Positions 1 through 64,000 of a stretch of DNA of 64,000 nucleotides are shown piece after piece. The position numbers and the translations under genes are program-made. Each line of letters begins with the position of its first letter. Position 1 is the stretch's first letter. Below the pieces are notes generated by a model that saw only the letters and a list, made by a program, of their open reading frames with translations, made no database searches and was not told the origin of the DNA. Source of the DNA: the human T2T-CHM13v2.0 reference genome, Homo sapiens; NCBI RefSeq assembly GCF_009914755.1, contig NC_060934.1. The stretch is one strand, 5' to 3'.

Positions 1-1441
1 CTGGCAATCACCTGCCTCTGCACAGTTTTGAACCTGGGAATGTGAAAATTCTCTAGGTTCCTTCCTGACTCATGGAGCTCATAGCTGGGCTGCTGCTCCT
101 GCATTAGCATGCAGCCAGTGCATCTCAGTTTGAAATCTGAGAGCAAAGAGCAGCGGCCTCAACCGTGAAAAACAAACCCAATACAATTCCCGGTTGGAGC
201 TTGTGGGTTCTTCTCTAAAACCCACAGGCTCAGCTTCCCAGCTTTGCCTTGAGTCCATCTATAAATTACTTTTATAGGAATGTTATCATGTTATTGAAAA
301 GCAATAAAGACTTGCTAGACATGCAGCTCTACTGTTTCTGCAATCTTGTGTGGATGGCTTCTATGTGCTACCTCACCCATCTTCATCCAAGCTACTCAAG
401 CCCCTTAATACCTCCTGGTGGATCTTTCCCTTAATCACCTTTTAGCTTAAGAACAAAGAATCCACTCCAAATGGAATAATATTACTACCAGATTATTCTT
501 ATATCTCAATATCTATAGGGAGCTAACAGCTGGGTCAAAGAACATAAATAACATGTGGATTTTATTTGAGAGTGAACTCTTACCAACAGGGAAGCTGCTG
601 CCTCCTAATGTTTCTATAAAGTCTCTTGGTGTTTTGTACAGGGATTGCTTTCAAACACATGAGATCTCAACTACTCTTCAACTTTGCAGACTGCTTTCCT
701 CTTTGAGCTCTGATAGAAAATAATCCACAGGGCTGGGTGCCACCTCCTTCCCCTAGGGGCTGCACGGTCCCCTGCTGTGCGGCTGCAGAGCCACCTGCCC
801 TCCCTGGGACTGTCCCACTTGCTCTGGGGGGCCACAAGGAGGCAGGGAGGGCAGGATGCCTCACAGGCCCTCAGCTCACTATTGCTGCTCTGCTACCCAG
901 GCCGTCATTGAAGGGGCTACTGGGCAGTCTGCTTCCAGGCTCCATCCAACGTCCAGGTCTCCTCTTCAGCCTGAGACTGAAGCTGACCACGTCATTCCAT
1001 CTAAAATCCCTTATGGAACCTATTGTTTGCAGGATGAAGTCTCAGATCCTCCCTTGGAACCTGGATGTGCCTGGGTCCCACCCTGCCTGCCTCTCACCTG
1101 GTCTCCTGACCCTCTCCAGCTTTTCCTAAGGTTGCCTAGAGCTGGGGGGCTTCTCCTGAGCCCACCCACAGGGCTGCAGCTCCCCCACATGTTGCTGGAG
1201 CTGTTTCCTTTCCTTTACATAATTTCTTATTCTTTTTCTCCACCTGAATAACTACATACTTATCCTTCAGGATGCACGTGTGTGTGTGTGTGCATGTGTG
1301 TATACATGTGCTGCATGCTTCCCTAAAAGAGAAGAGAAATGCTTCCAGTGACAATGAAACAGTGGCAGTGGGACAGAGCAGAAAGCTGGGGTCAGCCCCA
1401 GGGACTTCTCCACTGCCACCTCCTCTTGTGTAATTTAGGGG

Positions 1442-1813
1442 TGTATTAGTCTGCTAGGGCTGCCATAACAAGAAGCCACCAGCTGTGTGGCTTAAGCAAC
1501 AGAAATGTATTTTTTCACCATGCTGGAGGCTGGAAGCCCAAGATCAAGGTGTTGCAAGGTTGGTTTCTCCTAAGGCCTCTCTCCTTGCCTTGCAGATGCT
1601 GCCTTCTCCCTGTATCTTCACGTGGTCTGTGTGTGCCTGTGTCCTAATATCCTCTTCTTATAAGGACTCCAGTCATATGGGATTAGGCCCCCGCAACAAC
1701 TCCATCTTACCTTAATCACCTCTTTAAAGGTCTTCCCTCCAAATGCAGTCTCATTCTGTGAAATGGGGATCAAGATTTCAACACATGGATTTTGTGGGAC
1801 AAGTTCAGCCCAC
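1442..1813 (-). mobile_element. MLT1-type MaLR solo LTR
   Basis: tgtattagtctgctagggctgccataac...gatttcaacacatggatttt: typical MLT1 ends. Confidence 0.8.
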
Positions 1814-3509
1814 ACTGGGAAGCGGTCCTTTCTCCAACCTGGCCTCAGTTGCTCTTTCCCTCTGTAATAGGACTGTTGGGGGCTCATGACAGTAATCTTG
1901 TGGGTCCTCTGCTGCTTTCAATTTTCTGGAAGAAGAGTCAGGCAAGGTGAACCCAGAGCTGAAGCCATTCCATCCTTTTGCTGTTCTGTCAGAAAATGAG
2001 CCAGGCGTGTCAGACAGGCTTATCTGTGTGGTGCCTGAGTCCTCACTCTGCTTTCTTTTCCCTCTCTCGCAGAGAGAGATAGAGGAGCGAACCAGAGGAG
2101 GTGGGAGGTGAAAATGCCCAGATCCCTATATGGTCCACAAAGCAGGGGACCCAGCATTGAAAGGCTTAGAACAAAGAGAGCGAGTGGAGGGAAGAGGATA
2201 AGGGCACTAGTGTGAGTGTCCAGGCCTCCAGATAACAAGAAAAGCCATTTGACCCACAGTGGCTGGGGAAGTTAAGTGGCCTCTCAGGAGGGGCCGGGGG
2301 CCTCTCCTTCCTTCCCTCTAGTCTTTAGGGATGGCTCCAGCACATGCCACTGTCAACACAAGAGATAATAACTGCTCACTTCTGGGGTATCCCACTGGGG
2401 TGCCCAGGGTTGCAGGGCCCAGCCTGCAGACATCTCTTTTTGTGGGTCTCTGAGTCATCCTCCAGATGTCTGCCCTGGAGAAAATCAGGCATGGAGCCCA
2501 GGGGCTGCGGTGTGCACTTTGGAACAGGAAACATCTAACATTGCTTAAAAAAATAAAAGACTCTGCTGTGTTTACTTTTGAAACAACTTGCCAGCCCATC
2601 CTGGCAAACTGGAAGGCAGAATAACTTAATGGTTTTGGAGCAGATAGAACTCTGGTGTCCAAGTTCAAGTCCAGCTCTAGAGTCATGCTCCTTACAGTGG
2701 CCCAAGGACTGAGTGTGGATTCTGTCACGAACAGTATTTATGTGGTCATAGTCACAAATGCTCTTTAGTGATTTTCCTCTGTAAACACCCAGGTGTGGAC
2801 AAGGGCATAGAACGCTCCACTATTGTTATCACAAAGGAACGGCTAAGCTGGCACTTTGCAGAGGTGCTCTCCAGTGAGAAGCGTGGCTGACCCTTCCCCA
2901 GGCTTGGACAGGCCCCCAACCCATATGCCCCTTCTGTAGGTCTCCACCTGCAGCTGTGGAGGCTTCACACAGAATGCAGTTCACATTTGGGGTTGTCACA
3001 GGTACACATTGTGATGGGATTTGCTATGTGCTTGGAGAAAGGAACAGCTTGTACTAATTCTGCAAGGTATCCATGGGCTGTGAGGTGCTGAGTAGACCTC
3101 AGGGGCAGTGACACCTGGTTACTCACATGCTTCCCTCTGCACTGGGAGCCCACCGGGCGCCAGCCAAGTCTGAAAAGCTTGTGGTGGGTCCCAGCTTGTA
3201 CACAAGGCCTGGCACAAGATAGACATCAATGTGATGAAAGAAAGGAACTAGTGGAGATCTGGGGATGAGAAGAGTCCCTGGAGGGAGTGCAGGGAGAGCA
3301 GGTGAGCGGGGCTGAAGGCAGAGAGGAGGAGAGGAGAGCTGGCCTGCAGGTCACAAGAGCGTGAGCTGTCACCGGAGCCAGCAGGCATGCAACCTCCAGC
3401 AAGGCCTCAGCCTCTGCGCCCTCAGGTTTCCTCATCAGAGCACGAGGGCAGGAACAGCAACTCCAGCAAGGACTCTTGTCAGAGAAGTGATTGAATTGAT
3501 ATTTTGTTT

Positions 3510-3825
3510 TTTAAGTTATTAAAATGTTTATTTAAATTGATAGCTAATATTATATATATATTTATTGAGTACAACATGATGTTTTGAAGTGTACATACAT
3601 TGTGGAATGACTAAATCTAGCTAATTAACATGTGCATCACCCCACCTAGATATGATATTTGTGGTAGGAACACTATACATCCACTTATTCCTTTATCTAA
3701 CTGACATTTTCTATCCTTTGATCAACATCTCCCCAATCCCCCAGTACCACTCCCCAACCCCCTGATAACCATCATTCTACTCTCTGCCTCCATGAGATCA
3801 ACTTTGTTAGATTCTATATATGAGC
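3510..3825 (-). mobile_element. Old L1 (L1MA-type) 3' fragment
   Basis: gtacaacatgatgttttga...ccccaacccctgataaccatcattctactctctg. Confidence 0.7.
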
Positions 3826-3834
3826 TAATACGTC

Positions 3835-4150
3835 TTTTGTTTTGTTTTGTTTTGTTTTGTTTTGTTTTCCTTTCTTTTCAGACAGGGTCTTGCTCTGTTG
3901 CCCAGGCTGAAGTGCAATGGTGCGATATCAGCTCACTGTAGCCTTGACCGCCCAGCAATCCTCCTACCTTAGCCTCCCAAGTGGCTGGTACAACAGGCAC
4001 ATGCCACCATGCCTGGCTAATTTTTCTTTATTATTTGTGTAGAGACAGCATTTTACTACATTGCCCAGGCTGTTCTTGAGGCTCAAGTAATCCTCCCACC
4101 TCAGCCTCCCAAAGTGGTGGCATTACAGGCATGAGCCACCACACCTGGCC
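3835..4150 (-). mobile_element. Alu (AluJ-like) with (TTTTG)n tail
   Basis: Diverged Alu dimer in reverse orientation. Confidence 0.9.
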
Positions 4151-6481
4151 ATGGGCTAGTTTTTCTAAAGTGCTTAGAATAGCACCAGGCACAGAGATGG
4201 CAGGATACAAGTGTTTAATAAACTATACAAACGAAAAGAAGAATGTTAACCTTGACAACGTGAAATTAAACATGAGGTGATAGAATTTGGAAGTCGGAAG
4301 GCGGAGGGAGAGGGAGGCACCAATGCAGCTTGCTCAGAAGTGCTTTTGAGGAGACCTCGGTGACGGGCTTAGTCTTCTGGGCATTCACAGCCTCCGCAAT
4401 AGGATACCAATCTTCTGTCCAAGTGCATCGACACTATTGCCTTTTCTTAAGGTGCAAGCTTACTGGACTCTTTTTTCCAAATGCAAGGAAAGCAGAGAAC
4501 TACGGCCATCCGACTGGAGGATGCCCCTCATCTTGCCAAGCCTTGTGATGTGCACATAGCTGTTGCCTCCCTCTCTCCCTTCCCAGGGTCTTCTTCCTCC
4601 TGACTCTTGACATCTATCATGTGACTTCTGGGTCTCCCACATGTAAAATCATGTCAACCCACCCCTGGGCAAAGCAAAAGACAAGGGCCACATTCACGCA
4701 GGTTCCAAGTCTGGAACTTTCTAGGCAGGAAGTGGTAGGTAAGAGTTGGAGACAGACACACCAGGAAAATCATGTGGTCTCAGCTCCAACAACTGTGGCC
4801 AAGGTGCCTTCCCTTCCTGCCCCTGGGAGGCTGGGACCTTTCAGGACCCTCCAGGATGCAGCAATGGGGCTAGGGGAGGCAGGGTGTCATTGCTGGCCCA
4901 GGTGCTGTCTTCTGGGATGTGTGTCTCAACAAAAGTCCTCCTCCATTCTCACCTATGAAGAAAATTTCACTCAAATAAATGTTTTCATCCTGTCACAGAA
5001 ACTCCCTTAGCCCTCGGACTAGGGAGTTTCTCTGCAGAGAATGGTCTCTCACTCTCATGATTAAGGGGATTTAATCTTCCCAAATGCATTTGTTTATTTT
5101 GGTAAGAAAACCTAAGAGAAAGGCATCTTGTCTGTCCATTCCATATGTGGTTCATTCTCAGGGCAGGCCAGGAGCTTGGGCTCTGGAGGAAGGGCCTGGC
5201 CTCAGATTGCACTGAGTGCCTGCTGAGGCTTCAAGAGGGTGCCTGGGTTCATGGAAGGTGGCTGAGGTTATCTTCACACAGCCACCACCAGCCAGGGTTC
5301 CTGCTTTCCACCTACTAAGACGACCTGTTTTTGTAATATCTAAGTTTGTTCTAACTCTTGCATTGGGCAAAAAAAATGATAGGAAAAGTACAACAAAAAT
5401 ACTCAGAAGCTTGTCAAAGTAAGAGATGAAGACTCAACCCTAGGGCTGGGTTCAGTCTGTTCTTCCCTCTGCTCCTCACTGTCTGAAACCTTGCACAGCT
5501 GTGTGTGGGCAGAGTGGGGAGGGCTGGGTCACACAGGCCTAACAGGACCAGAAATTCTCCAACTCATCCTGCCAGAAATGAAAGAGACGGGTAGCCTCCG
5601 TATCACAAAATGTAGAATCTGGAAGTTTGAGGGTAGCTGCGTTCTGAATTTGGAAGTGAGTGAGCAGTCTCTGGCCCTGGATCTCTTGGTGAGGAACAGC
5701 TGCCGCTGGGGAGGCTGAGGTCATGGGCCTGTTCCCTGCCTCTGTGCTTACTAGTAATGACAATGAACAACATCTGCCCGTGCCCTGCCTCTTCAAGCAT
5801 GACCTCTAGAGCAGCCTGTGGGCCTTCTTGCTCCGTGGGTATGTAGGTGGGTGGCTCTCAGGGCAGCTGTCCTGGGACTTGTCCACCCCTGCTCCAAAGA
5901 AAGTGTCCATCAGTGACCTCCCTTCCCTTCTATTTCACCCCAGTGAGCATACACACAGTCCTCAGTGAGTGATACAGGCATGAGGAGAGTTGGGTGGTGA
6001 CTTGGCTAGCTTCTAGTGGCACTGTAGACCCAGGAGAGTTGAGGGGGCAAAGCAGTCTCCTTTCTGCCTTCTTGTTTCTCCCAAAGGTACAATGCCAGAG
6101 GACAGGAAGGGCAGAGGAAAATCTTAGCAGAGCTGAGTGACTTCTCATATTCAGAAGAGAAATCTACATTCAGTCTTGGGTGAGAAATCCTTATGTCTCT
6201 CCATATAGTAGCACTGAGAATACACTCCAGCCACTGGATGGAAATGGGATTCAAACCAGTGACATGAAAATGTCCCCCGAACCCGGGGTCTGATTGCACA
6301 ATCCTCCAACCATGACAGCCCAGTGCCAAATGAGCTCAGGGACAGGACCCTTTTCCTGAAAACAGTGTGTTTTTTTTGTACTTAGGAAACATAGCCAGTG
6401 TCGGGTGGACACAGAGCTGGGTGCTACTGAGGGAGGAGATGGTATTTGGGATGGGCCATTGCTCTGCAGGTGGGGCAAGGC

Positions 6482-6658
6482 CTAGGAAGAGGCCCTGTTG
6501 TGCTGGGGTGTTCATTTGTCTGGGAACAACTTGGAACTTGACCATGAGTTTTTCACTCTGGGTTTCTCCGTGGTACCTGGCTGGGTCTCTTCATGGCAGA
6601 AAAGAAAGACCTCTCACCCATTAATGGTGGAAATGTTCATGGTGCAGCCACATGGGAC
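6482..6658 (-). pseudogene. DNAJB5-like terminal coding exon remnant
   Basis: A long polypyrimidine tract ending ...ttccctcactctccag| is followed by V-P-C-G-C-T-M-N-I (ALCGCTVNI in DNAJB5). TAG at 6482-6484 lies near the expected C-terminus. Confidence 0.8.
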
Positions 6659-6775
6659 CTGGAGAGTGAGGGAAAGTGGAATGATAGAGACAAAAGAAGG
6701 AGGTCACTGCAAGTGGGAAGAAATGAGACGGCTGTTTCGTCACACACAACTTCCTCCAGGCAGGCTCCTCTCCAC

Positions 6776-7347
6776 GCCTGGCCAGGTCCATGTGGAGCAC
6801 AGGGGAAACCCTCCTGTGGAGCTGTGCATGGATTTAACCTTGAGAACAAGGACAACATGTGCATGGATGTTGCCATTAATGACATTGCTGTCTTTAGGGA
6901 AGATGATCCTGGAGCCTCCCTCCAGCCATACTTGATGACAACATGCCAGGTCTTGTCCTTGGCACAGTTTGCCCATCAGGGTTGGGTCTCACCTCATGAT
7001 CTTCGTGCACTTTTTGGAGCCATGACGGTCCCCCTCTAGGGACACCACAGCAAATGAACCACAGTGAGGTTCTGGCCTCCAGCCGAGTGGTTCCAGGCTC
7101 TCCCTGGCCTTTTACTCAGCTCATGGAATTTGACATAATCTGGGGCATCCAACGGCCTCCCACTCTCTTCCTCTGAAGGGCTGAGGTGGCGCCTCTCTTT
7201 AATACCACAGAGAAGGTATTAAAGGAGTCAGAGCCACCAAAGGAAGACGCAAAGGTGCGTGTGGGTCCCCATGACCTGGAAATATTCAGGCAGCGTGGCC
7301 CGTCCTGGCCTCACCCCAATCTCCTCACCCTATCCTAGTTCCTGGGT
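6776..7347 (-). pseudogene. DNAJB5-like G/F-rich + C-terminal domain exon remnant
   Basis: Acceptor ctgcttttctag|. HGDPH..TFAS.FGGS, NPDG and GW.EG..I.FPK motifs. The donor position (~6775, GTGGAG) is approximate. Confidence 0.85.
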
Positions 7348-7744
7348 CTAGAAAAGCAGTCATTAGTGGGGCCAGTGTGGGGTGGGTTCATGCAGCAAGG
7401 AAGTCCTGCCGCCTAGGGAGGTTGTGCTCTGCCCCTCCTCATCGGATTCTGCGACAGATCTGCTCATAACACACATTTAATTCTCCCTGGTGGAAGTTCA
7501 GAGGGACCCAGTCCATCAGTAGGTGAAGGACCCAGGTGAGACCTCAGCAGGTGTGACTCCTAGCCCCATGCCATGTTCCTGTATCTGAGGCTCAGGGACT
7601 TCACACCATTGAGAAGTGGTGGCTTCAAAGGGTGCACTAGTTGGTTTTGGGTCACAGAGAAAGTTGTTCCTGGGCACCAGATTTTGCTTATCTCCAGAGA
7701 CCTACATTCTGAGGCAATGAGACAGGACTTACACACAGGGGGCC

Positions 7745-8121
7745 TATGAAGGGTCAAGTTGTGTCCCTCCACATTTATATATTGAAATCCTAACCCCCTA
7801 GTAGCTCAGAATGTGACCTGATTTGGAGATAAAGTAAAGACAGATGTAATCAAGTTAAAATGAGGTTCCTAATCCCACATGACTTTCATCTTCATAAGAA
7901 GGGGAAATCTGGACACAGAGACACACATAGGGGCAAGGCTATGTGAAGAGACACAGGGAGAAGACAGCCACCCACAAGCCAGCAGAGGCCTCTGAGGAAA
8001 CAACCCTGCTGACACAGTGACCTTGGACGTCCAGCCACCAGGGCTGTGAAGCAATACATCTCTGTTCTTCAGGCCTCCTGGTTTCTGGTGCTTTGTTGTG
8101 GCAGCCCTAGAAATGAATACA
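7745..8121 (+). mobile_element. MLT1-type solo LTR
   Basis: gaaatcctaaccccc..agaatgtgacct..tttggagat..gcagccctagaaatgaataca. Confidence 0.8.
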
Positions 8122-8126
8122 GGGCT

Positions 8127-8439
<313 letters not shown>

Positions 8440-8987
8440 GAAATGAATACAGGGCTAAAGGCTAATAGGAGACCTGTGTCAATGAGAAGGCAGAAAGTCC
8501 ATGAGTGGCCACCCCACCCCAGGCTCGCTCTGCTCCCAGCATGGTTTGCCCCATCATTTCCTAACTCTTGCTTGCAAGGAAAATCAGGAGAGCCCAAGAG
8601 TAAGGAATTTTTTAGTTGAGTACTGCTGGGGAAATGAACATGCTTGACTAAAAATCTCTCTGCAGGCCTGTGCTCTCAGCCAAAGCTTACCATATGGTCG
8701 TTTACCCCCTGCAGAACTGGGCCTCAAGGGCAGCTGCTGATCCTGCACACAAAGAGGGGTGCCTCTTGAGACACCCAATAACAGTCTTACACCCCATATC
8801 AAATGCAGAGCAGCCCAAAGCCATGGCTGGACCAGCACCTGGGGTGGGCCTGCTGGGACCACACATTTCTCTGTGTATCCAGGTTCCATGTAGCAGGCTA
8901 TTGCTCTTTGGAGTATACCCCAGGGAGGCTTTTAATAGCAAGAACTGTACAAGAATCAGTAGGGAAGGAGGCTCTGGCTTTGGAGCC

Positions 8988-9142
8988 TGCTATGGTTTGA
9001 ATGTGGCCACTAATATTCATGTGTTGGAAACTTAATCCTCCATGCAACAGTGCTGAGAGATGGGACCTGTAAGAGGTGACAAGGTCATGATGGCTCTGCT
9101 CTCCTTTATGGGTTAATCTTCTTAGTGCAGGAGTGGGTTCCC

Positions 9143-9192
<50 letters not shown>

Positions 9193-9377
9193 GTTCGGCC
9201 AGATTTTCTCTCTGTCTCCCATGCCCACTTTCCTTCTACCACAGGGTGACACTCATCAGATGCCAGTGCCATGCTCTTGGACTTACCAGCCTCCACAACC
9301 ATGAGTGACATCAATTTCTCTTGCTTATAAGTTACTCAGTCTGTGGTATTCTGTTACAGAAGCAGAAAACAAAGGCA
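8988..9377 (+). mobile_element. MST-type MaLR solo LTR with internal A44
   Basis: tgctatggtttgaatgt...ca, with a 5-bp TSD gagcc on both sides. Confidence 0.85.
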
Positions 9378-9650
9378 GAGCCTTTTCATCAGGAAGTTCT
9401 ATTAACCCTGCACGCCACAGTGGGGTCACAGGGACAGGTTTGGATGTCCATTGAGAGATGGGGGGTTAGTTCAGGGACATTAGCAGCTTTCTCATTACCT
9501 CTCCCCTGAGAGTCAGGGTCTGGCCTTTTCTGGGAAGAATGAGGTCTGGAGAGGGGTTGATTATTACTCCTTCTCAGGTGGGAGGGATGTGAGTGGACAC
9601 TGATGGAAGGTGTGGCTTCCCTTGTAAGGATTCCTGATCTACCCACTTAC

Positions 9651-9910
9651 CTTGCCTTAGGTAATTCACAGCTGGGGTAGGACCATTTACCAAGCTGCTC
9701 ATTGCTGTCTTCTCTCTAGGAGACTGCAGAGGATGCAAAGGGAATTTTGCCTTCCTCTTGTCTAGAAAGTTTAAGGCTTTTGGTCTGGGGCGGGGAGGGG
9801 GTGGTTGTTATTAGTTTTTCAGTTTTCTGGCCCCAAATAGAAGTTGAAAAAGTGGTTTTACACCCCTTGAGGCAGGCTCCCTCGTGGGAGAAAAAGTTAT
9901 CTGGGTGTTG
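9651..9910 (-). pseudogene. DNAJB5-like J-domain exon remnant
   Basis: Acceptor ccctctcag| and strong phase-1 donor CAAG|gtaagt. KALNFLDKRK aligns to KMALKYHPDKNK. From DK to the split Gly is 38 aa, as in recalled DNAJB5, with E, S, Y and G in register. The HPD motif is lost and there is an in-frame TAA TAA. Confidence 0.55.
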
Positions 9911-10248
9911 CTGAGAGGGTGCTGGGTCAAACGAGGGGGGTTGCCCAAGGGTGGCACAGGCTCCCTGGACTTTGGAATAGAAGGATGAGGATCTGCACCA
10001 CGTGCCAGTGTCCTGCCTGGGAGGGCCACAGTGCCACTGTGTTTTCCTGTTGTGTTGCTATAACAAAATATTGTAAACTGGGTAGCTTCTAAATAACAGA
10101 AGTTCATTTCACAGTTCTGAAGGCTGGGAAGTCCAAGATAGAGTCACCCACAGATTTAAGTGTGGTGAGAGTCCATTTCATAGATGGCTGGTATTGGGTA
10201 GGTCTTCCCACCCCGGTGAATTGGACTCATAGCCCAATATACATAAAT

Positions 10249-10564
10249 AAAATATAATTTTATTTTAAAAAATCAAATTATGTGATGTTTCTTTTATCTC
10301 AGCATTATAGAGCAAATTTAAGCTTTCCTATTAATTACCTTTCAATGTTTAAAAATCTTTGAACTGTAAGCATTGTTTAATCTCTTTTACAGATGGGGAA
10401 ACTGAGGCACAGAGAAGTAAATATGTACATACTGGGCAAGCAGAGCAGCAGGAGCCAGGGGTGACAAACTCCTTGTGTGAGGAGAAATAATTTGTATTTA
10501 AGTTACAGAAAACACAACATATTGATTCATGTTTTGGACAAGCCTGGGGTTAGGGTTGCAGTCA
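10249..10564 (+). repeat. Inverted duplication, left arm (contains a MIR fragment)
   Basis: The reverse complement matches 12577-12885 along its whole length, e.g. ttttatctcagcattatagagcaaatttaagctttcctatt and catgttttggacaagcctggggtta. Confidence 0.93.
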
Positions 10565-10923
10565 GGCAGTTGGGTTAGGCAGAGGCTTGGATGATGTCAT
10601 CAAAACTCAAGGTTTCCCCCAGTCTCTTAGCCCTATTCTTCTGTGTCCTTCATTCTCAAGTTTCATGTGATGGGAACATGCCAGTCAGCAAGTTCACAGT
10701 GAGGATACTTGGATACAATTCAGCAGCAGATCTGTGCCACTTTCTTAGGTCCTGCATAGATTCATGGTTCCTTATGGGCTCTAGATGGGTCTATGTCCAT
10801 CCCGAGTCAGTCACTGGGGGATGCAGTATTTCTTGCCAGGCCTAAGTCATATACTCATCCCCTGACAAGTGATGACATGGGTGGGGTAGTGGGTAGGAGC
10901 TGAGAATAAAGAATAGAGATGGT

Positions 10924-11230
10924 GGCTGGGTACGGTGGCTCATGACTGTGATCCCAACACTTTGGGAGGCTGAGGCTGGTGGATCACCTGAGGTCAGGAG
11001 TTTGAGACCAGCTTGACCAACATGGAGAAATCCTGTTTCTACTAAAAATACAAAATCAGCTGGGTATGGTGGCGCATGCCTGTAATCCCAGCTACTTGGC
11101 AGTCTGAGGCAGGAGAATTGCTTGAACCCAGGAGGTAGAGGTTGCAGTGAGCCGAAGATCATGCCATTGCACTCCAGTCTGGGCAACAAGAACAAAACTC
11201 CATCTCAAAAAAAAAAAAAAAAAAAAAAAA
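10924..11230 (+). mobile_element. AluS with TSD
   Basis: Full dimer. TSD aagaata(g/c)agatggt. Confidence 0.95.
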
Positions 11231-12576
11231 AGAATACAGATGGTTTCAAATTAATTAACTCTATTTAGTAGAAATATATTTGATTTCCACTATATCTCAA
11301 GGAATTGTACTCTGCCTGGTTACCATGCATTTCTTAATGGAATTGAACTCAAAAAAGACATAATGACACACAGATGAAGGATTTCTAATCCAAATTCTCT
11401 ATCAACACAGAATAGATTTCTATAATCCACTTTAGAGAAATCACCAAAATAGTCAGGCAAAGTACCAGTCGTTGCTGCCACCAATGTGGAATCACTTGTT
11501 TGGAGTAAATGAACAACAACAAAAACACAAAAAACAAAAACTCCAAATTAGTAGAGAGGGAGAAAAAAAAAAACTAGAGAAGATATTGAGCAAAATTACA
11601 GTTCTTTCGCCATTTGGGATTTACCTCTGTGAGCCAGAAAAGAGATGTCTGGGCTGCAGCCACCTGCGAGGCACACTTGCTTTTCTGGCAACAGATTTTA
11701 CCCTTCTCTGTTTGATGAGTCCATTGGGCATTGCACTCTATGACATCCGAAACTGTTAAAATATTATTTTTTTAAAGAGCACGTAATCATGTCTGTTGTA
11801 GAGATATAAAAAGAACACTTGTTAATAATTGTATCTTACTTATTAATAATGACTAAGATGTTTCTTTCAATTGATTCAAAGGAGAATCAAAGTATCACAC
11901 AGGCATAGGCAGAGAAGAGATGTTGCAATTAACTTAGATGCAAAGGACATATCCACAGGGAAACAATTAATTGCATTCCACTGAACACAATTGTTGTGGG
12001 TTTCTATAGGCAAGAAGCATTTGCATTATTATCAGTTTCCCACAATTTACAGAGTTGTAAAACAGCTCAAAGGCAGGGGGTGGTAAGTAATCCTTTCTGT
12101 GTCCCATTGCCAAATCTCTGACACTCCCCCTGACACTCCAATACGCCCAACAAGCGTCCCATCTGGCAAAAGAACTTCTGACCACACTCCTGCAATGCTA
12201 TTATGCTGGATCCCAAGGAAGGCTTTCCCTCAGTCTCCAGTTCTCATACGGTTTTTAGTGAAGCAGCTCTCCTGGTTGTTCTTTGAATCCCTCTCTCTAT
12301 AACTGAATAGTTCACATAGCTCAGGCCAGGCTAGTGAGGGTCCACCATACAGAGCTCAAAACCTGCCCTCCCTACTACCCTGAGCCATCATCCTTATTCC
12401 AAGTTATTACATTTCCCTCTTCATTCCCTTGAAATGGAAGTGTACGAAATGGCTTCTGTAGGCTTGCCCAGTTGTTCCTGAATCAATTGAGCAACAAAGA
12501 GATTTAGGTTAATGAGTTGGAGCTCTCTATTAAAAAAAAAAAATCAATATCCACAATAAGAAGAAAACAGACAAAA

Positions 12577-12885
12577 TGACTGCAGCCTTAACCCCAGGCT
12601 TGTCCAAAACATGAGTCAATACATTGTGTTTTTTGTAACTTAAATCCAAATTATTTCTCCCCACACAAGGAGTTCACCACCCCTGGCTGCTTCTCTGCTT
12701 GTCCAGTATGTACATATTTACTTCTCTGTGCCTCAGTTTCCCCGTCCTTAAAGAGACTAAACAATGCTTACACTTCAAAGATTTTTAAATATTAAAAGGT
12801 ATTTAATAGGAAAGCTTAAATTTGCTCTATAATGCTGAGATAAAAGAAGCACATAATTTGATTTTTTTTAATAAAATTATATTTT
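12577..12885 (-). repeat. Inverted duplication, right arm
   Basis: See the left arm. Confidence 0.93.
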
Positions 12886-13199
12886 GGTCGGAATGTGTAA
12901 AGCTTATAGGACTCAGTGTCTGTGTGAGGAACAAAATAAAGCGTGAAGATTAGACAAAGGGGTTCCCGACACCTTGTTAATCCAGGCTGTTGTCCATTTA
13001 TTTATTTCTCTGCAGGCAAAATAGCAGCAACTACTTATCAGCTCTTATGGATGTGCCTGGCTCTCTCCCAGGAAGTCCTACACGCGTTGTGCTTAACATC
13101 TTGGAAATGAAGAGAACCATGACTTAAAGGAGTGGAAAAATTCGTCCAAAGCCACAGTTAGTAAGTGGAGGATCCTGGGTTACTGTGGTCACAAAGCCT

Positions 13200-13640
13200 G
13201 TCTTTTTGTCCTCACACCCTTCAGTAAGTGCTTGCAGAATGAGCTGTCCTGCTTTCCAGATGGCACAGTGAGAGACGATGGCCGACCCTGCTGGAGTCTA
13301 GACGCCGCCGCGCAGGAAGATGAGCCCAAGGAATCTGCAGCTGGAGCAGAACCACGCGTCCCTGCTGATTGCTTGCAGTGGAGGTGCCCTGGGCGTAGGG
13401 TCGGCAGTAAGCGTGAGGCCGCAACCCCAAACCAACCCATGGGAGATAACAGCGAGAAGAGGGCCCCGAAGCCCCCACTCAGAGCCCGGACTCCGCCACT
13501 TTGCCGGCAAGGCTCCCCAAGCCCGGCGGGGCTGCCCACGGAGCTGAGGAGACAGGGGGTGGGCTTTGCTCTTGCTGGAGGCTGGTGTTTCAGAGAAACC
13601 CCAATGGGCCTTGGCAAATTTGCTGAGTTCCTGTCCAGTC
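13200..13640. promoter_or_regulatory. CpG/GC-rich patch (candidate remnant promoter)
   Basis: CpG density is visibly higher than in the flanks (gacgccgccgcgc, ccacgcgt, gccggc, cccggcggg). It lies ~3.5 kb upstream of the DNAJB5-like J exon. Confidence 0.4.
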
Positions 13641-15334
13641 CGCAGCTCAGTTCCTAGGTCTAAAGTCCTAGGAACTTTAAGAGAGGGCAGGGAGAAACGT
13701 GTACGGGCACAAAGTGCCCCAGGCCAGAAGGAATCTGATGCCGATATTGGAAAAACTCGTGTGTGTGCAGATGGCGCCCTGAAGTTAGAATTCGTCCCTG
13801 CCCCAGCTTCAAGCTCCACTAAGAAGGCTACGTAACAGGTTTGAAGCTGAGACTCAGAGGCTTCCACCATTTGCCCAAAGTCCCGCAGTCTGCCCAGGCC
13901 TGGGCCAGAGGACAGCAATTCCTCAAGGACGAAAACAAACTGCAAGGCGGATCACAGCTGGGGGAGATTCTCCTGCACCTGCTGTCTCCCTTGGGAAAAA
14001 CAGCCAGTTGGGTCTGGAAAGGATAAATAGGTTCAGCTTTTGACCTTCACATTGTTTTTCCCTCATTTGGTTAATTCATAAAATATGTGTAGTGGATCCT
14101 CGGTGGGGGGCAGGCCCTGCACCTGGTGCTGGGGGTCAACGTGAACAGTGACCAGGGCCCTGTTCAGCCCAGCGCAGGGCACAGGCAGGTTCTGAGTCCG
14201 GATCATGGCGATGAGGGCGGGGCTTCAGGCCTGGTCAGAACCACTAGCGCCGGCTCTGCAGGGCTTCGACTGCTAAGGTGCCAACACCTACACTGCAGCT
14301 GGCTCCTTGACATCCCTATGCTTCTATGCTTTTGTTTTCATCATATGTGTGTCAGGAGATTTAAATGAATTCATATATACTGATAAAATAATATGCTAGC
14401 ATTGTGCATGGGCACATATGAAGTGTATTTATAGAGACTGGTAATCCCACCTTCTAGACCCTGCAGTGGGCGAATAGTGGTGGGGCTGGGATTTGAACCC
14501 TGGGGGTCAGGCTCCAGAGTCAGGACCTTTGGCCTCTCTCAGCTCTGCTTTAGCCCAGCCTCTCCATGCCACTAGGAGCCAGAGATGGGGCAGAGGAAGG
14601 TGTCCCAGAGGGTTGCGCTGCACCTGGCCCTTGGCCACAGCAGCCGTGTTCGAGGAGATGGGCAGCATGAGATGGGGAGTGGGGGCTGCGTCCCTTGGCG
14701 TAGGTGTGCAGCTAGAATTCTCAATCTGCTCTTCCCCAGCATGGAACTTGAGCAAACGTCTGAATATCTGACCTCCCAGTCTCCTCACATGTTAAATAGG
14801 CATGATGGTGCCCACCCTGGAAGGCCGTTGCCAAGGTGACGAAGTGTGAAACTCCAAGGCTGGAGGAGTGCCTGGCAGGTGGCAAGTGCTCCATGAGTTC
14901 CCATCCAACTGTTCACTTCCTCATCCCGGCATCTTGCCTCCCCATCCACCACAGTGCACTGGTTCTTCATGGATCATTGTTGCTCACTTCTTTTGCCCAG
15001 AAAATAGCTTCAGAGTTCCCTCCCCTCTCTTTCTCTCTTCTTCCTTTACTCATTCCCCCTTCCCCTATCTCTTTCTCAGTAACCTTTGCAGGTTTCTCCA
15101 ATTCTGTCCATTCCCTAAACACTGGGGTTTCTCTGCGTTCCACCCTTGGTCATCTTCTCTGGTCCCACCCTTCATACTGTCCCTTTGTAAGCCGCACATC
15201 CATCTTCTGACAGCTCCAAATTCTATGTGCTCAGCCCTGATCATCCTCCTGAGCTCCTGACCCATATTTCCAGTGATCACTGCTACTCCAACATCCTATT
15301 GGTACGCGTCTAAATTCAGACCCTCTTTCACCCC

Positions 15335-15894
15335 TGTATTAGTCAAGGCTCTCCACAGAAAGAACCAATAGGAGATAGATAGATCTATGGATAGATGAGA
15401 GGGGATTTATTAGGGGAATTGACTCATGTGATTAGGAGGACAGGCTGTATGCAAGCTGGAGACTCTGGAATGTCAGTAGCAGTAGCGTGGCTCAGTCCAA
15501 GTCCAAAGGCCTCAGAACCAGGGAAGCTGATGGTGTCACTCTCAGTCAGAGGCTGAAGGCCTGAGAACCCAGGGGGCACTGGTGCAAGTCCTGGAGACCA
15601 AGGCCAGAGAACCTGGAGTTCTGAGGTTCAAGGGCTGGAGAAGAATGGCATCCTTGCCCTGGAAAAGAGAGAGAGAATTCTTTACTCTGCCTTTTTGTTC
15701 TATTTGGGCACTTAGCTGATTGGATGGTGTCCATCCACACTGGGTGAGGGTGGGTCTTCTTTACCCAGTCCACTAATCCAAACATCGGTATTTTCTGGAA
15801 ACACCCTCACAGACATTTCCAGAAGTAATGCTTTACCAGCCATGTGTGTGTGTCTCCTAAACCGTCAAGCTGACACGTAAAACTGACCATCACA
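15335..15894 (-). mobile_element. MLT2-type (ERVL) solo LTR
   Basis: tgtattagtcaaggctctcc..gaaccaataggagatagatag...aaactgaccatcaca. Confidence 0.8.
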
Positions 15895-17799
15895 ATCCCC
15901 ACACTGCATTTCCCCAGGACCCCAGTCTCCCCAGTGCTAGCCTTTGTATCCTTTCCATTGTTGGCAAAGTGGTCTTTCTAACAAGACTAAGTCCTATGGC
16001 ATTTCTCTGCCTAGAGGCCTTCCCAAGAGCTCCCTAGATCCAGTCCCAAACTCCTCATGAGGCCGCAGGCCTCTGTATCCGGCCACTGTATCCATTGTTG
16101 CCTCTTTCTTGTCCCTCTGCCACCTGCTCCACATTTCCTGACTACAGCTGCTCCTTCACCTCTATGCTTGTTCAAGAGCTGCCTGAAAATGATCCTTCTC
16201 CTCGTTGTGCACTACACAAACTAGTTTTCATTCATCTGGATTCAGATGTAAGATGATTTTCTCTGTGAAGCCTCCCATCTTATATCTGGAAAGAAATGAA
16301 CACTGGTAGGGGTATGAATTTCATTGAGAGATTGGGACGTCCTTGTGGGTAGAGGCCATGTCTTATTCATCTTTGTGTCTCATTCCTCCCCTGTTACTTT
16401 TTTAACAGACGAAGGAACATTTATTTTGCATATAAGGAAACTGAAGTGCAGGAAACAAATGTCACAAACTCAAGGTCATGTTACTAAAAAGAGTCTCTGC
16501 TGCTGTGGGTCCTGGACCTCTTCTTCACTCTAGTTCTTTCAAATTACAAAAAAAGGAAGGTGCCTTAGTCCAGGGCCTGCCCGTGCTGGACATAACATGG
16601 CTAGATTCTCCCAACCCTCTGGGAGGCTGCAGCAGTGGCACAGGCTGGCTTCAGGGCAGGCAACAGGACAGTCATACGGGGCCCTTCTGAGAAGGGCCCC
16701 ACACTAGGTTTAACATTCTGCTGTGACCAACTCGAAATTCTTTCTAATTTTATTTTGAGCTTGTGATTTGTAAGTGAAGTCTGATGGGGCCTTTGCTGGA
16801 GCAGAGGAGGTAGGCTGGGCCTGCACAGCGGGCAGCAGGCTGGGCTGCCCAGTTCACAATGGTGACGCTGCAGTGTCTGGGCCTTAGGAGACAAGAGGGG
16901 CTCTGCATGCAGGCAGCACCAGGAGGCTTCCCTGACCTTTTCAATGTTCTGTTGTGTTGTGATTAGATAGCATCACCTTTTCCTCATTACATTTCATGAG
17001 TAATAAAATGCCTTCAAAGGATAATCTTTATAGCTTTTATTTGTAACTGCATTTATTTTCCTGCTTTTTGAACAAGGAGCCCTATTTTCACATTGCTCTG
17101 GGCCCCACAAATTATGTGGTCTTCCCTGTAGATGAGACGTGAAAGACAGTGAAGTATTTTAAATTAAAACACATAGGACTGAGCAGCTGGGAATTCAGAA
17201 GATAATATGAAATGCAGAGCGATTTGGCAGAGGTTAGATGGAATTAAGGAAGAGAAGTACAATTTAGGTGAGTGTGGCAAGGAAAAGCCGGTTCTATTCA
17301 ATAGTTATTGATACAATTTTAGCAGTAGTGATAGAGAAGGAAATCAATTTTAGAACTGCGGGGTCAGCAAACAGCCTATGAAGTGAAAGGAAAAATGAGT
17401 TTTAAAGAGACCCTACTGTGTGACCCAAGGTATGGCAAAATAGATTTTTCTGACTTGATTTGATTTAACTGAATGATGCCTAGAAGATAGAAAAAATGGG
17501 TTGTCAATAGCAAGAGATACTTTCAATAACAAGAGAAATTTGAAAAATAAAAAAGAATGGTGTTTCTTTTTTCAAAGACGTGTTGCTGACTAAAGAAATG
17601 GAGAGCTGAGGAAAGAAAAAAAATATTTTTTGCATGTTTGCCAAATATTTGAATATTTATTTCATCAAAGCATCTTAAAAGATTTCTAAGAATAGATACA
17701 GATAGATACAGATAAAGATACAAATATAAATATAGTTATACATACATGTCTGCACACACATATAAATATATAATTAAAAATAAATAAATCAAAGACATA

Positions 17800-18143
17800 C
17801 TGTCAGCTCTCTGTATCTATCAGTTCTGCATCTGTAGATTCAACCAACCGTGGATTAAAAATACTCAAGAAAACAAATTTTTCCTGGATCGAGCATGTAC
17901 AGACATTTGTTCTTGTTATTATTCTTTAAATCATATAGTGTAACAACTCTTTACATAGCGTTTACATTATATGAGGTATTATAAGTAATCTAGAGATGAT
18001 TTAAAGTGCACAGGAGGACATGCATAGGTTATGTGCAAATACTACGTCATTTTCTATCAGGGACTTGAGTATCTGCAGCTTTTGGGCTTTTGATATCCAT
18101 AGAAGTCCTGGAACTAATCCTCCATGGGTACTGAGGAATTACT
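17800..18143. mobile_element. MER2-like (Tigger family) DNA transposon
   Basis: ttctgcatctgtagattcaaccaaccgtgg...aggtattataagtaatctagagatgatttaaagt. Confidence 0.8.
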
Positions 18144-19429
18144 ATATTTAAAATTATAAATTTGATATATAAATATATAATTTATTTATAACATGTCTAC
18201 ATAGATAAATACATATAACTTTCTATATAAGTCACTATATAACATACATAAAATTAAGATTAACACATTGCCTCAGATGACACACAGAGCATGGACTTGA
18301 ACTTAGGAGTGTCTGGGTCTCAGTCTGGTGGATTTTCTCCCCCCTCATGCTGCTTCTCCTGCTCTTGTCTTTTTTGAATCCGACTTTGAAACTGCAAATT
18401 TTTTTAGACTGGATATACTCTTTTAGGACAGATTATTATAATATTTTGAAAAGTTTAAATAAACAGAAGATTTTAAATGTCACCTAATTTGTCTAAAGTA
18501 ACCACAATTTGAAATATTATTTTAAGAAATAAAATAGAGCTCAACTTCTCTTAAAAACTGAGAAGGCTCAGCCAAGATAATATGAGTTGTACCATCAGCC
18601 ACAAGGAAAAGAGAAAGAGAAGCTGTATGAATGGGCAAAAAAAGGAAGCGCTCACTGGAAAAGATAAGGGAAAGACAAAAACAAAATCATGATTGAGATT
18701 GAGGGAACTCTGCAGCTTGAGATGAAATGGGGCAGGCCTCCAGGGTACTCTGCTGAGATTTTGTAAGCATAGCACTACTCCCTGCTCTCTCTTCAAGGAT
18801 AAACGTCTTGAAAAAGATGTCTCAACAGGCAGTCTCCCTTTCTTTATCTCTACTTCACTGGTCAATTCGCTGCTATCTGGTTTTGTTCACAAAAAAAATC
18901 CACTGAAACTGCTCTTGTCAAGGTTTCCAACAATTCTCATATTGTTAAGTCCAATGGTCCATTTTTTTGCCCTCATCTTATTTCATGTGATAGCAGGATT
19001 TGACAGGGCTGGCTCCTCTGAGTTCTAGCAATATTCTCCTTTCCCAGCTTCTGGGATGCTGCACTCACACAGTTTTTCACTTACTTCTTATTTAGAATCT
19101 CTTCTTCTTTCTTCTGTTTCCACAAAAGATGCTGTCAGTTCCCATATCCATAATAATACCTGGGTGTCAATGATGCAGAATTGCAATTCCTTCATATCAA
19201 TAATCATGTTTTGCAATTATTTATTTATTTTTCTTCTTTTTTATCCTTAAAATGTCAGTTCCAATAGTCATATGACTTTGTAAATTTGGTCACTAAAAGG
19301 TGAAATAAACAGGTTCACATTCTGAAAATTAGTAAATTACAGAGCCAGAAATGGGTCATCTAACTTTCTAATTCCAGAGTTGTTGCTACTGTATGTCACT
19401 CTGCCTCTCATAAAACAACTATTAGAGGG

Positions 19430-22400
19430 GATTTCTGTGTCTGACCATAACAGAGTAACTTGAAGCAGACCAGCACTTCTGCCAGGAAAAGTTTAAAAAT
19501 CCAAATATAATACAAAATAGACAGATATTGAAGACATTAAAGGGATGCCAACATAGCTAGGAGTTAAGTGGCAAAAATCCCTGAGAGAAGGAAACCACAT
19601 AAAATAAGCTCAATACTTGGTGGTTTTCCCCTCAAGGTATTTGCCCAATGCTTAAACTGTACAAGTCAAGAGTGTAAGAAGCAAAGAAGAATCATTGAAT
19701 AATGGAGCAGAGTTTTAGCATTGCTATCAGACTGAAAAACCAAAAAAAAAAAAAAAAAAAATTAGAGTTCAGGACCCACCAAAGACGAGAACTTCTGAAA
19801 ACACCCAGGTCCTTGATTGGAACACACGTAAGGCTACCAAGGAATGGTGACAAAACAGAGGTAGACCCTAGCAAAGACTGCAACTGAGTCTCATAAAAGG
19901 TCTTCCCCAGTCACATTGAAGTATTTCACCTTAGAAGTATCTCATCCTACAGTAGTTGCCCACCTGAGGAAAGGGTGATTCATCATCTTTGGTAGAAGAT
20001 AACACTACTCAGAACATCCCTAATGTTTTATATTAAATGTTTTCTATTTAACCAAAATTGTTAGGGATATCAAAAGTTATGACCAATAGAAAAAATATAA
20101 TTGGTATACACCCAAAGAAGTTGAAAATATTAGAGCTAAACAACAACACATAGCTTTTCACATAATTGTGATTAATATATTCAAACAAGACAGATTAAAA
20201 GATGTAAAATGTAATCAGAGAACTGCAATTCTTATTTTAAAAAAGCTTAAGTGGAAAATCTAGAATATCAAAATAAAAAAATAATTTTAAGAACTTAATG
20301 GGATAAAAGCAGATTTGGTGAGGCTGAAGAGAATATTAGTGAACTAGAAGATAGATTAATAGAAAAATTCTAATAACACAGAGAAAACTAGATGAAAAAT
20401 ACAAAAAGGTACATAATAGACATATGAGACTCAATACAAAAGTTAAACCAGTGATTCATTGGCTGGCTTATGCCAGCTAATAAGAACTAACTGGTAATTT
20501 TCATGTATTTTTTGAGCTCCTTGTTAAATAGTTGGTAACTTGAACTCAGCATGAAGAGAAGAGAGGTAGCAAATGCCAGTTAACAGAACCATTTTATTTC
20601 CTTCAGAAAATTAGCTTATCACTAGGTCTAAAATGTGGGTAAGTGGAGTCACAGAAATAGAGGAAAGAGGGAATGAAACAGAAGTAAAATTTGAAAAGAT
20701 AATGGCCAAAATTTTTTAAATCAGATAAAAAACTTCTAGCCATAGATTTAAGTGCGTATAGTGCAGTAAACAACAATAAAACACACCTAGCCATATCATA
20801 GCAAATATGAAGGAAACCAAAGACAAAGATCTAAAAATCACCCAGCATGGAAAAAAAGATCTATCTGAAAAGAAGCAAAATTATGACAAATGACTTCTCC
20901 ATAGAAACAAAAGAAGGCCAAAAACTTGAAATGATAGCTGATATGGTTTAGCTGTGTCCCACCCAAATTTCATCTTGAATTGTAACTCCCACCATTCCCA
21001 CATGTCATGGGAGGAAACTGGTGGGAGGTAATTGAATCATGGGGGCAGGTCATTCCCATGCTGTTCTTGTAATAGTGAATAAGTCCTATGAGATCTTATG
21101 GTTTCGAAAATGGGAGTTTTTCTGCACAGGGTCTCTCTCTTTGCCTGCTGCCATCCATTTAAATGTGACTTGCTCCTCCTTGCCTTGCACCATGACTGTG
21201 AGGTTTCCCCAGCCACGTGGAAATGTAAGTCCATTAAACCTCTTTCTTTTGTAAATTGCCCAGTCTTGGGTATGTCTTTATCATCAGCATGAAAACGGAC
21301 AAATACAGAAGTTGATACCAGTAGAGTGAGGTGCTGCTGAAAAGATACTGGAAAGTGTGGAAGTGACTTTGGAACTGGGGTAACAGGCAGAGGTTGAAAC
21401 AGTTTGGAGGGCTCAGAAGAAGACAGGAAAATGTGGGAAAGTTTGAAACTTCCTAGAGACTTGTTGAATGGCTTTGGCCAAAATGCTGATAGCGATATGG
21501 ACAATAAAGTCCAGGCTGAGGTGGTCTCAGATGGAGATGAGAAACTTCTTGGGAACTGGAGAAGGGTGACTCTTGCTGTTTTAGCAAAGAGACTGGCAGC
21601 ATTTTGCCCTAGAGATTTGTGAAACTTTGAACTTGAGAGAGATGATTTAGGGTATCTGGCAGAAGAAATTGCTAAGCAACAAAGAAGAAATTTCAAAGCA
21701 TTCAAGGTGTGGCTGGGTGCTGTTAAAAGGCATTCAGTTTTAAAAGAGAAAGACAGCATAAAAGTTTGGGAAATTTGCAGCCTGACAATGTGATAGAAAA
21801 GAAAATCCCATGTTCTGAGGAGAAATTCAAGCTGGATGCAGAAATTTGCATAAGTAACGAGGAGCTGAATGTTGATCACCAACATAGACAATGGGGAAAA
21901 TGTCTCCAGGGCATGTCACAGGTCTTCATGGTAGCCCCTCCCATCACAAGCCTGGAGGCCTAGGAGGAAAAAGTGGTTTTGTGGGCCAGACCCAGAATTC
22001 CCATGCTGTGTGCAGCCTAGGGACTTGATGCCCCACATCCCAACTGCTCTAGTCATGGCTGAAAGGGGCCAAGGTACAGCTTGGGCTGTTGCTTCAGAGG
22101 GTGCAAGCCCCAAGTCTTGGCAGCTTCCACATGGTGTTGAGCCTCTGGGTGCACAGAAGTTAAGAATTGGAGTAGGAACCTCCTACTAGATTTCAGAGGA
22201 TGTATGGAAATGTTGGGATGTCCAGGCAGAAGTTTGTTGAAGGGGTGGGGCTCCCATGGAGAACTTCTGCTAGGGCAGTGCAGAAGGGAAATGTGGTGTC
22301 AGAGCCCCCACACAGAGTCGCTACAGGAGCACCACCTAGGGGAGCTGTGAGAAAAGAGGCACCATTCTCCAGACCCCAGAATAAAAGATTCACCAATGGC

Positions 22401-24000
22401 TTGCATGGTGCACCTGGAAAAGCCACAGACACTCAACATCAGTCTGTGAAAGCAGTTGAGAGGGAGGCTGTACCCTGCAAAGCCATGAGGTGGCGCTGCC
22501 CAAGACAATGGGAACCCACCTCTTGCATCAGTGTGACCTGGATGTGAGACATGGAGTCAAAGGAGATCATTTTGGAGCTTCAAGATTTGACTGCCCTGCC
22601 AGATTTTGGACTTGCATGGGACCTGTAGCCCCTTTGTTTTGGCCAGTGTCTCCCATTTGGAATGTCTGTATTTACCCGATGCCTGTACCCCATTGTATCT
22701 AGGAAGTAACTAATTTGCTTTTGATTTCAGAGGCTCATGGGCAGAAGGGACTTGCCTTGTCTCAGATAAGACTTTGGACTGTGGACTATTGAGTTAATGC
22801 TGAAATGAGTTGAGACTTTGGGGGACTGTTGGGAGGACATGATTGGTTTTGAAATCTGAAGATGTGGGATTTAGGAGGGGCCAGGGACAGAATGACATGG
22901 TTTGGCTGTGCCCCCACCCATATCTCATCTTGAATTTTAACTTTCACATGTGTCATGGGAGGAGCCTGGTGGGAGGTAATTGAATAATGGGGGCAGGTCT
23001 TTCCCATGCTGTTCTCATGATAGTGAATAAGTCTCATGAGATATGATGGTTTTAGAAACAGGAGTTTCCCTGAGCAAGCTCCTCTCTTTGCCTGCTGCCA
23101 TCCGTGTAAGATGTGACTTGCTCCTCCCTGCCTTCTTCTGTGATTGTGAGGCTTCCCCAGCCACGTGTAAGTCCATTAAACCTCTTTCTTTTGTTTATTG
23201 CCCACTCTCAGGTATGACTTTATCAACAGTGTGAAAATGAACTGATACAATAGATATAAAGTGCTAAAAAAAATAGAATTCTATAGCTATCAGAAGTATA
23301 CTCCAAAAATCAAGAGCTAAATAAAAATGTTTCTACTCAAACAAATACTTAAAGAATTCATCAATAGCAGACACCTTGTAAAGTAATAGCAAAGTCAGAA
23401 GTAAAATTATTCCACATGAGAACGTATAAAGTATAAAAACAATGTAAAGGATAGAAATATGGACAAATATAAATGAAAGTTGACTGTAAAACAACAAAAT
23501 GAATGATGAAAATCATGCAAAAAAGGCAAGAGGAGTATAAATGGAATAAAAGTGATCTGAATTCTAGCATTTCTGAAAGTGAATAAAATTAATAATTTAT
23601 CTGAGACTCTAATATATCAGAGATGTGTATGTTTCAATCTCTAGAATATTCACTAAAAGGATAGTGAACGTGTGTATATCTAAGAATTTAATAGAAGGAA
23701 ATTTTAAAAATAATAATTGTAATCTAATAAATTAGATTAATAATAATTTTAATCTGTAAGGAGATATGAAAAGAGAAAAGCATAAGCATAAACTAGGTAG
23801 AACAGATATAAATCATGTGATCAATATAAACTCAAATATATCCATAATGGCAATAAATACTGATGCTTTAATTAGTCCTTTTAAAAGATAAAGACTGCCA
23901 TGTTGGTTTTTTAACAAAGTCTTTGTGCTGAAAAGATGAAATGCACCTTATATATAAGGACACCCAAATATTCAAAACAAAGGGTGGAAAAAGAAATTTC
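19430..24000 (+). mobile_element. Highly diverged L1M (5'/ORF1 region), split by THE1A
   Basis: A-rich L1M-like motifs (gaatattagtgaactagaagataga; aaacacacctagccatatcatagcaaa) on both sides of the THE1A element. Confidence 0.55.
20939..23249 (+). mobile_element. Full-length THE1A-type MaLR (LTR 20939-21307, internal, LTR 22893-23249)
   Basis: Two homologous tg...ca LTRs, a polypurine tract before the 3' LTR, and TSD atagc/ataga. Confidence 0.93.
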
Positions 24001-24004
24001 ATGT

Positions 24005-27000
24005 GGGAGTGACATCGTCAAGATGGCAGCATAAAAGATAATCTGTTCATACTCCTGACAACAACATGAACTCTCTACGTATTGACAGTCAAAAGTCTCT
24101 TTTTGGGAGCCTCAGGATTCAGGTAGGGGCTTGTGAAACACCTGGTAAAACCCAAGACATTGGAGAGTTATTTGAGAGTGCACACCAACACCCAAATGGC
24201 TGATCTGTTGAGCTTGCTCCTGTGTTCAAGTACAGAAATAACCCAGTCGTCCGGGAGCCTTGGTTACTGCTTTGTTTGGTCTTGAGCCTACAACCTAAAC
24301 CATCTGCCAAGAGATCTAGAAGGAATCACACACACACTAGTGCCTTGGCAGAAAGGCTTCTCTGCCTGCCTACATCAGTCTCAGCAGTGAACCTAAAAGC
24401 TGCCCTGTGGCTGGGATTCACCCCTGATCAGTTGAGCTCCCATCTCAGAAGTGGTTACACAAGAACCCAGGGGAAGACTCACCCATATCTCACAGCTCAG
24501 GAGTCTGAGCCTCCCTGATGGGCTTGCCCAACTCTGTCCCAGAGCAAATCCCAAGGGTGCCCAGCCTTAGCTCTTGTCCCTCTCGATGCTGTCAGAGAAC
24601 TATCTCCTCTGTACTGAGACCTGGTGGGAGAGCCATACCTGTCTGGGACAATGATGCTGGCTCTCTAGCCTCCATCTCACAGCAGATCCCAAGGGGACCC
24701 GGTCCCAGCTCTGATTTTTCCTGCTGCAATGAAAGAATGATCTCAACTATCCAGGGACTTGCTGGAAGATGCACATCCCTTTAAGTCAATGAGACCAGGC
24801 TCTTTAGCCTGTATCCCACAGCAGATCCCTAGACGGTCTAACAGACATCTAGAGAATATTTTACCCAACTGCTGCAGAATATACATTTTTCTCATCAGCA
24901 CATGGAACATTCTCCAAGATACACCATATCATAGGCCACAAAACAAGTGTCGCCAAATTCAAGAGTCAAAATTATATCATGTATCTTCTCTGACCACAAT
25001 AGAATGAACTAGAAGTCAACAGAAAGTAGAAATTTAGAAACTATACAAATACATGGAAATTAAAATGCTCCTGAATGACCAATGAAGAAAGTAAAGAAGG
25101 AAATTCTAAAAAGTATTAAAACAAATGAAATGGAAATACAATATATGAGAACCTATGGGATATAGCAAAAGCAGTACAAAGAGGGAAGTTTACATATAGC
25201 CTAAATAAAAAAATAGGAAGACTTCAAATAGCCTAACAATGAACCTGAAGAAACTAGAAAAGCAAGAACAAACCAAACCTAAAAATAGTAGAAGGAAAGA
25301 AACAATAAAGATCAGAGCAGAAATGAATAAAATTGAGGCTAAATACAGAAGATCAATAAAATGAAAAGGTTGTTTTTTGAAAAGATAAAAAAATGACAAA
25401 TCTTTAGCTGGGCTAAAAAAAGGGAAGATTCAAATAAAATCAGAGACAAAAAGGAACACATTACAACTGATATCACATAAATTATTAGAGACTACTAAGG
25501 ATTTTTGAGACTGCTATGAACAACTATTCACTAATAAGCTGGGAAAGCTAGAAGAAATTGGTAAATTCATTGACACATACAACCTACAAAGACTAAACCA
25601 TAAAGAAATAGAAAACCTGAACAGACCCATAATGAGTAACAAGATCAAAGCACTCAAAGTCTCTCATCGAAGAAAAGCCCAGGACCTGATGGATTCACTG
25701 TTGAATTGTACCAAATATCTAAAAAATAACATCAACTCTACTGAAACTATTTCAAATAATTGAAGAGGAGGTAATTGAAGAGGGGGGGATGCTTCCAGAG
25801 TCATTCTATGAGGCCAGCACTATCCTGATACCAAAAACATATAAAGTCACAACTAAAAAGATAAAACTACACACCAACATCCCTGGTGAACATTGCTGCA
25901 AAAATCCTCAACAAAATATTAGCAAACTGAATTCAACAACACATTAAAAAGATCATCCACCACAATCAAGTGGGATTCATCCCAGGGATGCAAGGATGGT
26001 TCAACATATGCAAATCAATAAGCATGATACATCAAATCAACAGAATGAAGGACCAAAAAAATGACTTATCTCAATGAATGCTGAAAAAGCATTTGATAAA
26101 ATTCAGTATGACTTCATGACAAAAAAAATTCTCAACAAATTGAGTATAGAAGGATCATACCTCAATATGACAAAGGCCTTATATAATAAACTCATAGCTA
26201 ATATTGTGATGAACAAGGAAAAATTGAAAGCAATTTCTCTAAGACCTGGAACCTGACAAGAATGCCCACTTTCACTACTGCTATTTTACATTGTTCTGGA
26301 AGTCCTCGCCAGAGCAATCATCAGGCAGTGGAAAGAAACAAGGGCATCCAAACAGGAAAGAAAGAAGTCAAATTAGCCTTGTCTGCAGAAGACATAATCT
26401 TATATTCAGAAAAACTTAAAGACTCCACCAAAAAACTCTCTTATAACTGATAAAAGAAGATTCAGTAGAGCTGCAGGATACAAAATCAACATACAAAACT
26501 CAGTAGCATTTTTCATTGCTGACAGTGATCTGTACAGGAAATCATAAAACAATGCCATTTAATATAGTCACAAAAAATAAAATACCTAGGAATAAATTTA
26601 ACCAAAGGAGTGAAAGATCTCTATAAGGAAACCAATAAAATATCAATGAAAGAAATTGAAGCAGACACAAAAAATGGAAAGATATCCCATGCTCATAGAT
26701 TGGAAGAATTAATATTGTTAATATGTCTATAATCTATATAGGTTACTCAAGGTGATCTATAGATTTAATGCAATTCCTATCAAAATACCAGAAATGCTCT
26801 TCACAGAAATAGAAAAACACAATTCTAAAATTCATATGGAACCACAGAAGACTCCAAATAGCTAAAGCAATTCTGAGAAAAACACACACACACACACACA
26901 CAAAACACAAAAAACAAAAACAAAGCTGGAGGCATCACAATACCTGATGTCAATTTATACTGCAAAAACATAGTAATTGAAACAGCATGGTAATGACTAA

Positions 27001-27745
27001 AAACAGATACATAGACAGATGGGACAGCATAGAGAACCCAGAGATAAAGCTACACACTTGCAGTCAACTTATTTTTGACAAAGCCAGCAAGAACATACAT
27101 TGGGTATAGGACAATCTCATTAATAAATTATGATGGGAAAACTGGATATCCATATGCAGAAGAATAAAACAATATCCCTATCTTTCACCATATACAAAAA
27201 TCAAATCAACATAAATTAAAGACTTACATCTAAGTCCTGAAACTATGAAGGTACTGGAAGAAAATACAGGGGAAAAGCTTCAAGACATCAGTCTGGGCAA
27301 GGACTTTTTGTGTAAGACCTCAAATGCACAGGCAACAAAAGCGAAAGTAGGCAAACGGGATTATATCAAGCTTAAAACTTTCTGCACAGCAAAGAAAACA
27401 ATCAACAAAGTGAAGAGTTAACCTACAGAATGGGAGAACATATTTGCAAACTATCCATCCAATAAGAGATTAATAACTTGAATATATAAGGAATTCAAAC
27501 AACTCAATAGCAAAAAGACAATCTGATTTAAAAATGGGCAAAAGACCTGAATAGACATTTCTCAAAAGAAGATGGACACATGGCCAACAAGTGTATGAAA
27601 AAGTGCTCAACGTCACTAATTATCAAGAAAATGCAAATCAAAGCCACAATGAGATATCACTCCACCCTAATTAGAATGGCTATTATCAAAAAGACCAATA
27701 ATAATAATAACAAGTGCTGGCAAGGTTGTAGAGAAAGGAGAACTT
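24005..27745 (+). mobile_element. Old L1 (L1MA/L1PB-age) with 5'UTR joined directly to ORF2; 3' end missing
   Basis: caagatggc start, then a jump at ~24835 into ORF2. Decayed ORF2 peptides ([10 protein letters not shown]; [10 protein letters not shown]). Confidence 0.85.
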
Positions 27746-32320
<4,575 letters not shown>

Positions 32321-34364
32321 ATTCTTTTACTTTTAAAAGGATAGCAAGAATTAGAGAAAATATGGAGTTAACAGCATTTCATCCAAAAGCTGAAATCTTT
32401 GTGGGCAAAGGGCAAATCAATTTCACACAGGCACTTGCACGCAGACAACATATGAATCTCTCAGGTTACAGATGGCAATGGGTAAGTGCATGTCTTCGAA
32501 GACAGGAGTTGAATCTTGAGAATGGGGTCTTCTAAGTTGCAGCTCAAATACAGATGGTCCCCAAATTATAATTTTTTTCAACTTTACAATGGGTTTATAA
32601 GCAGCTGTACATATCTGAGCCTTGCAACTGTCTGTTCCATTTTCCTGAGAGAAGAAAATAACTTGGACTTCATCAAGTAAATAGAAACCTATTCTTACCT
32701 TATCAACATCACAAAGGGGAGTTGCCACCTAGTTAGTTGTTTTTCTTCTTCCTCATTTTCCCCTCTCTTTTTTTAAAAATAATTTCTTACTTTTTATTTG
32801 CTTAGTTTGTTTTTCTTTATTAATTCTAAAAAAAAAGCGGGTGGGGGGGATACAAGTGCAGAACGTGCAGGTTTGTTACATAGGTATACATTTGCCATAG
32901 TGGTTTGCTGCACCTATTGACTTGTCCTCTAAGTTCCCTCCCCTCACCCCCCACACCCTAATAGACCCTGGTGTGTGTCATTCCCCTCTCTGTGTCCATG
33001 TGTTCTCAATGTTCAACTCCCACTTATGAGTGAGAACATGCGGTGTTTGGTTTTCTGTTCCTGCGTTAGTTTGGCTTCCAGCTTCATCCATGTCCCTGCA
33101 AAGGACATAATCTCATTCCTTTTTATGGCTGCACAGTATACCATGGTGTATATGTACAATATTTTCTTTATCCAATCTATCATTTTCTTTATCCAGTCAA
33201 TCAAATGGGCATTTGGGTTGGTTCTATGTCTTTGCTATTGTGAATAGTGCTGCAGTAAACATACGTGTGCCTGTATCTTTAGAATAGAATTATTTATATT
33301 CCTTTGAGTATATACCCAGAAATGGGATTGCTGGGTCAAATGGTATTTCTGGTTCTAGATCCTTGAGGAATCACCATACTGTCTTCCACAATGGTTGAAC
33401 TAATTTATGTTTCCACCAACAGTGTAAAAGCGTCCCTATTTCTCCACAGCCTCACCAGCATCTATTGTTTCTTGACTGTTTAATAATTGCCATTCTGACT
33501 GGCATGAGATGGTAGCTCATTGCGGTTTTGATTTGCATTTCTCTGATGATCAGTGATGTTGAGCTTTTTTTCATGTTTGTTGGTCGCATAAACGTCTTCT
33601 TTTGAGAAGCGTTTGTCTGTTCATATCCTTTGCCCACTTTTTGATGGGGTTGTTTGTTTTTTCTTTTAAATTTGTTTAAGTTCATTGTAAATTCTGTATA
33701 TTAGACCTTCATCAGATGGGTAGATTGCAAAAATTTTCTCCCATTCTGTAGGTTGCCTGTTCACTCTGATGATAGTTTATTTTGCTGTGCAGAAGCTCGT
33801 TAGTTTATTTAGATCCCATTTGTCTATTTTTGCTTTCATTGCAATTGCTTTTGACGTTTTTGTCAAGAAGTATTTGCCCATGCCTATGTCCTGAATGGTA
33901 TTGCCTAGGCTTTCATCTAGGATTTTTATGGTTTCGAGTTTTACATTTAAGTCTTTAATCCATATTGAGATAATTTTTGTATAAGGTGTAAGGAAATGGT
34001 CCAATTTCAGTTTTCTGCAAATGGCTAGCCGGCACTATTTACTGATTAGGAGATCCATTCCCCATTGCTTGTTTTGTCAAGTTTGTCAAAGATCAGATGG
34101 TTGTAGGTGTGTGGTGTTATTTCTGAGGTCTCTCTTGTGCTTCATGGGTCTATATGTTTGTTTAGGTACCAGTACCATGCTGTTTTGATTACTGTAGAAA
34201 TCAGTAGCATGATACCTCCAGCTTTGTTCTTTTTGCTTAGGATGGTCTTGGCTATTTGGGGTCTTCTTTGATTCCATATGAAATTTAAAATATTTTTTTC
34301 TAATTCTGTGAAGAATATCAATGGTAGTTTGATGGGCATAGCATTGAATCTATAAATTACTTTG

Positions 34365-35930
34365 CCCAAAAGCTACCATTGACTTTCTTCACAGAATTGG
34401 AAAAAAATGCTTAAACTTCATATGCAACCAAAAAAGAGACCACACAGCCAAGACAATCCTGGGCAAGAACAACAAAGCTGGAGACATCACACTACCTGAA
34501 TTCAAACTTTACTACAAGCCTACAGTAACCAAAACAGCATGGTACTGGTACCAAAACAGATATATAGACCAATGGAACAGAATGGAGGCCTCAGAAATAA
34601 CACCACACACCTACTACCATCTGATGTTTGACAAACCTGACACACAAGCAATGGGGAAAAGATTCCCTATTTAGTAAATGGTGTTGGGAAAACTGGCTAG
34701 CCATATACAGAACACTGAAACTGGATCCCTTCTTTACACCTTATACAAAAATCAACTCAAGATGGATCAAAGACTTAAACGTAAGACCGAGGACCATAAA
34801 AATCCTAGAAGAAAACCTGGGCAATACCATTCAGGACATAGGCATGGGCAAAGACTTCATGACTAAAATACCAAAAGCAATGGCAACAAAAGCCAAAATT
34901 GACAATTGGGATCTAATTAAACTTAAGAGCTTCTACACCGCAAAAGAAACTATCATCAGAGTGAACAGGTAACCTACAGAATGGGAGAAAATTTTGCAAT
35001 CTATCCATCTGACAAAGGACTAATATCCAGAATCTACAAAGAACTTTAAACAAATTTACAAGAAAAAAACAAACAACCACATCAAAAAATGGGCAAAGGA
35101 TATGAACAGACATTTCTCAAAAGAAGACACTTATGCAGCCAATGGACATATGAAAAAATGCTCGTCATCCTGGTCATTAGAGAAATGCATATCAAAACCA
35201 CAATGAGATACCATCTCACGCCAGTTAGAATGGCGATCATTAACAAGTCAGGAAACAACAGATGCTGGAGAGGTTTTGGAAAAGTAGGAATTCTTTTACA
35301 CTGTGGTTGGGAGTGTAAATTTGTTCAACCATTGTGGAAGACAGTGTGGTGATTCTTCAAGGATCTAGAACTAGAAATACCATTTGACCCAGCAATCCCA
35401 TTACTGGGTATGTACCCAAAGGATTATAAATCATTCTGCAATAAAGAGACATGCACACATATGTTTATTGCAGCACTATTCACAATAGCAAAGACTTGAA
35501 ACCAACCCAAATGTCCATCAATGATAGACTGGATAAAGAAAATGTGGCACATACACACCACGGAATACTATGCAGCTATAAAAAAGGATGAGTTCATGTC
35601 CTTTGCAGGGACATGGATGAAGCTGGAATCCATCATTCTCAGCAAACTATCACAAGATCAGAAAATAAAACACCACATGTTCTCACTCATAAGTGGGAGT
35701 TGAACAATGAGAACACCTGGACTCAAGGAGGGGAACATCACACACTGGGGCCTGCGGGGGATGAGGGGGCTAGGGGAGGAATAACATTAGGAGAAATACC
35801 TCATGTAGGTGACTGGTTGATGGGTGCATCAAACCACCATGGCATGTGTATACCTATGTAACAAAACTGCATGTTCTGCACATGTAACCCAGAACTTAAA
35901 GTATAATAAAATAAATAAATAAATAAATAA
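34365..35930 (+). mobile_element. 5'-truncated L1PA (approx. L1PA8) nested antisense in the host L1
   Basis: TSD ataaattactttg at 34352-34364 and 35931-35943. (TAAA)n tail. Its 3'UTR differs from the host's. Confidence 0.92.
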
Positions 35931-38900
35931 ATAAATTACTTTGGGCAGTATGGCTATTTTCACTACATTACTTCTTCCTATCCATGGGCATGAAATGTTC
36001 TTCCATTTGTTTGTTTTCTTTCTTATTTCCTTGAGCAGTGGTTTGTAGTTCTCCTTGAAGAGGTCCTTCACGTTCTTTGTTAGCTGTATTCCTAAATATT
36101 TTATTCTCTTTGTAGTGATTGTGAGTAGGAGTTCTTTTGTGATTTGGCTCTCTGCTTTCCTATTGTTGGTATAAAGGAATGCTTGTGATTTTTGCACATT
36201 AATTTTGTATCCTGAGACTTTGCTGAAGTTGCTTATCAGTTCAAGAAGTTTTTGGGCTGCGATGGTGGAGTTTTCTAAATATAACATCATGTTGTCTGCA
36301 AATAGAGGCAACTTGACTTCCTCTCTTCCTATTTGAATACCCCTTATTTCTTTCTCTTGCCTGATGGCCCTGGCCAGAACTTGTAATACTAGGTTGAATA
36401 GAAATGGTGAGAGAGGGCATCCTTGTCTTGTGCCGGTTTTCAAAGGAAATGCATCCAGCTTTTGCTCATTCAATATGATATTGGCTGGGGGCTTGTCATA
36501 AACAGTTTTTATTACTTTGAGATGTGTTCCATCAATACCTAGTTTACTGGGAGTTTTTAACATGAAGGGGTGTTGAATTTTATCAAAGGCCTTTTCTGCA
36601 TCTATTGAGATAATCATATGGTTTTTGTCTTTGGTTCTTTTTATGTGATGGATTACATTTATTGACTTGTGTATGTTGAACCAGCCTTGCATCCCAGGGA
36701 TGAAGCTGATTTGATTGTGATGGATAAGATTTTTGATGTGCTGCTGGATTCGGTTTGCCAGTATTTTATCGAGGACTTTTTTGCATCGATGTTCTCCAGG
36801 GATATTGGCCTGAAGTCTTTTTTTGTGTCTCTCTTCCTGGTTGTGGTATCAGGATAATGCTGGCTTCATACAATGAGTTAGGGAGGAGTCCCTCCTTTTC
36901 AATTGTCTGGAATAGTTTCAGGAGGAATGGTACCAGCTCCTGTTTATATTTTTGGTAGAATTCAGCTGTGAGCCCATCTGGTCCTGGGCTTTTTTTGGTT
37001 GCTAGGCTATTAATTACTGCCTCAATTTCAGAGTTTGTTATTGGTCAATTCAGGGATTCAACTTCTTCCTGGTTTAGTCTTGGTAAGGTGTATGCATCCA
37101 GGAATTTATCCATTTCTTCTAGATTTTCTGGTTTATTTACATAGAGGTGTTTATAGTATTCTCTGATGATAGTTTTTATTTCTGTGGGGTCAATGGTGAT
37201 ATCCCCTTTATCATTTTTATTATGTCTATTTGATTCTTCTCTCTCTTCTTCAACTATCTGTTAATTTTTTCAAAAAACAACTCCTGGATTTGTTGATTTT
37301 TTAAAAGAGTTTGTCATATCTCTATCTCCACTTCTCTGATCTTAATTATTTCTTGTCTTCTGCTAGCTTTTGGATTAGTTTGCTCTTACCTCTCTAGTTC
37401 TTTTAATTGTGATGTTAGAGTGTTGATTTGAGATCTTTCCAGCTTTCTGATGTGGGCATTTAGTGTTATAAATTTCCCTCTTAACACTGCTTTAGCTGTG
37501 TCCCAGAGATTCTGGTACATTGTCTCTTTGTTCTCACTGGTTTCAAAGAACTTCTTGATTTCTGCCTTAATTTCATTATTTACCCAGGAGTCATTAATGA
37601 ACAGGTTGTTTGATTTCCATGAAATTGTGTGGTTTTGAGTGGGTTTCTTAATCCTGAGTTCTACTTTGATTGCACTGTGGTCTGAGAGACTGTTATGGTT
37701 TCAGTTCTTTTGCATTTGCTGAGGAATGTTTTACTTTCAATTATTGGTTGATTTTAGAATAAATGCCATGTGGCACTGAGAGGAATGTATATTCTATTGA
37801 TTTACAGTACAGAGTTCTTTAGATTTCTACTAGGTCCACTTGATCCAGAGCTGAGTTCAAGTCCTGAATATCCTTGTCAATTTTCTGTCTCATTGATCTG
37901 TCTAATACTGACAGTGGGGTGTTAAAGTCTCCCACTATTATTGTGTGGGAGTCTAAGTCTCTCTGTAGGTCTCTAAGAACTTGTTTTATGAATCTGGGTG
38001 CTCCTATATTGGGTGCATATATATTTAGAATAGTTAGCTCTTCCTGTTGACTTGTTCCCTTTACCATTATGTAATGCCATTCTTTGTCTTTTTTGATCAT
38101 TGTTGGTTTAAAGTCTGTTTTTTCAGAGACTAAGATTACAACCCCTGCTTTTTCTTTTCTCTCCATTTGCTTGGTAAATTTTCCTCCATCCCTTTATTTT
38201 GAGCCTATGTGTGTCTTTGCATGTAAGTGGGTCTCCTAAATACAGCACACTGATAGGTCTTGATTTCTTATCCAATTTGCCAGTCTGTGTCTTTTAATTT
38301 AGGCATTGTTTTTACATTTAAGTTTAGTATTATTATGTGTGAATTTGATCCTGTCATCATGATACTATTTGGTTATTTTGCACACCAGGTGATTCAGTTT
38401 CTTCATAGTGTCATTGGTCTTTATATTTTGATGTGTTTTTGCAGTGGCTGGCACCAGTTTTTCCTTTCCATATTTAGTGCTTCTTTTAGGAGCTCTTGCA
38501 GGACAGACCTGGTGGAAAAGAAATCCCTCAGCATTTGCTTGTCTGAAAACGATTTTATTTCTCCTTCTCTTATGAAGCTTAGTTTGGCTGGATATGAAAT
38601 TCTGGGTTGAAAATTATTTTCTTTAAGAATGTTGAATATTGGCCCCCAATCTTTTCTGGCTTCTAGAGTTTCTGTTGAGAGGTCTACTATTTGTCTGATG
38701 GGCTTCCCTTTGTAGGTGACCTGGCCTTTCTCTCTGACTGCCCTTAACAGTTTTCCTTCATTTCAACCTTGGAGAATCTGATGATTATGTGTCTTGGGGT
38801 TGATCTTGTTGTGGAGTATCTTAACGGTGTTCTCTGTATTTCCTGAATTTGCATGTTGGCCTGTCTTAGTAGGTTGGGGAAGTTCTCATGGATAATATCC

Positions 38901-39241
38901 CGAAGTGTGTTTTCCATCTTGTTTCCATTCTCCCCGTCTCCTTCTCATACTCCAATCAATCGTAGGTTCGGTCTTTTCACATAGACCCATATTTCTTGGA
39001 GGTTTTGTTTGTTCCTTTTCATTCTTTTTTCTCTCTTCTTGTCTGCATGTCTTATTTCAGTAAGCTGGTCTTCAAACTCTGATATCCTTTCTTCTGCTTG
39101 GTTGATTCGGCTGTTGATACTTATGTATGCTTCACAAAGGTCTCGTGTTGTGTTTTTCAGCTCCATTAGGTCATTTACGTTCCTCTTTAAACTGGTTATT
39201 CTAGTTTGCAATCCCTTTAACCTTTCGTCAAGGTTCTTTGT

Positions 39242-39553
39242 TTCTTCTTCTTCTTCTTCTTCTTCTTTTTTTTTTTTTTGGTCAGAGTTTTGCTCTTGTT
39301 GCCTAGGTTGGAGTGCAATCTCAGCTCGCTACAACCTCCACCTCACGGGTTCAAGCAATTCTCCTGTTTCAGCTTCCCAAGCAGCTGAGGTTATAGGTGC
39401 ATGCCACCACACCTGGCTAATTTTTGTATTTTCAGTAGAGATGGGGTTTCATCATATTGGTCAGGCTGGTCTCAAACTGCTGACCTCAGGTGATCTGCCT
39501 GCCTCGGCCTCCCACAGTGCTGGGATTACAGACGTGAGCCACTGCACTCAGCC
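39242..39553 (-). mobile_element. AluS within L1 ORF1, (TTC)n tail
   Basis: Reverse Alu dimer. Confidence 0.9.
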
Positions 39554-41029
39554 AGTTCTTAGCTTCTTTGCCTTGGGTTAGAACATGCTCCTTTAGCTCA
39601 CCGTAGTTTTTTATTACCCATCTTCTGAAGCCTACTTCTGTCAATTCGTCCATCTGATCCTCCCCACAGTTCTGCACTCTTGATGGAGAGATGTTGCAAT
39701 CATTTGGAGGAGAAGAGGCACTCTGGCCTTTTGGGTTTTCAGAAATATTTTCGTTGATTCTTTCTTATCTTCATGAGTTTGTCTAGTTTTGATCTTTGAG
39801 GCTGCTTACCCTTGGATGGGGTTTTTGTGGGGGCCTTTGTTGTTGTTATTGTTGATGCCATTGTTGTCACTTTCTGCTTGTTTGTTTTTCTTTCAATAGT
39901 CAGGTCCCTCTTCCGTAGGGCTGTTGAAGTTTGCTGGGGGTTCACTTCAGGCCCTATTCATCTGATTCGCTCCTGTGCCTGGAGATGTCATTCAAGGAGG
40001 CTGGAGAACAGCAAAGATGGGTGTTTGCTCCTTTTTCAGGGACCTCTGACCTTAAGAGGCACCAACCTGATGCCAGTAGGATCGCTCCTGTATAGGGTGT
40101 CTGATAACCCCTGTTGGAGGGTCTCACCCAGTTGGGTGGCACAGGGAGCAGAACCCATTAAATGAAGCATTTTGTCCCTTGGTGGTGATGGTGGTGTGCT
40201 TCACTGGTGGGAAACCCACTCGTCTAGGCTGCCCGGATTCCTCAGAACTACCCGGAGGAGAGGCTAAGTCTGCTGGTCTGCAGAGACTGTGGCCACCCTG
40301 CCGCCTTGGGGCTCAGGCCCAGGGACATCTGAATTCTGTCCCTGAGCCTCTGGCTGGAGTTATTGGAGGTCCTGCAGGGAAGCCCGGCCCACTGAGGAAG
40401 AATGGGTCAGGGGTAGGCCTGAAGAGGCACGCTGGCTGCAGACTGCCACAGCCAGTGTGTTGGGCTGTGGGGACAAGTCTTGGGACCAAGCCGCTCAGCC
40501 TTCCTGGCTCCAGCAGGAGAAAAGAGCAGCCTGGAGCTATAGAAATGAGTGCTGCCCTTCCCCCGCCCAGGGAGCTTAGCGTGTTAGGCAGTTGCAAGTC
40601 CCAGTGCTGGCTGCTGCCCCTCCCCCAAGGGGCTGAAACGGCTTAAGACAGCAGGCAGCCGCAGCCGGTGCTGGTCGCCCCTCCCCCTGGGAGTTCAGTA
40701 GGCTTAAGCAGATTCCAGCTGAGAGGCTATAAGAATCTGCACATTGCGGGGTTGGAACACTAGGCCCCAGTGGCATGGGTTCAAAAGTGGAAACTTCCCA
40801 TCTGTGGGTTGCACAGTTCCATGGAAAAAGCACAGTTTCCCCTGCTGGGTAGTGCGCTCACTCACCACCTCCCTTGGTGGGGGGAGGGGGTTCCCCTTCT
40901 GTGGCTCTCAGGTGGGCGGCACACCACATTGCGTGGGTAACGCCAGACTTCTAGACAATTTTGATGAGAGAACCTGGATACGCTGGTTGCCGGTGAAGGA
41001 CTCACCCGCTTATTATGGTTTTTTTTTTC

Positions 41030-41030
41030 A

Positions 41031-41078
<48 letters not shown>

Positions 41079-41103
41079 GAGATGGAGTTTCGCTCTTGTC
41101 ACT
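41030..41103 (-). mobile_element. Severely 5'-truncated Alu with (TTA)n tail inside the L1 5'UTR
   Basis: (tta)n followed by gagatggagtttcgctcttgtc. Confidence 0.75.
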
Positions 41104-41460
41104 GGACGGGAGCCTCTAAACGCTGCTGCTTCCACTCTGCCATCTTGGCCCCGCCCCTCTCTTCTTCCTGTTAACCTGCATGGAAGGAGGGCAGGCTTTT
41201 CCCCTGCAGTGGCTGCTTGTTCTATATGGAAAAACAAAAGAAAACAAAAACGTCTTTGCTGTACCACCGTCAACCCACTGCCAACACCGTGTTGTGTGTG
41301 CAAATGAAACTGCTTTTCTCAAGTCAATTTGATGAACATCTCGGTTAAAAATAATGGTTCTACTATCCCTTTTCATGGCCAGAGCCTTTGAGGCATCATT
41401 AGGCTGAACAACATGCAAGAACTTATGCAAGCCTGGGCTGTCAGAGTACCAGCAGGGAGC

Positions 41461-41561
41461 TCCTGGTGTAGTTTGAGAGCCAAGTGGTGAGGGTTTGGCA
41501 GCTTGGAGCAAAGCTACCTCTCTTCCGTCTTGAAAACATGGTGAGATGACCAATGGGCCTC
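41461..41561 (-). pseudogene. PHF24-like last coding exon remnant
   Basis: PCFQDGREVALLQAAKPSPLGSQTTPG vs the PHF24 C-terminus [27 protein letters not shown]. Confidence 0.6.
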
Positions 41562-41877
41562 CTGTGTTCAGCTGTTTCTCATGATTTCTGTATGCTTACG
41601 TATTTGGGAGCTGGAATCTCACTCTTCTGCTATTGAAGCCTGATTTGGCAGCTTACTGCTTGGTAGTCTGAGTGCATTCCCTAACTTCCTTGTCTGTTTT
41701 CTCAACATGTAAAACTGGGAAAACACAAGTATCTATCTCATTGTGAAGAGAATTCAAAGGATTTAATGCCTAAAAGTGTTTCTTACAGTTGTGTGTAATT
41801 AGTTTCCTTGAACAGATTCTTATCCTGGAGTCTGGTAACAAAGGTATAAATAACGAAGAACAGAATTCATTCAAAAC

Positions 41878-41955
41878 CGTAACTGAGGCTGCAGGAGGCT
41901 TAGCTCAGAGTTACTCCCTGTTGAAGCACTGTTCATCCTCAGAGGTGGCAAAACC
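41878..41955 (-). pseudogene. PHF24-like Ser-rich exon remnant
   Basis: Acceptor tttctccag|. PLRMNSASTGSNSELSLLQPQ.R vs [27 protein letters not shown]. Ends in phase 2 (CG|gt) on an Arg codon. Confidence 0.55.
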
Positions 41956-41984
41956 CTGGAGAAATTCTTTTCTATTGTTATTTT

Positions 41985-42168
41985 AAATATATTTTTATTT
42001 AATTTTTGTTGGTGCACAGTAGGTGTACATATTTATGGGGTACATGAGACGTATTGATATAGGCATGCAATGTGTAATAATGACATCAAGGAGAATGGGG
42101 TAGCCATTCCCTCAAGCATTTATCCTTTGTGTAATAAACCATCCAATTATGCCCTTTTAGCTATTTTA
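41985..42168 (-). mobile_element. L1MA-type 3' fragment
   Basis: atttatggggtacatgaga..ggcatgcaatgtgtaataat..ccctcaagcatttatcc. Confidence 0.8.
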
Positions 42169-42230
42169 CTGGGAACTTCTTAATCTTCGGGCAAATACCG
42201 AAATTGTTAGCAGAGCCTACAGGTTTCTAC

Positions 42231-42391
42231 ATTGAGAAGAAGCCTTGGAGAACGTGTGCAAGTGTTGCAGAGCCAGGAGATGAGCAGCTCATCACACCCA
42301 ACAGCCCCTACCTGCCCCTGGACGGACTGACTTCCAGGGTCAGGGTACAGCGCTGACCTAGATCTGGCCTGGTTTTGCTTGGTTTGGGGCC
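42231..42391 (-). pseudogene. PHF24-like exon remnant
   Basis: VGAVGCDELLISWLC vs VSEAECRRAQHSWFC (V, C-x5-SW-x-C in register). The AG..GT interval is 161 nt, equal to the 53 codons + 2 nt of the recalled segment. Confidence 0.6.
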
Positions 42392-42950
42392 CTGATTTGT
42401 CATGTCTGACACCTGCTCTCAAAGAAGAGCCTGGCTATGTCATCGCAGCTCCAGGTATGACCCAGGCTGCTCTTAGATCCATTGCTAATGGAAACTTTAT
42501 CCAATGCCTTTCCCCCGGTTCTTGTTTTGGTTCCTTAACTGTAACTCACTGTCCACATCCTAGCTGCTAGACAAGGGTTCTGTTTATCTGGCAAGCTCAG
42601 GATAGTGGGCTCTGTGAGGGGATAGGGCTGGGGTGATCATCTGTGCGCCATGTGCTGGGTGATTTACGTACAACTCGGCTATTTCAACCCTTAGCATTCT
42701 CTGTATAGCATTATCACCAAATTACAGAAAAGAAAACTGAGCTTTACAGTGGGCAAGTAGGTTAGCTAGTGAGGAGCAGGACTGGGGTTCCAGCCTAGAC
42801 CTGGGTAAATCTCAAGCCAGTGCTTGTTCCAGGGCACAGCCTTGCAGCGGCACCGAGAGGAAGATTGGCTAGGAGTCTAGACCTCATCCTGGCTTCCTCT
42901 CCCTCCTTCTCATCATGTTTCCTGTATTCCTTAGAAAGACTGCTCTGTGA

Positions 42951-43240
42951 GGTCGGGTGTGGTGGCTCACACCTGTAATCCCAGCACTTTTGGGAGGCCG
43001 AGGCAGGTGGATCACTTGAGGCCAGGAGTTCAAAACCAGCCTGGCTAACATGGTGAAACCCTGTCTCCACTAAAAATAAAAAATAAGCTGGGCGTGGTGA
43101 CGGGCACCTGTAATCCCTGCTACTCAGGAGGCTGAGGCAGGAGAATCTCTTGAACCTGGGAGGTGGAGGTTACACTGAGCAGAGATCATGCACTGCACTC
43201 CAGCCTGGGCAACAGAGCGAGACTCTGTCTCAAAAAAAAA
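42951..43240 (+). mobile_element. AluS with TSD
   Basis: TSD aaagact(g/a)ctctgtga. Confidence 0.95.
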
Positions 43241-43279
43241 GACTACTCTGTGAAGAGTTAACTATTGTGAAGACCTCAC

Positions 43280-43504
43280 CTTCACTTGACAAGACCTGTG
43301 GTGCTGCTCAGAGGATTTGTTATAGTGCTGGAGGTTGTGGGTGCCCTCTCCTCAGACCTGATGTTGTTAATAGGTACCCGGATTTAAAGCACACAGTGAA
43401 TGGGGTCAGGGCTATGTCTTCATCCTAGCCAGCAATATTACAAAATCTTGTTTTGATGCTCATGCTGGCTCAGAAAACTCCACCCACTTCTCAGTAAACT
43501 CACT
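43280..43504 (-). pseudogene. PHF24-like EF-hand-region exon remnant
   Basis: Acceptor ccctag| and donor AAG|gtgagg. *DEDIALTPFT/ALNP vs EQEEQAARQFAALDP. LQHYNKSSEQHHR vs LSHESLLLLQQLR. Confidence 0.55.
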
Positions 43505-43944
43505 CTAGGGACCTGCTGTCCAATGGTAGTCAATACCATAATCTTTATGGAGAGAAGGTAAATGCAGCCTGGTTGCAGGGCTACTCACCAAGGACTGGGG
43601 AGAGAAGGATGGAGTCCCAAAAGAGGTTTGCCTGCTTCTCTCCCAGACCATGGCCCTAGGGAATCTGTTTCAAAAGTGTAGCTCATGCATTGCGGCCCAG
43701 ATTCCTAACATCTGTCCAGCTGTGTGGTCACCAGGGCCTCCAGCTGCCAGTCAGATGGGAACTTGAAAGGTGACGTGACCTTCAGATAAACAAAGCAAGA
43801 GCTGAGGTAACAGCAAACATCAGGCAAATATTTGCCATAGGAACTGCGTTTGAACTCTCCCCCGTGGTGTAGGTCCAGGTTTGCTAGCACAACCTGACCT
43901 CGGCAACCTTGCCCTCTACTTGTTGTTTTGAGATAATTCATTTT

Positions 43945-44022
43945 AGTGTGTAGGTTTTCCACAGGCTCTGCTTGAGTCAATAAGTGATCTCATGACCCCA
44001 GAGCATTCTATTTGGGGCTCCT
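43945..44022 (-). pseudogene. PHF24-like short exon remnant
   Basis: Acceptor cttcctgtag|. MRSLIDSSRAC vs MYSLTETFQRC. No donor is recognisable. Confidence 0.45.
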
Positions 44023-44324
44023 CTACAGGAAGCCCAACATGGCTCCAGGGCAGGTGGGTAATCTTTTCTTTTCTGGATGGAACACACCTAGATACTTTAG
44101 TTATGGTACTCATGTCTTAGGAAGAGTGTAAAAAACTGAAGAAGTAATTAAGAACATCTTGAACCATAAGGTGGCTCAGATGGAATGAAATGGATGAGTT
44201 TACCTTGAAAGCAACACATCTCTTAGCCCACTACTTCTTGGTTCATGCACTGTTGCTTTTCTATGGCTGATAGAAAGTAATCTTGATTATCAGAAGATGT
44301 GGGTCTATTATTAAGGCTATCATT

Positions 44325-44492
44325 AAGAAGACAGAGGAGGAAGTGGGAAGAAAAGGAAGAAGGATGAAGAGAGAAGGAGATGGAAAACAGGAAGGAGATG
44401 AAGAAGGAGAAGGAGGCATGGGGAGGGGAAAGCAGGGAGAAAGAGGAGGAAGAGAAGAAGAAGGTGGCAGAGAAAAGAAGGAAGAGAAGAGA
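44325..44492. repeat. GA-rich low-complexity tract
   Basis: Visible purine-only stretch. Confidence 0.85.
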
Positions 44493-45713
44493 ACTGATAT
44501 CTACTGAGTGCCCACTGCATGCCAACAATTTTGCATGAATTATCTTATTCAATCATGAAAACAGTCCTTTAATTTAGGCACTAGTAGTTCCCCATTTTTC
44601 AGATGAGAACCTCACTCCTAGAGAGGGTTGATAACTTCTCCCAAGTCACACATCCAGGAGTTACAGGGCTGGAACTGCGCCACTCAGGATGGTGTGACCC
44701 CACAGCTCCACCCCCATCTGTGCTTGCTCTAGAGGCCTGTATCTACACAGAACACCACTGTTGGGGAAGGGGAGGTTTCATTGGCCAGTGGTGATGCATC
44801 AATATTGGACAAATGCCCAGTTATTAACAGAGAGAATACCTTTAACTTCTAGCCTATACTGAAAAAAGGAAGGCTTAGTACCCAGAACTCTCTGCTAATA
44901 AGATTTTTATTCATTCAGAATTTTTTTGAGAAAGTAAACTTCCAGGAGAGTCCATAAGGCCTATGACATTAAATTAAATCTTTTGCACGTTCTGAATTAT
45001 CAGACCCAGACCCAAGGAATGGGAAATTATATTTGGAATCATTTCCCCAAAGCCCCATCAAATAGTGTAGTCATCAGAATAACCTGGGGAGTCTGAATCC
45101 TGAATCGGTGTTCTCGTGGATTCTGGTCCTGGTTCTGGCAGTCACTGGGCAGGCAGCCTTGGAGGGGCCCCTTAAATATTCAGTCCCCTCATCTATATGG
45201 TGGGTGGTTTAGGCTCCTTGTGTCCTGAAAGATAAGATAAGCACATTTCAATACATACTGAAACTGAAGGGATGGTCACAATCACCACCCTTGAGTCTCC
45301 AGCTGGCTTGGGAAGGTGAAGGAAAGAGACAGACAAGGTGCTCCTGGGCCAGTTGAAGGAGGGACCCTCCTGGTGTGGGGATAAGTAAAGGGCAGACGTG
45401 CAGAGTCAATGATGTTTTACCTGGAACCCAAGGAATGGGTGAAAGGTGAACAGAAAGCATTCTAGCCAGAGGGAAAGAGCAGGGGTGAGGCCTGGAGGCA
45501 GGAGAGAAGCTGCCATGTAATTGATCATTGGACAGGGCTTGTTGAGAATTACACCAGGGCCTCAGGCATAAGCCAGGACACTGCCAGGCAAGCCAGGTGA
45601 ATGTCATCCTAAACACAGGCTGCACTAATATTCTTGGTTTTCATCCTCAAAGAGATTAGGGTTACCTGGCAGGCTTCTTTTATTTATTTCTTTTTTCACA
45701 GGTTGTATGTCTT

Positions 45714-46019
45714 TTTTTTTTTTTTTTTTTTTTTTTTTTGAGACGGAGTCTCGCTGTCGCCCAGGCTGGAGTGCAGTGGCGCAATCTCGGCTCACTGCAG
45801 GCTCCGCCCCCTGGGGTTCACGCCATTCTCCTGCCTCAGCCTCCCGAGTAGCTGGGACTACAGGCGCCCGCCACCTCGCCCGGCTAATTTTTTGTATTTT
45901 TAGTAGAGACGGGGTTTCACCGTGTTAGCCAGGATGGTCTCGATCTCCTGACCTCGTGATCCGCCCGCCTCGGCCTCCCAAAGTGCTGGGATTACAGGTG
46001 TGAGCCACCGCGCCCGGCC
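45714..46019 (-). mobile_element. Young AluY (Yk-like variant)
   Basis: CpGs retained, pure poly-T, and perfect TSD ggttgtatgtctt (45701-45713 / 46020-46032). Confidence 0.95.
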
Positions 46020-46824
46020 GGTTGTATGTCTTATTTGTATCTTCTGACATATCATTCACATATAGTAAAGTGCACAGATGTGAAGTTCACACCTTGATGT
46101 GTGTCTACCTGTTTATACACCCAGGTAACTGTCACCGGATCAAGACTTGGGGCATTTCCACATCTGCAGAAGGCTCCCTTCTTCCCCTCAGTCCTGCCCT
46201 CCCCACCCCAGGGGAGACACTTTCTGGACTCTACCAAACTTCTAAATGGAGTCATGTGCTGTGTGCATTGCAGGACTCTAGTGCCAGGGAGGGGTTGATG
46301 TGATCCCTTTGATTTGTATTTGGAAAGATGGTACCCTGCTGTCTGCAGCATGGAGAATGAATAGGAGGGGCCCCACTTGCAGCTGGAAGATGAGATGGAG
46401 GCTGTTCAGTCCTCAGGACCTAGGACACAGGGGCCTGAATGGGGAAAGGATGGAAAATAGTGGCAGACGGTGGTTAAATCAACCAGACCTGGTGGCTGTG
46501 TGTGGGTACGGGGGATAGAAGAACTAACGCTGGTTCCTGGGCTGCTGTCTTGGTGCCTGGGAATCGGGGCAGAGAAGCTGTGCATTGAGCCAAGGAACCT
46601 GGAGAAGGAAACCCAGAGGAGGAGGATGGGAGTGACTTGGGGCCTGGGGCTTGTTGAGTTTGAGATGCTTGGTACTGCCAGGTGGAGGGGCTGCACAGGT
46701 GGATGGACTGAGACACCAGTCAAGCAATGGGCACATCCATAATGCTGGGCAAACAGACAGAGCTGTGATCATGAGACAATTGCTCTGGGAGAAAGAAATT
46801 AATAAGAAAGCAGTCAGAACTCAA

Positions 46825-47160
46825 CAGTCATGAGTCTCATAAAGATGTTTCAGTCAGTGATGGACCAAATATACAATTGTGGTCACGTAAGATTACAGTA
46901 CCGTGTTTTTACTGTATCTTTTCTACATTTAGCTGTTTAGATACACAGATACCATTGTGTTACAATTGCCTGCAGTGTTTAGTGTCTTCGCGTGCTGTAT
47001 GGGTTTGCAGCCTGGGAGCTATAGGCTATGCCATATAGCCTGGGTGTGCAGTAGCTGTACCATCTAGGATTGTGTAAGTCACTCTATGATATTTATACAA
47101 CAAAATCACCTATGATGCATTTCTCAGAACGTATCCCGACCATTAAGTGATGCATGACTG
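46825..47160. mobile_element. Tigger3/MER7-like DNA transposon
   Basis: Terminal inverted repeats cagtcatg...catgactg followed by TA. Confidence 0.8.
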
Positions 47161-48224
47161 TAATGATCAGCTGAGTAAAGAAAAGTGCACCCACAAAGAG
47201 ACTGAGAGGGACCCCAGAAAAGTAGGGGGACGTCCAGGAGAATATGGAACTGCAGAGTCAAGGGGACGGAGTGCTTCCCAAAGGCTGAGGACAGGAGCGG
47301 CCTTTACTGTGGCTGTGAATCTTGTTAAGCTGCTATCAGATCCCAGTTCCCTGTTCCTGCATCCTTTCTCCTGAGTCAAGACTAGCAGCTTCTCAGTGAG
47401 AAACTTCGAATCTTGTAATTGGAGTAGGTCTGAAAGCATTGTAAGAAGCTCTGTGAGATTCAAACTTATTGCTTTATATATGATCTTAAGACTCAACCCC
47501 TGGGAGCTGGATACAACCATGGTTTTCCAACAGCTTCAGACAGGGTCTCTGAAGGCAGGCAGTCATTCCTCTTAGAGGCTTTGGAGACTCAGGCCCTTGT
47601 TCTCCCTTCCCCTCTGGTATCCCTGAGCTCATCAGCCCTGACTTCCTGAGTGGCCAGGGTCATTTTCCTTTTAGAAAAATCAGATAAATAGAACAAGACA
47701 ATACAAACAACAGACAAAAAACCCTGTGAGATCATCAGGTACAATAATAGTAACGATTATTCATCCACCATCTGTTTTGGGTGGGGCACTTCACATGCTT
47801 TATCCTATTCTCACAATGGCCTTGTGAGTGAGAGATTCCCACTTTTCAGATGTCGGAGTTGAGGTCACAGTGCTAGTGAGTGGTGTCTGAGCCACATGAG
47901 GCTGACTGTAGACTGGGCCCACCGTTCCACCGCACCATGCCGAGTCTCAAGAATGTATATGCTCTGTTGAAAATCAAACCCTGGCTCCTGAGTGACAGAT
48001 GGAAACACTGGGGTGAATCGTGTTGATTCACTTCCATAAGCATTTACCAAGCCCCTTCTATGCCAGGCATACACCATGATCAGCACTGGGGAGACAGAGG
48101 GAAAATCTTGAGCAAGTGAACTTCCAGCTGAGACAGAGACACAATAAGCTAATGGACAAATAAAGTCATTTTAGAACATGCTCAGGGCTCTGAAGGGAAT
48201 AAGAGGAGGTGAATGAAAGTGATC

Positions 48225-48420
48225 ATATGAAGGGGCAATTAAAGTTGGGCTGTCAAGGTCTCCAGGAGCCCAAGTTCCAGGGAACTCCTGCCAGGTTGGA
48301 GCTTCTTCCAGGCTGTGCAGTTTGCCTCGAAGACCACGTTCTGATCCTGTGGGCCAGCAGGTGTGTTACTTGCTGGCCAAGGACCTGGGGTTCTATCATC
48401 AGTAATGTTTGCCAAAGGGA
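48225..48420 (-). pseudogene. PHF24-like PHD-finger exon remnant
   Basis: Acceptor ctgcttag|. HLLAHRIRT / VFEANC / GRSSLEL / FNCPF vs SLFPCRVCT / VFHDGC / GDSAAEV / WSCHY. Frameshifted, and most Zn ligands are lost. Confidence 0.5.
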
Positions 48421-49561
48421 CTAAGCAGTTTTTATTTCTAAGGCAAGGTAAATCCTGCAACAGTCAAAACTGGCCTGTGATAAAGATTTGGTGAACATAG
48501 AATGTGCACGGTGGAATGTGTTGACTTAAAGACACCTCAGGTCCCCACATCAAGAAAACCTTCAACAACATCTTAAAGCAAAGGCACTACCTAGGAGAAG
48601 GCATGACGGTTTCACCTAAAAGATAGTCTTGGAGGCTAAAGGGACCCAGTGACAAGGTAGTGCCTCCTAAGCAGAGCTGGTACCCTAGGAGAGAATCCCT
48701 GTGACAAAGGTCCACATGCCTGGGCCAGAGCTGGGGTGGAGCCAGGTGGGTGCCTCCCCTGTAGATGAGTCTCCTGGGCATTCTAGCCCCTGGAAAGATC
48801 TGTCATTTCCTTAGGAGTGGAGTCTTCTCAGAAGGGTTCAGACTGGGAAGTGGGAACCTCTAGTCCAGCCTGCCCAAGGGCTTGGGGTCAGCAATGCGGA
48901 CATGAGGGACACTGGCCAGGTGGAATTGAAGACTCACCCAAAGCAAGTCTTCCTCATCCTCCTCAGGGATTGGAGCTTGGAGAAGCCACCCCTTCAGTGC
49001 AGGAGAGCTCTGTTCTCTCCTTGGATAGCGTGCACCTGCCCTGGTACAGGTGGGGAGGTGCTGACTAGGAACCTCCTACCCAGGACTTGAAGGGTTAAGT
49101 CCATTTCCTTTAGAGGAGGCCTGTGGGAGTTATCAGGCACTCAGCACTGTGGGAGCACATGGCAAGGTCACTGCCCATGCTTCGCTTCTGGACTGGCATT
49201 TTTCCTGGAAGAAGGACAGCTGGGAGCAGTGGTGGTTGCCCTTGGACCCTGCTCCTCCATCTGCTTTCCCATCTGCTTGAGGGTCTTGCCATGACAGAGA
49301 GTGCCTGGGAGGAGGGCATCCAGCCACTTCATCTGGATGTTTGGGACCACACATATCAGCCCCAACTACTCTCCCTTGCCCTTGCCATTCCGCCAGTTGA
49401 CAGCCTTGAAAGGAGATGGGATATGGTACAACAATCACAAGACTTTGGCTCCTGGGAAGCCCAGGAAGTGGACTTGGCTTGGCCCCACTTGCTGTGGCTC
49501 CAGCGAGGTCTTGCGTCTGCCTCCCCATCTGAAGTCATGGAGATATTCCTTGCTAAAGGAA

Positions 49562-50340
49562 CCTGTCTGGGCCTGACATAGGAGGCGCTCCACAAATGGA
49601 CTGTGCCCGTATCCTGAGCCTCCCAAACCCAGAAGCTCAGGTGGAAAGTCACCTGAATGGACGTGTTCTCCCTGTGTCACTTGACTCAAGGTTTTGTCCA
49701 CATGCCCCTGCATCTTACTCTCTCCCTGCTTCCAGTGTTCCCTGCCAAATCATCATTCTCTAAACCACCATTCCCTAAACCATCATCCTCCAAAACACCC
49801 TTTTCTAAACCACTGTTCTCTAAACCACCCTTCTCTAAACCACCATTCTCTAAACCACCCTTCTCTAAATCACTTATCTCTAAACCACTGTTCTCTAAAC
49901 CACCGTTCCCTAAACCATCGTTTTCTAAGCCACCCTTCTCTAAACCACTGATCTCTAAACCACTGTTCCCTAAACCATCATTCTCTAAACCACCCTTCTC
50001 TAAACCACTGTTCTCCAAACCATCGTTCTCTAAACCACCCTTCTCTGGCCTCATTGTGCTCACATTTCTGCTTAGATGCTTCCACGATGCTTCACTCCAT
50101 GCAGACAAGCTTTTGGGTCTCGGCCCCCCCTGGATCCTTACACTGGGAGCCTGACTCTGGACCTTTACCTCACAGTCCCCTTGCCTTGGGAGGGTCTCTC
50201 CCCAGGTCATGGTGGGCTCCCAAACATGCCCCTTGCTGGCTTTCCCTTCTGCTCCTCTGAGTCCATCGAGATCTAGCTGTCCTATGAGGGCTGACTTTGC
50301 TCCTACCTTCTTCTCAGAGCTTTCCCCAGTCAACACACCT
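49562..50340 (-). pseudogene. PHF24-like first coding exon with inserted pentapeptide repeat
   Basis: GVLTGESSEKKVGAKSALIGQLDLDGLR vs recalled PHF24 (M)[28 protein letters not shown] is ungapped, with GVL, K15, L18 and DGLR in register. ASWKHL vs AAWERL. After a frameshift, FPPELL..P....L vs TPPAFI..P....L. The 3' boundary is approximate. Confidence 0.75.
49747..50046. repeat. 15-bp minisatellite, 20 copies (TTCTCTAAACCACCC-like)
   Basis: Directly visible. It translates on the minus strand as 20 x [EG]xx[GVD]L with no indels. Confidence 0.97.
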
Positions 50341-51403
50341 CTGAAATCTTAGAGTCTGTCTATGGGTAATTAATTTAACATTTCACACGTACTGTCTTGT
50401 CTCCTTCCTAAAATAGATCCCCTTGAGACAGGAGCTAATAGTCTTCCCTTTAAGCCTTCATCTGATTGTCCTCAACACATACCCAGGGCCCTGTGTCAAG
50501 AGCAAGACCCTAATGAACCTGACAATCACTGGGAAAGAGAAAAATTATGCCACAGAAAGTTTTAAATTAATCAACTAAGATCCATATTAAAAATTAGGAA
50601 CATTTGTAGAAAGAATAAAATAATGAAGATGAGAACAGAAATCAGAGAAATAGAAAAAAGTACCCTAGAAAAGGTAAACAGAGCCAAAATTGTTTTGAAA
50701 AGACTAATAAAAGTGATGTGCACTGGCGAGATGGATCACAGGGTAAGTGGGCAGCTCTCGATGGTTCTTAACCCAAATGCCATCCAGATGTTGGGCTTAA
50801 TTTATCAAAACAAGTCTGAAATCCCTAAAAGGCATTCCAGTCTGAACCTACGGGTTCATTAACATTTACTTAGCACGCCTCCTCAGGCCTCTCCTCCCAC
50901 TGCTCTGGGATCTCAGGCTCCCAAATCCAGTGCCCTGAGGAGGAGGAGAAAGAGGAATAGGCAGAGGTCAGGAGCATGGTAAGCTCTATCCTTTCCTGGA
51001 TTCAGAGATCTTAAGTAACTTGGAAGACAGAGATGCCATCCCCGAGTCCCTAAATGAACATAGGTCATTAGAGATCAGAGAACAGACAAACAGCACTCAA
51101 GCAGAGTGTAACTCAATCCCACACTTGGAGACACAAGCACGGCATTTGAGGAAGTGCCTGAAACTCACCTAGAGGATGGCATTGCCTTTGAAAAAGGAAA
51201 CCAAGACCAGATTTATGAGTCTGCCACCAAACTGAAATAATTAGCTCAATTTTCTCGGCCATTGCAGCAGACTTTCAAGCTCTGCTTTAGGAATGGATAA
51301 TTTACATGATAGGAAAACATGAAAACTTTACTATGCATTTATTAACATACCACAAGCATCTATTTCAAGACTAATGGAGATGTTTCTCAGTTGGTTAAGT
51401 AAG

Positions 51404-51434
<31 letters not shown>

Positions 51435-52149
51435 AAGCATCAGGAAAGACTCTAGCAAGTGGGTAAGACTCTAGAAGTGGGTAACATGTGAGGGAGAAAC
51501 TCTAGATGGGGCCCGTGTCCTCCCATTGGGAATTGTCTATCCAGACAGAGAGACTCTGCTGGGCTACTCCCAGAGGGCACAGAAGAAAGACCTTTCTATG
51601 GGTTCAACACTAACGCCTGTCTTACATCTGGAACCAGGACCTTTTGCAATTCAGCAGAAATCTGCTGGGAACCTGATGTGTGCCAAGCATTGGTCTGGAA
51701 TCTGTGGATACTAGATGAATTAGTTGTAAGCCCTGCCCTTGAGGAACCACAGTCTAGCTGGGAGGACAGTTATCTTAACACCCATGTAGGGCACAGTATG
51801 ATCACAGGCAGGAGGTGCACAGAGGCTCTTTGTGAATGAGTTAATGAACAGTTAATGAATGACTAATGATGCTAGCAGTATGCACACCGTGCCTAAGTTC
51901 TCTGGCTGTCCTCGCCTGCCAAAGGTGTATTGGACAAGGTGAGCATAAAGATTATCACCCACAACAGTTTTAAGAGTGAAGGCGACCCATGGAAAAATGC
52001 ACAAGGACAACAGGAGTAACCAGAACTGTCGTAAGCAAACAGATTGTACGGTCATCCTAACTATGGGAAGGTAGGAAACTGGAAAGACAGGGAAGTATAA
52101 CATGGGAAGAATGTTTACTTTTTCTCCACTCATTTCTTAAATGTTTAAT

Positions 52150-52470
52150 TTTTTTTAAACTTTTAACTGTGGAAAAACATATATACGATAAAATTTGCCA
52201 TGTTACTTTTAAGGGTACAGTTCGGTAGCATTAAGTACATTCACATTGTTGTGCAGTCTTCAAAACTCTCTTCACCTTGCGAAACTAAAACTCCATGCCC
52301 ATTCAGTGATAGCACCCCATTCCCCCTCCCTCTAGACCCTGGCAACCCTGCTTTCTGTCTCTATAGATTAGACTACTTAGATGCCTCATGTAAGTGGACT
52401 TATACAGTATTTGTCTTTTTTGTGTGGCTGGTTAATTTCACTCAGCATGAGGTCCTCAAGGTTCTTCTAC
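52150..52470 (-). mobile_element. L1MB-type 3' fragment
   Basis: gcattaagtacattcacattgttgtgca..gaaactaaaactccatgccc. Confidence 0.75.
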
Positions 52471-52924
52471 TCATTCCTTGATAAGTGTTATCACAGCATC
52501 AAATTCACACTTGCAATGACATCATTGAGAACTAAAAGCTATGCAGTCATTGCATCATTGCTATTCTCAGCTGACGAGATTTAGTTTGAGCTTTTCTTTC
52601 TTTTGTTTGCATTGCATCAGCTACATTACAGGAATTCTTAGACTATTAAAGTGCAGGTTCCATTGTGGAAAAACACAAGTTGTTCACAAGGCCTTCAATA
52701 GCTCATAGTCTTGTTGCTAATTGAAGAATAACCAGACCAGGGCTTCCTGGGACTGGCAGGCTGGGCCCACTGACACATTATTGTTTCAATGGTACTTAGT
52801 CTGTGGGGGATTTTGTTTGTTTATAGGCTTCTAAATTTGGGGTTCATGGCTATTTTATAAGTCTATGTAATCCTCAATTTTCTTATGAATTGTATACCTA
52901 TGTTTTATTTAAAAGTGTATCATT

Positions 52925-53018
52925 CCTGTGATTATTACATATGGCATGCCTGTAACAAAATATCTCATGTACCCTATAAATATAAACACCTACTATGTGC
53001 CAATAAAAATTTTAAAAA
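52925..53018 (+). mobile_element. Short L1MA-type 3' end
   Basis: gtgattattacatat..aaaatatctcatgtacc. TSD aaaagtgtatcatt at 52911-52924 and 57230-57243. Confidence 0.75.
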
Positions 53019-57216
<4,198 letters not shown>

Positions 57217-57283
57217 GAAAAAAATTTTAAAAAGTGTATCATTTTAGATAGCAAATTGTAGAGCAGTACATACAATATAGAGG

Positions 57284-57329
57284 TAGATAGATAGATAGAT
57301 AGATAGATAGAGAGATAGATAGATAGATA
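57284..57329. repeat. (GATA)n microsatellite
   Basis: Visible. Confidence 0.95.
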
Positions 57330-59303
57330 TTATGACTGAATATGTAATTATGTCTGTAAAGGTACAATCCACTTACAACTGTACCTAACTTTAGGAAATA
57401 ATTTTTTAAAACTCCATATGACTTTATACTGTGTTTATTAATAACTCATATTTAATTGAAAATTCTTTACAAAGCAATCATTTGGAGCTCAAGATGCACT
57501 TATCCTTGAAGCCATCATTTATCTATATATTCATTCATCCAATCAGTCAACAAATATTGCACACCAGGAACTATTCTAGATACCAGGATGTGGAAGAAAC
57601 AAGACAGATAAAAATCTTGCCCTAGAAAAATTTACTTTTAAAAAGAAGGATAAAGGGACAGATAATAAACCATCAAACAAATAAAAATAATAACTTCTGA
57701 GAACAATAAATGCTCTTAAGACAATGAAATATTTTAATGTAGTAGAGTATCTGGAGGTGGGGTGTGGAGGATGGATTTTTTGGAGAATGTTAGGAAAGAA
57801 CTTTTGAAGACAGGAATGTGGAAGATGGAGACCTGGAAGGACAGCCTCCCAGGAAGGCGAAATGGCACTGCTAATGTCAGAGTTGGGAAGGCTGGCATGG
57901 ACCAGAGCAAGCAGGGGAGAAGATGGTGAATAATGAGTGGATCCCTGATGGACATGAGGCTCGTCTGAGGGATTTTTGAGGGAGGCAAGAACTGGCAATC
58001 ACAGAGCACTGGGCAGCACTGGGCAGTTCTGCGCCGGTGTGGAACATGCCAGCTGTCCTGCAAGCCACAATGATTCCACCGAGTGAAGTGAAGTGGTCTC
58101 CTAAGAGTCACATGGAGGTGGGGAAGGGGAGGGAGTTGATGGGTGTAGTGATTCATGTTTTGGGCCTGAGTTTGAATCCTGGCTCTGGCTAGGGAATTGC
58201 CTATTCACCATGGGGTTCTGTTTTCTCATTTATAAAACTTTGGGGGTGGTCACAAGGTCTATTTCACAGAGTGATGGTAGATTTTAAAAGAGCCAGGGCA
58301 CCCACAGTGGCTCACATTCAGAACTGAAGAGCCATTTCATTACTCTAAGACTTACTTCTCTGAAAACCACCTAGCCAGGGATTCAGACTGGCGGGGGTTG
58401 TAGCACTTGCTGGATGAATGTGGGGGGAATCAGCTGCTTCGTGTGGTTATGCTCACATTTGTTAGGGTTCAATAGCTCTTAAGAAACTAAAGCCACATGA
58501 CAGATAGGAGCCACTAGGAACCTGGCACTGGAGAAGCTCAGCCTGTAGCTGTGGACATCACAGAGTTACTAAGTCAATGGGCTTGATTGCATATGTGTGT
58601 GTTAGTTATGTTCTTTAACCATGCATTCTGTGTGGATCCTACATTCCCTTAGTAAACCTGTACCATGCCTGCATTTTGGGGTCATCTACAGAAACCACTC
58701 TCTGCTCAGAGGAAAAGGGACTGTGGTCCTGATTGTCTCTTGTGAGATGAGAAAGATGGAGGCAAGCAGGGGTCCACAGAGAGCGGAACATCTGCAGGAA
58801 AGTGCAACCAGGGTCAAATGAATGTGTGGGAGCTAGTCTTCCGTGTGTAAGGCAGAATCCCATTCATAAGAGCACTTACATTGAATCCTGGCTCTTTTGA
58901 CTTATTGACTTGTGCCCTCAATTGAGTTATTTACTAGCATGAGCCTTGGCTTCCAGATCTGAAGAATGAGGATGGTACCTTATTATTTTGGTATTACGAT
59001 TCCTGGATAATAAATTCACAGTTCTTAAAAGAGTTCAGGTACAGAGTGCTCAATAACTGGTGGGAAGCCCCAGCACAGAGCTAACCCAGCCCACTCTGTA
59101 GCACTGCTAAGTGGACATTATTGTCCCTGCTGTAGGTGTGAGAAAATAGAGGCAATCAAACTTAAGTAATTTGAAGAAGAGAAAGTTGCCAAGTGGTAGG
59201 AGCAGGTCCCGAATCCACACCTAACCCTAAACTCATGCTTGTGATTATAGGTCTTGCCTCTCAAACTTGAATATGAGTAAAAAGGAGAAGAAATATGTTT
59301 TTT

Positions 59304-60408
59304 GTTTATTATTTTACATTACTTTAAATTCTGTGATACATGTGCTGAATGTGCAGGTTTGTTACATAGGTATACATGTGCCATGGTGGTTTGCTGCACC
59401 TGTCAATCCGTCATGTAGGTTTTAAGCCCCACATGCATTAGGTATTTGTCCTAATGCTCTCCCTCCCCTTCCCCCCAACCCCTTGATAGGCCCCGGTGTG
59501 TGATGTTTCCCTCCCTGTGTCCATGTATTCTCCATTGTTCAACTTCCACTTATGAGTAAGAGCATGTGGTGTTTGGTTTTCTGTTCCTTTGTTAGTTTGC
59601 TGAGGATGATGGCTTCCAGCTTCATCCATGTCCCTGCAAAGGACATGAGCTCATCCTTTTTTATGGCTGCATAGTATTCCGTGGTATATATGTGCCACAT
59701 TTTCTTTATCCAGTCTATCGTTGATGGCATTTTTGTTGGTTCCAAGTCTTTGCTATTGCAAGTAATGCTGCAATAAACACACATGTGCATGTGTCTTTAT
59801 AGTAGAATGACTTAAAATCCTTTGGGTATATACCCAGTAACAGGATTGCTGGGTCAAATGGTATTTCTGGTTCTAGATCCTTGAGGAATAACCACACTGT
59901 CTTCCACAGTGGTTGAACTAATTTATATTTCCACCAATAGTTTAAAAGCGTTCCTTTTTCTCCATATCCTTGCCAGCATCTGTTTCCAGACTTTTTAATG
60001 ATTGTCATTCTAACTGGAGTGAGGTGGTATCTCATTGTGGTTTTGGTTTGCATTTCTGTAATGACCAGTGATGATGAGCTTTTTTCCATATGTTTGTTAG
60101 CTGCATAAATGTCTTCTTTTGAGAAGTGTCTGTTCATATCCTTTGCCCACTTTTTGATGGGGTTGTTTTTTTCTTGTAAATTTGTTTAAGTTCCGTGTAG
60201 ATTCTGGATATTACCCCTTTGTCAGATGGATAGATTGCAAAAATTTTCTCCCATTCTGTAGGTTGCCTGTTCATTCTGATGATAGTTTCTTTTGCTGTGC
60301 AGAAGCTTTTTAGTTAAATTAAATCTCATTTGTCAATTTTGGCTTTTGTTGCAATTGCTTTTGGTGTTTTAGTCATGAAGTCTTTGCCCATGCCTATGTC
60401 CTGAATGT
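59304..60408 (-). mobile_element. 5'-truncated L1PA (approx. L1PA10)
   Basis: ORF2 C-terminal peptides. TSD aagaaat(a/g)tgtttt. Confidence 0.9.
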
Positions 60409-61390
60409 TAAGAAATGTGTTTTAAGGTGATATAATGACCATGCTTGGGACAATGTGAAACATTATGCATATGTAGGAGAGAAGACATTGCTCATAATCC
60501 CCTGTCAGCACAAGAGTCTGCCCAGAAATAGAAACACAGCCCATGGTGCTGCATAGCTGGGCATGCAGTTCACATGCAGTCTCCAAAATGCTGCTGCATG
60601 TGGAAAAAGTTGAATGAGGAGGCTTTCTCAGATGATATTGTCCTGGCCCCCTCAGTCCCCAGGACAATGTGAACAGGGTTCCGTGCATGAGTACTAGAGT
60701 GTCTGGGGACCTCATTTTACAGTTTCATCTCTTGCCCTGCTCTGAAATCTTGACGCTGCTAACACAACTCAGAGCGTCACTCTGCACCAACTTCCCATGG
60801 AACTCTGTCTTCCCAGCATCAGCACACGCACTGGCATCCTTCCAGCTGTCCAGCACATGACTCAATCCTGTGTTTACTCACACTTAATAACTTGGTTTTC
60901 TCTCTTACACTCTTAAAGCCAGACTTTGGTATGCAAGGAGTCCTCCAATCCAGTAGATTTGGGATCTGTGGTTGGTTTGGTTTGTTAATCAAAAAAATCA
61001 GTTAAGCAAAGAACCACAAAAATAATATTTGGATATCATAAATATTTTATTTTGCTTTAAAACATATACATGAATATTTGGTTACTAATCTTGTGACATA
61101 AAGCAAAAGCCTCTCTGAGGTGTGGGCCCAGTAGGCATCCCATGATGTCCCTCTTGCATAATGCATGTCTAAGCTGCATCCTCTATACATTCCATTGTTA
61201 GCTTTTTTAAAACGGACTCAGAACTTTAAAACAATTGCCAAGCATTCTGACTGTAGAATTTTAGTGGCTATTTCCCATTTTAGTTCCCCAATAAGTTACA
61301 GCTACTTGGAAACACTGAATTTGGTAGCATTATTTTTTAGTGGCTATGCTCAATAAGTCTTTCCACACTTGCAATTTAATTTTTCACAGG

Positions 61391-61948
61391 GATTTCTTCT
61401 GGGTATTTACCCAGAGGAAAAGAAGTCATTATACACAAAGAATACTTGCACATGCATGTTTATAGCAGCACATTCACAGTTGCAAAATCATGGAACCAAC
61501 CCAAATGCCATCAATCAATGAGTGGATAAAGGAACTGTGGTGTATATATATGATTGAATACTACTCAGCCATAAAAAGGAAAGAATTAATAGCATTTGCA
61601 GCGACTTGGACACGATTGGAGATGATTATTCTAAATGAAGTAACTCAGGAATGGAAAACCAAACATTTTATGTTCTCACTGATATGTGGGAACTAAGCTA
61701 TGAGGACGCAAAGGCCTAAGAATGATACAATGGACTTTGGGGGATTGGGCGTAAAAGTAGGGTAGCGAGGGACAAAAGACTGCAAATAGGGGGCAGTGTA
61801 TACTGCTCAGGTGGTGGGTGCACCAAAATCTCACAAATCACCACTAAAGAACTTACTCATGTAACCAAATACCACCTGTACCCCAATAACTTATGGAAAA
61901 ATAATAAAATAAATAAATAAAAATAAAACTAGCTACAAAATAAAAAAA
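61391..61948 (+). mobile_element. L1PB-type 3' fragment
   Basis: ctaagctatgaggacgcaaaggc..aagaatgatacaatggactttggg. TSD aatttt(t)cacagg. Confidence 0.88.
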
Positions 61949-62721
61949 TAATTTTCACAGGAATGACAACTCATTTGTACCCATATCTCATTGGTTTGAA
62001 TAAATTTACTTATATTAAATAACTTTGATAACAAGTATAAGAGTTATAAATAGATATGAGGAAAATGAAGACAGACCCCTGACAAGCATCCAGCTCACAT
62101 TAGGTGGGGAGGTACAGCCAGAGTGGCCCAGGAAGCAGGAGCTTTGCCTGCCTTCTGCATGTGCACAGCAGAGTGGACTATGTCCAGGAGTCCAGAGAAT
62201 CAGCTGAGGGGCTGCTTGAGAAAGCCTCAGAGTACATGGTGACCATTTTCTTAGAATGCACTCCCCAGTTCACCTGACCATCTTCTTCTAATTATTTATT
62301 TGTGCTTTAGCTGTCTCCTCTGCTAAACCTTTCCTGTCTTTATTCCAAGACTACCTTTCCTAGATACTTCAATTGCACCTAGAACTTTCCATTAATACCA
62401 AACTTAAAACATCACATTGCAATTGTGTTTCCATTTTTAATCTTTGCTACTAAATTATAATTTCCTTCAATCAGGTCCTATACCTTATTTACCATTATTT
62501 TCCCAGAGCCCAGCATAATGTCTCTCTCATTGCAAATATAAGTGTTTATGAAAGAACAGACAAATCTAAAATGGCCCAGTCCTACTGGACCAACAAACAA
62601 ACAAACCCACAAAACCTAGACTAAGCTTTCAAAGCTTGTTCTTCTTAACTGATACCTTTCAGTCAACCTTACCTGCCCAAATACTGTATATTCTACGATC
62701 AACACGTGCAATGCTGCTTTA

Positions 62722-63174
<453 letters not shown>

Positions 63175-64000
63175 TTAGAGAGAATATGCTGTCTGGTGCT
63201 GATCCTGGTGATTCAACCCTCCCTGTCTGTGCCTGCTCTTACCAGTGTTGGCCTTGAGGGAGAACGGTTGTAGGTGGGCTGGAGAGTTCTTTGGTGATGC
63301 CATACCTGATGATCTCATACAAGTGTCCCCAAAGTAAGTGCATCCCTTATGACAACTTCCTAGCTGGGGTTCTTTAATTTTCCAGGGTAGCCCCTATTAA
63401 GTCTTAAATTCAAAGCCAAAGTCTGGACCAAAGTCTTAGAGGACCAAACAGAAGTTTTAAAATTCCCTGTACTATGTTTACCAGAAGGTTGAGAAACTTC
63501 TTTGCTGGAAAGATTACTTGTCTCCTGACCTGTGATTCTAGAGTCCTCACAGTGGAATTTCAGGTCTTCTCCATGATAGGTGGACACAGTAGGCAATGTT
63601 CACAGTGAACAGACTGGTCAGGTAACCATGAGGAAAAAGTGACCCAAGTTATGCAGAAATACTCACTTGTAGCAAATATCAAGGCCTAGAAAATCAGAAT
63701 TCTGTATCAACCCAGGTGTTTAAATTGGATCAACCAAGACTGCAACCTAATGCCCCTCAACAGGCCATATCCCCCCTAAGAACCCTTGGTTTGTGTATGT
63801 TACGAACTTCTCCATGTCATCACATAGCATGGGATTCCAGTATGTGTTACTTTTTGCTTCTTAGATTGGTTGCTTTTGCTTAGACTGATGGCCTTAGGGC
63901 AGTTTTAAATGGCTGTCTTGTAATATGATCAGGTAAGAATATCTGGGAAACCTTGTATGTTTTAATTGGTAATGGTTATGCCAATAATTCTTGATGAATA

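What the first reader, a model, noticed from the sequence alone, without database searches (positions are those of the whole stretch)
6482..50340. PHF24-like -> DNAJB5-like tandem: a duplicated dead copy of the 9p13.3 gene pair
Seen: the two remnants share a strand, the PHF24-like copy is upstream, and both retain introns. About 22 kb of the gap (19.4-41.2 kb) is transposon sequence. Established (recalled): PHF24 and DNAJB5 are adjacent, co-oriented neighbours at human 9p13.3. Inference: an ancient segmental duplication, or a whole-genome-duplication paralogon, copied both genes and both later died. The two independent homologies support each other.
Basis: partly seen in the sequence, partly recalled or inferred. 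Interest (0 to 1): 0.85.

Follow-up and report, generated by a model that had tools for sequence, protein, structure and literature searches.

The report
Dead DNAJB5 gene fragment, no PHF24
The window holds a real, very old, broken copy of the back half of the chaperone gene DNAJB5 with its introns still in place, but the claimed PHF24 copy beside it is not there, and the fragment is one of about thirty such relics scattered through the human genome.

Summary
Half of the finding holds. A DNAJB5-like remnant lies on the minus strand at window 9696-4673. It is not a spliced retrocopy. It lacks exon 1 (the J domain) and carries stops and frameshifts.

The PHF24-like remnant is not supported. Pfam, blastn, tblastn, nhmmer, a Smith-Waterman scan of all 7 PHF24 coding exons and two whole-genome searches found nothing above noise.

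The fragment is not a one-off copy of the 9p13.3 pair. About 30 old DNAJB5 3' fragments exist genome-wide, none reaching exon 1. Nine lie 1-3 kb from a SPATA31 (FAM75) gene or pseudogene in convergent orientation, the same layout as at 9p13.3. A tree puts all copies with DNAJB5, after its split from DNAJB1 and DNAJB4, so this is not a 2R ohnolog. The window copy is sister to one at chr9:89.09 Mb.

Most likely it is a dead relic of an early-mammalian duplicon spanning the DNAJB5/SPATA31 junction. Interest is modest.

The parts
4673..4928 (-). 3' flank of the DNAJB5-like copy. It is homologous to chr9 35018691-35018931, which lies beyond an Alu in the parental locus and corresponds to the 3' end of the convergent SPATA31-like exon. 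Weaker bridging matches reach window 4642.
   Evidence: nhmmer window 4673-4913 <-> chr9 35018931-35018691, E=1e-5. Matches via other copies: chr11 4642-5336, chr9:89.09 Mb 4705-5376, chr2 4814-5286. SPATA31D1 coding exon collinear with chr9 35018692-35019495. tblastn of SPATA31D1 residues 1352-1410 to chr9 35019024-35018831, E=0.037.
4929..6481 (-). DNAJB5 3'UTR-like sequence (chr9 35016442-35017997).
   Evidence: blastn 66-78% identity. nhmmer E=1.3e-99 and 3.6e-67. MAFFT alignments A1 and A2.
6482..6658 (-). DNAJB5 exon 3 (coding part)-like. The stop codon is kept at 6484-6482. There are two in-frame stops and 57 nt of deletions.
   Evidence: Coordinate map and aligned-codon read. Smith-Waterman score 86 against a background of 23.5 +/- 4.6.
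6659..6767 (-). Intron-2-like spacer, 109 nt against 159 nt in DNAJB5. The CAG acceptor is kept and the donor GT is lost.
   Evidence: MAFFT A1, map, three-way alignment.
6768..7348 (-). DNAJB5 exon 2-like (65% identity over 565 aligned bases), with in-frame stops and indels that are not multiples of three. The first ~60 nt are deleted or unrecognisable.
   Evidence: tblastn E=4e-13, Smith-Waterman score 87.
7349..9696 (-). 3' part of DNAJB5 intron 1, recognisable in blocks 7747-7349, 8912-8509 and 9696-9388 (chr9 35014100-35015446). It is interrupted by an Alu at 8122-8452.
   Evidence: nhmmer E=4.8e-11, 1.4e-11 and 4.5e-90. blastn 35015001-35015095 <-> 7742-7651. Alu from the hub's mask list and the Alu-type matches.
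9859..11796 (.). Extra flank shared only with the sister copy at chr9:89089384-89091447. No match to the 70 kb of 9p13.3 or to the other copies in hand. It contains a high-copy old repeat (about 10036-10210) and an Alu (10921-11243).
   Evidence: nhmmer. Copy number of the pieces.
49686..50348 (-). It consists largely of a 15-bp tandem repeat (49756-50046, 19.4 copies) and has no PHF24 similarity above noise.

Best explanation
Window 9696-4673 (minus strand) is a dead, non-processed, 5'-truncated copy of the back half of DNAJB5. It comprises the 3' part of intron 1, exon 2, intron 2, exon 3, the 3'UTR and about 1 kb of 3' flank, which reaches the tip of the neighbouring convergent SPATA31-like gene. 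It has no J-domain exon and no promoter, and it carries stops and frameshifts, so no protein function is expected.

It belongs to a family of roughly 30 old DNAJB5 3' fragments. These most likely spread by DNA-level (segmental) duplication of the DNAJB5 -> <- SPATA31 junction of 9p13.3 in early mammalian evolution.

The window copy and the copy at chr9:89.09 Mb come from one later duplication that also carried about 2 kb of insertion-site flank. PHF24 was never part of it.

Shown: the homology, intron retention, the missing exon 1, family membership, the sister copy and the absence of PHF24.
Inferred: DNA-level mechanism, hitch-hiking with SPATA31, and the age.
For: - Homology to DNAJB5 in exons, both introns, the UTR and the flank.
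- Exon 1 is absent. The Smith-Waterman scan with the exon 1 peptide gave only K/E-rich noise and nhmmer found no hit.
- Family: a genome search with chr9 35014100-35017980 returned 50 matches at about 30 loci besides DNAJB5, DNAJB1 and DNAJB4.
- Of 11 targets probed, 10 matched the exon2-intron2-exon3 query. Six align straight through intron 2 (window, C9:89.09, C2:190.11, C9:94.14, C9:94.12, C9:21.15). Two (C2:192.37, C3:115.76) are spliced retrocopies, and DNAJB1 keeps its own intron. C19:55.3 and DNAJB4 matched exon 2 only, so intron 2 could not be judged in them.
- A search with exon 1 plus the 5' half of intron 1 hit none of the family loci. All 5 non-self hits are J-domain exons elsewhere.
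- Nine family loci lie 1.0-3.2 kb from a FAM75 hit in convergent orientation, the same layout as DNAJB5 (+) and the FAM75 pseudogene C9:35021138-35022066 (-).
- The SPATA31D1 locus is collinear with chr9 35015684-35022232, and a chr11 pseudogene with 35017416-35022226.
- ML tree: DNAJB1+DNAJB4 split off at 100, the copies are monophyletic at 91, and window + C9:89.09 join at 89-91. Terminal branches are 0.28-0.52 substitutions per site.
- The window and C9:89.09 also share window 9859-11796, which nothing else matches.
Against: - No FAM75-like sequence is detectable in the window or in the 10 kb before it (tblastn with the SPATA31D1 frame gave no hit at E<=1; nhmmer). The SPATA31 link for this copy therefore rests on about 250 bp of flank and on analogy with other copies.
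- About 20 of the 30 family loci have no FAM75 hit nearby.
- Monophyly of the copies (91) could be long-branch attraction among fast-evolving pseudogenes. Support of 89-91 from ultrafast bootstrap is moderate.
- Site patterns in the 3'UTR are close to a star tree (55/48/58 and 45/39/48).
- The copies share one end (about chr9 35014100-35014270) but differ at the other (35017879 to beyond 35022232). That is also what 5'-truncated retrocopies of a long antisense transcript would give.
- In one copy (C9:28.60) the shared end is simply cut by an L1.
- The age is not calibrated. No other vertebrate genome could be searched.
Confidence: 0.7

Rival explanations
1. RNA-mediated origin. The copies are 5'-truncated L1-mediated retrocopies of a long SPATA31-like transcript. 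Its 3' end ran antisense through the DNAJB5 3'UTR, exon 3, intron 2 and exon 2 into intron 1, so the DNAJB5 'introns' were never spliced. A variant is retrocopies of unspliced DNAJB5 pre-mRNA.
For: - One common end near chr9 35014100-35014270, against variable opposite ends at 35017879, 35017988, 35018843, 35018880, about 35018990, 35019483 and beyond 35022232.
- Copies lie on many chromosomes.
- An AATAAA on the antisense strand at chr9 35014058-35014053, about 45 nt beyond the last detected homology.
- The SPATA31D1 open frame ends about 20 bp from the DNAJB5-like UTR end, so a SPATA31 3'UTR would plausibly run into it.
Against: - There is no A-rich tract after the shared end in the window or at the other end.
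- At least 20 of the 50 matches are on chr9, which fits local DNA duplication better than random retroposition.
- The functional SPATA31 copies, which carry the same fragment, were spread by segmental duplication (PMC5338094, passages read).
- The window and C9:89.09 share non-family flank, so at least that step was DNA-level.
- A single hexamer is weak evidence.
Confidence: 0.17
2. One reading: a duplicated, dead copy of the whole PHF24 -> DNAJB5 pair, with PHF24-like at about 41-50 kb and DNAJB5-like at 6.5-19 kb on one strand.
For: - The DNAJB5-like part is real and intron-bearing.
- PHF24 and DNAJB5 are adjacent and co-oriented on chr9.
- By eye the frame at 50340 shows GVL...K..L......DGLR at the same spacing as the PHF24 N-terminus (translation against the exon 1 peptide).
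Against: - That frame ranks 67th-92nd of 1278 tiles.
- No PHF24 exon gives an outlier. blastn and nhmmer find nothing.
- No PHF24-like sequence exists anywhere else in the genome.
- DNAJB5 exon 1, its promoter and the 5' half of intron 1, which would lie between the two remnants, are missing here and in all family copies.
- The sister copy on chr9 has no PHF24 similarity either.
Confidence: 0.03
3. A relic of a whole-genome-duplication (2R) ohnolog of DNAJB5.
For: The remnant is old and keeps the DNAJB-type exon structure.
Against: - The tree puts it inside the DNAJB5 lineage, after the DNAJB1/DNAJB4 split at support 100.
- Intron and 3'UTR similarity of 65-72% would not survive from 2R.
- About 30 copies exist.
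Confidence: 0.01

Closest known systems
DNAJB5 (Hsc40), 9p13.3, chr9 35012416-35016441 CDS in this assembly
   Same: Exon 2, intron 2, exon 3, the stop codon position, the 3'UTR and part of intron 1 are collinear at 62-81% identity.
   Different: The window copy has no exon 1 (J domain) and no promoter. It carries in-frame stops, frameshifting indels, a shortened intron 2 and an Alu insertion. It is not annotated as a gene (hub note).
Sister fragment at chr9:89085856-89091447 (T2T coordinates)
   Same: It has the same DNAJB5 3' segment. It also shares about 2 kb of flank that is otherwise unique, and it is the sister copy in the tree.
   Different: It keeps the exon 2 acceptor and the first 60 nt that the window copy lost, and it lacks the piece equal to window 8829-9860. 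Its sequence is closer to DNAJB5 (nhmmer score 466 against 295).
DNAJB5-like pieces behind SPATA31 (FAM75) genes, e.g. the SPATA31D1 locus chr9:94141447-94146095
   Same: They carry the same intron-bearing DNAJB5 fragment, in the same convergent position relative to a SPATA31 exon as at 9p13.3.
   Different: Those copies keep the FAM75 exon, which is open for 1487 codons at SPATA31D1. The window keeps only about 250 bp of the SPATA31-like tip.
Spliced DNAJB-type retrocopies (C2:192.37 Mb, C3:115.76 Mb)
   Same: They are similar to the DNAJB exon 2 and exon 3 coding sequence.
   Different: In them exon 2 abuts exon 3 with no intron. The window copy keeps intron sequence.
PHF24 (KIAA1045), 9p13.3
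   Same: Nothing detectable.
   Different: No zf-RING_15 domain and no similarity to any of the 7 coding exons.

Membership tests
DNAJB5-derived sequence (as against DNAJB1, DNAJB4 or an older paralogue) | Groups with DNAJB5 to the exclusion of DNAJB1 and DNAJB4, and is similar outside the coding sequence | tested here: met
   ML tree with the outgroup split at 100. 3'UTR and intron homology at E down to 1e-99.
Non-processed (duplicated) pseudogene fragment | Intron sequence retained at the parental positions | tested here: met
   Intron 2 spacer with its acceptor. At least 1.3 kb of intron 1.
Non-processed (duplicated) pseudogene fragment | Homology continues beyond the transcript into flanking DNA | tested here: inconclusive
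   Homology reaches chr9 35018931, past an AATAAA at about 35017590. The true 3' end of the DNAJB5 mRNA could not be looked up here.
Non-processed (duplicated) pseudogene fragment | Disabling changes | tested here: met
   In-frame stops in the exon 2 and exon 3 parts; indels of 16, 37 and 57 nt; exon 1 missing.
Processed pseudogene (spliced retrocopy) | Introns absent | tested here: not met
   Contrast with the two spliced copies.
Processed pseudogene (spliced retrocopy) | Poly(A) tract at the 3' end and target-site duplications | tested here: not met
   No A-rich tract at either end. Target-site duplications are not recoverable at this age.
PHF24 homologue | KIAA1045-type RING/PHD finger (Pfam zf-RING_15) | tested here: not met
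   (low power) and the genome-wide.
PHF24 homologue | Similarity to any PHF24 coding exon above background | tested here: not met
   at protein level; at DNA level.
SPATA31 (FAM75) duplicon | FAM75-domain exon next to the DNAJB5-like piece, convergent | tested here: not met
   No FAM75 hit near chr10:45.07 Mb. No tblastn or nhmmer match. The feature is met at 9 other family loci.
SPATA31 (FAM75) duplicon | Homology to the 3' tip of the SPATA31-like exon behind the DNAJB5 3'UTR | tested here: met
   Window 4673-4913 <-> chr9 35018691-35018931. That stretch aligns to the end of the SPATA31D1 coding exon. The match is weak and short.
2R ohnolog / paralogon | Divergence as old as the DNAJB1/B4/B5 split | tested here: not met

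The most novel reading that the evidence does not exclude
The back half of DNAJB5 has hitch-hiked with the SPATA31 (FAM75) core duplicon since before the placental radiation. The roughly 30 intron-bearing DNAJB5 fragments, including this one at 10q11.21 and others on chr2, 4, 5, 8 and 11, would then mark places where SPATA31-type duplicons once landed and mostly decayed. That would give a fossil record of the family's earliest spread, and a datable tag for it. I found no paper that links DNAJB5 to SPATA31 duplicons. The searches were made; the main text of PMC5338094 contains 0 occurrences of 'dnaj', and its supplements were not looked at.
Probability: 0.45. Interest if true: 0.5.

Novelty: new member of a known kind. 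Interest (0 to 1): 0.33.

Why it matters
- It corrects a high-scored first reading. There is no dead PHF24-DNAJB5 pair and no paralogon at 10q11.21, only an ordinary non-functional gene fragment.
- The wider observation may be useful to people who study human core duplicons. A recognisable piece of a conserved single-copy gene sits behind SPATA31 genes and also in about 20 places without one. It could serve as a marker to reconstruct and date the first, pre-primate spread of that family.
- It also warns annotators that DNAJB5-like hits with introns are not evidence of local gene pairs.

Tried and rejected
- Pfam scans of X-read six-frame translations found neither zf-RING_15 nor DnaJ/DnaJ_C. 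They missed even the real remnant, so I dropped them as a test and compared directly with the parental genes from the same genome.
- (nine long frames) was too large to print.
- Earlier findings of the scan were not open.
- Exon 1 (J domain): the best Smith-Waterman hits, at 33999-34598(-) and 11103-11702(+), are K/E-rich noise inside or beside repeats.
- A second-best hit of the exon 3 peptide at 13301-14200(-), score 47, was not followed up. It is not collinear and nhmmer finds nothing there.
- A weak plus-strand nhmmer hit, chr9 35006855-35007302 <-> window 14827-15251 (E=0.044), is CT-rich low complexity.
- A three-way alignment of the shared 5' boundary was too poor to place it better than about +/-50 bp.
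- I looked for a poly(A) at the shared end and found none. In copy C9:28.60 that end is cut by an L1.
- Whole-region site-pattern counts include misaligned intron 1 and Alu columns. Only the exon and UTR rows are usable.

Full report
WHAT WAS CLAIMED
It read them as a PHF24-like copy upstream of a DNAJB5-like copy, that is, a duplicated copy of the 9p13.3 gene pair.

REFERENCE SEQUENCES
The window's own genome (T2T human) can be searched. A Pfam zf-RING_15 search located PHF24 on chr9. I fetched chr9 34960001-35030000 and read both genes from their open frames.
- PHF24 has seven coding exons between 34990480 and 34997289 on the plus strand.
- The DNAJB5 CDS runs: exon 1 35012416-35012626, exon 2 35015447-35016048, a 159-nt intron 2, and exon 3 35016208-35016441 followed by the 3'UTR.
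The two genes are indeed adjacent and co-oriented.

THE DNAJB5-LIKE REMNANT IS REAL, ON THE MINUS STRAND
- tblastn of the exon2-intron2-exon3 frame hits window 7111->6503 at E=4e-13.
- blastn gives a collinear chain, chr9 35015505-35017887 <-> window 7274->5031, at 67-81% identity. With shorter words it adds an intron 1 block, 35015001-35015095 <-> 7742-7651.
- nhmmer extends the chain to chr9 35014100-35017997 <-> window 9696->4929, with E values of 4.5e-90, 1.3e-99 and 3.6e-67 for the main blocks.
- A further block, window 4673-4913, matches chr9 35018691-35018931, beyond an Alu in the parental locus.

From the MAFFT alignment the parts map as follows:
- exon 2 = window 7348-6768
- intron 2 = 6767-6659 (109 nt, CAG acceptor kept)
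- 3'UTR = 6481-4929

The copy has in-frame stops in both exon parts and indels of 16, 37 and 57 nt. Because intron 2 and at least 1.3 kb of intron 1 are present, it is not a spliced retrocopy.

Exon 1 (the J domain) is absent. The Smith-Waterman scan of the exon 1 peptide over all six frames gave only K/E-rich noise, and nhmmer found nothing for chr9 35012001-35014100.

THE PHF24-LIKE REMNANT IS NOT THERE
- Pfam found no zf-RING_15 in the frames scanned. Those scans also missed the true DNAJB5 remnant, so they carry little weight.
- The stronger tests are direct comparisons. All seven PHF24 exon peptides were aligned by Smith-Waterman to 1278 six-frame tiles of the window. Top scores were 35-46, scattered over both strands and not collinear. 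The controls, DNAJB5 exons 2 and 3, scored 87 and 86.
It ranks 67th-92nd of 1278 and is largely a 15-bp tandem repeat.
- blastn and nhmmer found only Alu matches across the PHF24 gene.
- Genome-wide, neither the RING model nor the exon 1 peptide finds any second PHF24-like sequence.
- The sister copy on chr9 (described below) has none either.

THE FRAGMENT BELONGS TO A FAMILY
- A genome search with the window's fragment also hit chr9:89.087-89.088 Mb.
- A search with the parental segment chr9 35014100-35017980 returned 50 matches at about 30 loci besides DNAJB5, DNAJB1 and DNAJB4. At least 20 matches lie on chr9; others are on chr2, 3, 4, 5, 8, 10 and 11.
- Of 11 targets probed with the exon2-intron2-exon3 query, 10 matched. 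Six align straight through intron 2 and two are spliced retrocopies. DNAJB1 keeps its own intron. C19:55.3 and DNAJB4 matched exon 2 only.
- No family locus is hit by DNAJB5 exon 1 plus the 5' half of intron 1. The copies therefore share a 5' limit near chr9 35014100-35014270.

THE REAL TRAVELLING COMPANION IS SPATA31, ON THE OTHER SIDE
- A FAM75 (SPATA31) model finds a pseudogene at chr9 35021138-35022066 on the minus strand. It lies 3 kb behind DNAJB5 and converges on it.
- Nine family loci lie 1.0-3.2 kb from a FAM75 hit in the same convergent layout: five in the chr9:94.07-94.15 Mb cluster, plus chr9:43.74, 100.08 and 100.28 Mb and chr11:45.48 Mb.
- The SPATA31D1 locus is collinear with chr9 35015684-35022232, and the chr11 pseudogene with 35017416-35022226.
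- The last part of the SPATA31D1 coding exon corresponds to chr9 35018692-35019495. That stretch includes the piece the window retains at 4673-4913.
- The window itself, and the 10 kb before it, show no FAM75-like sequence.
- The gene names for these chr9 positions are partly from my memory of hg38 positions. The FAM75 hits themselves are computed.

RELATIONSHIPS AND AGE
- An ML tree of exon columns puts DNAJB1+DNAJB4 outside (support 100), the six genomic-type copies together (91), and the window copy with chr9:89.09 Mb (91; 89 with intron columns included).
- Independently, the window and chr9:89.09 Mb share window 9859-11796. That stretch matches nothing else in hand, including the 70 kb of 9p13.3. 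Apart from one high-copy repeat and an Alu, it is single-copy in the genome.
- Terminal branches are 0.28-0.52 substitutions per site (window 0.42-0.45). Pairwise Jukes-Cantor distances in exons and UTR are 0.37-0.71.
- From general knowledge of human-lineage neutral rates, this is the range of the oldest mammal-wide repeats. I infer an origin well before the placental radiation, but this is uncalibrated.
- The tree, together with surviving intron and UTR similarity, rules out a 2R ohnolog.

MECHANISM
I favour DNA-level duplication of the DNAJB5/SPATA31 junction, followed by a later duplication that gave the window and chr9:89.09 copies. The reasons are the retained introns, the flank shared with a gene on the opposite strand, the enrichment on chr9, and the non-family flank shared by the two sister copies.

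A serious rival is retroposition of a long SPATA31-sense transcript running antisense through DNAJB5. It would explain one common end, variable opposite ends (35017879 to beyond 35022232) and the many chromosomes. An antisense AATAAA lies about 45 nt beyond the common end. However, no poly(A) remnant is seen.

Either way the remnant has no promoter, no first exon and a broken frame, so it is non-functional as a gene.

LITERATURE
- Full-text searches for DNAJB5 with SPATA31 gave 3 papers, all gene lists judging by their titles and abstract starts.
- DNAJB5 with pseudogene gave 25 papers; the 10 listed are unrelated.
- DNAJB5P1 gave 0 papers.
- In the main SPATA31 evolution paper (PMC5338094; passages read, not the supplements) 'dnaj' occurs 0 times.
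The link may be unreported. I could not see pseudogene annotation tracks.

THE TRANSPOSON GAP
- L1 RT, endonuclease and ORF1 domains lie at 35.8-39.3 kb.
- L1-protein-like sequence covers 8119 of 21801 bases of 19.4-41.2 kb, all within 25.1-39.3 kb.
- I did not check 19.4-25 kb.

VERDICT
One real but ordinary feature: an ancient unprocessed DNAJB5 fragment. One spurious feature: PHF24. The family-level link to SPATA31 duplicons is the only mildly novel point.

Noticed in passing
window 10249-10564 and 12577-12885: A local inverted duplication of about 315 bp at 90% identity. It is much younger than the DNAJB5 fragment. The chr9:89.09 Mb sister locus has only one copy of this stretch.
   Followed up: partly
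window 49756-50046: A 15-bp tandem repeat with 19.4 copies at 80% matches. It gives long open frames on both strands (SKPPF... on plus, GLEN... on minus) and spurious Pfam hits to Extensin and Lamprin.
   Followed up: partly
window 5561-5670: According to the hub's annotation, a RefSeq 'enhancer' feature lies inside the DNAJB5 3'UTR-like part of the remnant. I did not test this.
   Followed up: no
L037 (chr9 94140372-94145023): The 1487-codon SPATA31D1 open frame ends at 94144832, about 20 bp from the end of the DNAJB5-like 3'UTR piece (94144851-94145023, opposite strand). The 3'UTR of this gene would therefore presumably be antisense DNAJB5-derived sequence.
   Followed up: partly
L013/L014 (chr9 35019993-35020163; 35024141-35027144): A short local duplicate of part of the DNAJB5 3'UTR lies 2.5 kb downstream of the gene. 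Further on there are ERV-like gag/pol open frames (ORF list). I only noted these.
   Followed up: no
L041 (chr9 28601188-28601210): In the family copy at chr9:28.60 Mb, intron 1 sequence is joined directly to the 3'UTR. Exons 2 and 3 are deleted, and the copy's 5' end is cut by an L1 insertion.
   Followed up: partly
window 41030-41078 and 9150-9240: An (ATT)16 microsatellite and a long poly-T/A run inside the intron-1-like part (translations).
   Followed up: no
G000:C2:192369623-192370379: A DNAJB-type spliced retrocopy on chr2 with no stops over the matched parts, including a J-domain match. It may be an intact retrogene or a very young pseudogene.
   Followed up: no
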